64,000 nt of DNA. Source: Vulcanimicrobiota bacterium (lineage in GTDB: Bacteria > Vulcanimicrobiota > Vulcanimicrobiia > Vulcanimicrobiales > Vulcanimicrobiaceae). The notes under the pieces are model-generated. The model was not told the origin of the DNA. It saw only the letters and a list, made by a program, of their open reading frames with translations, and made no database searches. The stretch covers positions 64,001-128,000 of the forward strand of contig CAVZQC010000002.1 of the NCBI GenBank assembly GCA_963777315.1. The letters run 5' to 3'. Below are positions 1-64,000 of the stretch, piece after piece. The stretch's first letter is position 1. Each line of letters begins with the position of its first letter. Position numbers and translations under genes: made by a program.

Positions 1-1170
1 GTCCGTAGTGCTGCTCGATTGCGTTTGCGTGCTCGCGACCTGGGACGATTGCGACTGCGAGGCTTGCGGCTGCGCCTGCGGTGCGGCTTGCTCCTGCTGC
101 GACGAGGATCGTGCCGCGGTTAAGGCTCCGGTTCCGCAGGTCAGGTTTATTCTGAAGTTCGCAGGCGTGTGATACTGCGGGATCGGGTAATTCAGCTTCA
201 CTTTCTTCTGCGAAGCCGTATCGAACGTCACGAGCAAACGGATTGGCGTGTCGGTTGAGTCGAAGGGGCTCCAAGAAATAAGCTGATCGAACGTGTACGG
301 TGCGCCGGGCATGAATGGAACGTTGCGCTGGCCGATGTGGAAACCGCCGACCGTGTTGAAAGTCGAAGCGTTGTTACCATTCTTCGTAGCGAGGAACTCG
401 TCGCTCACGTTCGTCGGTGCCACGCGGTTGCCCACGTCCGGTAAACCGCCCGGAAAAACTTTGCCGTGCGTCGCGTTGACCCACGTCTGCGTCACCAGCC
501 AGCCGATTTCATCCGATGGCTTGGCGCCTACGGGATATGGCGTGAGCTTCGTTACGCGCATCCTCCACACGCCGTTGGACATCCACTGGCTCATGCAGCC
601 ATTTTGCGCCGCGAGCTGCGTGGAACCGCCCTCTGCTTGCGCCGCCGCGCCGGTCGCCACGCACGTGAGGTTGTAGTCAAAATTGTAGCGGTTCGTCGTG
701 AAATGCGGTTTGTTGGACGCGCCGACGACCTTTCCGTCGAACGACACCTCCAACGCCTTCGGTTTGTCGGATGGGTCGGCCGTCATGTTACTGCCGAAGA
801 AGGTTTGCGTGTACGTGTATTGTCCCGATGGCGCCAGCGTATTGAAAGAGAGTCCCTCTTGCCGGTGAGCCTCTGCCTCTATTCTCCCTCCGTTCGAGAG
901 CACGAGTTGCTCCGCTTTAATGGCTGAATCGGACGGCGAAAGTTCGCGCGGCGTGCCGTTGCGCCAGGACTCGGTCACTTGCCAGCCGACCTGCTTACCG
1001 CTCTGAACGAGCGGCTCGACTTCCGTGATCTGCGCGCGCCAAACGCCGTTGAACAACCATTGATTCAGGCAGCCGTTTCGGGCATTGCTCATTTGCGCAA
1101 AAGCCTGAGCCGGTGAAAGTATTTGGGGCGCTGCGACCAACGCCGCTACCAAGAAGGCCTTGATTCTCAT
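1..1170 (-). CDS. Secreted protein with two tandem ~140-150 aa Cys-bounded domains followed by a Q/S/A-rich linker (partial, runs off the left edge)
   Basis: Absent from the ORF track because it has no stop in the window. Manual translation from ATG 1170 (RBS GAGGAG) gives MRIKAFLVAALVAAPQILSPAQAFAQ..., open to base 1. Repeated motifs: NGC(L/M)xQW..NGVWR / GWxVTxxWxNxT / NLTC. Confidence 0.85.
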   Translation of the reverse strand, partial: MRIKAFLVAALVAAPQILSPAQAFAQMSNARNGCLNQWLFNGVWRAQITEVEPLVQSGKQVGWQVTESWRNGTPRELSPSDSAIKAEQLVLSNGGRIEAEAHRQEGLSFNTLAPSGQYTYTQTFFGSNMTADPSDKPKALEVSFDGKVVGASNKPHFTTNRYNFDYNLTCVATGAAAQAEGGSTQLAAQNGCMSQWMSNGVWRMRVTKLTPYPVGAKPSDEIGWLVTQTWVNATHGKVFPGGLPDVGNRVAPTNVSDEFLATKNGNNASTFNTVGGFHIGQRNVPFMPGAPYTFDQLISWSPFDSTDTPIRLLVTFDTASQKKVKLNYPIPQYHTPANFRINLTCGTGALTAARSSSQQEQAAPQAQPQASQSQSSQVASTQTQSSSTTD

Positions 1171-1228
1171 TGCGAGTCTCCTCGTGCGATACATAGGCTC
1201 CGCTCCGGAACCGTAAGCGACGTGCTCG

Positions 1229-1260
1229 AAGGTACCAACGGGCCGTCCCGCCAGCGTCCC
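1229..1260 (-). promoter_or_regulatory. Putative SARP-type activated promoter
   Basis: GGGACG direct repeats at 1260-1255 and 1249-1244 (11-bp period), then 9 nt, then TACCTT (-10-like, preceded by TG). Lies upstream of the gene starting at 1170. Confidence 0.55.
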
Positions 1261-1283
1261 CGACCGGCATGGCGCACGAATTC

Positions 1284-4200
1284 TTAGGGCCAGACCCCTC
1301 GTTGAGCGTCCCGAATAGCGCGTACCGACGGCAAGTCGCAGAAAGCCTCGCGGGAACGCTCGTCGGCCATGGCTGCGAGCTGCACCCGAACACGATCGCG
1401 CGCCCGCTGCAACGCCGCCGCGGCTTTGGAATCGTCTCCGCCATCGTGATAGACCCGCGCGGCCGCCCAGAAGCAGTAGTGCGGCCAGACGGTGTTTTCG
1501 CCCGACGCATCCGCGTGAAGCATGATGTGGTCGGCGGTCTGCAGCGCCGCTGCGTCGCCGGCTTTGAGTTGCGCGAGCGCCAGATCGCCGAGTTCTTCAA
1601 AGGTTGCCGAGCCGGCGAAATGCTCGCGTATTGCGATAGCCTCTTTCATATGAAGCAGCGCGCACTCCAGCTCGCCGAGCTCGCGCTCAGCATTCCCCAG
1701 ATTCGCCAAAGCCGCGGCCTCAATTACGGAGTTCGTTATTTTGCGCGAGGCCTCTACGGCACGAGTTCCAAGGGCTTTTGCCTCCTGCGGCACTTGCTGC
1801 AGCAGACGGACCATGCTCAAATTGGTTAGGACGACTGCGCGACCGCGCCAATCATCGGCTGCTTGGAAAATCTCAAGCGCCGTAGTCAGCGAGGAACGCG
1901 CGTCGTCCAACAGTCCCAATATGATTTGGCTTCCGGTTTGATTGAAAAGCAGATAGGCCAACTGCAGGCGGTTGCCCAGCGCGCGATAGATCGCCGCCGC
2001 CGCCGAAAATTCCGCGCTTGCTTCTTCGAATCGCATTTGGAAGGAGAGCGCGGAAGCGACACGGGTACCCGCTTCGGCTTCGCCCTCGCGATCGCCGATC
2101 TCCCGATAGCGCCGCTGCGCTTCTTTTGAGTCGGCCAGTGCGCGTGGGAAGTCGCGGCACATTATCGCAATTGCCGCCGACGTCATGGCGACACGGACGA
2201 TCAGTACCGGATCTTCCGTGCCGTGCGCGCGAGCGCGCGCGTCTTGAAGGGTCTTTTCCGCATCCGAAGCCTCGCCGCGGTTCACGGAGATCTCCGAGAG
2301 CAGGCACAACGCGTCTACTTCTCCTCGCGCGTCGTCACGACGGCGATCGATCTCCAGCGCAGCTTCTGCGCGGGTTGCGGCCTGCGAGTATTCGCAGCGC
2401 AGCATCAAGTTGCGCGCGGCGGCGCGCAGCCCCGCCGCTTCACGTGCCGAATTGTTCGCTGCAGCCGTCCGCTGCGAAAACTCTTCTAAATAGCGTGCTT
2501 CTTCGGGAAGTTCCCCGAGTGCACGCGCCAATTGCGCGCGCCTCCACAACCCATCGGTTCGCGCATCGTCGTCGTTCGCAAGCTGTTCGAGTGCATCGAT
2601 GTCCGCGCACTGAGCCTCTCGATCTCCAAGCCGTCCGAGAATCCGTTCGCGCAAATCCAGCAATGCACGACGCTGTTCCGGCTCGCGCGCCAGCTCCAAC
2701 CCTCGCGTGGCGCCGGTCAGCGCTTCCTGATTCGCGAAAATCTTAAAGCTGCGGTTCGCCGACTCCAGGTAATACGCCGCGGCTTGCTCGGCTTCGCCGC
2801 CCTTGTCGTAGTGATAGGCGATCGTACCCGCCGCTTCATCGGAATCGCTCGAAAGCCGTTCTATCGTCATCGCGACGCGTCGGTGCCACTGCGTCCGGCG
2901 CTGCGGTTCCATACCCTCGTACATCGCCGACGCGATCAAGTGGTGGCTGAACGCAAACGCAAAATGCACGCGGCCGACTTCGCGCACCAAATTGCGCCCG
3001 AGCAATTCGCTTACGCCGTCCAGCACTGCGTTTTCCGGCAAGCCGCAAATTTCGCGCAGCAAATCCGCGTCGAACGTTGCGCCGAGCACACTCGCGACCT
3101 CGCCGATCTTGCGTGCATTTTCAGAAACCCGGCTCGTGCGAACATCAATCATCGCCCGCAGAAAGCGCGACGAGGTTTCGCGCACCCCGGATTCCGCGCT
3201 TTCCCGCAAGAGCTCGACCGCGAAGAGGGGATTGCCGCCGCTGACCGCGTGCACGTGGGCGCCTATCGCATCGGCTTCCGGCATCAACGCCGGAAGGCTG
3301 CGCGCCAAGTCGCAAACGGCCTGGGTCGACAAACCGCCGAGCGGCAAATGATTTGCCACGTTTTCGAGTTGCAGTCTGCGGCGCAGCGGTTGAATCGTGC
3401 GCGCCGCCTCGCCGGGCTCGTTGCGGTACGTAGCCAAGATCAATGCGGGAAAAGCGCCCACGCGCCGGGCCAAATATTCGAGCGCGAACAACGTCGCCTC
3501 GCCGGCCCACTGCAAGTCTTCCAAAATCAACAGCAAGGGCCGTTGCCGCGACAGCCCCTGGACCACCGCCGCCAGACCTTCTAAAAGGCGCGAGCGCTCA
3601 CGCTCGGCGTCAATGGCAGCGAGAGCCGGAAGGTCGGCGCGGCGCAATGCTAACTCCGGAACGAGCGGGGTAATAGCTGCAAGCCAAATTGGGCGCACGT
3701 CGACGCCGGTTAAGAGCGGCAGCGCGTCCCGCAGGGCCTCGACGAACGGCTGATACGGCACTTGTTCGGGCGACGACGTAGTTCCGCGAAGCACGCGGCC
3801 GCCCTGGATGTTCGCAAGCAGTGCAACTTCATTGGCCAAGCGCGTTTTACCGATGCCCGCTTCGCCCCCGATCAGCACAACTTCGCCCTGTCCGAGCGAC
3901 GTCGTTCGCCACGCCTGCGCCAATTGATCCATTTCCGCAGCGCGTCCGACGAACGGCAGCACGTTTGCAGGCGGCTGCGGTTCCAATGTTCCGCGGGCGG
4001 CAGCGTCGGGCAGCGCTCCGCCCCGCAGCATTACGCCCCGAAGCGCGAGCGTCTCCGGCATGAGCTCCGCGTTCACGTCACTGGCCAGCCGTCGAGCAAA
4101 AAGGTCGATCTCGCGCAGCGCACTCGCGCGGTCGCCGCTTTCGTAGCGAATCGACGCGAGTTGGCGCAGCGTATCTTCGCGCCATGGATCGTTGGTCAAG

Positions 4201-4730
4201 ATGCGCTCCGCGTATCCTATGGCGGGCGTGAACTCGCGGCGGCTGCGCGCCCGAAAAAGCAGGCGTTCAAGCGTTCCGATATAGGCGCGACGCAAGCGTT
4301 CGCGGATCGGCTCGATCCAGTCGTCGTAAATCGCGAGCGCGAGATCGCCTTCGTATAACTCGACCGCATCGACCCAGCGGGCTTCATCGCCGACGCTGCG
4401 CTCGAACTCGTCGACGTCCACCCACACGCGTGCCTCTTCGTTCCAGGTGATCGTGTCTTCCACCGAAACGACGTATGGAACGGCGGAGGGCGGAAGCGCG
4501 TTCGTCAGCTGGTACAGATGACGCCGGAGTTTGGCGCGCGCGTCGGCCTCGCTGTCATCGGCCCAGATCGAGAACGCAACGAGATCGCGCGTCAAATGCG
4601 CGCCACGGTTGAGCAAAAAGAAGACGAGAAGTGCGAGCGCTCGCGGGCGGCTGTGGAACCCGTACGGTTCGCCGTCGTAGAAGAAGCGCGGTTGACCGAG
4701 CAAATGGATGCGAAGTCCGGCATCGACCAC
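1284..4730 (-). CDS. SARP-family regulator: wHTH-BTAD, AAA ATPase and TPR domains
   Basis: N-terminal LRIHLLG, WVDVDEF, DPWRE (BTAD); Walker A GEAGIGKT; LEDLQWA; SGGNPLF; FSHHLI; C-terminal TPRs. Start moved to GTG 4730. Confidence 0.9.
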   Translation of the reverse strand: MVDAGLRIHLLGQPRFFYDGEPYGFHSRPRALALLVFFLLNRGAHLTRDLVAFSIWADDSEADARAKLRRHLYQLTNALPPSAVPYVVSVEDTITWNEEARVWVDVDEFERSVGDEARWVDAVELYEGDLALAIYDDWIEPIRERLRRAYIGTLERLLFRARSRREFTPAIGYAERILTNDPWREDTLRQLASIRYESGDRASALREIDLFARRLASDVNAELMPETLALRGVMLRGGALPDAAARGTLEPQPPANVLPFVGRAAEMDQLAQAWRTTSLGQGEVVLIGGEAGIGKTRLANEVALLANIQGGRVLRGTTSSPEQVPYQPFVEALRDALPLLTGVDVRPIWLAAITPLVPELALRRADLPALAAIDAERERSRLLEGLAAVVQGLSRQRPLLLILEDLQWAGEATLFALEYLARRVGAFPALILATYRNEPGEAARTIQPLRRRLQLENVANHLPLGGLSTQAVCDLARSLPALMPEADAIGAHVHAVSGGNPLFAVELLRESAESGVRETSSRFLRAMIDVRTSRVSENARKIGEVASVLGATFDADLLREICGLPENAVLDGVSELLGRNLVREVGRVHFAFAFSHHLIASAMYEGMEPQRRTQWHRRVAMTIERLSSDSDEAAGTIAYHYDKGGEAEQAAAYYLESANRSFKIFANQEALTGATRGLELAREPEQRRALLDLRERILGRLGDREAQCADIDALEQLANDDDARTDGLWRRAQLARALGELPEEARYLEEFSQRTAAANNSAREAAGLRAAARNLMLRCEYSQAATRAEAALEIDRRRDDARGEVDALCLLSEISVNRGEASDAEKTLQDARARAHGTEDPVLIVRVAMTSAAIAIMCRDFPRALADSKEAQRRYREIGDREGEAEAGTRVASALSFQMRFEEASAEFSAAAAIYRALGNRLQLAYLLFNQTGSQIILGLLDDARSSLTTALEIFQAADDWRGRAVVLTNLSMVRLLQQVPQEAKALGTRAVEASRKITNSVIEAAALANLGNAERELGELECALLHMKEAIAIREHFAGSATFEELGDLALAQLKAGDAAALQTADHIMLHADASGENTVWPHYCFWAAARVYHDGGDDSKAAAALQRARDRVRVQLAAMADERSREAFCDLPSVRAIRDAQRGVWP

Positions 4731-4742
4731 GGTTCGAACTAC

Positions 4743-4769
4743 GCATGCCCGGCATGCCGAGCCTGCCGA
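4743..4769. repeat. Three 9-bp-period copies of GC(A/C)TGCC in the divergent intergenic region
   Basis: GCATGCC at 4743 and 4752; GCCTGCC at 4761. Confidence 0.5.
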
Positions 4770-4875
4770 AAGAGCGTAAAGTAGTCCAGCCTTGAGGCGG
4801 CCGCAGGGTGAGTCGATTGGCAAACGCGGCACGGCGGGAACGTCGCGCATCCCTCCTCGAAGACGGTAAGGCGCC

Positions 4876-7800
4876 ATGGCGTCGGACCAACTTCGCATCT
4901 ATCTCTTTGAAGAGCCACATTTCGAATGGGCCGGTGAAACGCGTCCGTTCAGCGCTCCGCCGAAAACGCTGCCCCTGTTGGCATATCTCCTGCTGCACCG
5001 CAGCGCTCCGCTTGCGCGGGAAAAGCTCGCGAGCGTTTTCTGGCCGGATGCCGATCAGGTTTCGGCCTTCGCGAACCTACGCCGCCATCTGCACTATTTA
5101 GCCAGAGCGCTCCCTAACGCGCCCGCGGCGCCTTGGCTTGCCATCTCTCAAAAAACCGTCGCATGGAACCCGGAGAGCCCCTATTGGCTCGACGTGGAGA
5201 CATTCGAGACTGAAAGCCGCGACCGCGATCTGCGAGCGAGGGCGGTACGCCTATACAGCGGCGATCTGTACGAACGCTGCAGCGAGGAATGGATAGAGTT
5301 CCATCGTGAGCGCTTGCGCACGCTTCAGCTCTCCAATCTTTCGCAATTGACGTCCGAAGCGCGCTCGCGCGCCTCATACGTGGAAGCGCTGCAGTACGCG
5401 CAACTGATGCTCGCCGTCGACAGGTGGCGCGAAGACGCCTTACGCACGACCATGGAAATACGCATACTTCTGCACGACAGGGCCGGTGCGCTGGGGGAAT
5501 ACGAACGGTTCGCGCAACGGCTCGACGAGGATCTGCAAACCGTACCGCTCGCGGAAACCACCGCGCTGTACGAGCGCATCCGCCAGTCCACTGCGCTTTC
5601 ACCGGGTCCGCAGGCGACAAAGGAGGGTACGCGTACGCTGGTGGGGCGGCGCAATGAAAGCGCGACGCTGCGCGATGAGTGGCAGCGCGCGGCGCGCGGT
5701 GAAGGCAGAGCGGTCTTCATCGGCGGCGAGGCCGGAATCGGTAAGTCGACGCTGCTGCAGACGCTGCGAGACGGCCTGACGCAAACGGGTGCCTTGGACC
5801 TTGAAGGCTCGGTCGCCGAACACGAAAGTTTGCCCTACAGTGCACTCATCAATATCGCGCGTACCGCAGTCGAGAACGTAACGCCGCAGAAACTTTCGAC
5901 GCGCGAGCGTGAAGCGCTGGGGATTCTGCTGCCCGAGCTGCATCCCGCCATCACCGTTGCGGCCGCGCCGAGTCAGGACGAAAGACTGCGGCTTTTCGAG
6001 GCGCTCGCGGACCTTTTGGAACGCCTTTCGCGAAAGGCGCCGCTGCTCATCGCGATCGAAGACCTGCATTTGGCGGGCAGCGCCACAATGGACGCGCTAT
6101 CGTACATGATCCCGCGCTTGATCGCCGCGCGCGTGCTCTTTGTCGGTACGTACCGCGAGTTTGAAGTCGGTCGAGGCCATCCGCTTCGAATGCTGCGCCG
6201 GCATCTCGCGCAAACGCGGCGTTTCACCAACCTCGCGCTCAGCTCGCTCAGCCGGGAAGACGTCGAAACGCTCGCATGCGCGCACGCGGGCCGCCGGTTA
6301 AGCGCAGAGATCCTACGACGGATCTACGAGCGCAGCGCAGGCAATCCGCTTTTCGTCGTGGAGATCGTTCGCGAGCTCGCGCAAACGGACTTCGAGCGCG
6401 TTCCCGCATCGATTGCCGAGATCGTGCGCCGGAGGTTGCAGCGCTTGGACGAAACGGCGTGCAGCGTACTAAAGACTGCCGCAGTGGCCGGCGGTTCTTG
6501 GCAGTTCGAACTGCTCGCGCAAGTGACCGGCATGGGCGAGGGCGAGTTGATTCTCGCGCTTGCTAAACTTCTGGAAGCGCATTTCGTGCGGCAAGGCGCT
6601 GCGGTGAACGAGTTCGAGTTCGTGCACGAGCTCGATTCGACAGGCAATCTACGAAGACATCGCCGCAGATGCGATGCGCACGACGCACGCCCGGGTGGGG
6701 TATGCGATGCGCGAACTGTATGCCCAGCGCTTTGCCGAGGTGGCCGCAAATGCCGCGCGCCACTTCGAAATCGCACGGATGGCTGGTGAAGCCGGCGATG
6801 CATATCTGGCCGCAGCCGAACACGCGCTGTCCGTGTACGCAATCGACGAAGCTGAAGCTTTTGCGAAAAAGGCGCATCAGGGCGATTGCGATGATGCCGG
6901 CCGGTTTCGTGCGCTTCGCGTGTTGGAATTCGCAGCCGAACGCAAGGCTTTGCGAGTCGAACAGGTACGATATCTCGACGAGATGCGAGCGCTGGGTGAA
7001 CGCCTGGGAAGCGCGGAATTCGCGCATGCGCTCGCGCGTGACGTAGACTTCTCGAGCGGCGAGTCGACCGAATATCAGCGGAGCGCAATCGAACGCTTGG
7101 GCCGGTTCGTGGAGTCGGCACCGGCGTACGCCGCCGCTTACGAACTGCGAATGGGCGAATTCCTCAGCCGTGCCGGCGAGGTGCACGAGGCCAAGACGAC
7201 GCTGCAGAAGGCGCTCGGCATGCTTACGCGCGACGGTGACCTCGAAGGCACCTTACGCTGCTTGGCGGCGCTTTACGCCGTATCGCTCACGGCCGGCGAA
7301 CCGCTGGAACAGATCACCGCCGACGTCGAAAGCGCTCGCGTGCAGCTGGGCGGAAGTGTGGATGCGCGGATTCGTGCTCGGCTCGCATTCATCGAGTGCG
7401 GAGCCCTTCTCGATCGAGATCCGGCCGCAGCGCAGCAATCGGGCGAAACGATGCTGCAGTGCGCTAAGGACGCCGGCGACATCTGGCTCGAGGCGCTGGC
7501 GCACAGGTCCATCGGTGCCGCGGCGACGCGCCGGATGCTGATTTCGTTGGCACAATCGCACCTGCGGCGCAGTGCGGAGATCACGACACTAACCGGAAGA
7601 TTGCGCGACCTCTCAAAGGTTCGAAACTGGCAACTGATGTGTGAAAACCGCTGCGCAGATTTCGACAAGGCCGTCGAATACGGCATGGAGGGTCTGGCAG
7701 CGGCACGGGCGTGCGACGCCCGGGACATGGCGGCTTCGATTCAAGCCAATCTCGCCAATACGATGGTGTGGTCCGGAGATCTCGAACGTGCCGATTCTTT

Positions 7801-8344
7801 CTTAGCCGGTGCGCTGGCGACGCTCGAACAACAGCGTATCGCCACTTCGTCCGCGTTGAGTTTAGCGGGCGAAATTCGAGTCGGACAAGGCAAGCTAGGC
7901 GCGGGCATCGCTCTCATGGAGCAGGCGGCCGGCATGCCTTCTCCGCAGTACGATGCACTCGGGGCGGGCGCCGTGCACAAGCCGCTCATTCTGGGCTTGG
8001 CCTATGCGGCGGCGAATCGGATCGATGAGGCGCAACGCTGTGCGCAGGCGATACGTCTACGGCGTACGCAATTTGAATCCTATTACATTCACCCGCAAGT
8101 GTATCTGTGGTCCGCCGGGCAACTTTTGCGAATGCTCGGATACGATGCCGAGTCACGAGAATTCACCAAAGCGGCCGTCCGGCGCCGCAACGAGATTCGT
8201 TTGAATATAGCGGACCAACGTTCGCTGGATGCCTTCGAACGCTTCATTTTCAACCGGCTGATCGAAGAAGCAGTTGACGTTTCCGACCCGCTTCACGCAT
8301 GGTTTACTCCGTACGCCGCGCGTTTCGATCTCACAACGGCGTAA
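4876..8344 (+). CDS. SARP-family BTAD-AAA-TPR regulator with one +1 frameshift at ~6633 (probably a sequencing error)
   Basis: GEAGIGKS, IEDLHLA, SAGNPLF. Removing one base after AGCT 6629-6632 restores FEFVHELIRQAIYE and joins ORFs 4876-6789 and 6674-8344 (1156 codons). Confidence 0.85.
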
Positions 8345-8744
8345 CGGGCGGCAGCGTGCTGGCTTGCGAAAGCACGACGTGCCATGTCCCGTTTTGTTTC
8401 GTTACGACAAACAAAATGAGACCTGTACGAATCGGAAGCCATTCTCCGTCCTGATTGCCGTGCCCGCGCATGCTCCACAATCCGTGCACTGCAGCGGCGC
8501 AGCGCGTCACCAGCCGAACCTTCACCGTCGTAATGGTTAGCCTGCTTGCGGCGAATATCGTTTCGAACCAGCGGTGATGGCGAGCGGCGATCGCATCCCT
8601 TCCGTGCAGCATCGCGCCGCTGACGTCGACGAAGTCGGCGTCAGCGGCGTACAGCGAGCACAGCACCGCTGCATCGTGCGCGTTCCATGCCTGCGCAAAG
8701 GTTTGCGCAAAGCTTTCGAGCTGATCGCGCACGCGGGTCGTCAT
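8331..8744 (-). CDS. SnoaL/NTF2-like protein (SgcJ/EcaC, DUF4440 type)
   Basis: AWNAHDA...LYAADADFVDVSG...GRDAI...W motif pattern; start overlaps the stop of the upstream gene. Confidence 0.8.
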   Translation of the reverse strand: MTTRVRDQLESFAQTFAQAWNAHDAAVLCSLYAADADFVDVSGAMLHGRDAIAARHHRWFETIFAASRLTITTVKVRLVTRCAAAVHGLWSMRGHGNQDGEWLPIRTGLILFVVTKQNGTWHVVLSQASTLPPVTPL

Positions 8745-9692
8745 TGGACCGTTACCGTGCCCATCATGCCTTCAGGCCCGTCGTGGAACAGACAGTAATA
8801 GGTGTACGTCCCGGGCTTTGTGAAGGTCAAGCTGTAGTTTTGGGCCGCCATGAGAGGACCCGAATTCACCAGCGCGGTTCCATCATACGTCGTGCCTCCC
8901 GACGGCGGTGAAAATGGCGACATTTCCGGAGCCGGTTGTCCCGCAGGAGGAATCGTCACCGTGTGCGGGAGATTGGCGTCGAGATTCGTCCACGTCACCG
9001 TGGTGCCGACTGCGACCGTGACGTTCGAATCCTTGAGTGATGGTCCGTCCAGGAAACGCACCACGCTCGACGGACCCGGCGGTGCAACGCCGAGGGTAGT
9101 TGAAATGCCGGCGGCCAGATGCGTTCCGCCGCTCGCATATGGAAAGAGCTGAACGGCAGCGGCGGCGGTTTGCAGATCGGCCTGCATCATCGTGGTGCCC
9201 GATGAATCCAGCTGCGCCTGGGTTTGCGGATAACTCGTGCCCTTCGGCTGCACGACGAGCGTTGCCACCATGTCGCCGTGGATCAGACAATAGTATGTAT
9301 AACTTCCCGGCTTGGTGAACGTCAGCGTGTACGTCTTGCCGCCCGCGACGAATCCCGAACTCGTGTAGGTGCTTGCGTCATACGTTGAACCGCCCGCGGG
9401 AGCTTGCGCGCTAGGATCGCTCGGCGGCGGCGGGCTGGTGCGCGGGCCTAAGAAGGTTACGGTATGCGGTTCGCCCGCCGGAAATTTCCACGTTACGGAA
9501 TCGCCGGCATCGATGGTGACGGTTTTCGGATAGAACTCCAAGCCCTGGAATGCCTCGTCTTGCGAAGCGGCGCCGGCTTGAAGGATCCAACTCTGGGGAA
9601 GCTGCTGAGGCGGCGGCGGTGTGTTGGAGCTGCCTGCGCAGCCGGCCAACAGCAAACCGGCGACGCTAGCAGCACATAGCAAAAGTCTTCAT
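8741..9692 (-). CDS. Lipoprotein with two plastocyanin/cupredoxin domains; +1 insertion near the start at 9684-9688
   Basis: Two type-1 copper ligand sets: PHTVTF...YYCLIHGDM and PHTVTI...YYCLFHDGPEGM. Removing one base gives the signal peptide MKLLLCAASVAGLLLAGC from ATG 9692. Confidence 0.85.
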
Positions 9693-9731
9693 GACCCCAC
9701 GATAGGGGTCCGCGCGTCTATAAAGCGTCTA
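9693..9731 (-). promoter_or_regulatory. Putative SARP-type, leaderless promoter
   Basis: TAGACGC direct repeats at 9731-9725 and 9720-9714 (11-bp period), 9 nt, TATCGT (-10-like), 6 nt, ATG. The -10 is flanked by the inverted repeat GACCCC/GGGGTC. Confidence 0.6.
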
Positions 9732-10955
9732 GCGCGGCTTGCTCGCCTGAATCGTCGCGTATATCCTGGAAAACAGCTGGGGCAGTTTGCTGTCGGACTC
9801 TACGGGGCGGCTGTTGGCAAAAATCGATACCACCATGTCAGAGTCCGGAAAGTACAGATGCGCCGCGCGAAAACCAAGCGTTTCGCCCTGATAGAACCAA
9901 AACGAACCCAGCTTCGGGTCGTACCGGCGGCTGACGCCCAACCCGAATCCGGCCGGATCGTTTGCCGTCGGGGTCGCCAGCGGCTTTGCGGATTTGAGCG
10001 AGATCAAGCCGAGCAGCTCGCGCTTTTGCCTAGCCGGCAACAGCGTCGTACCTTGATACAGCAAGCGCGCCCACTTGGTGAGATCCTGCGGCGTGGAAAC
10101 CATCGAACCCGCGCCTTGCGCCCAGGATAAGCTGAAGCCGCTGACGTCTTTGCCCAGGAATTTTCGCAATCCCGGCTCGTCGTTTTCGTAGTAGCCGGCC
10201 ACGACTCGCGAGGCCACGGCCGGCGGATAAAGGTGCGAGGTGTAAAACGTATTCTTCAAACCGGCACCGGCTATTATGCGAGCGATCTCGGTATCGAAGC
10301 TCCTGCTCCGGCTGCGAGCCGCAACGATCTCTTGCGCGAGCAGATAGCCGGTATTGGAGTACGCGTACTTGGTGCCGGGCGGATATTTTATCGAGGGATA
10401 CACGAGCCGAATGAACCGATCCGCTGAAAAATTCTGCATCGGGTGCTGCGCGATCATCCGTTCCCAGGCCGGCGTGTTATCGTAAGATTCAAGTCCGCTG
10501 GTCATGTTGAGCAGACGGCGCAGCGTCAGTTTGGCGTATGCGGGATACTGCGGTAAATACCGCCCGATCGGAGCATCGATCGATAAGCGTCCCTGCGCCT
10601 CCAACCGCAGAACCGCCACGGCCGTAAATGCCTTCGTATTGCTGCCGATTTGATACAGATTCGCGGGCGTCACCGGCGCGCCGGCACGATATTTCGTCGT
10701 CCCTGCCGTAACGTTCATTATCGGCTGCGATTTGGAAAGACTCAGCGAGAGTGAAAGCGAGGATAGATGCTCTTTGGCACCGCGTGTCTCGAGATAGACG
10801 TTGAGGTCGCGCTGCAGCGCCGCGCGCAGCGCAGCCGAACTTTTCGCGGCACCGAACGTTCGAGCGTTCACCAGCGCGAGCGAACCGATGAGAATCGCTG
10901 CCACAACGACGGCAATTCGCGCAGCCGATGTCCACGTGCAAACCCGATGACGCAT
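9729..10955 (-). CDS. Secreted serine hydrolase, beta-lactamase class C / D-Ala-D-Ala peptidase family
   Basis: GSNTK (SxxK), LLNMTSGL, YSNTGY; N-terminal hydrophobic segment. Start uncertain. Confidence 0.85.
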   Translation of the reverse strand: MRHRVCTWTSAARIAVVVAAILIGSLALVNARTFGAAKSSAALRAALQRDLNVYLETRGAKEHLSSLSLSLSLSKSQPIMNVTAGTTKYRAGAPVTPANLYQIGSNTKAFTAVAVLRLEAQGRLSIDAPIGRYLPQYPAYAKLTLRRLLNMTSGLESYDNTPAWERMIAQHPMQNFSADRFIRLVYPSIKYPPGTKYAYSNTGYLLAQEIVAARSRSRSFDTEIARIIAGAGLKNTFYTSHLYPPAVASRVVAGYYENDEPGLRKFLGKDVSGFSLSWAQGAGSMVSTPQDLTKWARLLYQGTTLLPARQKRELLGLISLKSAKPLATPTANDPAGFGLGVSRRYDPKLGSFWFYQGETLGFRAAHLYFPDSDMVVSIFANSRPVESDSKLPQLFSRIYATIQASKPR

Positions 10956-11087
10956 AAACGCAAGGCCCTCCAGTCGGCCGTAACGTTGCCGCAACTGGGC
11001 CGGAATACCCCCTTCTCGGAAGACCTAATGCAGCAGGGCCCGGCGGCCCGTTTTTCGCTAATCGCGCCGCGATACCGTAAGAGGGCA

Positions 11088-11465
11088 TTGTCGCCTCTGT
11101 ATCACGCCGCCTTTACCAACGATCCGCGCAGCATCGTTCTCGCACGCAGTGCGATAGTTTCGTTCGCGCGTTTGTGCGGCTTCGGCCAAGCCGAAGCTGC
11201 CGACATTCAAACCGCGAGCGGAGAGGCGCTTCTCAATGCGTCACAATACGGTCGACGGGGTCCGCACGGCGGCGGCTTTTCGGTGCACTGCTCGTTCGAA
11301 CACGGCGAGCTGCGGATCGAGATCCAGGACAGCGGCCGCGGGTTCGACTCCGGCCGCGCCGGCGGCTTCGGCACCATCATCATGCGCACGCTGATGAACG
11401 ACATCAGCTACTCGCACGGCGGCACCCGCGTGCGGCTGATCAAACGCTTGGAGGCCGGCGGCTAA
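11088..11465 (+). CDS. RsbW-like anti-sigma factor / HATPase domain protein
   Basis: EALLNA, IQDSGRGF, GGFGTIIMRTLM; TTG start with GAGGG RBS. Confidence 0.8.
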   Translation: MSPLYHAAFTNDPRSIVLARSAIVSFARLCGFGQAEAADIQTASGEALLNASQYGRRGPHGGGFSVHCSFEHGELRIEIQDSGRGFDSGRAGGFGTIIMRTLMNDISYSHGGTRVRLIKRLEAGG

Positions 11466-11473
11466 TTCGCGGG

Positions 11474-12814
11474 CTACGGTTTGGCGTCGGCGATTTTTTT
11501 GGCTAGGATGCTGAGCGCCGCTTGCAGTTGGGCGTCGTGCTCAATCTCTCCGAAACGCGCATCCTTGTTTTCCGGCACCGCGTAATCGGGAGCGATGCCT
11601 TTGAGGTTGATGTCGCGGTTTTTCGGCGTGAGATAGTGCGCGGTGGTGATCTTGATCGCCGCGCCGTCGGGCAGCGCCGTCAGCGACTGCATGACGCCTT
11701 TGCCGAACGTTTTTTCACCGACAAGCACGCCGATGCCGTCGTCCTGCAGCGCTCCGGCGGTGATCTCCGAGGCCGAAGCCGTGTTCCGGTTGACCAGAAT
11801 GGCCATCGGTTTCTGCGGCAGAGCATCGGAGCCCGAATCGATCGTCGTCGTGTGCGAGCCGCGCTCCTCAATGGTCAGCAGCGGATCGCCGTTGATGAAT
11901 TTTGAACTGATGTCCAGCGCGGAATTCACGTAGCCCCCGCCGTCGTCCCGCAGATCGATCACGTAGCCGCGCACGGCGGATTTTTGCAAACGATCCAGCG
12001 CGAGCGCGAATTCGTCGGGCGTCTCGCGGCCGAACGCCAAGATCCAAATGTAGCCGACTTGCTGGGGCAGCATTTTGTAGATGACGGTCGGCGGCTGAAC
12101 CTCCGAACGCGTGATCGTCAGAACGCCGATCGGTCTGCCACCGCGCATGGCCGCGACCCGCACGGCGGTGCCGGCTCTGCCGCGCAGCAGTTTCGTAGCC
12201 TGCTCGGCGCCGTAGCCTTTCATCGAAACGCCGTCGGCGCTGGTCAGAACGTCGCCCGACTGCAGGCCGGCTTTTTCGGCCGGGGTGCCGGGAACGACGT
12301 AATACGCGCGCACGTATTTGCTGGCCGGATCGGGTTGGATCAACACCCCGATGCCGGAGATCTTTTCCGGGTCGAGTTCTTGATTGAATTGCCGGTATTG
12401 GTCGGGCGTGAAGAAAGCGGTGTACCGGTCGCCCAACGATTTGGCCATCGCGTCGATGACCTGATAGGTGAGCAACGTCGGCGGCTGATGCGCGGCGCTT
12501 TCAAAATGTTCGATTGCGGAAGCGAGCTGATCGACGTTGGCTTGCGCGCTGCCTTGGTCGCGCAGCACCGGAATGGTGACGTGCAATCCGCGCCGGTGCG
12601 CTTCGTCCGCGAGCGCTTGGCGTGCACCGTCCAACAGCTTTTGCGTATCGACCTTCGAGTAATACGTGGTCGAAAGCAGCTCGTAGCTTTCGCGCAAATC
12701 GTTGCCGGGCTGCGGCGACGGCGCGGCGCCCATGGTGAGCGGCAAGGCCAACGCCATTGCGGCCGTTACTGTTAAACGGCTCAAACGCCCGTGCATCAAG
12801 AGACTCGGTTTCAT
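11474..12814 (-). CDS. ctpA: Carboxyl-terminal processing protease (S41, PDZ domain)
   Basis: GIGV PDZ motif, DLRDDGGG, TASASEI, TFGKG, GIAPD. Confidence 0.9.
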   Translation of the reverse strand: MKPSLLMHGRLSRLTVTAAMALALPLTMGAAPSPQPGNDLRESYELLSTTYYSKVDTQKLLDGARQALADEAHRRGLHVTIPVLRDQGSAQANVDQLASAIEHFESAAHQPPTLLTYQVIDAMAKSLGDRYTAFFTPDQYRQFNQELDPEKISGIGVLIQPDPASKYVRAYYVVPGTPAEKAGLQSGDVLTSADGVSMKGYGAEQATKLLRGRAGTAVRVAAMRGGRPIGVLTITRSEVQPPTVIYKMLPQQVGYIWILAFGRETPDEFALALDRLQKSAVRGYVIDLRDDGGGYVNSALDISSKFINGDPLLTIEERGSHTTTIDSGSDALPQKPMAILVNRNTASASEITAGALQDDGIGVLVGEKTFGKGVMQSLTALPDGAAIKITTAHYLTPKNRDINLKGIAPDYAVPENKDARFGEIEHDAQLQAALSILAKKIADAKP

Positions 12815-13017
12815 GTACCCTTCAATATCCTACACGATGAACACGAGTCAAACCATAAGCGTGACCGGCATGGCGTGTCAACATTGGGCTCGATCGACAG
12901 CGAGCCGACGGTAATGCCGCGAGCAAGCGGGGTCTAGGTCGGGAAAAACAAGGCAGAACACGTTAAAGATCGGTAAAGCGCCTTAACTGAAGCCCAACAC
13001 ATGCCGATTTCGCGGTT

Positions 13018-14682
13018 ATGGCAAAGTTTGCGTATTGCGCCCTTCGGGCCACCTCCTTCATCACGCTTGCAGCACTGGTCGCAGCGTGCAGTTCATCTCC
13101 CACAGGCCTCACGCCCCCCATCGGAACATCCCCGCTTACGCCCTCGACCCAGCCGGGCTCCGGCGCGCAGTCGGCAGGGACGCTCGCGGTATCTTCCGGC
13201 CTGACGCTGATCCCTACGGGAAACGGCGCTCCGCTGCAGCTTTTCGACATGAGCGAGGGCGAGCGCGGTGACGTAAGCCAGACGATGGCCGCCAGTTCTC
13301 CATACGCCCATCGCAACGAAACGATCGTCGCGCCGCCTTCGCCGGCAATCGACACATGGGGCTGGATTTCTGCAAACTCCATCAACTCGTCATTCTTATC
13401 CGCGCAGAACTATACGGCGAATCTGAACGTCACCCAGCCCAACGCGAACATCTCGATCGTCGCAGTCAAAGTCTACCGCGTGGACGCGAACGCGGACGGC
13501 GGCGAGGATCACCAGGGACGTTCGGTCATCGGCACGTCTCACGTCAACGTTTCGCTCGGCACCGCCGGAGTCAAAACGTTTACGGTGACCGGCGCGGCCG
13601 TGAACGTCGATCCAACCGACAAGGTCGCAGTCAAATTTTATCTGGCCAACCGCATGCGTTCGAGCCAGGCGTTCGCGTTCGACGTCGGAACGCAAGGCGG
13701 TTCTTCGTTCACGCAAAGCGAGACGCCCAGCTCTGGACCGCCCACGCCGGGCCCGACCAAACCTCCGGTGCCGACGCCGACGCCGGTGACGGATCCCAAG
13801 CCGACGCCCACCAACGCGCCCACGCCCAAGCCGACTCCGCAGCCGACCAACAAGCCGACCCCGCAGCCGCCGCGGCCCACCCCGGTCCCGACGCACGCCC
13901 CCACCCCGGTTCCGACTGCGCGACCGACGGCCGCACCATCCGGCAACGGTATCAAGCACATCTCGCTGATCATCCTGGAAAACCGCGGTTACGACGAGGT
14001 CGTGGGTAACTCGACGCTGCCGTATCTGAACAGCTTGTTCAATTCCGGCGCGCTGCTCACGAACAGCCACGGCGTCTCGCATCCTTCCGAGCCCAACTAC
14101 ATGGGGCTGTACTCCGGATCGGTTCAAGGACTATCGAGCGACGCGTGTCCCGCTACGTCCTCGAGCGCAAACCTCTACACCGAAGCCATGGCCAAAGGCA
14201 TCACGATCAACAACTACGCCGAGGATCTGCCTTCGTCCAACATCTGCATCTCGGGCGAATACGGACGCCGGCATTTCGTGCCCGCGAACTTTACGAATAT
14301 CCCGTTCAGCTCGCTCAAGAACTTCGTTCCCGGCGATGCAGTCAGCGCGAACATCAACTTCATCGTTCCCAACCTGATCGACGACGGGCACGATGGAAGC
14401 GACGCACAGATGGATAGCTGGCTCCAGCGCACCGTTCCCTCGATTCTCTCGTACGACAACGCCAACGACGGCATGCTGATCATCACGTTCGACGAGGGCG
14501 AGGGCGACGAATACTCCAGCAACCAAATCGCAACGGTCGTTTTAGGACCGATGATCAAGCCCGGCCGTTACAGCCAATACGTGAACCACTATTCGATCCT
14601 TCGCATGATAGAAAACTCGTTCGGCCTGCCGGCAATCAACAACGCCGCTTCGGCAGCCGCTCCGAGCGCCATCCTCAAGTAG
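13018..14682 (+). CDS. Exported (lipo)protein: beta-rich domain, Pro/Thr linker and phosphoesterase (acid phosphatase/phospholipase C family)
   Basis: Lipobox LVAAC; (PT)n linker; ILENR, HPSEPNY, DGHD, TFDE, NHYSILR. Confidence 0.85.
   Translation: MAKFAYCALRATSFITLAALVAACSSSPTGLTPPIGTSPLTPSTQPGSGAQSAGTLAVSSGLTLIPTGNGAPLQLFDMSEGERGDVSQTMAASSPYAHRNETIVAPPSPAIDTWGWISANSINSSFLSAQNYTANLNVTQPNANISIVAVKVYRVDANADGGEDHQGRSVIGTSHVNVSLGTAGVKTFTVTGAAVNVDPTDKVAVKFYLANRMRSSQAFAFDVGTQGGSSFTQSETPSSGPPTPGPTKPPVPTPTPVTDPKPTPTNAPTPKPTPQPTNKPTPQPPRPTPVPTHAPTPVPTARPTAAPSGNGIKHISLIILENRGYDEVVGNSTLPYLNSLFNSGALLTNSHGVSHPSEPNYMGLYSGSVQGLSSDACPATSSSANLYTEAMAKGITINNYAEDLPSSNICISGEYGRRHFVPANFTNIPFSSLKNFVPGDAVSANINFIVPNLIDDGHDGSDAQMDSWLQRTVPSILSYDNANDGMLIITFDEGEGDEYSSNQIATVVLGPMIKPGRYSQYVNHYSILRMIENSFGLPAINNAASAAAPSAILK
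13736..13940 (+). repeat. Pro/Thr-rich low-complexity coding repeat
   Basis: Repeated CCGACG/CCCACG codons encoding PTPxPT units. Confidence 0.8.
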
Positions 14683-14706
14683 AGCGTCGACAGCGCACGC
14701 GCAAAG

Positions 14707-14736
14707 CAAGAAATCCGCCTCCGGGCGGATTTCTTG
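14707..14736. terminator. Probable bidirectional intrinsic terminator
   Basis: CAAGAAATCCGCC-TCCG-GGCGGATTTCTTG, a perfect 13-bp stem between convergent genes. Confidence 0.8.
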
Positions 14737-14751
14737 GCATTTGGGCGGCGG

Positions 14752-15687
14752 TCAGCGCAAGTCGTCAATCGCGTATACCTCTGACCTGCAGTATCCCGGC
14801 TCGTTCGGCTTTTGCATAATCACGCCCATGCTTCGGGCGCGATACCCGTGCGCGAGCATCCTGCGATACGCGCCGCTGCGCGCGGTGTTGACGCCCGCAA
14901 GGATGTGCTCGACGCCGTGCCGGCGGCCGAGTGCCTCGCAGGCATCGAGCAACCGCGCGAAACGTTCTTCGGCATCGCGATCCGAGCGCACCGCGCCGAA
15001 CTTGACGTAGCATGTTCCGCTGCCTGCTTCGCCCGCTCCGCAGTGGCAGACGGCAAAGCCGGTCAGCTCCGAATCGTCGTAAAGCAAAACGGTGTCGCCG
15101 AGCTTTTGCGCGTCGGTAAAACGGATCTCGTGCGTAACGTCGAGCCCGGCAAAGATCGCATCGGTCACCTGGCGGCAAGCATTCTCCAGTGATTCGCGCT
15201 CGCCGGGCGGCGCGGCAGAATAGGTGGCAAAGGTGGCTTGCGTCTGCGAGGCAATCGGCTTTCTCATCAACGCCGTCAGGTATTGCGGCCAAAATCCGAA
15301 TTTCTGATACAGCCCGATATGTTTAGGGCTGTCTGCAAAAGTAAAGAGCGCCGCTTGACGCAGGCCCCATTGGTCGAATAGTTTCATGGCCGGCTCCAGC
15401 AATGCACTGGCGACGCCCCGATCCCAAAAGTCGGGCCGTACCGTGAGGGGGCCCAAGAAGCCGAAGCTTCCCCATCTCGCTACGAGATTGGATCCGATCA
15501 CTTCGCCGTTGGATTTTGCCGCGAATGCCCACGCCGGCGCGGCAGCAAAGCGCGGGCGAACGCATTCCGCGTCGCCGAACACGAGCATCGGTTCCGGCGC
15601 TCCCAGAAATGTGCCGAAGGCGGTTCGCATGACGCGGTCGGCGGTGTCGACGTCGTCGGGTCGCAGCGCCGATATTGAAACGTTCAC
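14752..15687 (-). CDS. GNAT-family N-acetyltransferase (tandem GNAT)
   Basis: [19 protein letters not shown] (motif A), LYQKFGF; GTG start at 15687. Confidence 0.8.
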
Positions 15688-15711
15688 GTATCGATGATTG
15701 GCTACGAGCGC

Positions 15712-15740
15712 TTGACTTGCCGCCTTCGCTTTGATAGCCT
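15712..15740 (+). promoter_or_regulatory. Sigma70-type promoter of aceA
   Basis: TTGACT, 17 nt, TAGCCT, with an extended -10 TG. Confidence 0.65.
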
Positions 15741-15849
15741 GTCTCTCACTATCGGACCTCATCCAACGGAACAAAGGTTGTCATCCAATTGGAGCGGTCC
15801 AAAAACCCGGCCGACTGGAGCCGCGGGGTTTCAAGTGAAGGAGTTCAGC

Positions 15850-17163
15850 GTGACGACTGCATCGACCGCAACAACATTGGCTCATGAGTGGCGTGCCAAT
15901 CCGCGGTGGGACGGAATTCGGCGTTGCTATACTCCCGGCGCTGTGGAGCGGCTTCGCGGCTCAGTCCACATCGAATACACGTTGGCGCGCCTGGGAGCGG
16001 AACGCCTGTGGGCCCTTCTGCATCGGCAAGATCCGGTCGCGGCGCTAGGATGCCTTACCGGAAATCAGGCCGTGCAGGCAGTCAAGGCGGGACTCAAAGC
16101 GATATACCTGAGCGGCTGGCAAGTCGCCGCCGACGCGAACGTCGCCGGACAGATGTATCCGGATCAGAGTCTGTATCCGGTCAACAGCGTACCGTCGGTC
16201 GTCGAGCGCATCAACCATGCTCTACAGCGTGCCGATCAGATCGACTGCAGCGAAGGCAAGCGCGACACGGACTGGTTCGTGCCGATCGTCGCCGACGCGG
16301 AAGCCGGCTTTGGGGGAGCACTCAACGTGTTCGAGCTCACGAAGGCGATGATCGCAGCCGGCGCGGCCGGCGTGCATTTCGAAGATCAGCTCGCCTCGGA
16401 GAAAAAATGCGGCCACATGGGCGGCAAGGTGCTGATACCTACGCAGCAAGCCGTTCGCCATCTCGTCGCCGCCCGGTTTGCTGCCGACCTGCTCGACGTA
16501 CCGACGATCATCGTCGCCCGCACGGACGCAAACGCCGCGCAACTTCTTACCAGCGACGTCGACGTCCGCGATCGAGCGTTCTGCACGGGCGAACGGACCG
16601 CCGAAGGCTTCTACCGCATTCGGGGCGGAATCGACGCCGCGATTGCGCGCGGACTGGCTTACGCGCCGTATGCCGACTTGATTTGGTGTGAAACGTCGGA
16701 ACCGAACATCGACGAAGCGCGTAGATTCGCCGGCGCTATCCATGCAGCGTTCCCGGGCAAACTGCTCGCATACAACTGTTCGCCGTCGTTCAACTGGAAG
16801 AAAAAACTCGACGAGGACAGCATTGCAGCTTTCCGCGGGACACTCAACACCTTGGGCTATAAATTCCAGTTCATTACCCTTGCCGGGTTTCACGCCCTCA
16901 ATCACAGCATGTTCGAACTGGCGCGCGATTTCAACGAACGCGGAATGAGCGCGTATGCCGAATTCCAACAACGCGAGTTTGCAAGCGAGCCGTTAGGATA
17001 TACGGCAACCCGGCATCAACGCGAAGTCGGCACCGGGTACTTTGACGAGATCGCGCGCGTGGTTTCCGAAGGCACGTCGTCGACGACTGCCTTGAACGGG
17101 TCAACCGAGGAAGAACAATTTGCCGAACCTTGCCGCAGCCGTTCGGAAGGCGCCGTAGCATGA
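15850..17163 (+). CDS. aceA: Isocitrate lyase
   Basis: [43 protein letters not shown] start with AAGGAG RBS. Confidence 0.97.
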
Positions 17164-18698
17164 TGGCGATCCACACGCTCCCAGCGACGGGCATGAACGC
17201 CGCGCCGGCAGGCTTCACCGCCGAACGCGACCTGCCGGCCGGATTCGACACGTTCTATCGTCCGCTGCACGAACGGTTCACGCCGCGCGCGCACGACTTG
17301 GCAGCGCACCGGCAACTCCTACTCGAGCGTGCGCAGCAAGGGGTTTTGCCGACGTACTTGCACGCCGCCAAAAACCGCCCGACCGATTGGCGAATTGCGT
17401 TGCCGGATTGGTGTGCGGATCAGCGCAATCAAATGACGGGGCCGGCCGACGACGCCGAGCTCGTCGTCAAGATGCTCAACTCCGGCGCGCCCGGCGTCAT
17501 GCTCGACCTGGAAGACTCGATGGTCAACACGTGGGAGCACACCCTGCTGGGTCACGGCAACATCGTGCAGGCGTTGTACGGACAGCTCGAGTACTTCGAC
17601 GCCAAGCGCAATCGCACGGTCGGCATCGAACGCACCACAACGGTCGTGTGGAATCGCGTACGCGGGCTGCATCTTTCGCAGGCCGGCGTCTACGCCGAGC
17701 CAACCTGCGCATCGCTGTTTGACCTCGCGCTGCTGGCGCACCGGCTCGACCTCGGGCGGCTCGCGAACCGCACGCTCTGCATCTACATTCCAAAGTCGGA
17801 GTGCGCACAGGAGGCCCTGTGGTGGCGTGACGTGTTCGATGCGCTCATCGCCGCCAAAGCGTGGCCCGAGAATTCCATCAAATGCATGGCGCTGGTCGAA
17901 GCGCATCCGCTGGCTTACGAACTGGAAGAGTTCACCTATAATCTGCGCAATTATTTACTCGGCTTGAATTTGGGCCGCTGGGATTACATGGCGAGTCTGA
18001 TTCACTACAATCTCGCGGATCCTCGATGGGTGCTCCCGGATCGCAACACGATTCCAATCGACGTTGCGTTCTTTCAGCGCCTGCGCACGCTGATTCCGGA
18101 CGTCTGTCACAAGCACGGAATGCTCGCGATCGGCGGCATGACCGCGCTCTACCCGAGCCGAGAGGATCCGCAGCTCAACGAGCGTGCCTTGGAAGTCCTC
18201 GCTCGCGACAAGAAAAACGAAGCAGGCTGCTTGATGGACGGCGCCTGGACCGGTCATCCGGATCAAAACGAAATCGCCGTCGCGCAATTTCCGAACCCCA
18301 ATCAGCTCGGCAAACGTCCGCAAAACCTCAGCTTAACGCCGGATCTGCGCCCCGCACCCGCCGGCGTGGGCAGCACGACGCTGGAAGGCACGCGGGCCGC
18401 GATACGCACGGCGATCCGCTATCGCCATGGCGTGCTTTCGGGACGCGGTGCGAGTCTGCTCGACGGCTACATGGAAGACTTGGCAACGGATCGCATTTAC
18501 CGCTTGATGATAGCGCAGCGCCTGCGCCATCCGGGCGCATATACGCCGGACTCGCTCAGCGCAGCGTTCGATGCGGAGCTGCAGCGCATCCTGGACGAGT
18601 TGCCGCCTGAAACCGGCGAAGAAGAGCGCGGTCGCTATCGTCTTGCGCGCGAGCTATCGGAGCAAATGATCCTGCGCGGGGAATTCAATCCGGAATAG
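17160..18698 (+). CDS. aceB: Malate synthase
   Basis: [34 protein letters not shown]; start overlaps the aceA stop. Confidence 0.9.
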
Positions 18699-18713
18699 TG
18701 AAGTGGCGTAGGC

Positions 18714-19031
18714 ATGATTGTCGTGACGACCGAGAACGTCGCCGGATATCGCGTCAATGAAACCAAGGGGCAAGTCTTCGGCGTAGTCGTACGCAGCCGG
18801 GGCCTGGGCTCGAACATCGTGGCCGGACTGCGTTCCATCCTCGGGGGCGAAATACGCGAGTACACGCAACTGCTGGAAGAAACCAGGCGGCACGCCGTGG
18901 ATAGGCTCGTGCAGAACGCGCAAACGATGGGGGCCGATGCCGTCATCATGATGCGCTTCGATTCCTCGGAGATTGGCACGATGAGCGAAATCGTCGCATA
19001 CGGCACGGCGGTAACGCTGGAACGCGCATAG
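18714..19031 (+). CDS. YbjQ/UPF0145 family protein
   Basis: GGEIREYTQLLEETR, GADAVI, AYGTAV. Confidence 0.9.
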   Translation: MIVVTTENVAGYRVNETKGQVFGVVVRSRGLGSNIVAGLRSILGGEIREYTQLLEETRRHAVDRLVQNAQTMGADAVIMMRFDSSEIGTMSEIVAYGTAVTLERA

Positions 19032-19319
19032 ATGTTGCGCGCCTTCGTGCTGGTTGCGGCAGCGGTGATGCTGGCTGTGGGAATCTATCTGCTGACGGCA
19101 AGGGGCGCGTCGCTGGGCGGTCTGCAGTTGTGCATCGTCGGCGCCCTGGTAATCGCCGGATTGCTGTTCGAGCGGCATTACCGCCCGCGCGTGCGGCAGA
19201 GCGATTCATGGCAGGCAACCGGCGAGCGTTTCATCGATCCGAACTCCGGCAAACTCATCGAAGTGCGCTATAATCCGCAGACCGGTGAGCGCTCCTACCA
19301 GGAGATTGAAGCGCCGTGA
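19032..19319 (+). CDS. Small membrane protein (2 TM helices) of unknown function
   Basis: Two hydrophobic helices followed by FERHY...TGERFIDP..G; abuts the ybjQ-like gene. Confidence 0.75.
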   Translation: MLRAFVLVAAAVMLAVGIYLLTARGASLGGLQLCIVGALVIAGLLFERHYRPRVRQSDSWQATGERFIDPNSGKLIEVRYNPQTGERSYQEIEAP

Positions 19320-19344
19320 GTCCGTGCGCCGCGCGTCGCGCGCG

Positions 19345-20922
19345 ATGAAGTGTTTTGCCGGGATGCTGGCTGTCGCCGTCGGCGTAACGGCTGCGTCGCC
19401 GGCCGCCGCCGCGCCGCAAAGCCGGATGGCTGCGGACGTACAGACGATCCTAGCGCGGCCGGCCCTGCGCGCATCGCAGCTGGGAATAGCATTTTACGAC
19501 CTCGACCGGCATCGGATGGCGTTTTCCCGCGATGCGGACAAATACTATGTGGCCGCATCCACGACGAAGCTGCTCACCGAAGGCACCTCGCTTGCGCTGC
19601 TGGGACCCGGCTATCGCTTTACGACAATCGTGTATCGCGACGGTAACGTCGATGCGGCGGGCACGCTGCATGGCGACCTGATCCTGCGCGCGGCGGGAGA
19701 TCCGAATCTTTCGAACCGCGTTCAGCCCAACGATACGCTGGCATTCGAAAACGAGGACCACGCGTACGGCGGAAGCGTGGATACCAAGGCCGTGTCCGGC
19801 GATCCTCTGGCGGTACTTGCGCAGTTCGCACGGCAAATATCGGCGCGCGACATCAAAGCCGTCACCGGACGCGTCCTGGTTGACGATTCGCTGTTTCCGG
19901 ACACGACCCAGGAGCTCGGAACCGGAACCACCGTGGCTCCCATCGCCGTGAACGACAACGTCGTTGACGTAACGGTCAGCCCTGGTGCAGCGGCCGGCGA
20001 TGCAGTCCGAATTTCGGTGTCGCCGCAAACGCCGTACGTTACGTTCGTCAACGGCGCGACGACCGGGGCGCCGCGCTCTGCGAACACGACGAACATGACT
20101 TCCGACGTGGAAGACGCGGCCGGCAACCGGCGCGTCACGATAACGGGCGTCTTCCCGAGCGATTCGCCATCCATTTTGTACGACTATCCGGTGCCTTCTC
20201 CGCGACGGTTCGCCGAAATTGCGCTCGAGCAGGCACTATCGCAAGCAGGCGTGCGGGTTCTGCACGGCGGCAGCAATACGCTGCCGGACGCTGCAAGTCT
20301 GACGCGCACCTATGCAGCGCAAAACGTCGTCGCTCGACACGTTTCGCCGCCGCTCTCGCAAGACGTGAAAGTGACGCTCAAGGTCAGCGACAATTTGCAC
20401 GCGGCGATGATGCCGTATTTGTGGGGCGCGCTCGTCGCCGGTAACAAAACTGATCCGCAAAGCGCGGGATTCAAGCTGGAGCGATCGTTTCTCGCGCGCG
20501 CCGGTTTTAATCCGCTCGACTTCGTGCAGAACGACGGAGAGGGCGCGAACGCCTTTTTCCAGCCCGCCGAAATCGTTCGTTACTTGGCATACTTGCGAAC
20601 GCAGCCGTACTTCGGCGCCGTCTACCGCGGTCTGCCGGTGCTGGGCGTCGACGGAACGCTGTTCAACATCCAAAACCATGCGCCGGCGGCGGGAAAAGTC
20701 CACGCCAAAACCGGGACCAATGGAACCGGCGATCTGCTCAACGGCGGCCGCTTGTTCTTGACGGGCAAGGGTCTTGCCGGATACTTCACCGCCCGCAGCG
20801 GGCGTCATTTCGCGTTTTGCGTGTATCTGAACAACTTTGGTCTGCCGGCCGGCAAAGATCCGTCGCAACCTGCCGGCCAAATCTTGGGAGAAATCGCCAA
20901 CGACGGATATTTGGATCTATGA
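19345..20922 (+). CDS. dacB: D-Ala-D-Ala carboxypeptidase/endopeptidase (PBP4, S13 family)
   Basis: ASTTK (SxxK), GDPNL, SDN, KTGT; signal peptide. Alternative start GTG 19324. Confidence 0.9.
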   Translation: MKCFAGMLAVAVGVTAASPAAAAPQSRMAADVQTILARPALRASQLGIAFYDLDRHRMAFSRDADKYYVAASTTKLLTEGTSLALLGPGYRFTTIVYRDGNVDAAGTLHGDLILRAAGDPNLSNRVQPNDTLAFENEDHAYGGSVDTKAVSGDPLAVLAQFARQISARDIKAVTGRVLVDDSLFPDTTQELGTGTTVAPIAVNDNVVDVTVSPGAAAGDAVRISVSPQTPYVTFVNGATTGAPRSANTTNMTSDVEDAAGNRRVTITGVFPSDSPSILYDYPVPSPRRFAEIALEQALSQAGVRVLHGGSNTLPDAASLTRTYAAQNVVARHVSPPLSQDVKVTLKVSDNLHAAMMPYLWGALVAGNKTDPQSAGFKLERSFLARAGFNPLDFVQNDGEGANAFFQPAEIVRYLAYLRTQPYFGAVYRGLPVLGVDGTLFNIQNHAPAAGKVHAKTGTNGTGDLLNGGRLFLTGKGLAGYFTARSGRHFAFCVYLNNFGLPAGKDPSQPAGQILGEIANDGYLDL

Positions 20923-20949
20923 CTGCTGCACGGCTGCGCTCGCTTCTGT

Positions 20950-22038
20950 TTACGCGCGAACGGTAAGCGGCGCTTTCTTCGTGCGTGCGAGGACGGCCGA
21001 CAGCGCGGACCAAATTTTCGCGCCTCCGTTGCGTACCGGATCGTCCGCAGGGAGTCCGGTTTCGCTTTCCGCTTGCGAAACGGCGGTTGCGGCGGCCGGC
21101 GGATCGAGCGCCGACGTGTCGAGCACGACTGCGGCGACGCGAGCGGGCTTAACCGGATGCAGCATCGCCTCATGCGCTTGCACCAGCGCTGCAAGACTCG
21201 GGATTTCATTATGAAAGCCGTCGATATGCGTCGTATGGGGACGATGGCAAAGGACGAGGGCATCCGGTGCGCTGCCGAACATCAACCCGACCGTTATGGG
21301 CGCGTAAGCAGGATGAAAGATCGACCCCTGGCCCTCGACCAGGAGCACCTCACTCTCGGGCGCGGCGCCGAGCACCAATTGTTCGGCGGCCCCCGTCACG
21401 AAATCCGAAATCACCCGATCCACGCAGATTCCGCGACCGGCGATGACGATGCCCGTTTGTCCGGTTGCGATGAACTCCGTGCGCGTGCCGGCGGCGCGCG
21501 CCGCACGCTCGATCTCCAGCATCGCGGTCATCTTGCCGACGCAGCAGTCGCTGCCGACGGCCAAGACGACGTTTTGCGGCACGTCGTATGCCGCTCCGCT
21601 AAAGATCGGAACGGTGCCGACGCGGCGCACGTCCCATAAACGCGCTCCGCTTTTGGCGGCGCGTGCGGCAACCTGGGGATCGTCGGCAAGAAATTGGTGC
21701 AGCCCGTTGACGATTTCCAAACCGGCATCGACGGCCTGCAAAACGATTTCGCGCAACGGTCCCGGCAGTATGCCGCCGACCGTCGCAACGCCGATCAGCA
21801 GCGACGTCGGCCGGTGCTGCATCGCATCGTGGAGGCTTGCGACGATGGGAGCATCGCTGGTGAGTCCCGGCGCCACGTCGCAAACCCTTTTGCCGGCGTA
21901 CCGTGAGTCGATCAGGGCCGCCACCTGCTCGGGCCGAAAACGTAGGATGCCGTGCGCAGTTTTGCCGGCGGAGGGATCGGCCAGATAACCTTCCGTCAGT
22001 ACGGCGTACCGCCGGTCGTCATTGGCTGGATTCCGCAT
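20950..22038 (-). CDS. DUF1611 family protein (DgcN-like D-amino-acid N-acetyltransferase)
   Basis: GKTAHG, GLHQFL, GSDCCVGKMT, ATGQTG, EGQGSIFHP. Confidence 0.85.
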   Translation of the reverse strand: MRNPANDDRRYAVLTEGYLADPSAGKTAHGILRFRPEQVAALIDSRYAGKRVCDVAPGLTSDAPIVASLHDAMQHRPTSLLIGVATVGGILPGPLREIVLQAVDAGLEIVNGLHQFLADDPQVAARAAKSGARLWDVRRVGTVPIFSGAAYDVPQNVVLAVGSDCCVGKMTAMLEIERAARAAGTRTEFIATGQTGIVIAGRGICVDRVISDFVTGAAEQLVLGAAPESEVLLVEGQGSIFHPAYAPITVGLMFGSAPDALVLCHRPHTTHIDGFHNEIPSLAALVQAHEAMLHPVKPARVAAVVLDTSALDPPAAATAVSQAESETGLPADDPVRNGGAKIWSALSAVLARTKKAPLTVRA

Positions 22039-22055
22039 TTAGGTGACCTTCCCGA

Positions 22056-22077
22056 GTGATGAACGAAATTTCATCAC
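22056..22077. promoter_or_regulatory. Inverted repeat, candidate operator upstream of the DUF1611 gene
   Basis: GTGATGAA-CGAAAT-TTCATCAC, with perfect 8-bp arms. Confidence 0.55.
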
Positions 22078-22163
22078 GTACGACGTTTTTTTGGCGACGG
22101 CGATACGTTACACGGCAAGAGTCCGCGACCCTTCCCGCTTGCGGACGACGCCGGTTGCGCGCT

Positions 22164-22770
22164 TTAGTACATCCGTGCGGTCGTTATGGAAACCAGCGAG
22201 GCGGGACGATTGGCGTCGTTCCGTATGCGATGCGGGTAGGCAGCCGAGAATACGCAGCACTCGTGCTCGCCCATGGGATAATCGACGCCGTCGACGACCG
22301 TCACGACGTCACCCTGCGTGACGTAGATGACGTCGATCCCTTCGTGCGTGAGCGCGTTCTTGAACTTCGCGCGAGGAGCGAGATCGACGATGACCAAATC
22401 CAAATCGATTCCCGGCAGATGGAGCGCTTCGTACCGCACTCCTTTGCCTCGATTGATCGTGGCTCGATGTTCCTTGCGCACGAAGTTGGGGCGCGACAGA
22501 CTGCGTGGTAAACCCCAAGAACGAGCCTAAATCGTACTCAAAAAATCGAGCCAAGCGCGCTAGGCGCCCGAGCGAGATGTCGGACTCTCCGCGCTCCACG
22601 GCGCGGATGAACGACTCGGAAAGATCGCTGGACTCGGCAAGTTCGCGGACCGTCACGTTGCGCTGCGCTCGAAGACGCTGCAGGATTTTTCCGACGTCGG
22701 GCACCGATTCGTCCGCTCGCTCGCCGTTGGCCCCCTTTTTGCGCGTGTCATTTTTTGGTGGTCGGCTCAT
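22164..22770 (-). CDS. XRE-family HTH plus cupin transcriptional regulator; +1 frameshift at 22498-22502
   Basis: HTH: LRAQRNVTVRELAESSDLSESFIRAVERG. Cupin: HEGIDVIYVTQG...PHRIRN. Deleting one base (AGACT to AGCT) joins them (202 codons). Confidence 0.85.
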
Positions 22771-22949
22771 ACGGGTTCATTCGCGCCGCAGGCACCTGGC
22801 GGCCTTTGCCTCCCGTCGCCGCCATTCGACAGAATATCGGCTGCAGCCATAAAATTCTGCTGCGCGCCGACAGGAAGGGTCGCGACCGGAGGGAAGCACT
22901 CTCGGATCGAGCGTGCACGGAGCAGATCTCTGTGGAGGAGTTGTTTTAG

Positions 22950-25900
22950 ATGAAGATTGGCGTGCGAACATCCTATGTGTCTGCAGCGCTGCTGCCGGCG
23001 GTTGCGCTGCTCGTCTGCGCTGCCGTCAGTATGCCGCTGTTCGCGAACGCGGCGTCCGCGAACACCAGCACCGTCAGCGGCACCGTGCAGAGCGGCGACG
23101 GCGCACCCGTCGCTAACGCGGCAATAACTTTGGAGGGCGTGACTCGCCTGACCGGCTCGTCCGATGCCAAAGGGGCGTTCACGTTCGCGAACGTGCCCAC
23201 CGGCCTCTATACGATGTTCGTCAGCAAAGCAGGCTACGTGACGTATGAAGACGACAACGTCGTTGCGTTCACCGGTGAAACTACGACCGTAAACGTGACG
23301 CTTGCAGCATCGTCTTTTTCATCGCTGCGTACCATCGCACACGTGTCGACGAATCAGCCCGGCGTCGCGCCGATCAATAAATCCACTGCATCGGTAAGTA
23401 CGATTTCGGGCGCAGTCTTTGCCAATCAAGGACAACAGCAGGTCACTAAAGTCCTCAACGAAACGCCCGGTATCATTACCTCGCCGTATAACGCCGGCGG
23501 CCCAAGCGGCAATCCGAGCAACGGGGCTTCTCCTGCCTCGCCGCAGACTCCACAGATTCGCGGCGCGTTGCCCTACGAAACCGAATCGCTTATCGACGGC
23601 CATCCCGTCTCGGTCGGCTCCATTGGTACCTATTCGCCGAATCTTCTCAACCCATGGTTGCTGCAAGACGTCGAACTCGTCAAAGGCCCGGGCTCGATGC
23701 CGGAGGAGATCAACTACGCGATCAACGGGACGATAAATTACCGTACGTTGGTTCCGACCGCGCAGAGTAAGCATTCCGCAATGTTGGGTTACGATAACTG
23801 GGGCGGTGTCTCTACGGGTTTCAAGGCGACGGGTTTTACGTCGAACCACAAATTCGGCTACGCCGTCGGCTACGTGACCAACGGCGCGCCCGGACCGCTG
23901 CATAACTTCTCCTTTAACGCTACGCAGCTTCCACTGACCAGCGGCCCGCCGGGCGGCCCATACTACGTGAACGGGCAGCAACTTGCGATGATTGGTTCTC
24001 CGGTCGGCTTAGGCGTCGGATCGCCGAAGTTTGCGCCGTACGACGGCATGGGGCTGAGCTTTGCCGACCCCCTGGTCGGATGTTGCTTTACGAGCGACAC
24101 CGGCTATCACTCGACGTCCGAACTAGCGAAGCTTCTCTATAATTTCTCCAACAGCACCTCGCTCACGCTCTCCTATCTCGGCGGCCAGAACATGTACGGG
24201 AACGGAGATCCGGGGTTCTATTCCGACGCGCTGGTCGCAAACACCGGCTTGCCCGCCGCATACTTTGCACCGTGCGGTAACGGTTCCGCGAGCGCCCCTC
24301 TGAACTGCAATCCGCTTGCAAGCGGAGCGTCGTCCTATAACTGCACCGGCACCGGCCATAGCCCACTGTGCAATTCGGCTGTGCCCTTCGATCTCACTTC
24401 CGTCAACGGCGCGGGCCACACGTGGACGCAGCAGAATCTCTTCCAAGGCGAGTTCCGCACGACGCTTGGAAGAACCGGAACGGTGCTCGCGCGGTACTAC
24501 ACCGGCTCACTCAACGACTACGGCCTGTTGGGAACGGCAAGCTCCCAACTGGCGTACTCGTTGAATACCTGGGGTACGATCCCGCTCTGCCCGGCCGGCA
24601 CAACGTTCAATCCGAGCCCGCCGAGCGCCACGAACCCCAGCGGACTTCAATGCCTGACTCCATCGAAAGGCGTCGTCGCACCGGTGAACACTACGTTCAC
24701 CGGTCAGAAAGTGAACTTTTTGACGGCCAATCAGCCGAACACCGCCACGACGAACGATACGATGAGCGGTGAGACGGTCGAACTGCAGGAGTTCCTGGGC
24801 CAGAATACGTTGACGCTCGCCTACGACCGCTCCGAGCAGGGATCGTCCTTGACGGAGAGTGAGCCGTCCGTCGGCATCGTCATCAATAGTCCGTTTAAAG
24901 GATCGAAGCAAACCTTCCAGACGTTCTCGCTGCGCGGCAACGTCAGGCTCAACCCGAAGCTGCAGTTGAATCTTGGCGACTACGCGATCAACTATCTCAG
25001 CCACTATACTCTCGACAAAGGCGCGACCTGGAAAGACTCCACCCATACGTACAACGAGCCGCGATTAGCGCTCACTTGGCTTCCGAACAATGACACGGCG
25101 CTCCGCTTCTCGACGGGCGGATCGGTCGCGCCGCCGTACATCAGTTTGGTTTCGTCCGGCGGTGGCCAGTTTAGCCAGATTATCGGCGGCGTACCGGCGG
25201 CCGGCTATTCACTGAACGCGAATAACGGCGACATCAGTGCGGAGACCGCATGGGGCTACGATCTTGGCATCGACCGCCGTGTCGAGCGCTCCACGTCCGT
25301 TTCGCTCGATCTCTACCTCACGAACCTAAAGAACATGTTTTTAACTCAGACTTCGAGCGTTTCGTTGGCGCAAGCCGCGACGTATGGCGCCGGCTGTCTG
25401 AACCTGCCGTGCGAGATATCGGAAACGGCAAATCTCGGTCACGCCCGTTATGAGGGTATCGAGCTCGCCGTGGATCACACGCCGCTGTTCGGTCTGGGGT
25501 GGAGGCTGCAGGGCTCGTTCCAGCGCGCCTACACGTACGATCTTCCGCCGTACTTCTATTGCGCCGGTTCGATCGATCCAAAAACCGGCGCAACGATCCC
25601 CCCGGGACCGGGCTGCCTCTATAATACGAACCTTGCCGTGATTCCCAACGTGAACTTCGGCGGCCAGCCTACCGGACTCGCCGGAGCTCCGAACGGTATC
25701 GGCAGTGCGCGCGTGCCCTATGCGTTAGGTTACGGCGAGACTCAACTGGGCGGGACACAACGGCCAATACTACAACCTCGGAATAACGTACTTCGGCAAC
25801 AACAACAGCTACAACGTGCCGCCGTTCGCCGTGGTCTCGGGCAATGTTCGGTTCAACGTCAACAACCGCGGAACGAGGCTGCAAATCTCCGGCGATAATC

Positions 25901-26082
25901 TCACCAACGCATATCCGAGTTCGTACGTCGGCTTTTTCAACGGCAGTCCGCTGCCGCTCGTCAACGGCGCGACACAGACCAATCCGCTGACCGGAGCGTA
26001 CCAACCGGCGTATGCCGCCGTTACGCCTGAGGGCAATTACGGTCCGGCGACCATCCGTATCATCCTCACGCAGGACTTCTAA
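22950..26082 (+). CDS. TonB-dependent receptor-like outer-membrane protein with an N-terminal carboxypeptidase-regulatory-like domain; +1 frameshift at 25738-25742
   Basis: Signal peptide; plug motifs QIRG, LIDGHP, VELVKGPG; ETAWGYDLG; C-terminal Phe (LTQDF) after one-base correction (1044 codons). Confidence 0.85.
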
Positions 26083-26088
26083 CCGTTG

Positions 26089-28219
26089 ATGAAACGTTTT
26101 GCAACGGCACTGCTGGCGGCTCTTACGCTGTCGGCAGCGTCCGTTTGCGCCGCATCCGCCTCGGGCGAATTCAGCCTTGAATCGGTGCTCGGATATCCCT
26201 ATCCGCCTACGCTCATTGCGGGAAGCGATAAACGCACGATCGCATACGTGCTCGACGAACGCGGCGTGCGCAACGTGTTCGTTGCGTCTGCGCCGGATTA
26301 CACGCCGCGGATGGTGACGAACTATACGTCCGATGACGGCCAGGAAATTAGCAACCTGCACGTCTCGGCCGACGGAAAATACGCGGTGTACGTGCGCGGC
26401 GGCGATCACGATGCGAATTGGCCACCGCCGTTTGCGCCGGATCCCGCGAGAAGTCCCGTGCAGCCGCAAATGGAAGTGTGGTCGGTAGCGATCGCTAGTG
26501 GTAAGCCGGTATCGCTCGGGAGCGGCGATGCGCCCGCAATTTCGCCCGACAGCCGCCGCGTCGCGTTCATCGCGTCCGATCAATCGGTGTCGTGGGCGCC
26601 GATCGACGGCTCGGCGAAAGCGGATCGCCTCTTTTTCGACGAGGGGCAGGATTCCGATCTGCAATGGTCGCCCGACGGCAAAGCGCTCGCATTCGTTTCC
26701 ACGCGCACCGATCACAGACTTCATCGGCGTGTATCGCAATCAGACCACGGCACTCCAATACCTGGCGCCCACGACCTCTCAGGACATCGAACCGCGATGG
26801 TCGCCCGATGGGACGCGGATAGCGTTCTTACGCGTTCCGGGCGACGGCGGCCCACCCATCGACGAGCTGGAATGGCACGTAACGCCGTGGGCCATTTGGA
26901 TTGCCGACGTCGGCACCGGAGACGGCCGGCGCGTGTGGCAAAGCCCGGACACATTGCGAGCGTCGTTTCCCGACACGTTCGATGTAAGTTTGCGTTGGAA
27001 CGCGGGCAATCACCTCACGTTCGTGTCGGCGCAGGATGGCTGGCCGCACTTGTACGCTATTTCCGCTAGCGGCGGTGCCCCGCACCTACTCACACCGGGC
27101 GCGTACATGGTCGAGGACACCGCGGTTTCGCCGGACGGTACGTTTCTGATTTATTCGGCGAACACCGGAAAGACAGCGGGCGACTTCGAGCGCCGCCATC
27201 TCTTTCGCGTCGACGCGCAGACCGGCCGAATCACCGCGATTACGAGCGGGACGTCCAGTCAGTGGGGTCCGGTGGTAACCGATAACGGGCGCGCCGTCGC
27301 TTTCGTGCAGGCAGGGTCTAAAGAACCGCCGCTGGTAACAGCCGGTCCGCTCACCGGCGGACGATGGACGGCGTTGGATCGCAATCGGGTGCCGGCAGAC
27401 TTTCCAACGGCGCAGCTGATCGTGCCGAAAAGCGTAACCTTTCGTGCGTCGGACGGCCGCGTGGTTCACGGCCAACTTTTCCAGAAAGCCGGCGCAGCCG
27501 CTAAAATGCCGGCGGTCATATTCGTGCACGGCGGTCCTCCGCGGCAGATGTTGACGACGTGGCATTACATGGATTACTACACCAACGGCTACGCGGTCAA
27601 TCAGTATTTGGCCAATCACGGCTTCGCCGTGCTCTCGGTCAACTATCGTCTGAGCATCGGCTATGGGTACGACTATTCGCATCCGGCGCGCTGGGGACCG
27701 AACGGCGCGTCCGAGTACAAAGACGTTTTGGCAGGCAACGCGTTCTTGCAGCGCGATCCTGCAGTCGACGGGCGCCGCATCGGCATCTGGGGCGGCTCGT
27801 ATGGCGGATATCTCACCGCGTTAGCACTGGCGCGCAACTCGGATCGTTTCTGCACGGGCGTCGACTGGCACGGAGTGCACGATTGGTCGACGAGCGAGGC
27901 CATCCCCAATCCGCCGGCTCGTTACCAAATGCCGGATATAAAGAAGGAACGCCGCATCGCGTGGGAATCCTCGCCCGATTCCGCCATCGCAAAGTGGAAA
28001 TCGCCGGTGCTGCTGGTCCAAGGCGACGACGATCACAACGTGCGCTTTCATCAAACGGTCGATCTTGCGCGGCGGCTCGACCTCGCGCACGTGCCGTATA
28101 GCGAACTCGTCATTCCCAATGAGATCCACGGATTTTTACGGTATGCGACGTTTTTGAAGGTCGACCAAGCTACGGTCGACTATTTGCGGAATCATTTAAA
28201 TGAGGGATCGTGCAAATGA
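26089..28219 (+). CDS. Secreted S9 prolyl oligopeptidase/dipeptidyl peptidase with PD40 repeats; +1 frameshift at 26716-26720
   Basis: WSPDG repeats, VHGGP, GGSYGG, QGDDDHNV, EIHG; one-base correction gives 710 codons. Confidence 0.9.
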
Positions 28220-30168
28220 AACACGTCTTGGCAGCAACGATGCTCTTGATGGTGCTGACGATCGTGCCGGCGGCGGCCGACACGCCGGAGAAAACCGCCT
28301 TCGGCGCAACGTTCACGCTGCCAACGCAATGGACGATGCAATCGCGCGGCGCGGTCATCGTGTTGACTGCTCCGGAAGGCGACACGCATATTGCGCTCGT
28401 CGACGTCGGAAACGCGGCCGACGCGGCTCAAGCGGTTGCGCAGGCGTGGCATCTGTACGATCCGTCGATGCATCGGGCGCTGCAAATATCCACACCCGGC
28501 GCCCCGCGTTCGGGTTGGGACGAAATTCAAAACTTCGCATACCTCACTTCGCCGAGCGAACACCTGACGGTCGAAGCAACCGCATTGCGAGCGGGGAACG
28601 CGTGGACCGTAGCGATAGTCCAAGGTGCGGATGCGACGCTCGACAAGCGCTCCGCAGCAGTCGGTTTGATCGACGAAAGCCTTACGGCTTCGGGGTATCA
28701 GCGCGAGACGTTCGCGGGACGTATCGCGAATCGCCTCACGCCGCAGCGTGTTGCACAGCTGCTCGCGTTCGTTCGAACCGGAATGAAGCAGCTCGACGTG
28801 CCCGGCGTCGGCATCGCGCTGATCGATCACGGCAAAGTCGTGTACGAAGGCGGCTTGGGCGTGCGCGAGATTGGCAACCCGCAACCTGTAGACAAGAACA
28901 CACTCTTCATGATCGCCTCGAACACCAAAGGATTGACGACGCTCATGATGTCGCGCGTGGTGGATCAGGGCAAGCTGCGCTGGAACGAGTTGGTCACGCA
29001 GGCATATCCATCGTTCCGCTTAGGGAGTCCGGCAACGACCGCAAAAGTGCGTATCGAGGATCTCATTTGCGCCTGCACGGGCGTTCCGCGTAAGGACTTC
29101 GACTGGATCCTCGGCACGACGCAGCAAACGGGCCCCGAAGAAACGTTCGTACAGCTCGCAAATACGGAGCCCACGAGCTCATACGGCAAGATTTTTCAGT
29201 ACAGCAACACGATGGCGTCCGCTGCCGGTTACATCGCCGGACACCTTGAGTATCCCACCTTGCCGATCGGCGCCGCGTACGACAAAGCGATGCAAACGCT
29301 GATCTTCGATCCGCTCGGCATGTCACGCACGACGTTCGACATGCAAAAGGCGCTCAGCGAAAATCACGCGAGCCCGCATGGCCGGAATATCGACGGCGTC
29401 ACGAAGGTCGTCACCACGCCGATCAACGACATCGCGATACCATATCGTCCCGCGGGCGAAGCGTGGTCGTCGCCGCACGATATGATCCGGTATGCGGAAA
29501 ATGAAATCACGCAGGGCGTGCTGCCGAACGGCAAACGCTTCATGTCGGCGAAGAACCTCCTGCAGCGCCGCGTGCACACCGTACCGGTCGGTGAGGATGA
29601 ATGGTACGGCATGGGCTTGATGGACGACCGGCGGTACGGCGTCAGCGTCATCCATCACGGCGGCGATCTCATCGGCTTTCACAGCGACTGGTTTGCCATA
29701 CCGTCGGCGCGCGTCGGCGCCGTCATCTTGACGAACTCCGATAGCGGCGTGAACCTCCGCGGTCCGTTCGAGCGGCGGCTGCTCGAAGTACTCTACGGCG
29801 GAAAGCCGGAAGCGGCGGCGCAGGTCGCTGCGGCGGCTGCAACGATTAAAGCCGAGACGGCGAAGACGCGCCAGCTTTGGACTTTCCCGGCCGCGGCAAG
29901 CGCGGTCGCGGGACTTGCGAGCCACTACGACAGCCGCGATCTTGGACCCATCGATGTTCGCAAGGATGCGGGCGGAACGTGGTTCCAGTTCGGTCTCTGG
30001 GGCAGTCACATGGCTTCACGAACCAACAAAGACGGCACGATCTCGCTCGTAACGATCGATCCCGGCGTCGCTGGGTTTTTCAACTTCGTCGTCACGAAGG
30101 AAGACGGCAAACCGGCTCTCATCACTGCAGACGGTCAGCACAAATACGTGTATACCGCTGGTCGTTGA
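28216..30168 (+). CDS. Secreted beta-lactamase-family serine hydrolase with an N-terminal extension
   Basis: ASNTK, YSN, HGG; signal peptide; start overlaps the upstream stop. Confidence 0.88.
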   Translation: MKHVLAATMLLMVLTIVPAAADTPEKTAFGATFTLPTQWTMQSRGAVIVLTAPEGDTHIALVDVGNAADAAQAVAQAWHLYDPSMHRALQISTPGAPRSGWDEIQNFAYLTSPSEHLTVEATALRAGNAWTVAIVQGADATLDKRSAAVGLIDESLTASGYQRETFAGRIANRLTPQRVAQLLAFVRTGMKQLDVPGVGIALIDHGKVVYEGGLGVREIGNPQPVDKNTLFMIASNTKGLTTLMMSRVVDQGKLRWNELVTQAYPSFRLGSPATTAKVRIEDLICACTGVPRKDFDWILGTTQQTGPEETFVQLANTEPTSSYGKIFQYSNTMASAAGYIAGHLEYPTLPIGAAYDKAMQTLIFDPLGMSRTTFDMQKALSENHASPHGRNIDGVTKVVTTPINDIAIPYRPAGEAWSSPHDMIRYAENEITQGVLPNGKRFMSAKNLLQRRVHTVPVGEDEWYGMGLMDDRRYGVSVIHHGGDLIGFHSDWFAIPSARVGAVILTNSDSGVNLRGPFERRLLEVLYGGKPEAAAQVAAAAATIKAETAKTRQLWTFPAAASAVAGLASHYDSRDLGPIDVRKDAGGTWFQFGLWGSHMASRTNKDGTISLVTIDPGVAGFFNFVVTKEDGKPALITADGQHKYVYTAGR

Positions 30169-30186
30169 CGGCATTGGCCGCCGACT

Positions 30187-31014
30187 TCAGCCGACGAACG
30201 TTTTCATGCAGAAAGCGCCGCCCCCGGCCTTTTCAAATTCCGAGAGGTCGACAACGGCAGGCAGCAGCTTTTCCGTTGCAAGGACGGGTACAATTCGCGC
30301 GGGCATATAAGAAGTAATCAAGCGGCCCTGAGCCACGATGCCGTTGCAGACCAAGCGTAAGGCGTCGTCGACATGCACTTCATACAGCCGATCCCAGAAC
30401 TTGCGTAGATCCGCCATCGCTTCGGCTGAAAAAGCGCCGGGATAAATCAACGCCGCTTCGTTGTTGAGCGGCGAGAAACACGTGTCAAGATGGTAAAACC
30501 GTGGATCGACGAGCTCGAGCGGCCGCACTTGGATGCCTTGTGCCGCCATTGCGGTCCTAAAACGATCCACGCCCGTGCGCGAGGAGCGGAATCCATGTCC
30601 GGCCCAGACGAGCGGCTCGCCCGGATGCCACAGCAGATCGCCGTGCCCTTCCAAATATTCGCCGGTGAGGTCAATCTGAATCTCTTTAAACCCGTGCTCG
30701 CGCAGCCAACTGCGGTAGTATGGAACCTCGCGTTCGCGGGACGGATAACGCATACGGCTCATTACGGCAAACCGTTCGCCTGCGCTCGTACGGCCGGCAA
30801 AAGACTGGTTCGCCGAAAACACCATGTCTTCTAAATCCGGCACCGGCTCGATCGTAAAGGTTGCAACGCCGGCGGCTTCGATCGCCTGCCGGAGCGCGTC
30901 CCACTGCAATTGCGCGCGCGCTTGATCGACAATCGATCCTTGCATGAATGGATTCTTCACGTCGCGCACCGTGAAGTACCGCGGCTCGCACATCAGCACT
31001 CCTTTGGAAAACAT
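30187..31014 (-). CDS. Amidinotransferase / dimethylarginine dimethylaminohydrolase family protein
   Basis: DMVF, EGHGD, FYHLDTCF, EFEKAGGGAFC (catalytic Cys). Confidence 0.88.
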   Translation of the reverse strand: MFSKGVLMCEPRYFTVRDVKNPFMQGSIVDQARAQLQWDALRQAIEAAGVATFTIEPVPDLEDMVFSANQSFAGRTSAGERFAVMSRMRYPSREREVPYYRSWLREHGFKEIQIDLTGEYLEGHGDLLWHPGEPLVWAGHGFRSSRTGVDRFRTAMAAQGIQVRPLELVDPRFYHLDTCFSPLNNEAALIYPGAFSAEAMADLRKFWDRLYEVHVDDALRLVCNGIVAQGRLITSYMPARIVPVLATEKLLPAVVDLSEFEKAGGGAFCMKTFVG

Positions 31015-31118
31015 GGGGCTCCCTTGTATTTTAGCACTGTGGACGAAATATTATCGCAACGGCGGGAATCGGCCCTTCTGCGGCGCACTCTCGAATCAGT
31101 AAAGGAGCGCAAGAGAGC

Positions 31119-32867
31119 GTGCGGCACATTCGAGACGAAATAGAAGCGGCAGTCGATCGGTGGAAAGTTCCGGGGATCGCTTATTCCGTCATTCAGAACG
31201 ATCGCGTGATCCTCGAGGGCGGCGCCGGGATTCGTAAAATCGACACGGACGAGCCAGTCGATCAACATACCCTTTTTGCGATCGGCTCGGTGACCAAATC
31301 GTTCACCGCAGCGGCGGTTGCAATGCTCGTCGACGAGGGATTGCTTTCCTGGAGCGACCGCGTCGTGGACCACCTCGAAGACTTCCGCCTTTTCGATCCG
31401 TACGTTACTCGCGAACTTACCGTGCGCGACTTGCTGACCCATCGCAGCGGTCTGGCGCGGGGCGACTTAATGTGGTACAAGAGCGGCTACGATTCCGCCG
31501 AGGTTTTGCAGCGGGTGCGCCATCTCGTACCGAGCTGGAGTTTACGCAGCGCGTTCGGCTACCAGAACATCATGTATCTGGCCGCCGGAGAACTGGTCCG
31601 GCAACTGACCGGAACGCCGTGGGAGCGGTTCGTACGGGAGCGTATCTTCGATCCCTTGGGCATGCAGCACAGCCGCGCCGACGTGTTGGAAGTCGACGAC
31701 ACCTGCGCGCTGGCTGCGCCGCACGCGAAGGTCGACGGATCCATCATTGCAATCGACCACCATTCCGATACCAATGCTCGTCCGGCCGGCTCTATTTACT
31801 CCAGCGTCGCCGACATGAATCAGTGGCTTCGCCTCCAACTCGGCGGCGGAAGCGCCGGCGGCCGGCGCATCCTTTCCACGGGCTCACTACTGGAAATGCA
31901 AACGGCGCAAACCGTCATCGCTCGGACCGTTCCGTGGTGCTACTTGTTTCCAGAGGCGCAATATCTCGGCTACGGCTTGGGCTGGTTCGTTTGGGGCTAC
32001 CGTGGCCGAAAAATCATTTCGCACGGCGGAAATATCGACGGAATGAGCGCGCTTGCATGCGCGGTACCGGAGGAGAACCTCGCCGTCACGATCCTCGCAA
32101 ATCTGGACGGCACGATGCTGCCCGGGGGGATCCTCTATCGGATGCTCGACGAGTCGTTCGGCCAGACCTCGCGCGCGTGGGTGAGCGAATTTCTTCAGAT
32201 CGAGCAAACCCTCAAAGAGCAGGCGGACTACACCGAGCAGGAGCGCGCGCGAAACCGCATCGACGGTACGAAGCCGTCGAGACCGCTAGGCGCGTATGCC
32301 GGAACGTACGAGGACGCGTTTTATGGGACCGCGGACGTGTCGGAAAGCGCCGATGCATTGCGCATTGACTGTATCGGATTTCGAGGCACACTGGAGCACT
32401 GGCATCTCGACACGTTTTCGTTCACGCCCGACGAGCCGATCCTTCGCAAATACAAGCCCTTGGTGCGCTTTACCGTAGACGACTTCGGCGACGTCACGCA
32501 AATGACCATGAGCCCGATCGGCATGCCGGAGCTTGCATTCGCGCGCATTCCGGAGCGCATTTCCGCTGTAGAGCTGCCCGGAAGCGAACTTGCTGCATAC
32601 GAAGGGTCCTTCGTTGCGGACAAGTTGCCCGTCAAAGCCGATGTCGAACTGATCGGCGATACGCTCAAGGCGTGCCTTCCCGGCGCCTTTGCCGGGCGAC
32701 CGGACGCGGCCACCGTCGTTTCAACGCTTCAGCCTCTGGGCGACGGGCGGTTCGCGCTTGCGTCGAGCCGCGCGATCGCGGTTTTCGAACGCGATGGCGA
32801 AGCCGTCACCCGCTTACGCCTCGAGGCGCCGCACGTCTTGCCGGTAGTGTTCTTCAAGAAGCCTTGA
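31119..32867 (+). CDS. Cytoplasmic beta-lactamase-family serine hydrolase with DUF3471-like C-terminal domains
   Basis: GSVTK, LLTHRSG, YQN, HGG; no signal peptide. Confidence 0.88.
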   Translation: MRHIRDEIEAAVDRWKVPGIAYSVIQNDRVILEGGAGIRKIDTDEPVDQHTLFAIGSVTKSFTAAAVAMLVDEGLLSWSDRVVDHLEDFRLFDPYVTRELTVRDLLTHRSGLARGDLMWYKSGYDSAEVLQRVRHLVPSWSLRSAFGYQNIMYLAAGELVRQLTGTPWERFVRERIFDPLGMQHSRADVLEVDDTCALAAPHAKVDGSIIAIDHHSDTNARPAGSIYSSVADMNQWLRLQLGGGSAGGRRILSTGSLLEMQTAQTVIARTVPWCYLFPEAQYLGYGLGWFVWGYRGRKIISHGGNIDGMSALACAVPEENLAVTILANLDGTMLPGGILYRMLDESFGQTSRAWVSEFLQIEQTLKEQADYTEQERARNRIDGTKPSRPLGAYAGTYEDAFYGTADVSESADALRIDCIGFRGTLEHWHLDTFSFTPDEPILRKYKPLVRFTVDDFGDVTQMTMSPIGMPELAFARIPERISAVELPGSELAAYEGSFVADKLPVKADVELIGDTLKACLPGAFAGRPDAATVVSTLQPLGDGRFALASSRAIAVFERDGEAVTRLRLEAPHVLPVVFFKKP

Positions 32868-32885
32868 ACGCCGGCGGCGCTGGAA

Positions 32886-34469
32886 TTACTTCGTCAGAGT
32901 CCACGTCGCTACGTTCCACAGCGGCGACTCCGGTGAGGGGCGAAATCCGCGCAATTCCTTGGGCGTGACGAAAACGGCGTTTCGCTGCCACAGCGCAAGG
33001 TATGGTAAGAGCAGCGCGACGCGGCGCTGCACGATCGACGCAAAGCGACGACGCGCGGCACGATCGTACGTCGCGACGCCGGCTGCTTCGGCCCGGTCGG
33101 TGGGGGCGTCGCAAAAGCGGCTCAAATTGAACCCGTGCGGCGCGGCTTGCGAGCACGCCAGATACCACTGCGTGTCCGGATCGGCCGGCGTCAATATCTC
33201 CGTAAACGCCATTTGAAATTTACCGCCGAAGATGGGGCCGCCGTCTGTGGCGGGCGCGACGAAAAGCGTCGGCGTGTACGATCGCGTGGACACCGTGATG
33301 CCCACCGCGCGAAGCGCTTGCTGCACTTGAACGGCCACCGATGCGCCGACGGCATTGCCGCTGACGTAGGCGAATTGCAGCGTGCTGGGACGCCCGGCAG
33401 CTTTCAACAGCTGCTTCGCGTCGGACGGACGGTACGCCGGAGTCGGAATTGACGGATCGTATCCCCAACTGAACAATCCGCGATTTGCTTCCTTCGTCGT
33501 CTGCGCCCCGCGTGTGGCGTTGTGCACGATTTGCGGAAGGTCGAGCGCCTCGGCCACGGCTTTACGCACGCGAACGTCGGTCAGCTTCGGATCCGTGACG
33601 TTGAAAAAGAAGTCGCCGATGCCTGCAATGGGGGTGCGCACCACCTTTACCGCCGGAATCGCTGCATATTCGCGCAGATACGCCGGATCGGCGCGGAGGT
33701 CCATGTCGACTTCCCCGGTGCGCAGCTCGTTCAAAATCGTGCTCGTGTCCGACACGAACTTCAAGGTTATTTCACCGATTGACGGCGCGCCTCCGTAGTA
33801 AGAGGGATTGCGAATCAGGCGCAAATGATCGCCGCGATCCCACTCCGCCACGCGATACGGGCCCGAGCCGATTGGCCGGGCGTTGTAGGGAGCATGGTTG
33901 ATGTTCGGATAGCGCGCCAGCAGATGAGCAGGCAGAATCCCGTAGTTCTGATTCGGCGCCAAAAACATCCCGAGAATAGGCGCGTACGGCGCTTTGAGCC
34001 GCACGCGCAACGTGTAAGGCCCGATGGCCTGGACGCTGCGGATGCGTTCGTAGCCGTCGCGCGACGGGACGTTATTTTCGGGGTTCATAACGGCGTGGTA
34101 AGAGAAAACGGCGTCGCGCGCGGTTAGGGACGTCCCGTCCTGCCACGTAACGTTCTTGCGCAGATGGTACGTAATGATCATACCATCGGCGGAAATGCCT
34201 TTGTTGGCCTGCGAAGGCACTTGCGTCGCGATGTCGGGCTGCAGGCTGCCGCGATCGTCGATCGTGAGCAGGTAGGAATACAGCAGCGGAACGATCGTTG
34301 CCGTGGATGCGCCTTCCATGAGGAGCGGATTGAGCGAAGGCGGTTCTTCGGGCTGCGCGAGGACCAGCCGCGTAACCCGATGCGTGCGATCGGTCCCCGA
34401 ACTGCAGGCTGAAGCTCCGAAGCAGAGCAGGGAAAGAGCGATCGCGACAAACGCAGCAGGCCGCGTCAC
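32886..34469 (-). CDS. Peptide ABC transporter substrate-binding lipoprotein (family 5)
   Basis: Lipobox ASAC; LRKNVTWQDG, PIGSGPY, DVRVRKAV; GTG start at 34469. Confidence 0.9.
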   Translation of the reverse strand: MTRPAAFVAIALSLLCFGASACSSGTDRTHRVTRLVLAQPEEPPSLNPLLMEGASTATIVPLLYSYLLTIDDRGSLQPDIATQVPSQANKGISADGMIITYHLRKNVTWQDGTSLTARDAVFSYHAVMNPENNVPSRDGYERIRSVQAIGPYTLRVRLKAPYAPILGMFLAPNQNYGILPAHLLARYPNINHAPYNARPIGSGPYRVAEWDRGDHLRLIRNPSYYGGAPSIGEITLKFVSDTSTILNELRTGEVDMDLRADPAYLREYAAIPAVKVVRTPIAGIGDFFFNVTDPKLTDVRVRKAVAEALDLPQIVHNATRGAQTTKEANRGLFSWGYDPSIPTPAYRPSDAKQLLKAAGRPSTLQFAYVSGNAVGASVAVQVQQALRAVGITVSTRSYTPTLFVAPATDGGPIFGGKFQMAFTEILTPADPDTQWYLACSQAAPHGFNLSRFCDAPTDRAEAAGVATYDRAARRRFASIVQRRVALLLPYLALWQRNAVFVTPKELRGFRPSPESPLWNVATWTLTK

Positions 34470-34476
34470 GTCGCGC

Positions 34477-36024
34477 TCATTTTGCCGCCGGAACCCGGGC
34501 GAACACCGCGTTCGGATCGCCTTCGATGCGGACGACGGATACTCTGCCGAACGGATCGATCTCAAACGTCACCAGCGGACGCAGCAGTTCATCGGTGTTC
34601 GGGACCAGCAGCCGGAAAGAATCCTGATTGAAATGCTCGAGGTCTGCATCGTAACCGAGCATGCGGAAATGCAGCTTGCCGCCGATCAACGTAACCGTCG
34701 CATTCCCGTAGAGATCGTCGTGGTAGGTCCCTGCATACTTGCTCAGAGGCAAGCTCGGATTCGGTCTATATGAAACGATGCGCTCGGATTGCTTCACGGC
34801 CGCGAGCGACTTGGCGTAGAACGCCTGATAGGCGGAATGCAGCTCGGCGCTCCAGTCTCGCGGAGCCGCATTGAGCGTTTCGTCCCAAAAGCGGTTCATG
34901 ATGGCGGTCGTCGCGAAATTGTCCCCCTTGTTGGTGAGGATGACGATTCCGGCGCGCTCGTCCGGAAGAAGCCCGACCATCGCGGTCATGCCGTCGACGT
35001 TGCCCGCATGCTGGATGGCTTTGTGTCCGCGGTAGTCGTCCAAAATCCAACCCATGCCGTAGTCCATGAAGTGCGATATGGGACCGAAAAACGTCCACGG
35101 AATCTCGAGCGGCATGATCGTTTCCGGAGCCCACATATCGCCCAACGTTTTCGCCTGCAGCAGGCGGTGTCCGCGGTACGTGCCCCCGTTCAGCAGCATT
35201 TCCAGCCAATGCGACATGTCGATCGCGTTGCTGTTGATTCCGCCGGCGGGCGCGATATTGTTCAGATTGTCGGGCGGCACTTTTCGCAGCTTGCCATCGA
35301 CGACGTCGTGCGGCGCGGCGACGTCGCTCGCGGCCTTCAGGCCGTCATAAGTCGTCGTCGACGACGTCATTGCGAGCGGAACGAATATTCTGTTATGGAC
35401 AAAGGTGTCCCAGCTCATTCCGGTTACTGCAGGCACGATCTGTCCGGCCGTAAGCACCATGTTGTTGTTGTATTCGAAGCGGGCGCGAAAGCTGTATGCA
35501 GGCGGCAGATACCGCAACCTTCGGACTATCTGGTCGCGGCTCAAATCGCTATTGGCCCACAGCTCGTCGGCTCGTGCGAGCCCCGTACGATGGCTGAGCG
35601 CGTCCCGAATCGTGACTTCCCGCGTGACCCACGGATCGTACATTTGAAACCACGCAAGCCGGTCGATGATGCGATCGTCCCATGAAATCTTTTTTTCGTC
35701 GACGAGCATGCCGAGCGCAGCGACGGTAAAAGCCTTCGAACTGGAACCGATCTGGAAGATTGTCTTGCTATCGACCGGCGCGGGATTCCCGAGCGCTCGG
35801 ACGCCGTACCCTTTGACGTAAACGCGGCCGTCGCGGACGATGGCGATCGAGAGTCCCGGAATGCCCCAATCATGCATTGCCTTGAGCACGTAGGCATCGA
35901 AGCCGGCGGACACCACCGGCGTAGCGTCGGGCGCGCCGGCCGCCCGCGCGGACAACGCTCCAAGACCGAAGAAAACGGCCAGGAAAGCGGCCATGCACCG
36001 CCGCGTCGTTAAAGCAATGCTCAT
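34477..36024 (-). CDS. Secreted beta-lactamase-family serine hydrolase with DUF3471
   Basis: GSSSK, SHRTG, YNN, HAG; signal peptide. Confidence 0.88.
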   Translation of the reverse strand: MSIALTTRRCMAAFLAVFFGLGALSARAAGAPDATPVVSAGFDAYVLKAMHDWGIPGLSIAIVRDGRVYVKGYGVRALGNPAPVDSKTIFQIGSSSKAFTVAALGMLVDEKKISWDDRIIDRLAWFQMYDPWVTREVTIRDALSHRTGLARADELWANSDLSRDQIVRRLRYLPPAYSFRARFEYNNNMVLTAGQIVPAVTGMSWDTFVHNRIFVPLAMTSSTTTYDGLKAASDVAAPHDVVDGKLRKVPPDNLNNIAPAGGINSNAIDMSHWLEMLLNGGTYRGHRLLQAKTLGDMWAPETIMPLEIPWTFFGPISHFMDYGMGWILDDYRGHKAIQHAGNVDGMTAMVGLLPDERAGIVILTNKGDNFATTAIMNRFWDETLNAAPRDWSAELHSAYQAFYAKSLAAVKQSERIVSYRPNPSLPLSKYAGTYHDDLYGNATVTLIGGKLHFRMLGYDADLEHFNQDSFRLLVPNTDELLRPLVTFEIDPFGRVSVVRIEGDPNAVFARVPAAK

Positions 36025-37775
36025 CACGGCAAGTCGATCCGATACAGCTCGAAGCCGTCTTCCCATAGGCGCTGCATCTTGCCGGCCGCCGGAGTGTCGA
36101 AACGAATCGTCGTCGAGCCCACGGTAAACCCTCCGTCTTTGCGCGGCGTAAGAGGCGCGCCGTCAAGCATCAAATGCCCTTTGAGGACGAACACTCGGCT
36201 TGCGGCGGCCGTTCCCCACACGCCCAAACTTTCGTAGCGGCCTATCAATGCATTCCAGGCGTGCGGATACGAGAAGCTTCGTGCGCCGGTGTATGCCGGC
36301 GTTGCGTACCACAGGTCCCCCGACGTCACTTGATCCATCGCGCCCGTCTTGCCGCTGCGCGAAAACGATAGACCGAAGATCTGAAATCGCGGATCGTCGA
36401 CGTAAAAGGTTGCGCCGCCTCGCGGATAGAGCACTTTAGCGCCCCCGGGATCCTGCAGTTTCAAGCTCGTGCCGTCGGTAGTGACCACCACGCTCGAACC
36501 GTCAGGTGCCGTGTACGTGCCCGCATAGCTCGCGGCGTCTGGAACGTTCGTGCGCTGCAGGTAGTTGCCCATGGAGGGCGGCAGGGGCGGCAGCGGGCTC
36601 CCTGCGCCTTGCGCTTGCAGAACTTTGATTGCATAGAGCACAATGGCACAGGGATGGAGCGGCGCTTCGACCAGATTCGACATCGCAATGACGCCGAAGC
36701 CGCGCGTCACGTCATTTTCCATGCAGGCCGAATATCCGGCGATTCCGCCGGTATGCCCCACGATCGTATCGCCGTTCTCCTGGTGAACGGCCAAACCGAA
36801 AGCGTAGTGCTCGTACATCTGCGGCGCTTCCTCGAGTTCGGGCGAGACCTGTCCGGCGACTTTGCCGTTCGTCGAATCCGGCGTCGTCCACAAGGCATAG
36901 CTCGACGGCGACACGACGCGCCGCCCGGAGTCGCTCACCCCCTGATTTAAAATCACCCGCATGTACTTTGCCATGTCTTCGGGCGTTGAGATAACCGAGC
37001 CGGCAGGATCGATGTAATCCCCCGGCAGCGAGTACACCAGTGGCGGACTGGGCGGCGTAATGCGATTCGTATCTTGAAAGACGTACCCGTAGGCTGCGTC
37101 GGCGAGCGTTTCCGGCGTGAACACCGCGCTGCTGTGCGCCATGCCCAGCGCGTCGAACACGCGTGCCTGCAGCGAATCGGCCCAGGGTTTTCCATCGAGC
37201 GCGGCTTGAATCGCACCCACCGTCGCAAGCCCGTCGTTGGAATATGACCAACTCGCGCCGGGATTAAATATCGTGTGCGCGTTCCGCAGCGCTGCCACCG
37301 TATAGAGATAGCCCGGCGCAATCGAAAAATCGTCCGGGAAACCGGCGGTGTGCGAGAGCAGCTGATGAGCGTAAACGACCTTGCCGCCTGAGTGAATCGA
37401 GAACCACGGCAGATAGGTGCGCACTGGTTTGGCTGGGTCGAATTTGCCTTCGTCGCGCAGTTCCATAAGTGCCAGCGCCGTCATGCCCTTACTAATGGAA
37501 CCTATGGGAAAGCGCGTGGAACCCGTGACCGGAGTCTTCGCCTCGAGATTCGCATAGCCGAGCGTAATGATGCGCAGCGTGTGACGACGATCGGTGATCG
37601 CGACCGACATCCCCGGTGCGCCTTGTTCCTGCAAGGCTTGTGGGGCGTAGGCTTCGATGTTTCTGAGCGCATCGTCCATGCTGGGCGGCTGCGCGGCGAT
37701 TGCGGGCACGATGCTGGAAAACGCTGCGGCGACGGCGATGCCTGCAGCGATTCTACGGTACAGAGAACTGCGCAT
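36024..37775 (-). CDS. Secreted beta-lactamase-family serine hydrolase
   Basis: GSISK, LLSHTAG, YSN, HTGG; signal peptide. Confidence 0.88.
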   Translation of the reverse strand: MRSSLYRRIAAGIAVAAAFSSIVPAIAAQPPSMDDALRNIEAYAPQALQEQGAPGMSVAITDRRHTLRIITLGYANLEAKTPVTGSTRFPIGSISKGMTALALMELRDEGKFDPAKPVRTYLPWFSIHSGGKVVYAHQLLSHTAGFPDDFSIAPGYLYTVAALRNAHTIFNPGASWSYSNDGLATVGAIQAALDGKPWADSLQARVFDALGMAHSSAVFTPETLADAAYGYVFQDTNRITPPSPPLVYSLPGDYIDPAGSVISTPEDMAKYMRVILNQGVSDSGRRVVSPSSYALWTTPDSTNGKVAGQVSPELEEAPQMYEHYAFGLAVHQENGDTIVGHTGGIAGYSACMENDVTRGFGVIAMSNLVEAPLHPCAIVLYAIKVLQAQGAGSPLPPLPPSMGNYLQRTNVPDAASYAGTYTAPDGSSVVVTTDGTSLKLQDPGGAKVLYPRGGATFYVDDPRFQIFGLSFSRSGKTGAMDQVTSGDLWYATPAYTGARSFSYPHAWNALIGRYESLGVWGTAAASRVFVLKGHLMLDGAPLTPRKDGGFTVGSTTIRFDTPAAGKMQRLWEDGFELYRIDLP

Positions 37776-39123
37776 GTTCCTCCTCGTTCGGCTGCGCGAT
37801 CGGCGATACGACGACTCTTGCGGGCGCTCGGCGCCACAAGAGATAGATTGGTATGCCGGAAAAGAAAATTCCTAGACCTACGAGTGAATCACGCGGAAAC
37901 GCGACGTACGCGTTGATCACGAAAACGGCGCTCACGCCGGCAAAGAACAGCGTGCTCCACGGATGTCCCGGAATGCACCAGCCCGGCGTGCGTTTGCGCG
38001 CATCGCGCCGGCGAAAAATAAATACCGCCGCGGCCGCGAGGGTCATATATAGGAAGTCCATCGGCGTGACATAGTTGAGGATGCGCTGGTAGCTTCCCCA
38101 GCCGACGATGACTCCGGCAACGGCGCATTGCAGTGCAATCGCTACGATCGGCGTCTTTGCTTTGGGATGCAAGTACGCGAGTTGTTTGAAAAACACCCCG
38201 TCGCGCGCCATCGTATAGTATAAGCGCGGAATGGTCAGCGCCATATTCCCCAAAAAACCCAGCGTGGAGAGCGCGATGAACGCGGCTACTATCCCTTCCC
38301 CAGGGCCGCCGACGACCATCTTCACCATGTCGGTTGCCGGTGTCGGTGTCTGCGCCAGCCCCTGCGCTCCAAGCATTCGCAAACCGCCAAGCGTTACGGC
38401 CAGATACAGGACGACGACGCCGATAACGCCGAGCACCAGCCCTACGGGCAGCGCGCGTTGCGATTCCTTCATTTCACAGTCCATGTACGGCGCGGTTTGC
38501 CAGCCGTCGTACGAATAAAAGACCGGGATGAGCGCGGCGCCGAGCGCGGCCAGCATGCTCAGCGAACCCATGGACGCCGGCAGCACGACATGCTGATGGT
38601 GCCCCGGCGGGCCGAAGAATCCCGCGGCGATGATTAGCGCGATTGCGCCGATCTTCATGATCATCATCACGTTCTGCGTCACGACGCCTTGCCGCACGCC
38701 AAAACAGTTTACGAGCCCGGTCGCGAGGATCGCGGCAACCGCCAGCAATCGCACGTCGAACGGAAGCCACAGATGCGCATACGTGCCGAAAGTCACCGCA
38801 ACGGCCGCGATCGCGCCGCTCTCGCTCACGAGCAGCGCAGTCCATCCGGACATAAACGCAAGACCCGGATGATAGGCGTCGCGCAAATATCCGTACATCC
38901 CGCCGACATTCGGTCTGCGCGCCGCCAATTCGGCAAACACGAACGCGCCAATCAAGGCGATGACGCCGCCCAGCAGCCACGCGAACACGATCAGGCCCGT
39001 GGAGTGCAAGCGCTGCGCAACGACCGAAGGATTCATGAAAATGCCGGACGCGATGATGCCGCCCATCACGATGAGCGTAGCGTCGAAAGGGCCCAGTCGT
39101 TTGACGAGGTGCGGCCGGCTCAC
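37753..39123 (-). CDS. APC-family amino acid permease
   Basis: About 12 TM helices; GGIIASGIF, FAELAARRP..GG.Y, YDGW. Confidence 0.92.
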   Translation of the reverse strand: MSRPHLVKRLGPFDATLIVMGGIIASGIFMNPSVVAQRLHSTGLIVFAWLLGGVIALIGAFVFAELAARRPNVGGMYGYLRDAYHPGLAFMSGWTALLVSESGAIAAVAVTFGTYAHLWLPFDVRLLAVAAILATGLVNCFGVRQGVVTQNVMMIMKIGAIALIIAAGFFGPPGHHQHVVLPASMGSLSMLAALGAALIPVFYSYDGWQTAPYMDCEMKESQRALPVGLVLGVIGVVVLYLAVTLGGLRMLGAQGLAQTPTPATDMVKMVVGGPGEGIVAAFIALSTLGFLGNMALTIPRLYYTMARDGVFFKQLAYLHPKAKTPIVAIALQCAVAGVIVGWGSYQRILNYVTPMDFLYMTLAAAAVFIFRRRDARKRTPGWCIPGHPWSTLFFAGVSAVFVINAYVAFPRDSLVGLGIFFSGIPIYLLWRRAPARVVVSPIAQPNEEEHAQFSVP

Positions 39124-39170
39124 TGCCGTAGCGTTACCTGGTCTCAGCCGTAGTTCCTCGCGCTACTGCG

Positions 39171-39270
39171 CGAAATATCGCCCATGCTGCTGAAATATCG
39201 GCACTTAATGCGTAGGTGGACCGCCGGCAGGTCGCCGAAATTCCGTCCTGGAAGGCGAAATTCTGTCCTG
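39171..39270. promoter_or_regulatory. Two pairs of 20-bp-period direct repeats in a divergent promoter region
   Basis: GAAATATCG at 39172 and 39192; CGAAATTC(C/T)GTCCTG at 39236 and 39256. Confidence 0.65.
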
Positions 39271-39304
39271 CTCCCCCGCACGGATTTTAGAGAAAGGCAC
39301 CCGG

Positions 39305-40318
39305 ATGCACCGCACCTCGAACGCCGTCGCCGTGAACGCAACACTCGAACGCTGGCCGCTGCGCTATCCGTTTCGCATAACCGGCTACGAATGGACCCAG
39401 ACGGAGGTGCTGGTCGTGGAGGTGGAAAGCAGCGGCTTGCGCGGCCGGGGCGAAGCCTGCGGCGTCTACTACAAAAACGACACGCCCGAAAGCGCTTTGG
39501 CGCAAGTACGAGAGGTATCCAACGACCTTGCCGGCGGAGCCGGACGCCGGGAGCTGCAGGCGCTGCTGCCCCCGGGCGGCGCTCGCAACGCCCTCGATTG
39601 CGCGCTCTGGGATTTGGAAGCCAAACACTCGGGAACTCCGGTGTGGCGGTTGGCGGGTCTCGAGTCGCCGCGACCGCTTCTCACGACCTACACCTTGGGC
39701 GCGGACGTTCCGGAAACCATGGCGCAACGTGCTCGCGATTTCGCCGGCGCGCGCGCACTTAAACTCAAGCTGACGGGTGACGGCAACGACAAAGCGCGCG
39801 TTCTGGCGGTCCGCGCGGCGCGACCGGACGTGTGGCTGGCCGTGGATGCGAATCAAGGCTTTACCGCCGAATCACTCGAGCAGCTAATGCCGGCGCTGAC
39901 TGCAGCGCGAGTCGAACTCATCGAACAGCCGTTTCCAATCGGCCGCGAAGGCGATCTCGACGGGTTCGAATCGGAGATTCCGATCGCGGCGGACGAAAGC
40001 GCGCAAAGCATGGCCGATCTCGCCGGCCTCGTCGGACGCTTCAAAGTCGTAAACATCAAGCTGGACAAGTGCGGAGGACTTACGCACGCGCTCGAGATGG
40101 AAGCCGAGGCGCGCCGTCTGGGCCTAAAGGTGATGGTCGGCAACATGTCCGGAACCTCACTTGCGATGGCGCCCGCCTTTGTGCTGGGGCAACGGTGCGA
40201 TGTAACGGATCTTGACGGGCCGTTGGTGCTGCAGCGCGACCGGCAACCGGGCGTCAGTTACGAGCGCGGCTGCATTTGGTGTCCCGAGGAAGTATGGGGC
40301 GCAGGAGCGATACGTTGA
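39305..40318 (+). CDS. Enolase-superfamily dipeptide epimerase / N-acyl-D-amino acid racemase (L-Ala-D/L-Glu epimerase, DgcA-like)
   Basis: KLK, VDANQ, EQP, ADES, KLDKCGG, DLDG. Confidence 0.9.
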   Translation: MHRTSNAVAVNATLERWPLRYPFRITGYEWTQTEVLVVEVESSGLRGRGEACGVYYKNDTPESALAQVREVSNDLAGGAGRRELQALLPPGGARNALDCALWDLEAKHSGTPVWRLAGLESPRPLLTTYTLGADVPETMAQRARDFAGARALKLKLTGDGNDKARVLAVRAARPDVWLAVDANQGFTAESLEQLMPALTAARVELIEQPFPIGREGDLDGFESEIPIAADESAQSMADLAGLVGRFKVVNIKLDKCGGLTHALEMEAEARRLGLKVMVGNMSGTSLAMAPAFVLGQRCDVTDLDGPLVLQRDRQPGVSYERGCIWCPEEVWGAGAIR

Positions 40319-41436
40319 GAGCGTTGATTGCGGCGATTCTTACGCTCGCGGCCGGCACCGCTGCGCAAGCACACCCGTTCACCCCGGCCCAAACCGCAAA
40401 CTTTAACCGCATCGTCGCTCGCGCAATGGCGCAGGAGCATATTGCCGGGCTCGAGCTCGGAATTGGGAGAAAGGGCAAAGTGCTGTTTGCCCACGGTTAT
40501 GGACTGCGTGACCGCCAACGCCGTTTGCCGGTGACGGCGCAAACGGTGTTTCCAATCGGCTCTATCACCAAGCAGTTTTCGTCGACTGCGGCGCTCCTGC
40601 TGACCGAGCGGGGCCGGCTCACTCTCGACGCGCCGGTCGCACGGTATCTTCCACGCGCGCCGCATGCGAGCGAGATCACCGTGCGCGAATTGCTCGATCA
40701 AACCAGCGGCTTGCCCGACTATTTGGAGAACAAACCGCTTCTTGCGGCTATTTTTAAAGGCACTGCCGGACCGAGCTCGACCGCGAGTTTGGTGGGGCTC
40801 GTGCGCGGCATGCCGCTGCACTTCAAGCCCGGCACAAAGTACGAGTACAGCAACACGAACTACGCGCTCGTCGGAATGCTGATAGCCCGCGTTTCGGGAA
40901 TGTCGTACCCGCAGTTCGTCGAGCAGCACATTTTCGATCCGCTGGATTTGACGTCGATGCAATACCTGCGGACGTCGATTCCGGCGGGCGATGACGCAGC
41001 CAACGGCTACAATTATCAAAAAGGGCGCTTTTTGGTCATTCCACGAGAATCGATGGATTGGGCGAATGCGGCCGGAGCGCTCGCGTCGACCGTGACGGAC
41101 CTCATTCACTGGGACGGCGCGTATTTCGGCAATCGCATTTTGCCGGCTCGCCTGGTGCGCGTCGCGACGACGCCGCCCGCGCACATCCCCATGGTCACGT
41201 CGAAGGATCAAAAGAACAATCTGGGCGTAGGTTACGCATTCGGATGGGCGCGCGGATATTTCGATTCGCGTCCCGTAATCTGGCACAACGGCGGCCTTCC
41301 CGGCGCCCGCGCGATGAATCTGGTGTACCCGCGGGACGGTTTGGAAATCGAAGTGCTTACCAACGTCACCGATGCGTCGCCGGAGGTCATTGCGCTCAGA
41401 ATCGCACGCGCGATCTACCAAGCTTCGACCCGCTAA
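40315..41436 (+). CDS. Secreted beta-lactamase-family serine hydrolase
   Basis: GSITK, LLDQTSGL, YSNTNY, HNGG; TTG start overlaps the upstream stop. Confidence 0.88.
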   Translation: MRALIAAILTLAAGTAAQAHPFTPAQTANFNRIVARAMAQEHIAGLELGIGRKGKVLFAHGYGLRDRQRRLPVTAQTVFPIGSITKQFSSTAALLLTERGRLTLDAPVARYLPRAPHASEITVRELLDQTSGLPDYLENKPLLAAIFKGTAGPSSTASLVGLVRGMPLHFKPGTKYEYSNTNYALVGMLIARVSGMSYPQFVEQHIFDPLDLTSMQYLRTSIPAGDDAANGYNYQKGRFLVIPRESMDWANAAGALASTVTDLIHWDGAYFGNRILPARLVRVATTPPAHIPMVTSKDQKNNLGVGYAFGWARGYFDSRPVIWHNGGLPGARAMNLVYPRDGLEIEVLTNVTDASPEVIALRIARAIYQASTR

Positions 41437-41441
41437 GACCG

Positions 41442-42929
41442 ATGCGGATCTTCACCGCTGCGATCGTGACCGAGACCAACACGTTTTCACCAATTCCAAC
41501 GGGATGGCAAGCGTTTTCGCAGCACGGTATCCAGCACGGTCGCCATGCCCGGGTAGAGCCTACGTCCGAGTTTGCCACCATGGTGCGCTGGCGGGAGCTG
41601 GCGCAGATGGAAGGGCACACGATCGTCGAGAGCGTGGCGGCGGCGGCCGAGCCAGCGGGCCCAACGCTGCAACCGGTTTATGAATCGCTGCGGGACGAGC
41701 TGCTCGAAGATCTCCAGCACGCTCTGCCGGTCGACGTCGTATTGCTCTATCTGCACGGCGCCATGGTGGCGCAGGGATATGACGATTGCGAGGGCGACAT
41801 CCTTGCTCGCGTACGCGCAATAGCCGGGATAAAGACGATCCTGGCAGCTGAACTGGATTTGCACGCGCATCTGACGCCGCAAATGCTCGCGGCGTCGACG
41901 CTGGTGATCGCGTATAACGAATATCCGCACACCGATATCGTGGAGCGCGGCGAGGCGCTGTATTGCATGAGCGTAGCAGCTGCGCGTGGAGCGATCCGTC
42001 CCGTCATGGCGGCGTTCGATTGCAAAATGAGCGGCATCTTTCCGACGGAGACCGCGCCGATGAGGGCACTGCTTGGCGAAATGCGCGCAGCAGAATGCGG
42101 CGGCGTGCTTTCGCTGAGTCTGGTTCACGGGTTCCCGTGGGGCGACGTGGCGCACGCCGGCGCCAAGTTTCTTGCCGTCGCCGACGGCGACGCCGATCTC
42201 GCGCGTTCGACGGCGACGCGATTCGGGCTCGCGTTTTGGGACATTCGCGAGCGAGCGCAAATCCAAGCTCATTCGATCGACGGGGCGCTGGATGCAGCAC
42301 TTTTGGCCGCCGCCGGACCGGTGGTATTGGCGGATGCCGGCGACAATGCTGGCGGAGGCGCTCCCGGCGATGCCACACATGTGCTTCGCCGCGTGCTCGA
42401 ACGCAACGTGAAGAACGTGGTCAGCGGCGTGTACTACGATCCCGGCGCGGTTCAAATATGTTTTGAGGCGGGAGAAAGCGCCGTCATCGATTTGCGTTGC
42501 GGAGGAAAACTCGGTGCCGCATCGGGCATGCCGCTCGACTTGAGGGTGACCGTACGCAAGCTGTGCGAGCATCACTCGCAAGATTCGATGGACGATTCTC
42601 AGCCGGTTCCATTCGGGCGCGCTGCTTGGGTGGAAGCGGACGGCGTACATCTGGTACTCGCTTCCATTCGGGGCCAAGTGTTCGCCCCCAATGCTTTTAC
42701 CAATCTCGGCATTCCAATTGACCTGGCGCGGATCGTCGTGGTGAAATCCTCACACCATTTTTGGGGGAAGTTCGCGCCGATCGCGACCCAGATGTTTCAT
42801 CTATCGAGCCCCGGAGCGCTCCCACTCGATTTCGCAACCATCGACTACAAGAAGCGTGAACTGGACTATTGGCCGCGCGTTGCCGACCCATTGGGTCGAC
42901 TGCGAGAGCCCTGCGCCGGTAGCGGGTAA
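41442..42929 (+). CDS. M81-family metallopeptidase (MlrC-like)
   Basis: ETNTFSP, LHGAM, LDLHAH, YPHTD, DNAGGG, KSSHHF. Confidence 0.92.
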   Translation: MRIFTAAIVTETNTFSPIPTGWQAFSQHGIQHGRHARVEPTSEFATMVRWRELAQMEGHTIVESVAAAAEPAGPTLQPVYESLRDELLEDLQHALPVDVVLLYLHGAMVAQGYDDCEGDILARVRAIAGIKTILAAELDLHAHLTPQMLAASTLVIAYNEYPHTDIVERGEALYCMSVAAARGAIRPVMAAFDCKMSGIFPTETAPMRALLGEMRAAECGGVLSLSLVHGFPWGDVAHAGAKFLAVADGDADLARSTATRFGLAFWDIRERAQIQAHSIDGALDAALLAAAGPVVLADAGDNAGGGAPGDATHVLRRVLERNVKNVVSGVYYDPGAVQICFEAGESAVIDLRCGGKLGAASGMPLDLRVTVRKLCEHHSQDSMDDSQPVPFGRAAWVEADGVHLVLASIRGQVFAPNAFTNLGIPIDLARIVVVKSSHHFWGKFAPIATQMFHLSSPGALPLDFATIDYKKRELDYWPRVADPLGRLREPCAGSG

Positions 42930-42938
42930 AATGCGCCA

Positions 42939-43154
42939 ATGGAACGGCGCTTCAAAGTCGGCGATCATGTGAGCTGGAATTCGGAAGCCGGGCGCGTCAG
43001 CGGGACCATCATCAAAGTGATCACGTCCGCTACTGAATTCAAGGGCTACACCAGGCATGCGACGCCAGCCGAGCCGCAGTACGAAATCAAAAGCGATAAG
43101 ACCGATCACATCGCGATGCACAAGGGGTCGGCTCTACGCCGGCTGGCGCCGTAG
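42939..43154 (+). CDS. DUF2945 small Tudor-like protein
   Basis: FKVGDHVSWNSEAG...PQYEIKSDKTDHIAMHKGSAL. Confidence 0.85.
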   Translation: MERRFKVGDHVSWNSEAGRVSGTIIKVITSATEFKGYTRHATPAEPQYEIKSDKTDHIAMHKGSALRRLAP

Positions 43155-43211
43155 CGACCTGCCGCATTCGTTTGCAGCAAGGCGTCGCCCAAGACCGTCG
43201 AACGTCACCGC

Positions 43212-43952
43212 ATGGAAACTACTGCACAGTGGCCGACCTTTCGATCGCCCTTGCGAGCGCGCCGGCAGGTCGCCGAGGGAACGATGGCTTTCGAGTTTGC
43301 CAAGCCCTCCGACTGGACGTTCGTCGCCGGACAATTCATCGACATCACGCTGCTCGATCCGCTCCAAACCGACAAAGAAGGGAACACCAGAGGGTTTTCC
43401 GTCGCGAGTGCACCGTACGAAGAAAACATTATGATCGCTACGCGCACGCGAGACACGGCGTTCAAACGCGTGCTCAAATCCGAACTCTTAGGGACGGAGG
43501 CGAAAATTGAGGGGCCGTTTGGAGGTCTGACGCTGCACGAGGACGCTACACGGCCGGCCGTTTTTCTCACCGGCGGCATCGGCGTAACGACTTTTCGCAG
43601 CATCGTTTTCCAAGCGGCGCACGAAAAACTTGCTCACCGCATCGTGTTGTTCTATTCCAACCGCCGGCCTGAGGACGCGGCTTTTTTAGCCGAGCTGCAA
43701 TCGCTGCAGGAAACGAATCCCAACTACACGCTCGTTGCGACGATGACGGACATGAAGGACTCAAAACAAGCCTGGTCCGGGGAAACCCGGAGACTCGATG
43801 CTCAAATGTTGGCGACCTACTCCGACGCCACCAAAAACGGGATCTATTACATCACCGGGCCGCCCGGCATGGTGCAGGGATTGCAAACGGTGCTTTCCGG
43901 AATCGGCGTCGCCGGCGATGACGTCCGCGTAGAGGAATATACCGGCTACTAG
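43212..43952 (+). CDS. Ferredoxin-NADP reductase-like FAD/NAD oxidoreductase
   Basis: AGQF, RGFSVAS, EGPFG, GGIGVT, TGPPGM. Confidence 0.88.
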   Translation: METTAQWPTFRSPLRARRQVAEGTMAFEFAKPSDWTFVAGQFIDITLLDPLQTDKEGNTRGFSVASAPYEENIMIATRTRDTAFKRVLKSELLGTEAKIEGPFGGLTLHEDATRPAVFLTGGIGVTTFRSIVFQAAHEKLAHRIVLFYSNRRPEDAAFLAELQSLQETNPNYTLVATMTDMKDSKQAWSGETRRLDAQMLATYSDATKNGIYYITGPPGMVQGLQTVLSGIGVAGDDVRVEEYTGY

Positions 43953-44175
43953 ACGGTGCAATGCAGTAGCTGGCGACGAAAATATTTAGCGAATCGGAAC
44001 GAGGGAGCGATTGAGACACGATTTCATAACGAAGTGACGGGATGACGGCAGTGAACATCTGTGGCACGGGTACCCCGATGAATGCTTTGCGCTGACGTCG
44101 TTCGCGGACTCCCTTGTAGCACACGTTCTGCTCAACGGCGGGTGGTGGATTCAGCAACCCATTACCGTAGTCCGA

Positions 44176-45129
44176 ATGGCGTTCGTAGTTGATTTCGTCT
44201 CCACGCATGAAGCGCAAGCCGACGCATCAATTCAGCATGGCTGGAACGGCGCCTGGGAGCTCCCGATGGGCGTCGCCAACACCGTGTATAGCCGGACGGA
44301 AGTGAACGAACAGAACGCCCGAATCGAGCGGCACATATCCGTCATAGCCACCGCGATGACGCATGAGTTCTTCCATAAGACGATCGGCGAGAAGCTGCTG
44401 GATGCCCACTCCTGCCCGGACAAGGAGCACTGCACTATATGTAAAGGGAGATCGCCACGGGGCCTAGCGGACGTGTTTCAATTACTCTCGGCCGGCACGG
44501 ATCAGCCGGACGTACATCTCTTTTCACGATGGACGCCAAGCAAAGATTTGACGGCGATATTAAAGGCCGATGGAGTCAATATCGTACACCACGATTTGAG
44601 CGACATCCCGGTCGCCGATCTCGAGGCCAATCGAGCATATCATATCTGGGATGGCACCGAGAATCAGGGTCACGAGTTCCGAGAGGCAGTTTGGGCGCCC
44701 GCGTGGCGTAAGCAACTCGTTTATGGCAAGGCTCTAGGCGGACTGTTGTTCCTCACTCGCCTTGAGGCGCAGGATCTGGCGCAGTTCAATGAGCTGCGCG
44801 GCGTAGTAAAAACCTGGGGCGAGTTCCGCCGCCGCGTGTCGCCGCGAATCTTGGCAAGGATCACCGGTGGCGTCGCCGATGCGATACCCGACAGTGATCC
44901 GTTTGCGGATCACGATCCCAAGTCGGACTATTGGCCCTTTCCAAACAGCGATCAACTCGACTTTCTCCCAAAGGATGTTGTCGAACTCGGTGAAGTCACC
45001 GACACAGGGGAGGGCGACAGGTTAGACTTGCCGATCGACAAGGAAGCCGAGATCGTAAAGCGCCTTCGCTGCCACGGGTTCGAAGTCGAGCGCGACGATG
45101 CGCTCGTCCGCGCAGCGGCTGATTGCTGA
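44176..45129 (+). CDS. Hypothetical protein with HExxH and a Cys cluster
   Basis: 317-aa ORF with atypical codon usage; THEFFH and HSCPDKEHCTIC. Confidence 0.6.
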   Translation: MAFVVDFVSTHEAQADASIQHGWNGAWELPMGVANTVYSRTEVNEQNARIERHISVIATAMTHEFFHKTIGEKLLDAHSCPDKEHCTICKGRSPRGLADVFQLLSAGTDQPDVHLFSRWTPSKDLTAILKADGVNIVHHDLSDIPVADLEANRAYHIWDGTENQGHEFREAVWAPAWRKQLVYGKALGGLLFLTRLEAQDLAQFNELRGVVKTWGEFRRRVSPRILARITGGVADAIPDSDPFADHDPKSDYWPFPNSDQLDFLPKDVVELGEVTDTGEGDRLDLPIDKEAEIVKRLRCHGFEVERDDALVRAAADC

Positions 45130-45201
45130 TACCGGGCGGCGCGGAGCCGAATTGCCGGCGTGACGAGGGGGGATCTCGCTCGCGAAGGCCTGCTCCCCGC
45201 G

Positions 45202-45465
45202 TTAACGCCACTTGTTTCCCAGAGCTCCGATGTCCGAACGACCCAGGTCCGCAGTCATCGCGACTCGGAAACGAGTCTTCGCATTGAAGGTCAGGAAAAA
45301 CGGCTCCGCAAAGCGCGGAACGTCGGAAGGATCGTTGAGATTGATGACGAGCACCGCGCCGCGGCAGCCATCGTACTCCGAAAAGTAGGCGGCTTCGGGT
45401 TTGATGTCCGAATTTTCTGGATTTTGTCCCCGGCACTTCCATCCCGGACATTGACTGCGTTGGGC
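45202..45465 (-). pseudogene. Degraded small DUF3303/GYD-like protein
   Basis: C-terminal KPEAAYFSEYDGCRGAVLV...AEPFFLTFNA is intact. Upstream VRDGSAGDKIQKI lies in another frame (shift near 45410) and no start codon is present. Confidence 0.6.
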
Positions 45466-45538
45466 GCTCGGTGAGTCGTCGCGGATCAAGTCCCCTGGCT
45501 ATGAGTCGTTACCGCTTCCGGCATTGCGGCTATGACCG

Positions 45539-46930
45539 TTACGTAGGTTTGATGTTTTGGTTGATCCGGAATAGATTTTCCGGGTCGTATTTCGCCTTTA
45601 TCCGTGTGAGGCGTGGATAGTTATCCCGGTACGCAGCTTGTACGAACGTTTCGCCTTCATCCATGACCATATTAACGTAGGCGCCTCCCGCCGCGTAGGG
45701 ATGGAGTGCAGACCAATAGTCCCTCGCCCATTGCACGAGCATCTCCTTGCCTGAAGGATCGGGATCCACGCCGACGATGACTTCGGCGAAATTTGCGTCG
45801 CGAAAGCTCCACGCCGTATCCGATCGGCCGACGCGATGCGCCGCACCGTTGACGGGATAAAGGTGCATGGAGGAGTGCATACTCGGAAGACTGTCGGCGT
45901 ATTTGACGTGCAGGTCGATAGCGGCTTGGGGGAGATCGCGAAAGAAGTCCGCCTTCCAATACCAATATAATCCGGGCGGATAGAGCGGGTCGAACATGCT
46001 TTGCAGCGCCTGGAACGGGATGGGTCCGGCAAAATCCATGATCGGCGGTGCAAACGCCCGCACCGGTCGCAAGGCAGCCTCGGCGCCGGCGAGGTCGCCC
46101 GTGTAACACCAGACCGTCACGCACATCTTCTTGAGATGGTGTTCGGCGGGAAACGGCGGCGTCGGCGGCACTGTCACGAACCCGAACCATCCATTGAGAT
46201 CTTCCGTTGCGTTCAAGATGAAGTCTTTCCACTTGCGAAGCACCAGTGCGCTTTGCTCGAGCGGCCAGAAAATCGGCCCGCCGTATACAGTCTGCACAAA
46301 GTTGCCCCTGAACAGAAACGACGTAACGACTCCAAAGTTTCCGCCGCCGCCGCGGATCGCCCAAAAGAGATCGGGATTCTCATCCTCGCTCGCTCGAACG
46401 AAGCTCCCGTCGGCGAGAACCAGGTCCGCACTCAAGAGGTTATCTATCGTCAACCCATAGCGTCTCGTCAAGTATCCGATTCCGCCCCCGAGAGTAAGTC
46501 CCCCGACGCCGGTGCTTGAGATGAAGCCGCTCGGCACGGCGAGCCCAAACGCGTGCGTCGCATGATCCACGTCGCCCCAGACGCAGCCACCCTCAACCCG
46601 AATGGTGCGCTTCTCAGGGTGCACGCGGACGCTTCGCATGCAAGACAGGTCGACGACGAGTCCGTCGTCGCAGGTGCATAGGCCCGGACCGCTGTGACCG
46701 CCTCCCCGCACCGCGAGCGGCAACCGGTGGTCGCGAGCGAACCCGACCGCTGCGATTACGTCGGCAACGTCGACGCACTTCGCAATCATTGCAGGGTGTC
46801 GATCGATCGCCCCGTTATACACGCGGCGGGCGGCTTCGTATGCGTTTTCAGCGCGCGTCAGCAAATCGCCCCGCATCTTCAAGCGCAGCTCCGTCGCACA
46901 TTCGTCAACGTTGGTCGTTGCGATGTTCAC
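45539..46930 (-). CDS. FAD-binding oxidoreductase, berberine bridge enzyme/VAO family
   Basis: VRGGGHS, TGVGGLTLGGG, DLFWAIRGGGGNFGVVT, KAKYDPENLF; GTG start overlaps the upstream stop. Confidence 0.92.
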   Translation of the reverse strand: MNIATTNVDECATELRLKMRGDLLTRAENAYEAARRVYNGAIDRHPAMIAKCVDVADVIAAVGFARDHRLPLAVRGGGHSGPGLCTCDDGLVVDLSCMRSVRVHPEKRTIRVEGGCVWGDVDHATHAFGLAVPSGFISSTGVGGLTLGGGIGYLTRRYGLTIDNLLSADLVLADGSFVRASEDENPDLFWAIRGGGGNFGVVTSFLFRGNFVQTVYGGPIFWPLEQSALVLRKWKDFILNATEDLNGWFGFVTVPPTPPFPAEHHLKKMCVTVWCYTGDLAGAEAALRPVRAFAPPIMDFAGPIPFQALQSMFDPLYPPGLYWYWKADFFRDLPQAAIDLHVKYADSLPSMHSSMHLYPVNGAAHRVGRSDTAWSFRDANFAEVIVGVDPDPSGKEMLVQWARDYWSALHPYAAGGAYVNMVMDEGETFVQAAYRDNYPRLTRIKAKYDPENLFRINQNIKPT

Positions 46931-47706
46931 TATGTTCCGGAAAACGCCGGCGGAAGCCAAACAGGGTGCGCCACGATCAGTACCGCCCAGAGGATCAGTG
47001 CAATGCCGATGGCAGGAACGGCGCGTTTGCCGTATGCGCCGATTTTTTCGTACACCATAAGCGCCGTGAGGGCGGCCATCCACCACAGGTTAGCAAAGCC
47101 CGCGGCAAATGCGATCAGCATAAGCGCCCAGCAACAGCCCAGGCAGAATAAACCGTGATGGCGGCCAAGCGCAAAAGCAGCGCCCACTCCACGGCGATAA
47201 TGATGCAGAAGAAACATTCCCGGCAGCCGGCATTTGCTCAGGCACGCATCCTTGAGCGTTGAGAATTGGAACGCGCCTGCCAGCGCTAGAACGCCGGCGG
47301 AAATGAGCCAGTGATGCGCTGCCAGCCAGCCCCAACGATCGACGAGGCGATGTACCATCACGTCGCCCGCGAAGGCCGCCACGCCGAAGGCACTCCAAAC
47401 CGCGGCATACCCGCTCAAGAAGGCAGCCATGACCGCGCTGCGGCGTGGCTGGCTGTGAGACGTAGCGGCAAACATCCTGATTAACGGCAAGCTCGACGGC
47501 AGCATCATTGCCGCTATCATCGCTTGCCACGCGACAACGAAGAGCAAAAGGGCTATCCAAAGCGGCAAACCGCCCTCGATCAATGTATCGTGATGCAGTA
47601 GCATCCCGGATCCGCTGACTTGGCCGACGGCCGCGATCACCCACGCAACCGCGATGGCGACCACGACCGGTGAAGAGATCCGGCCCGCGCGAGCGTACTC
47701 GATCAT
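46930..47706 (-). CDS. DUF2182 predicted metal-binding integral membrane protein
   Basis: AAMMLPS, KDACLSKCR, FCLGCCWALM. Confidence 0.9.
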   Translation of the reverse strand: MIEYARAGRISSPVVVAIAVAWVIAAVGQVSGSGMLLHHDTLIEGGLPLWIALLLFVVAWQAMIAAMMLPSSLPLIRMFAATSHSQPRRSAVMAAFLSGYAAVWSAFGVAAFAGDVMVHRLVDRWGWLAAHHWLISAGVLALAGAFQFSTLKDACLSKCRLPGMFLLHHYRRGVGAAFALGRHHGLFCLGCCWALMLIAFAAGFANLWWMAALTALMVYEKIGAYGKRAVPAIGIALILWAVLIVAHPVWLPPAFSGT

Positions 47707-47709
47707 ATG

Positions 47710-48378
47710 CTAGCCGGAAAAGTCGATGACGTAGTCGCCTTGGATCGCGTTGCGTCCCTCGAAGGCCCACACCATTCCGTACTGCGGGATGTTGACGCGA
47801 TTCTTTTTCGCCTTTGCCACGTATGCCGGTGATCCGGGTATCGTCGAAAACACGGAATCGCGTAGCGTGGTGACGGATCCGTCGGGGCCGCGATACGGTT
47901 CCATTTCCGAATCGATGAAGTTGCCGACTTTGAGCGTGCCGGTGCCTTCTCTGACTTGGTGGGAAATCGGTACGCGCTCTACTGCGGAAACTTCCCCGAC
48001 GAGTTGCGCGAGGTCCGCAAGCGGTCCGCCAAGCTTGCCGAAATACGCGTCTTGCAATGCTTGGAATTGTGCGTCCGTGGCGCGATCGTCGACGAGCACC
48101 AGAACCTTCCAGGTCTTGGGCTTAAGGACGTTGCCGGGAATTTTGCACACGTTGACCATTGAAAGGCCGCTGACGCCGACGCCGTCGATCGTGCCTCTGT
48201 CGAAATGATAGGCAACGAACGCATCGCACGTGCCTTTGTCCGGGTCCTCGCCAATCCAGCACGGGCACAGCACGTTGCACGAGCATGCCTCGAGCAACGT
48301 GCCTTGAAGGCTGTATAGGGTGCCTTGCGTTTGCGTCTTGGCTTGGACGGTCGCTCCCGATTGCTGCGTCATAGGCAT
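47710..48378 (-). CDS. DUF1326 family protein
   Basis: LEACSCNVLCPCW...C, VDDRATDAQ, GKLGGP. Confidence 0.9.
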   Translation of the reverse strand: MPMTQQSGATVQAKTQTQGTLYSLQGTLLEACSCNVLCPCWIGEDPDKGTCDAFVAYHFDRGTIDGVGVSGLSMVNVCKIPGNVLKPKTWKVLVLVDDRATDAQFQALQDAYFGKLGGPLADLAQLVGEVSAVERVPISHQVREGTGTLKVGNFIDSEMEPYRGPDGSVTTLRDSVFSTIPGSPAYVAKAKKNRVNIPQYGMVWAFEGRNAIQGDYVIDFSG

Positions 48379-48422
48379 AACTGTTGTACCTCTCTGTTGA
48401 GCTGGGCAAGTCTGAGGAACCC

Positions 48423-48455
48423 AGCATAACGCCGCACCGTTAGCGAATCGTTAGC
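48423..48455 (-). promoter_or_regulatory. Putative SARP-type activated promoter of the DUF1326 operon
   Basis: GCTAACG heptamers at 48455-48449 and 48444-48438 (4-nt spacer), 9 nt, then TATGCT. Confidence 0.65.
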
Positions 48456-51400
48456 TCGGCACGGTCCGCCAACAATGACCGCGCCCTCATCAGGTCCGGC
48501 GTATCGAACCCTTCCGTGAACGATTCCAGCGTCCGCCGAAGCCGCCGGTTCGACTCCTCGGCCATCGGCGACGAACGCCAGAGCCGCGCGACGCTCAGCG
48601 CCGCACGCAGTTCGAGCGATTTTGCTTGCTGCGCACGCGCGATCTCTAAGGCGCGCCGGTATGCCGCGCCGGCTTCGTTCGTGCCGGCCCCGCGCTCGAT
48701 GAGGAGGTCCCCGCGCAGGCGGTGCAGTTCGGCGTCCCACCATCGCTCGCCGGTCTCACGGGCCGCGCCCAACGCCTCCTCGAGGACAACGAGCCCCCGA
48801 TCCGGCTCGTGCGCTCGTTGACAGACGTCGGCGAGCAGAGCCAAGTAGTACGACAAGCGCATTCGAGCTCCAGTACTCGTAAAGTGGTCGATCGCTTCGC
48901 GCACTTCTCCAATCGACTCCGCGCATGGCCGATCACACGCGGTTGCATAAGCGACCAGGATCGACGACCACGCGCGGTAATATGGGGCTTCGAACTGGTT
49001 GCTCAGGCGTAACGCATCCTCTGCTTGGTGCCGGAACGTCGAAGAATCGGCACGCAGTTGTTGCAGCAGGGCCAAGTACGTTGAGGCGATCACCTGATTG
49101 AACGGCTGCTTGAGCTCAAGAGCCAACCGCGTCGCTTCACTACATCGTTCAAGGGCCGTTTGCGGGCGACCAACGCACCAGAGCGCATGAGATTGCCACG
49201 CGCACGTGAGCACGCGATAGTTGAGGCCTTGCGAATCCTGCAGATGCTGAAGCTGCCGCGGGTCGAAATTGCCCAGCAGATCTTCCCACTCGGCGATTGC
49301 CTCATGGAACCGCCCGCGGGCCAGCTGCGCACCTACCATCATGGCGATCGCAGACAGTGGGCGCTCTCCGCCCGGCCCGTAACGTAAGAGATCGGCAATC
49401 TCGTCGGTAATCGCCTGCGCCCGGTCGTGCTTTCCTTGAACGATGTAGAGCGATTGCAGTCCGTGGAGCACTTGGCTGCGTTGCGGAAGGCTCCCGACCT
49501 TGTCGCTGAGCGCCAGCGCGCGATGGAGCACCTCTTCGAGCGCGGGCGTCGTCCAGCCGCTGGTGGTCCTCAGTATCGGTGCTCGCACGAGTTGCAACTC
49601 GAGTTCCCAAGAATCACGCTTCGAGCTTTCCGGCAATGCGAGGGCCAGCGCAAGGCCGCGCTCGGCCAGCACTTGTGCTTCACCGTTGGCGTACATGGAC
49701 TGTGCAGCGGCCGAAGCGCGAATGTAATACGGAATGGCCATTTCCGCTAAACCTGCTCGATCGAAGTGCCTGGCGATTTGCCCGCTCACCCTGTCCAGCT
49801 CGGGCCCGTCGGCGGCCTCCAGCGCGCGCGCGACGATCCGATGAAGCGAGCGTCGCTCCGGTGCGCTGATTCCTTCGTAGGCAACCTCGCGCAGCTTGTC
49901 GTGCGTAAAATCGTAGGTGTTTGCTTGCCGTTCGCGGAGTATTCGCTTCTGCCACAGCTCGTCGAGCGCGGCAATCAACTCGCGATCGCTGCAGCGTACC
50001 GTTTGTGCGAGGATCGAGGGGTTGAACGGGCGCGCCAGCGTCGCCGCCGCCGAGACGACTTGTCTTGCGATCTCCGAGAGTTGTGCAAGCCGACGCGCAA
50101 TAACGGCGTGAACGCGAGGTGGCAACGCGGAACGATTTGACGTTTCGTCGAGAGCACGTCCGCCGTCTGCGCGCATCATCTCGACGACGAAAAGTGGGTT
50201 GCCTTCCGTCTCCCCGTAGAGGCGCGTTGCCGCATCGGCATCGAAGGGGCGGCTCGCCACTTGCGACGCGAGTGCTACCGTCTCGTCGGGATTGAGCGGC
50301 TCGAGCGAGATTTCCGTCAGCGCCGATTCCTCGCTCAGCCGCAATTTGAAATCGTGCACGGCGTGCGATCGCGACAATTCCTCGGAACGAACGGTCCCGA
50401 CCACGAGCAGCGAAGCTGCGGCGTCGAACCGAAGCAGAAAATGCAGCCACTGAAGCGTTTCGAGGTCGCACCACTGCAGATCGTCGATGACGAGTAGCAG
50501 GGGCGACGGCGCGCTCATCACCGCGCGGGCCAATCCTTCAAAAAGCCGCCGGCGCTCTCCGAATGCCGGCGGGGGCGAGTCGCGCCGCTCCGTTGCCAAC
50601 TCGGGCACGACGCGTGAAACTTCCGCGAACCATACGTCTTCGAGCGTGTGGAGGTTCGAACGCAGCGCTTCGCTTCGAAGCAAATCCGTTACAGGGGCGA
50701 GGGCGAGCCGGCCTTCTGCGGCGTAGCAGCGCGTCGTCGCGGCGGCCAAACCTTGGCGGATTGCCCACGACACGAGTTCAGCTGCCAGTCGCGACTTGCC
50801 GATACCGGCCTCACCCGCGATCAACGCGAAGCGGGCGGTTCCCGACGCCGCCGCATCCCACGTTTTTCGAAGAACGAGCCACTCGTCGGCGCGGCCGACC
50901 AGCGGCGGAGAGGGCGCGTAACCGGGCCGAGCAGGCGCGCCGGTGTCGCCGGTCCGGTCTCCTTCCTGGATGCGACCGTGGAGGCGAAGCGTTTGTTCGC
51001 TGGGCTCAGCGTCGAACTCCCGCCGCAACGCCTCACGGCACTCGCGGAAGACGCGTAACGCCGCTATGCGATCGTCGCAAAGTGCGTGCAGGCGCATGAG
51101 GCAACGATAGGCTTCTTCATCGCTCGGATCGTGTCTGCGCCAGTGTTCGACATACGGGATAGCCGTCTCGTATTCGCGCGTCGCTTCCACACACTCCACG
51201 AGCTGTTGCACTGCTAGTTTGCATTGACGCGCCAAACGATCGCGCTCGGGCACAATCCAGTCGTCATAACAACTCGGAAGGAGCGGGCCGGCGCACAACT
51301 TCAGCGCGAGTTCGAGATTGGAGCGAGTGCGCGGCGTGTCACCGGACGATCGAGCCCGTCCGGCTTCCGCGATAGCTTCCTGGAAAGCGGTGGCGTCTGC

Positions 51401-51697
51401 AAGACATGCATCGGAGGGAGCCCATTGGATCGAGCTTGCAGTGGTCCGGACCGATCCCTGCGCATCTTCCAGCGCTTCTCGGAGCTGATGCAGGAACTGG
51501 CGAAGATTGTTGCGCGCATTGGACTCGGTAGCATCCGGCCAAAAGAGAAACGCAACTTGGGAACGCGACAGCGGCGCGTCGGCGTGGAGCACCAAGTACG
51601 CGAGCAGCGATTGAAGTCGCCCACCGGTCAGCTTTGGTAGAGGACGCCCGTCTAGCGCGGCGCCGAATTGCCCCAGAAGCCGAATCCGAAGTTCCAT
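48440..51697 (-). CDS. SARP-family BTAD-AAA-TPR regulator
   Basis: LRIRLLG, GEAGIGKS, IDDLQWCD, TEGNPLF, FTHDKLRE; C-terminal ELHRLRG...LELRAA. Confidence 0.92.
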   Translation of the reverse strand: MELRIRLLGQFGAALDGRPLPKLTGGRLQSLLAYLVLHADAPLSRSQVAFLFWPDATESNARNNLRQFLHQLREALEDAQGSVRTTASSIQWAPSDACLADATAFQEAIAEAGRARSSGDTPRTRSNLELALKLCAGPLLPSCYDDWIVPERDRLARQCKLAVQQLVECVEATREYETAIPYVEHWRRHDPSDEEAYRCLMRLHALCDDRIAALRVFRECREALRREFDAEPSEQTLRLHGRIQEGDRTGDTGAPARPGYAPSPPLVGRADEWLVLRKTWDAAASGTARFALIAGEAGIGKSRLAAELVSWAIRQGLAAATTRCYAAEGRLALAPVTDLLRSEALRSNLHTLEDVWFAEVSRVVPELATERRDSPPPAFGERRRLFEGLARAVMSAPSPLLLVIDDLQWCDLETLQWLHFLLRFDAAASLLVVGTVRSEELSRSHAVHDFKLRLSEESALTEISLEPLNPDETVALASQVASRPFDADAATRLYGETEGNPLFVVEMMRADGGRALDETSNRSALPPRVHAVIARRLAQLSEIARQVVSAAATLARPFNPSILAQTVRCSDRELIAALDELWQKRILRERQANTYDFTHDKLREVAYEGISAPERRSLHRIVARALEAADGPELDRVSGQIARHFDRAGLAEMAIPYYIRASAAAQSMYANGEAQVLAERGLALALALPESSKRDSWELELQLVRAPILRTTSGWTTPALEEVLHRALALSDKVGSLPQRSQVLHGLQSLYIVQGKHDRAQAITDEIADLLRYGPGGERPLSAIAMMVGAQLARGRFHEAIAEWEDLLGNFDPRQLQHLQDSQGLNYRVLTCAWQSHALWCVGRPQTALERCSEATRLALELKQPFNQVIASTYLALLQQLRADSSTFRHQAEDALRLSNQFEAPYYRAWSSILVAYATACDRPCAESIGEVREAIDHFTSTGARMRLSYYLALLADVCQRAHEPDRGLVVLEEALGAARETGERWWDAELHRLRGDLLIERGAGTNEAGAAYRRALEIARAQQAKSLELRAALSVARLWRSSPMAEESNRRLRRTLESFTEGFDTPDLMRARSLLADRAELTIR

Positions 51698-51849
51698 GGC
51701 ACAGCCTCCGCAACGATGCTTCGCGCCGCCGGCGGAGTCTCTTTCCGGCTGGATTGGTTACGCGTGGTTACACGCGTTTTGAAGCCATGCCGGCGGCGGT
51801 GAAGATGGGATGCTTTGCTCACCCTCGTGAGTCTCGCGTTTAGCTGGTC

Positions 51850-52327
51850 TCACCGAAAATAGTTTTCCCAAAGTTCGTCGCCGCCGTAGTTTTGCCGTTG
51901 AATTGCAATCAGGTCGTTCAACCGCTTCCAAGCGCCGATAATCAGCGAGTGAAAGACGTCGTAGATGACATCGGAGTTTAGCAGCTTGTGCCGAACTAAT
52001 GCGCCAACCTCTTCGTACGTGTGCAGCAAGAATCGTTCTTTATGGACGGAAAAATCAAGATTCGAGACGTTTTCCGCGTCGCATCGGTAGCATTCGTCTC
52101 GTAACCGATCGCCGAGCTCGTTGAAAACGAAGTGCTGGGCTTCTTGAAACTGCCGGCTGCGAAAGATTTCGTAAACTTTCAGTGCCCCGTCGAGCTGCGT
52201 CGCACTCTGAAAATGCTCCAGCTGGCGATTCATTGCGCGCAGTCTGTCGAGATCCCACGACAACCGTGACGGCGATGACTACACCGGTAAACACCGTAGC
52301 GAGTGCACCGATCGCTTCCCATATCAT
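51850..52327 (-). CDS. DUF4760-like membrane-anchored protein; +1 frameshift at 52241-52245
   Basis: N-terminal TM (MIWEAIGALATVFTGVVIAVTVVVGSRQ) joins LRAMNRQLEH... after deleting one base; YEEVGALVRHKLL, LWEN. Confidence 0.65.
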
Positions 52328-52514
52328 TGGGAAATTGGATACCAGCGAGGAGCGATCAGTTCCTTGGATTATAGATTATGTTCTCCGCGAGCTGCGCGAA
52401 AGCGTTGGGCTCTCCAAAATGCCTGGTGTCGTCGACTCGGATATGGACATCGTGTCGGCCAACGTTTCGTTCTTTCGGTGAGAAGTTTGGCAAAATGAAT
52501 CTTGCGAACCGAAA

Positions 52515-52542
52515 CGGTGGCTCGTCGCCACCGGCTTTTTTT
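52515..52542 (+). terminator. Intrinsic terminator-like hairpin
   Basis: CGGTGGC-TCGTC-GCCACCG followed by a T7 tract. Confidence 0.5.
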
Positions 52543-52739
52543 GCAGCGTCTAAGGCGTCATCGGAAACGCCGAGGACGAAATCGGTCGACGCACTGTGCG
52601 CGTGCGAGATCGATTCGCAGCGGCCCAAGCGCTTCGCGAGCGAAGCAGCCGGTGCGGTCGACGAGCTTGCGCACCGCCGGCCAAGTAGGGTTGCCTCCCC
52701 ATACGCGCCTTAGAAAATGGACGCTATCATGGTTCTGCA

Positions 52740-54083
52740 ATGAATGTTTACTTTCGTATCATCCTTACCGTGACGCTCATTGGGTGCAGCCTCTGGGGGC
52801 TCGCTGTTCCGCACGCCTCTGCGGGTACGGACGGGGCTTTTCAGATCACGGCAAACCCCCACGGCGGCACCATCCTTACCGGAACCCTAGGGAGTTCGTC
52901 GCTCCCCGCCGCGACCGCCACGCTCATGCGCCGCGTCCACGCCGAGCTCGGCACGCGGCCGACGATTGTGCAGGTTGCACTGGACGCGCGCGATCGGTCG
53001 CTGGCGTTGCTCTTCACCGCTGCTCGCCGCGGGACGCGGTATACCGGCGTCGCGATCGTGACGGCGAGCGCGGGCGCGCAGGCCGCCGGTGCAGCGCTGT
53101 ACGATACCACGGCCCGTTTTCACTCGACGGTCGGTCCGATGATGCACCGACTTCAAGGAATGACCGTCCGACCGCCGTCCAGCGCCTCGAATCGGTCCAT
53201 ACGGTTTGCTCCGCCCGAGCCGCTGATCCCGCACGCCTTCGCCGACGGTACCGGAAGCATCGGCATCCCCGCGGACTGGTCGCTGACAGTCGCGGGCGGT
53301 GGCAGCGCAGCGGCGGTCGGGCCCGCCGGCGGAGCGCAGGTTTCGTACAACATGGCCTTTACCGGGATCGATCCTTCGAACCGGCGCGCGCAAATGTTCT
53401 TGCGAATGGGATCGCCCCTGCAACGTCAGAACCTGCACGGCGCCGTGCTGCCCTACACCGGCGATCCCGTCGGCTCTTGGAAAGCCATGTACACGGTCCT
53501 GGCTCAGCAGCGGGGGCTGCCTCAACCGCAGATTCACGTGATCAGCTCGACCTCGTCAGGTCAATCGGCCGCCGACATCACCGGAACGCTAGGCACCGGA
53601 CCCAAGATGATACACTTCATCGCGCACGTATTGGTGCTGCCGCCGAATCCTAACGGTATGTGGAAGCTCTCCGACAGCCATATCTTCGTAAAGGATGCGC
53701 AGCTGGCTAGACAGGCCGCGACCGCAAAAGCGGTGCTCGAGAGCGTGCGGATCAACTTCGGCGTCCTAGCCGCTCAAGAGGACGCGATTCGGCAAAGCTT
53801 CCAGCGGCAGTTCGAGGCGCAGATCGCCAACGACAGGGCGCTCGATGCGGCGCGCCAGCAGCGAACCGATGAAGCGCTGGCGTCCGACCGGGCGGCTCAA
53901 GAAGGCATGCACCGACAGGCCGTCGCTATGGAGAACTACTCGCTCGATCGTGCGGTCGTCGTCGACACGGCGACGGGGGTGCACAGCACCGTCGATTCCG
54001 GATTCGCGGCTACGCTCGTTCACGATAATCCGAACTATCAGCAGGTTCCCGCAGCCAACCTCCTACGCGGCGTCGACTACTAG
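52740..54083 (+). CDS. Secreted hypothetical protein with a C-terminal helical region
   Basis: 447-aa ORF; signal peptide ending in PHASA; TATCAT -10-like box upstream. Confidence 0.75.
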   Translation: MNVYFRIILTVTLIGCSLWGLAVPHASAGTDGAFQITANPHGGTILTGTLGSSSLPAATATLMRRVHAELGTRPTIVQVALDARDRSLALLFTAARRGTRYTGVAIVTASAGAQAAGAALYDTTARFHSTVGPMMHRLQGMTVRPPSSASNRSIRFAPPEPLIPHAFADGTGSIGIPADWSLTVAGGGSAAAVGPAGGAQVSYNMAFTGIDPSNRRAQMFLRMGSPLQRQNLHGAVLPYTGDPVGSWKAMYTVLAQQRGLPQPQIHVISSTSSGQSAADITGTLGTGPKMIHFIAHVLVLPPNPNGMWKLSDSHIFVKDAQLARQAATAKAVLESVRINFGVLAAQEDAIRQSFQRQFEAQIANDRALDAARQQRTDEALASDRAAQEGMHRQAVAMENYSLDRAVVVDTATGVHSTVDSGFAATLVHDNPNYQQVPAANLLRGVDY

Positions 54084-54087
54084 GAAC

Positions 54088-54795
54088 ATGGTGTACGCCG
54101 GCGCGGCGGCAACGAAGGGGGTGCGGTGGAGATTCAATATCGCAACTCGGATCTGCATCGGAATCTTGGCCGCGTTCATGTTCGGATTCGCGGCCCTGCT
54201 GTTCGCTCTGCCGTTTGCATTCGGCAGCGACCGCAGCGGCGACTGGATTGTGGTGCTGACCGGACTCGCGCTGATGGGGTTCGGTGTCTTCGCGACGTTC
54301 GGCCTGATCGCCGCCGTGCGAACCAGCATCGCGCTCGACGCGAAAACGCTCGACGCAACAGTGGTCACCGGGCACAACGCGCTCTTGGCCCCGCAGTTCC
54401 GTGAAGTGCACCTGCCGTTCTCGGAGATCCGGACAGTCGAGCGCCGCTGCGAGGTATTCCGGACGCTGGGTTTCTTCACGACGCGCGAGGCGCTGTCTAT
54501 CGTAACGACCGGCGGCGAGCGGATCGGCTTGTTCAGCAACACGCTGGGGAATGTGAGCACGCTGCCCATCGACGAAGTCGCCGACGCCGTAGCCGCAGCC
54601 GCCGGGATCGCCGTGACCGACGACGGCACCGTTCGCACGAAGGGGTCCGGACTCTACGGCGCCGCGTCGTCGTCTTGGAGTGAACGCCCGCTCGATGCAG
54701 CGAGTGCAAGTAAAGCGCAGCGCATGGCGATCGCAACGGCGCGCATTTGCACCGCGTTGCTGCTGCTTACGCTCGTGCTGCGCGCCTGCTTCTGA
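54088..54795 (+). CDS. Membrane protein (3 TM helices, possible PH-like domain)
   Basis: ATG 4 nt after the upstream stop; two N-terminal and one C-terminal hydrophobic helix. Confidence 0.7.
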   Translation: MVYAGAAATKGVRWRFNIATRICIGILAAFMFGFAALLFALPFAFGSDRSGDWIVVLTGLALMGFGVFATFGLIAAVRTSIALDAKTLDATVVTGHNALLAPQFREVHLPFSEIRTVERRCEVFRTLGFFTTREALSIVTTGGERIGLFSNTLGNVSTLPIDEVADAVAAAAGIAVTDDGTVRTKGSGLYGAASSSWSERPLDAASASKAQRMAIATARICTALLLLTLVLRACF

Positions 54796-54820
54796 CCGGC
54801 GCTCACGGCACGGAGCTTTC

Positions 54821-54895
54821 TGGTAGCGCCAACGGGAATCGAACCCGTCTTTCCGCCTTGAAAGGGCAGTGTCCTAACCGATAGACGATGGCGCC
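54821..54895 (-). tRNA. tRNA-Glu(TTC)
   Basis: Cloverleaf GGCGCCA...anticodon loop CTTTCAA...GGTTCGATTCC...CCA. Confidence 0.95.
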
Positions 54896-54906
54896 GCAAG
54901 GCGTCC

Positions 54907-55674
54907 TTAATTCAACACGGGATTCAATGGACTGTCAACCGGTTCCCCGGGCTCCACCCCCGGCATGAAGGCCTCCCAATCCGCCACGTGCTGCTTTCGG
55001 CGAGGTTCGACGAGGCGAATTCCGTCTTCCATATAGATGACCGTCATAACCGCGCGGGCGCGCTGCGACGTGTTCGCGCCGGTATGGTGGAATGTCCAGC
55101 CGGAGTGGAAACTCACTTCTCCGAGCGCGAACGACTCGCGCACTTCGCGAAAACGGCCGGATTCGAGCGCTTGCCGCAAGCTGCGTTCGCTTTCGTCCCC
55201 GATCTCCAAGTCGCGCCCCAGCGTCATGCGATGGCTGCCGGCGGCAAAGGCGAGCGGCCCCATCTCCAGCGGCGTCTCCTGCAGCGGCACCCAAGCGGTG
55301 ATCGTCTTGTGGCTCGAGAGCGGCCAATAGAATTGATCGGCATGCCAGGGCGTAATGCCGCCGTCCGGCTCTTTATACAAGGCTTGATCGTGATACAGCC
55401 GCACCCGCGCGCCGAGCAATCGTGCAGCGATCGACGCGAGCCGCTTACTGAAAACGAACTCGCGCGCAATCGCATTGGTGCGCCACAGATTTGTGACCTG
55501 CAAGAATGCGCGGCCATACGTGTCCCGTTCGGACAGCGGCGCAGTGGCGCTGTTGCGGCGCCGGACTTCAGCCGAAATGTGCTCGCGATAATACGTAAGC
55601 AGCCCGGCATCGAAGACGTTCTTGACCTTGACGAAACCGTCGCGTTCGTACGAGCTGCGATACGATGAGTCCAG
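54907..55674 (-). CDS. Phytanoyl-CoA dioxygenase family Fe(II)/2-oxoglutarate oxygenase
   Basis: YERDGFV, TPWHAD (HxD), WVPL, GEVSFH...HHTGAN...R. Start uncertain. Confidence 0.85.
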   Translation of the reverse strand: MDSSYRSSYERDGFVKVKNVFDAGLLTYYREHISAEVRRRNSATAPLSERDTYGRAFLQVTNLWRTNAIAREFVFSKRLASIAARLLGARVRLYHDQALYKEPDGGITPWHADQFYWPLSSHKTITAWVPLQETPLEMGPLAFAAGSHRMTLGRDLEIGDESERSLRQALESGRFREVRESFALGEVSFHSGWTFHHTGANTSQRARAVMTVIYMEDGIRLVEPRRKQHVADWEAFMPGVEPGEPVDSPLNPVLN

Positions 55675-55676
55675 CG

Positions 55677-56174
55677 CTAGCCGCCGGCCGAGGGCCTCCC
55701 GACGGGCGCTTGCGGCGCGATCATCGTCTTGGACACTTGACCCTTCGCCGGAGACGCAGGCGTGACGTTCGCCGTCAGCACCGGTTTCTGTCCCGCCGTT
55801 CCAATCGTCAGGGTCCCGGTTCCGTTTTTGCTCGTACGCGTCCATTTGATCACCAATACGTTGGCATGGCCTCGCATGCCGCCGGTAATATCCAACGCCT
55901 TGTTGGGCCAGCTGATCGTGCCGATCGGTTTACCGTTGGCCCACAGTTCGAAGGTTACGTCCTTGAGGTGGGCGCCGGTCTTGGCAAAATATTTCTCGCC
56001 CGGGCCGCTGCTGAGCGACTGATCGGGAGCTGCGGTCGAATTTGCCTGCGCCATCGTGGTGTTGGACGGCACGGGAGTTTGGCCGCCGGTGCTGCGCGTG
56101 CTCGGATGGCATCCCGACACGCATGCCGCCAATGCCAAAACGCCGAGCGAGCGAAAAATGACGGTTCGTTGCAT
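55677..56174 (-). CDS. Hypothetical lipoprotein
   Basis: Signal peptide with lipobox-like LAAC/VSGC, followed by a beta-rich domain. Confidence 0.7.
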   Translation of the reverse strand: MQRTVIFRSLGVLALAACVSGCHPSTRSTGGQTPVPSNTTMAQANSTAAPDQSLSSGPGEKYFAKTGAHLKDVTFELWANGKPIGTISWPNKALDITGGMRGHANVLVIKWTRTSKNGTGTLTIGTAGQKPVLTANVTPASPAKGQVSKTMIAPQAPVGRPSAGG

Positions 56175-56212
56175 GCTCGGTCATTCCACGCGTCCCGGGC
56201 GTTAAACTCCTG

Positions 56213-56284
56213 TGGGCCCGGTAGGATTCGAACCTACGCGCAACCAGTTATGAGCCGGCCGCTCTACCGCTGAGCTACGGGCCC
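56213..56284 (-). tRNA. tRNA with CAT anticodon, probably tRNA-Ile2 (elongator Met not excluded)
   Basis: GGGCCCG acceptor with G1-C72 pair (not initiator); loop CTCATAA; GGTTCGAATCC; CCA not encoded. Confidence 0.88.
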
Positions 56285-56378
56285 GGTAGGCAATCTGCAG
56301 CATGATATGCTGCACGCAATGCACATACAGGCGCGGCGCAGCCTTTCCTGCCGTGGCTCGGCGGAATGTCTTGCAGCG

Positions 56379-58164
<1,786 letters not shown>

Positions 58165-58221
58165 ACCGCGCCTGAAATACGGGCCGCGGGCAAGGCAAGC
58201 CTGCACCGCGAAGGCGCCCGA

Positions 58222-58962
58222 GTGAGCCGCTTTTCCCGCATTTCGCGCGTCGCCGTTACGGCAAGCACCAACGAGGACATGGCGCGCATTCTGGGCAGCG
58301 AGCGCGGACGCGGACTGACGTTGGTCGCCGATTATCAAACGCATGGAAGCGGCCGTAAGGGGCGATCCTGGATCGCGCCGCCCGGCACCGCACTGCTGTG
58401 CACGATAGGATTACCGGATCGGCTTCGCTCGAGCGAGGTCTGGATCGTGCCGTTTTGGACGGCGTACGTCGTGTGCAGCGCGCTGCGCGCTTACGACGTC
58501 GATACGACTCTGCAGTGGCCCAACGACGTGCTCGCGTCCGACGGTGCAAAACTGGCCGGCATCTTGTGCGTTTCGCGCACCGCCGGCGACGATGCCTGGG
58601 CCGGATGCGGAATCGGCATCAACGTCAACCATCCTACCGATGAGTCGGCCTTTGCCGCGCTGGATTCGCGCCCCGCGTTCGTAAACGACTTTACGTCTGC
58701 GACCGTCGACGAGGTGCTGCAGACGCTGCTGCGCACCGCCGACCGGTATTACGATCTGTTGCAGCAGCCGAAGCGCGTCGTCGAATACTGGCATGCGTGC
58801 GCGAACGTACCGGGCACCCGCTATCGCATTCTGCTCGATGGTGGGACGGAGCCGTTCGAGGCGACCGCGCTCACATTACTTCCCGGCGGCGCGCTGCTGG
58901 TAGACCACTCAGGCCGGCAGCGGACGATATCGCTTGCGGACGCGCGCATCGTGCGTCCGTAG
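58222..58962 (+). CDS. birA: Biotin--acetyl-CoA-carboxylase ligase (no HTH domain)
   Basis: [33 protein letters not shown]. Confidence 0.9.
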
Positions 58963-58965
58963 CGA

Positions 58966-59181
58966 TTATTTCACCACGCCTCCAAGCGCGATATTCGCAC
59001 CCTTGATCGCGGTTACGGCCGTGCCTTCCACGCCCCCGTCGATGCTCAGGCACAAATTCGACGCCGAATTCACGCTCGACGGTTTGGGAATCATCTTCGC
59101 CGTAACGCCGGCGTCCTTGAGCGTCTTGGTGGCGATCATGGTGTCGGCGTTGTTGGAGAAAAACAGGATGACGTCAGCCAC
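58966..59181 (-). CDS. DUF3343-like small protein
   Basis: ILFFSNNADTM...MIPKPSSV...CL pattern. Confidence 0.6.
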   Translation of the reverse strand: MADVILFFSNNADTMIATKTLKDAGVTAKMIPKPSSVNSASNLCLSIDGGVEGTAVTAIKGANIALGGVVK

Positions 59182-59184
59182 GGC

Positions 59185-60513
59185 TCATGCCTGCTTCGCA
59201 GAACCGCCGTGCACGAGCGTATCCAATCCGGACGCCACGTCGTTCAGCTCCGCAACGCGCGCCACGGCCTGCTGCAGTCGATCGCTCATCTCTTGGGACA
59301 GCGTATCGATGACGATCATGTCGCCGTGCAGTTCGTCGTTGACCGCGCGCAGCTGCGCGACCTTGGGAACGTCCGCGCCGGCATCGAGTTCGTCGATGAG
59401 CCGCCCCGCTCGTTCGACCGCCGCCTTGGTGGCCGCCACGTGATCGCCGGAAACTTCTCCCCCGACGATCGCAACGCCGAGCTCCTTGGCCGCCGCGCTG
59501 ACTTGTTCGCTGCGCTGGCCGATCGCTTTCGACAGGCGCTGCACGACCGGCACAGCCGCAACCAGCGCAATGAGCATGGCGACGAAGCCCCACAGCATGA
59601 ACGTTTCGGTCATGTGGTCGATGATCGCGGTGATCTGCGACATCGGCATGCCGTACCAGCGCGCACCGATCACGTTCTTCTGATCGTCGGTTATCGGGTC
59701 GAGCCGGGCAAGGTATACCGTGCCGCCTTCGCTGTCCGCGCCGACCCACGGTTTCGCGTCGGTCAGTGAAGCGAACCGCGAAACGCGCGTGTCGATCAGG
59801 CGCGTGCCGTCGGGCTGGCTGATCGTGCTCGAAACGATCGCATCCCCATCGAGCACCGCGGTTTGGCCGCCCAGCGCGCTTGTGCTTGCGTCAACCAAGT
59901 CGTAGAAATGGTTCATCAAAATGCCGCCGTAAATCGCTCCCAGCGTGCGTTCGTTTTGATCGCTCATCGGTGCCGCGGCAATCAACGCCAAGCCTTTGGA
60001 AACATGCTCGACGGTACTTTGTCCGCTTTTGACGTCGGCGTCGACCTGCGGCTGCAGGCCTTCTCCGGCCAGCTCGCCGGTCGGCATGATCACCGCGCTG
60101 CTGACCGTTTCACCCGTGAGCGCGCGCTGCACGTACGTATCGCCGGCCAGCGTTCCGCCCGTTCCGCCGTTTGCGCGGGCGACGACTTTCCCCGTGCCGT
60201 CCACCACGGTCAGGAAAGAAAGGCCCGACGTTCGCGCGATATTCGAGAGCTGGTCTTGCAGCGCCGCAGCATTTCGCGTTGCCAGATTTTTGCGCAACGC
60301 ATCGGAAACCGCGTCCTGGGCAAGCAGCAGCCGGATCTGATCTTTGCGCGAATCCCAGTATCCCGAGAACGCGTTCGAACTATTGGTCACCTGCGTGCGG
60401 CCCAAATCCATCAGGTCCCCCGCCAAGGTCAAGCGTGCTGCAACCACGCTGATGATAAAAAATAGGACCATGGCACCCACGATGGTGCCGAGCAGGCGAA
60501 CCCGCAAGCTCAT
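59185..60513 (-). CDS. Cache-like sensor membrane protein with a short cytoplasmic coiled coil
   Basis: TM, extracytoplasmic domain (LTVVDGTG, RALTGE, VIGARWYG), TM, then ~110 aa; no output domain recognised. Confidence 0.75.
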   Translation of the reverse strand: MSLRVRLLGTIVGAMVLFFIISVVAARLTLAGDLMDLGRTQVTNSSNAFSGYWDSRKDQIRLLLAQDAVSDALRKNLATRNAAALQDQLSNIARTSGLSFLTVVDGTGKVVARANGGTGGTLAGDTYVQRALTGETVSSAVIMPTGELAGEGLQPQVDADVKSGQSTVEHVSKGLALIAAAPMSDQNERTLGAIYGGILMNHFYDLVDASTSALGGQTAVLDGDAIVSSTISQPDGTRLIDTRVSRFASLTDAKPWVGADSEGGTVYLARLDPITDDQKNVIGARWYGMPMSQITAIIDHMTETFMLWGFVAMLIALVAAVPVVQRLSKAIGQRSEQVSAAAKELGVAIVGGEVSGDHVAATKAAVERAGRLIDELDAGADVPKVAQLRAVNDELHGDMIVIDTLSQEMSDRLQQAVARVAELNDVASGLDTLVHGGSAKQA

Positions 60514-62150
60514 ACCGTTTCCCTTTCCGAACCCGTTTCGCTAACCTTGAATTGAGCCAGCCGGCCGTCGATGACGCCGGCGAAATCGTTCATCTGATTG
60601 ACTGAGGCCAGTATCCGCTGCGCGGCTCCCGTCACTTCCTGATTCACATAGGTGAGAACTTCGACCGACGAGGCGTTCTGCTGCGAAATTTCCGCTATGC
60701 TGCGGAACGCGGCATTGACTTCATCGGAGTGCGAGGACATCTGCTGGGTGGCTTGCACGTTCAGCTGCACGGACCGCGTGATCTCTTCGATCGAACGAAT
60801 GACCTGGTACGAATTGCTGCTCATCGCGCGCGCGACCGAAGATATCTCCGAGATCTGCTGATTGGCGCCCAGCACCGCCGAGACGATCTGGCGCAGCGCT
60901 CCCGAAGCCGAATTGGTTCCGTTCACGCCTTGCTCGACGCGTTCGGTGAGCTTGTCCATGGCGTTGACCACTTCGGTTATGACGTTTTGCGTCGAGACAA
61001 TGTGGCCGGCGATCTCTTTGGTCGCCTGAACGCTGCCGTCGGCGAGCTTGCGAATCTCCGTGGCGACGACCGCGAACCCGCGCCCGTGTTCGCCGGCGCG
61101 AGCCGCCTCGATGGCGGCGTTGAGCGCCAGCAAGTTGGTTTGCTCGGCGATGCGATCGATCACTTTGACGATGTCGCCGATCTGCTCGGAGTTGCTCCCC
61201 AGTTGGGAAATGTCGCCCGCGAGTTCGGAGATCGTGCTGCGGATCGTGTCCATGCCTTCGACGATCGTGTGGATGGCGCTGTCTCCGCGCTGCGCCGTGT
61301 GCGAAGTCTCCGTGGAGATCGACGATAGCGAGTCGACTTGCGCGGTCACCTGTTCGATCGAGGTCGCCATGTTCGTCACCGCGAGCGACGTCTCGTCGAG
61401 ACTGCGCGTCTGCTCCTCGGCGGCCGCCGCGATCGCGTCGATCGTTTCGGTGAGCTGCGCGACTTTGCGCGTGGCGTGCTCGACGATGCGGGACTGCTCG
61501 TTGATGCCGTCGTCGAGCTGTCCTTGGGCAACCGCAGCCCCTTCAATCACCGCCAGAGCCGTCGAAGCGGTCCCGTGCAGCTCGGTCCCTGCCGAACCGA
61601 GTTGCGCGTTGTTGCGATGCAGATTGTTCACGAACTCGCGCATGCCGAAGATCAGTTTGTTCAAGGCGATCGCGAGATCGTTGAGGGAATGATCCGAAAC
61701 GGCCAAATTTTTGGTAAAGTCGCCCTGCCAGACTTCGCGAATGCCCGCAGCCAGCGCCGCAATGGAACGTTCCAGCGCGAACGCAGTCGACGGACGGCTT
61801 TCGCCGGTCTTTGGGCGTGCGGCATCGTTCCCGGCGAATATGCACGCCATCCCCAGACCCACCGCTCCGAGCAGCAACGCCGAGCCCAGCGCCGCAGGCG
61901 AATGGTGCGCGCTGCGCCCCGTAAAATCGAGCGCCGCCACGACCAATGCCAGGACCGGAGCTGCCGGCATGCCCACCAGCACCGCAGCAATCGTGACCAG
62001 CGCGAGCGGAATCACTTCGAGTGCGCCGGCGCCGCTGCCATACCATACGCAAACGAAACAGGCGAGCGCGACAACTGTCGCGACGCCGATGCGAGGCATG
62101 GTCCCCAGACGCGAACGCCAAGCGGCGAGTCCGGCTTGAATCACTGGCAC
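60510..62150 (-). CDS. Methyl-accepting chemotaxis protein
   Basis: IAEQTNLLALNAAIEAARAGEHGRGFAVVATEIRKLA; N-terminal TM helices and a HAMP-like region. Confidence 0.93.
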   Translation of the reverse strand: MPVIQAGLAAWRSRLGTMPRIGVATVVALACFVCVWYGSGAGALEVIPLALVTIAAVLVGMPAAPVLALVVAALDFTGRSAHHSPAALGSALLLGAVGLGMACIFAGNDAARPKTGESRPSTAFALERSIAALAAGIREVWQGDFTKNLAVSDHSLNDLAIALNKLIFGMREFVNNLHRNNAQLGSAGTELHGTASTALAVIEGAAVAQGQLDDGINEQSRIVEHATRKVAQLTETIDAIAAAAEEQTRSLDETSLAVTNMATSIEQVTAQVDSLSSISTETSHTAQRGDSAIHTIVEGMDTIRSTISELAGDISQLGSNSEQIGDIVKVIDRIAEQTNLLALNAAIEAARAGEHGRGFAVVATEIRKLADGSVQATKEIAGHIVSTQNVITEVVNAMDKLTERVEQGVNGTNSASGALRQIVSAVLGANQQISEISSVARAMSSNSYQVIRSIEEITRSVQLNVQATQQMSSHSDEVNAAFRSIAEISQQNASSVEVLTYVNQEVTGAAQRILASVNQMNDFAGVIDGRLAQFKVSETGSERETV

Positions 62151-62254
62151 CTCAACGGTTTCGGGTGGACCCCTATCCGAATGTACGGCCCGATGCGCCG
62201 GAAAATTTAGTCGGAGAGCGGAGTAGCGGCCTCAGGAGGCAAGCGTGCGCCCTT

Positions 62255-62789
62255 TTAACTACGGGCGCGGCTCCTGCGCTCGCATACTTCGCAAAAGTGC
62301 GGCATCTTGTTGTCGGTCTCGAAGATCGAATTCGAATAATACATCGCGCAGCGCGCGTTGTAGCAATGTTTGAGCCCGATGGCGTGGCCCAGATCGTGAA
62401 CGCACTCCTTGAGCGTGCGCTGAAACAGCTGATTGGGATCGGCGGCCTCGCCGTAGAATTCGCCGCGCAAGCGGTGCAGCGAAACGACTGCTATGCGCCG
62501 CTGCTCGTCCGCATCGCCGAAAATGTACCGGTGGGACGTCTTGTACAGGTCGAAATCGGTGATCGCGAGCAGCAGTCCGTCGCCGTCGGGGTATTCGCGC
62601 ATCACTCTGCCGGTCAGCGTCGAAACGAACAACTGCGCGCGCGTACCGTTCAGCGCGCTCTTCGGAACCGGGACGCTGCGCTGAACGGACACCGAATACA
62701 GGAACCGCTCTTCCAGACAGAGCCCCAAGCGTGCCAGGAACGCCGGGTCGATCGCATTGATCGGTACGATCCGCAGACTGCGTGTCCAT
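62255..62789 (-). CDS. Archaemetzincin-family Zn metalloprotease (M54); +1 insertion at 62775-62779
   Basis: ECVHDLGHAIGLKHC...CAM...FCEVC; corrected N-terminus MDTQLRIVPI. Confidence 0.85.
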
Positions 62790-62831
62790 CCTGGGGCGGT
62801 GTCTTTCGACGCGGACGCGAACGAGCCCCGC

Positions 62832-63197
62832 ATGATTCTCGGCATCGGCGTGGACCTGGCCGAAGTCGCGCGCTACCGCTTCGATCCGGCACAGCTCGCG
62901 TGGTTCGCGCGCAGAGTGTACACGGACTACGAGTTCGCGTATGCGGCGCGCAAGCGAAACCGCGCGGAGCGTCTGGCGGGATTCTTTGCCGCAAAAGAGG
63001 CGGCCCGCAAAGCGTTCGGCCATGCAATACCGTGGCGCGAAATCGGCGTATGGCACGAACGCAGCGGCAAACCCGTCATTCGACTGTACGGCAACGCCGC
63101 CGGACTGCTCGCGGCGCGCGCGATCGCGCGCATCCACTTAACGATAACGCATACCGAGTCGACCGCAGCCGCCGTTGTGGTTTTGGAAAGCGACTGA
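62832..63197 (+). CDS. acpS: Holo-ACP synthase
   Basis: MILGIGVDL, FAAKEAARKA, GKP, TITHT. Confidence 0.95.
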   Translation: MILGIGVDLAEVARYRFDPAQLAWFARRVYTDYEFAYAARKRNRAERLAGFFAAKEAARKAFGHAIPWREIGVWHERSGKPVIRLYGNAAGLLAARAIARIHLTITHTESTAAAVVVLESD

Positions 63198-64000
63198 TGT
63201 ACGTGCTCTCCCCGCAGCGCATGCGCGAGGCCGATGCGCAGGCGTGCGAACGCGTCGGGGACGTGGCGCTCATGCGCGCGGCGGGTGAAAGAATAGCCGA
63301 CGCGGCCAAGCGATACGCCAAGAATTCGCGCATCGTCGCCTTTGCCGGAAGAGGAAACAATGGCGGCGACGCGTTTGCGGCGCTCGCCATGCTGCCCACG
63401 TTCGAGCGCACGATCCATGCCCAGCCGGCGCAAGCGCCTTCGGCCGCTCGCCGCGATGCCGAGCAGCGCGCACGCGAGGCGGGCGTCACCGTCGCCCCTT
63501 TCCCCGATTCGGAATCGGCGGCCGCAGCCGCACTGCGCGAATGCGGGCTGGTCATTGTCGGATTGGTGGGAACCGGAGCGCGTTTGCCGTTGCGAGACGC
63601 CTACGCGCCCATCGTTGCCGCGATAAGCCGATCCGGTTTGCCGGTTCTTGCCATCGACATTCCACCGGGCGTGGACGCCTTGCGCGGCGTCGTGGTAGAG
63701 CCCGCAGTACGCGCCACGGTTACCGTGACGCTCGCAGCGCTCAAGCCCGGACTATTGCTGTCGCCCGCGCGCTCGCACGTCGGTGAATTGTGGCTGGCGG
63801 ACATCGGCATGCCTGCCGGCATTTTAGCCGCGCAGCCGCGAGAATTTGCAGCGCTCGACGACGACGCTTTCGCGCGGCTGCTTCCGCAGCGGGAAACCGG
63901 ATCGGATAAGCGCAGCGCGGGCGCGCCGCTGATCGTTGCCGGATCCGAACAGTTTCCCGGAGCAGCAGTGCTCAGTGCGATGGGCGCAGCTCGAGCCGGC
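63197..64000 (+). CDS. nnr: Bifunctional NAD(P)H-hydrate epimerase/dehydratase (partial, runs off the right edge)
   Basis: Absent from the ORF track. MYVLSPQRMREADA...LMRAAG...GRGNNGGD...AIDIPPG...K..AGS..FPGAA; start overlaps the acpS stop. Confidence 0.92.
   Translation, partial: MYVLSPQRMREADAQACERVGDVALMRAAGERIADAAKRYAKNSRIVAFAGRGNNGGDAFAALAMLPTFERTIHAQPAQAPSAARRDAEQRAREAGVTVAPFPDSESAAAAALRECGLVIVGLVGTGARLPLRDAYAPIVAAISRSGLPVLAIDIPPGVDALRGVVVEPAVRATVTVTLAALKPGLLLSPARSHVGELWLADIGMPAGILAAQPREFAALDDDAFARLLPQRETGSDKRSAGAPLIVAGSEQFPGAAVLSAMGAARAG

Follow-up and report, generated by a model that had tools for sequence, protein, structure and literature searches.

The locus at positions 19345–42929 of the window (the whole 64,000-nucleotide stretch of Vulcanimicrobiota DNA that was analysed) is a real gene cluster. 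The reading favoured here, with somewhat better than even confidence, is that of an inducible regulon repressed by an XRE-cupin protein, through which small, foreign, protease-resistant peptides with varied D-amino acids would be imported and dismantled as food. Soil non-ribosomal peptides and lipopeptides are the likely substrates, perhaps together with wall peptides of other species, and the system is likely, by analogy, a general-purpose relative of the microcystin-degrading genes.

Gene content and layout of the locus

It is apparent from profile searches that the locus comprises 15 genes, and that every family named in the original prediction is present and clustered as described there. 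The genes fall into approximately seven units, spread over the two strands, and do not make up a single operon. Overlapping stop and start codons, originally noted for many of them, were found at four of the 14 junctions (4, 1, 23 and 25 bp); at three more junctions the genes are 5–7 bp apart. Relative to orthologues, +1 insertions are present in the regulator (~22500), receptor (~25740) and S9 peptidase (~26717) genes. These frameshifts are probably assembly errors; that in the regulator is contradicted by a 405-bp contig, with no mismatches, that lacks one base at 22500. Catalytic motifs are intact across the hydrolases and the epimerase.

Five genes encode SxxK hydrolases: SxxK1 (28216..30168, +; PF00144), SxxK2 (31119..32867, +; with DUF3471; PF00144 and PF11954), SxxK3 (34477..36024, −; with DUF3471), SxxK4 (36024..37775, −; PF00144) and the single-domain SxxK5 (40294..41436, +). 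As had been proposed, four are predicted to be exported, having signal-peptide-like N-termini by hydropathy, and one, SxxK2, to be cytoplasmic; no signal peptide was found in SxxK2 or in nine full-length orthologues aligned with it. These five of the genome's 14 SxxK genes fall inside 13.3 kb, which none of 200,000 random placements matched. Their pairwise identity is only 23–37 %, so they are not recent duplicates. The SxxK, YxN and HxG motifs of D-stereospecific SxxK (S12) peptidases are present in all five (SNTK, YSN and HGG in SxxK1). A class C β-lactamase identity was rejected: motif III is HxG throughout, not the KTG that defines that class (PMC12903863), and scores against model NF033085 were 51.8–93.7 bits, far under its cut-off of 415. 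The best NCBIfam match of SxxK5 is a D-aminopeptidase, under cut-off, and its top PDB matches are 2QMI, Flp and DD-peptidases. The PDB matches of the SxxK proteins, whose best solved relatives are distant, also take in esterases and amidases. SxxK0, encoded on another contig, has a periplasmic domain and four C-terminal membrane helices.

The epimerase (39305..40318, +), the marker of the locus, belongs to the enolase superfamily, among the dipeptide epimerases and DgcA-like racemases. Its motifs (KLK, DAN, EQP, DES, NIK and DLDG) retain the two catalytic lysines, three acidic metal ligands and DxD of those enzymes (residue roles from bioRxiv 2022.05.01.490185), and the amine-binding DxD is kept in 120 of 120 homologues. 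The score against the DgcA model NF042940, 390.5, is just short of the cut-off of 400. In the loop alignment, the capping loop reads FRITGYEW against FVIARGSR in 1JPD; the counterpart of Arg24, placed by alignment, which binds the substrate carboxylate in the Bacillus subtilis enzyme (bioRxiv 2022.05.01.490185), is missing in 108 of the 120 closest homologues. Identity as an L-Ala-D/L-Glu epimerase was rejected on the absence of this arginine and on a score of 240.9 bits against a cut-off of 343 (NF011708).

The cytoplasmic, DgcN-like DUF1611 protein (20950..22038, −) has both DUF1611 domains (PF07755 and PF17396) and matches PDB 7XRJ (E 1e-52), but scores 256.6 against the 480 needed for the DgcN model NF041892. 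In midpoint-rooted trees (no outgroup) it groups with the host's housekeeping copy, and the epimerase with proteobacterial ones. The cytoplasmic M81 metallopeptidase (41442..42929, +) matches MlrC (PDB 7YLQ, E 1e-89), its E11, D139, H141 and H163 aligning with the MlrC zinc-site residues E39, D167, H169 and H191; its score against the MlrC-specific model was 323.5, with a cut-off of 999. DacB/PBP4 (19345..20922, +; peptidase S13, with a signal peptide and the motifs STTK, SDN and KTG) is the only locus enzyme above a curated NCBIfam cut-off (TIGR00666, 156.5 bits against 107.8). DacB points toward wall peptides.

The S9 peptidase (26089..28219, +; PF00326, PF00930) has a signal peptide, a propeller and the catalytic motifs GGSYGG, GDDD and EIHG. 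An amidinotransferase-fold enzyme, DDAH/arginine dihydrolase-like (30187..31014, −), scored under cut-off with NF045659 (172.7) and NF052232 (150.7). Transport is represented by a family-5 solute-binding protein, SBP5 (32886..34469, −; PF00496), likely a lipoprotein and closest in the PDB to AppA (1XOC), and by an APC amino-acid permease (37753..39123, −; PF13520). The regulator (22164..22770, −) is present in the window as two halves; its intact orthologue in genome G001 has HTH_3 and Cupin_2 domains. The TonB-dependent-receptor-like protein (22950..26082, +) has Plug and CarboxypepD_reg domains above cut-off, in a genome with eight TonB_C matches. For a 22-strand barrel, no Pfam match was obtained in the window or G139 copy and the structure model was of low confidence (pLDDT 37); the barrel family PF00593 was found on several close homologues.

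Co-inheritance and a paired palindrome

The distribution of the locus was determined in 150 family genomes, which are related and so not independent. A locus-type epimerase was found in 28 (approximately a fifth), from 16 genera. All 28 have the regulator, 26 the M81 peptidase, 23 the receptor (at least 61 %) and 22 a locus-type DUF1611 protein; across the 150 genomes, regulator orthologues number 33, receptor orthologues (at least 61 %) 25 and locus-clade DUF1611 proteins 24. In the stretches fetched from these relatives, SBP5 homologues (27/28), M81 (26/28) and SxxK5 (25/28) make up the core with the epimerase, DUF1611 protein, regulator and receptor. The accessory S9 (10/28), DacB (7/28), amidinotransferase (7/28), SxxK4 (6/28), APC (6/28) and SxxK1 (4/28) are rarer, and SxxK2 was found in 12/28. 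No SxxK3 orthologue was found in the 28 epimerase-centred stretches; a 54 % homologue is present in the G055 locus and a 34–37 % homologue in sphingomonad operons. Gene order is shuffled, the epimerase and DUF1611 genes are often non-adjacent, and 51 of 54 more distant M81 loci are without an epimerase. The conserved clustering on which the original prediction depended is observed as a co-inherited gene set, in no fixed order.

A newly found motif, CRAWATWTYG occurring twice at 20-bp spacing, accompanies this set. With a matrix trained on relatives, the host genome being held out, seven pairs scoring at least 20 were counted in 2.8 Mb, compared with 0–2 at seven other spacings. Five of these candidate operator pairs sit in four intergenic regions of the locus: upstream of DUF1611 (22064..22093; score 20.4), between the divergent regulator and receptor genes (22830..22859; 28.7), between the divergent amidinotransferase and SxxK2 genes (31024..31053; 23.7), and on the APC (39171..39200; 29.2, the best in the genome) and epimerase (39236..39265; 28.9) sides of the fourth. 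The other two precede a membrane-anchored SxxK gene and a D-aminoacylase/SxxK gene pair; none was found upstream of DacB in the host genome. Among the 33 genomes that have the regulator, 28 also show the pattern, compared with 8 of the 117 that do not (reversed control, 1 of 151). Fourteen of the 20 distant sites fetched precede S9, DacB or SxxK genes, and six precede unrelated genes. The paired palindrome is likely the on–off switch of the locus, at which the XRE-cupin regulator would act.

The D-aminoacylase homologue (contig C1, 132476–134089) has D-aminoacylases as its best matches and 1M7J as its closest PDB entry (E 4e-91); NF006560 is under cut-off. HSH, GNCG, SHIR, SHHK and SDG, which we take to be the D-aminoacylase metal-site motifs, align. 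The complete pipeline originally envisaged stands in part: the set is conserved with a common candidate operator, but TonB, the ABC permeases, the core membrane-anchored SxxK and the D-aminoacylase are encoded elsewhere.

Related loci in Proteobacteria add DAO-family oxidoreductase, alanine-racemase-fold and proline-racemase-family genes. Three cultured sphingomonads (Croceicoccus, Novosphingobium and Sphingobium) have a related operon, with an XRE-cupin gene, SxxK0, the same epimerase clade (353–379 bits against the DgcA NF042940 cut-off of 400), the receptor, DUF1611 and further hydrolases. They also have a POT dipeptide permease, to which one of them adds an M19 dipeptidase. No M81 was found in these operons, and the regulator and motif differ.

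Substrates and rival explanations

Peptides would enter the periplasm via the TonB-like receptor and be cut by the exported and membrane-anchored SxxK proteins (all of these at D-residue bonds), S9 and DacB. For import of the fragments, SBP5 may rely on a shared ABC permease, alongside the APC permease; SxxK2, M81 and the D-aminoacylase would finish hydrolysis. The epimerase would then convert a non-glutamate, probably hydrophobic, D-residue to the L-form, acting either on dipeptides or on residues that DUF1611 has N-acylated, and a product on the cupin domain would relieve repression. If a D-aminoacylase and a DgcN-type acetyltransferase did belong to the same regulon, a futile cycle could result; one or other of the two assignments may therefore be wrong.

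The D-amino-acid theme of the original prediction is independently strengthened by the D-aminoacylase homologue under the motif and by the proteobacterial DAO-family and racemase genes. Among its three proposed substrates non-ribosomal peptides are favoured, peptidoglycan and poly-γ-glutamate being weaker. A regulon specialised in peptidoglycan peptides, from the stems and cross-bridges of dead bacteria or from the cell's own recycling, is unlikely, although it is the strongest rival. It would suit the intact DacB motifs, the resemblance of SxxK5 to DD-peptidases, the role in peptidoglycan recycling proposed for Ala-Glu epimerases (PMC13338154) and the production of L-Glu from D-Glu by DgcN–DgcA (PMC10845958). 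Against it, DacB is found in only 7/28 relatives; the window locus has no AnmK, NagZ, amidase or NlpC/P60, and neither these nor glycan families are recurrent in the loci of relatives; anmK lies elsewhere (C1:82750) with no operator pair. A second locus (epimerase–DUF1611–SBP5–C39) has an epimerase type near-universal in the family and the motif in 0 of 6 copies examined. Because this housekeeping locus is without the motif, and the locus epimerase without the glutamate-binding loop arginine (as in 108/120 closest homologues), self cell-wall recycling and poly-glutamate are both disfavoured.

Detoxification, in which D-residue peptide antibiotics or biosurfactants are destroyed and nutrition is secondary, is less probable again. 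The many exported D-peptidase-like enzymes and the membrane-anchored build of SxxK0 are consistent with it, and lipopeptide-induced SxxK peptidases are on record (PMC12903863); but a system with an importer in the outer membrane, two uptake components in the inner membrane and stereo-inversion in the cytoplasm suits feeding, not defence, and efflux genes are not recurrent in the loci. Slightly lower still is the probability that the system acts on amides or esters other than peptides (acylated metabolites of plants or fungi, amino sugars), the D-peptide look being one of family names. The D-aminoacylase family includes the carbohydrate de-N-acetylase OngB, esterases are among the SxxK matches and M81 occurs in many other contexts; the peptide-type transporters (SBP5, sphingomonad POT), the S9 and M19 peptidases and the invariant epimerase DxD argue otherwise. 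Poly-γ-glutamate utilisation is very improbable: the DgcN/DgcA-like pair and the cleavage of Adda–Glu by MlrC (PMC12474180) would fit, but the loop arginine is absent, both Dgc cut-offs are missed and no γ-glutamyl hydrolase family was found among the 15 locus genes. A chance pile-up of accessory hydrolases, conceivable in a genome with 14 SxxK, 13 SBP5 and several receptor-like genes and with gene order not conserved, is largely refuted by co-inheritance in 16 genera and the common motif, and deserves almost no credence.

A bolder form of the D-peptide regulon hypothesis is less likely than not: that the locus is the generalist parent type of mlr, a cross-phylum regulon by which soil bacteria eat non-ribosomal peptides and lipopeptides whole, in which an epimerase of new specificity (FRI-T/S-G-Y/H loop) and DUF1611 form an undescribed hydrophobic D-to-L route.

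The turnover of D-amino-acid peptides in soil is poorly mapped. Enzymes cutting D-L bonds are scarce and useful (PMC12903863), and in this one system at least seven SxxK families, divergent from one another, are joined by an M81 peptidase and by an epimerase whose specificity has apparently changed. The motif is a handle for listing regulon members in uncultured genomes, and the related operon of the three cultured genera makes the substrate directly testable. The system would also give context for the origin of microcystin degradation.

Comparison with known systems

Polysaccharide utilisation loci combine an outer-membrane receptor, exported and cytoplasmic hydrolases and a local regulator. 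The analogy drawn originally with these loci holds for layout only: no SusD-like partner or carbohydrate-active enzyme was found in the locus or recurring in those of relatives. The Lip3/Lip7 DL-peptidases of Paenibacillus and other D-stereospecific S12 enzymes (PMC12903863) likewise have an exported SxxK/YxN fold and extra C-terminal domains; the locus proteins differ in motif III (HxG, not KGG), match 9SN1 at only ~1e-21 and are encoded with import and stereo-inversion genes. PsdR and other Pseudomonas XRE-cupin regulons similarly place the regulator beside peptide-binding protein and peptidase genes, with palindromic sites (PMC7901475); the host regulon is larger, with distant members, paired sites at a fixed 20-bp spacing and D-residue enzymes.

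The assembly, of which the original prediction knew no description, has precedents: mlr combines the same hydrolase families and the DUF1611–epimerase pair resembles DgcN/DgcA. In the DgcN–DgcA pathway, which converts D-Glu to L-Glu (PMC10845958), a DUF1611 protein is likewise inherited with an enolase-superfamily racemase (PMC10845958, PMC12363236). The locus pair differs in missing both cut-offs (256.6/480; 390.5/400), in having no loop arginine and in being embedded in a peptide-hydrolase regulon. The mlr microcystin cluster of Sphingomonadaceae (mlrA–F; PMC12474180, PMC4520899 and PMC9982164) shares an SxxK hydrolase (MlrB), an M81 peptidase (MlrC, which cuts the Adda–Glu bond; PMC12474180), a peptide transporter and a D-aminoacylase (MlrF); the sphingomonad POT permease and M19 dipeptidase fill the roles of MlrD and MlrE. 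Unlike mlr, the 15 locus genes, where the ring-opening protease was sought, include no MlrA-type gene; the host system has five to seven SxxK families against one, and adds a receptor, epimerase, DUF1611, S9, DacB and an XRE-cupin regulator with its own motif. Its M81 scores 323 against the MlrC cut-off of 999, and the host is an uncultured soil bacterium that groups with the Vulcanimicrobiota, not one of the Sphingomonadaceae. The best reading, by analogy, is that the system would work like mlr plus Dgc while belonging to neither.

Gene content and integrity of the locus

The 15 genes at window positions 19345–42929 had been proposed to form a utilisation locus for D-amino-acid-containing peptides. 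Profile matches and re-checked coordinates placed every gene family named in the original prediction where it had been reported. The SxxK, YxN and HxG motifs are intact in all five serine hydrolases (SxxK1–SxxK5), STTK/SDN/KTG is retained in DacB, and the S9 peptidase keeps its Ser-Asp-His motifs. Also retained are both lysines, the metal ligands and DxD of the epimerase, and the M81 residues matching the MlrC zinc site in alignments. The division of the SxxK enzymes into four secreted and one cytoplasmic was likewise borne out, in that hydropathy indicates a signal peptide in four and none in SxxK2; all nine of the full-length SxxK2 orthologues aligned are similarly devoid of one. A β-lactamase reading of these enzymes was ruled out by motif III and by model scores. 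An AlphaFold model of the TonB-dependent-receptor-like protein (11 sequences) was uninformative.

The G+C content of the locus (59–63%) is similar to that of the remaining window, and a genomic island was rejected by composition. A YbjQ-family gene and a 95-aa membrane gene lie 5′ of dacB (18714–19319); this pair falls within the locus in one relative (G098), and in another (G001) some 14 kb separate it from the regulator. Isocitrate lyase and malate synthase genes are situated directly upstream (15942–18698); in relatives they were not found adjoining the locus. Genes for tRNA-Glu and tRNA-Met (54821–54895 and 56212–56284) lie 12 kb past the locus, and no link to it was seen.

As compared with orthologues, the XRE-cupin regulator, receptor and S9 genes each contain one extra base. 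That in the regulator, at 22500, is absent from a 405-bp contig that shows no mismatches; the sequencing run of this contig may be the source sample, and the regulator break is the only one covered by a contig. Genes split across frames were also observed outside the locus (4 of 45 in 48.8 kb, versus 3 of the 15 locus genes, which cover about 22 kb). A pseudogene reading is disfavoured. All three frameshifts are likely to be sequencing errors, the direct contradiction applying to the regulator alone.

Distribution among related genomes and in other phyla

An epimerase match was found in 140 of 150 family genomes, most of which possess only a type 30–40% identical to the locus enzyme. The locus type (53–76% identity) occurs in 28 genomes from 16 genera, beside or in place of the other type. 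All 28 carry the regulator (33 of 150 overall), 26 an M81 gene at ≥57% identity (27 overall), 23 the receptor at ≥61% (25 overall) and 22 the locus-type DUF1611 (24 overall). These counts are not independent trials, because the genomes are kin; ten genomes flagged as unpublished enter the denominators only, save for G044 in one motif count.

Within 20 kb of the 28 epimerase genes were found the family-5 solute-binding protein SBP5 (24), the regulator (23), M81 (22), SxxK5 (22), SxxK0 (20), the receptor (16), DUF1611 (16), SxxK2 (12), S9 (7), DacB (5), the amidinotransferase (5), the APC permease (3), SxxK4 (3) and SxxK1 (2), all of these being lower bounds because contigs are short. SxxK0, also part of the core, is a hydrolase of 636–667 aa whose C-terminal part contains four membrane helices; its gene lies outside the window (C4:75970–77970 in the present genome). 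No additional family was found in five or more of the relatives' loci. The genes are co-inherited as a set, in an order that differs widely.

The nearest named M81 loci are from Vulcanimicrobiota/Eremiobacterota, several with the label Baltobacteraceae. L108 and L111, from records labelled Alphaproteobacteria and Ca. Acidoferrum, are loci of the Vulcanimicrobiota type (59–66%), in the same order as L114; they represent either mislabelled bins or transfer. The 54 more distant M81 loci include an epimerase in three cases and an SxxK gene in eight. Those of Pseudoduganella, Hydrocarboniphaga, Henriciella and Roseateles contain varying sets of receptors, DAO-family oxidoreductases and racemase-family genes. 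Stella vacuolata has seven M81 genes in tandem (L139:9119–19400), and tandem pairs occur in many Alphaproteobacteria.

Four plasmid matches were examined. The Bradyrhizobium match comprises the epimerase and DUF1611 only. The other three, from sphingomonads, contain an XRE-cupin gene, SxxK0 (40–43%), the epimerase (56–58%), a receptor, DUF1611, an SxxK-DUF3471-type hydrolase and a membrane protein of unknown family, with a peptide permease in two, a D-aminoacylase homologue in one and an M19 dipeptidase in one. The membrane protein, conserved at 371–377 aa (L189:20896–22011, L190:20739–21860, L192:16356–17489), has no Pfam or NCBIfam match; we take it to resemble a YkvI-type transporter. These operons differ from the locus in that their regulator has no BLAST match to the locus regulator, their motif is another one and no M81 gene is listed. 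Their repeated and conserved element, TTGACAATTTTCT...AGGA, precedes the first gene and the receptor (L189:12850–13030 and 17330–17480, L190, L192) and is probably the site of the different XRE-cupin.

A paired motif upstream of locus genes

Upstream regions of the relatives share a 10-bp quasi-palindrome, CRAWATWTYG, mostly arranged as pairs with a spacing of exactly 20 bp (65 of the 101 spacings between neighbours). With a matrix trained without the present genome, seven pairs scoring ≥20 were found in 2.8 Mb of that genome, versus 0–2 at seven other spacings. Five are candidate operators in four intergenic regions heading locus units (22064, 22830, 31024, 39171 and 39236), the sixth is 5′ of SxxK0 on C4, and the seventh, on C1, separates two divergent genes, one for an SxxK enzyme and one for an amidohydrolase. 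The best solved relatives of this amidohydrolase are D-aminoacylases; its closest orthologues (71–91%) all derive from locus-bearing genomes, and weaker homologues occur in 91 of 151 genomes. No pair was found upstream of dacB in the present genome, nor a sigma-70-like site in a promoter scan of 38900–39400.

Allowing at most one mismatch to the pattern, 28 of 33 regulator-bearing genomes contain a pair; so do 8 of the 117 without the regulator, each with a single site. The reversed-pattern control matched in 1 of 151. In 1.24 Mb of relatives' DNA, 96 of 96 pairs are situated no more than 400 bp 5′ of a gene of the system, a figure that is partly circular, as many of these pairs trained the matrix. 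Of the distant sites listed (34 further matches fell outside the list), 20 were examined; 14 precede S9, DacB or SxxK genes and six do not. Scans of four proteobacterial M81 loci and four plasmid loci did not find the motif upstream; L190 has one isolated match with different spacing. Co-occurrence, sites before the regulator's own gene and the family behaviour described in PMC7901475 suggest that the XRE-cupin binds the motif.

In a second S9 family (L166:4036–6156, L167–L171, L174, L175), the pair coincides with the ribosome site and start codon; members from six genomes are 86–91% identical, and identity is about 70% in a further two. In G123 and G148, strong pairs (L172:4068, L173:4085) precede two paralogous proteins of 94–103 aa and unknown family, possible further members of the regulon.

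Proposed function and comparison with known systems

Our preferred reading, held with somewhat better than even confidence, is an import, cleavage and inversion mechanism, every chemical step of which we infer. The receptor would import peptides, powered by a TonB encoded elsewhere in the genome, and the SxxK enzymes, S9 and DacB would cut them in the periplasm. Uptake would proceed via SBP5 and a shared ABC permease (seven permease matches lie elsewhere in the genome), with APC as a second route. SxxK2, M81 and the D-aminoacylase would then act in the cytoplasm; the epimerase would invert D to L residues, with or without N-acylation by DUF1611, and the amidinotransferase-fold enzyme could free nitrogen from arginine-type residues.

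The strongest rival, that the locus scavenges wall peptides, is unlikely, though to be taken seriously. In each of six copies inspected, a second epimerase adjoins a second DUF1611 and an SBP5, and a C39-like peptidase comes next (the Pfam test of the latter covered the present genome); in G000 this housekeeping locus spans C2:536299–540957 (L069:10377–14957). The motif was found in none of the six copies, nor at anmK. Recycling of endogenous wall peptides would fall more plausibly to the housekeeping locus, whose C39-like enzyme may take the place of the NlpC/P60 γ-D-Glu peptidase of murein-peptide recycling. A role in detoxification is improbable, and non-peptide amides as substrates are slightly more so.

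Utilisation of poly-glutamate is very doubtful, and a chance gathering of the genes is scarcely credible. Of the 14 SxxK genes in the genome, five (pairwise identity 23–37%) fall within 13.3 kb, and none of 200,000 random placements reproduced this.

The capping loop of the locus epimerase reads FRITGYEW, versus FVIARGSR in the Escherichia coli Ala-Glu epimerase; arginine is missing from this stretch in 108 of the 120 closest homologues, all 120 of which have DxD. For the Bacillus subtilis enzyme, bioRxiv 2022.05.01.490185 assigns binding of the substrate's carboxylate to Arg24 and of its amine to D321/D323. The loop without arginine and this role of Arg24 suggest, at the sequence level, that the locus epimerase acts on a non-glutamate, probably hydrophobic, residue. 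Against this are a DgcA model score of 390.5, just below the cut-off of 400, the presence of the loop arginine in one relative, and the use of a housekeeping-type epimerase with arginine in the locus of G123.

The preferred import-cleavage-inversion reading invites comparison with the microcystin (mlr) and D-glutamate (DgcN/DgcA) systems. In the literature searched, most subscription papers lying outside it, no description of this gene assembly was found, nor any paper on DUF1611 together with an epimerase, or on any three together of dipeptide epimerases, TonB-dependent proteins, serine hydrolases, M81 and D-aminoacylases. The sources describe MlrB and MlrC as cutting Ala-Leu and Adda-Glu (PMC12474180), MlrE as a dipeptidase and MlrF as a D-aminoacylase (PMC4520899). 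The locus is not an mlr member, having no MlrA and an M81 enzyme below the MlrC cut-off, nor a Dgc member, its enzymes scoring below the DgcA and DgcN cut-offs. In its working this locus would resemble mlr joined to a Dgc-like pair.
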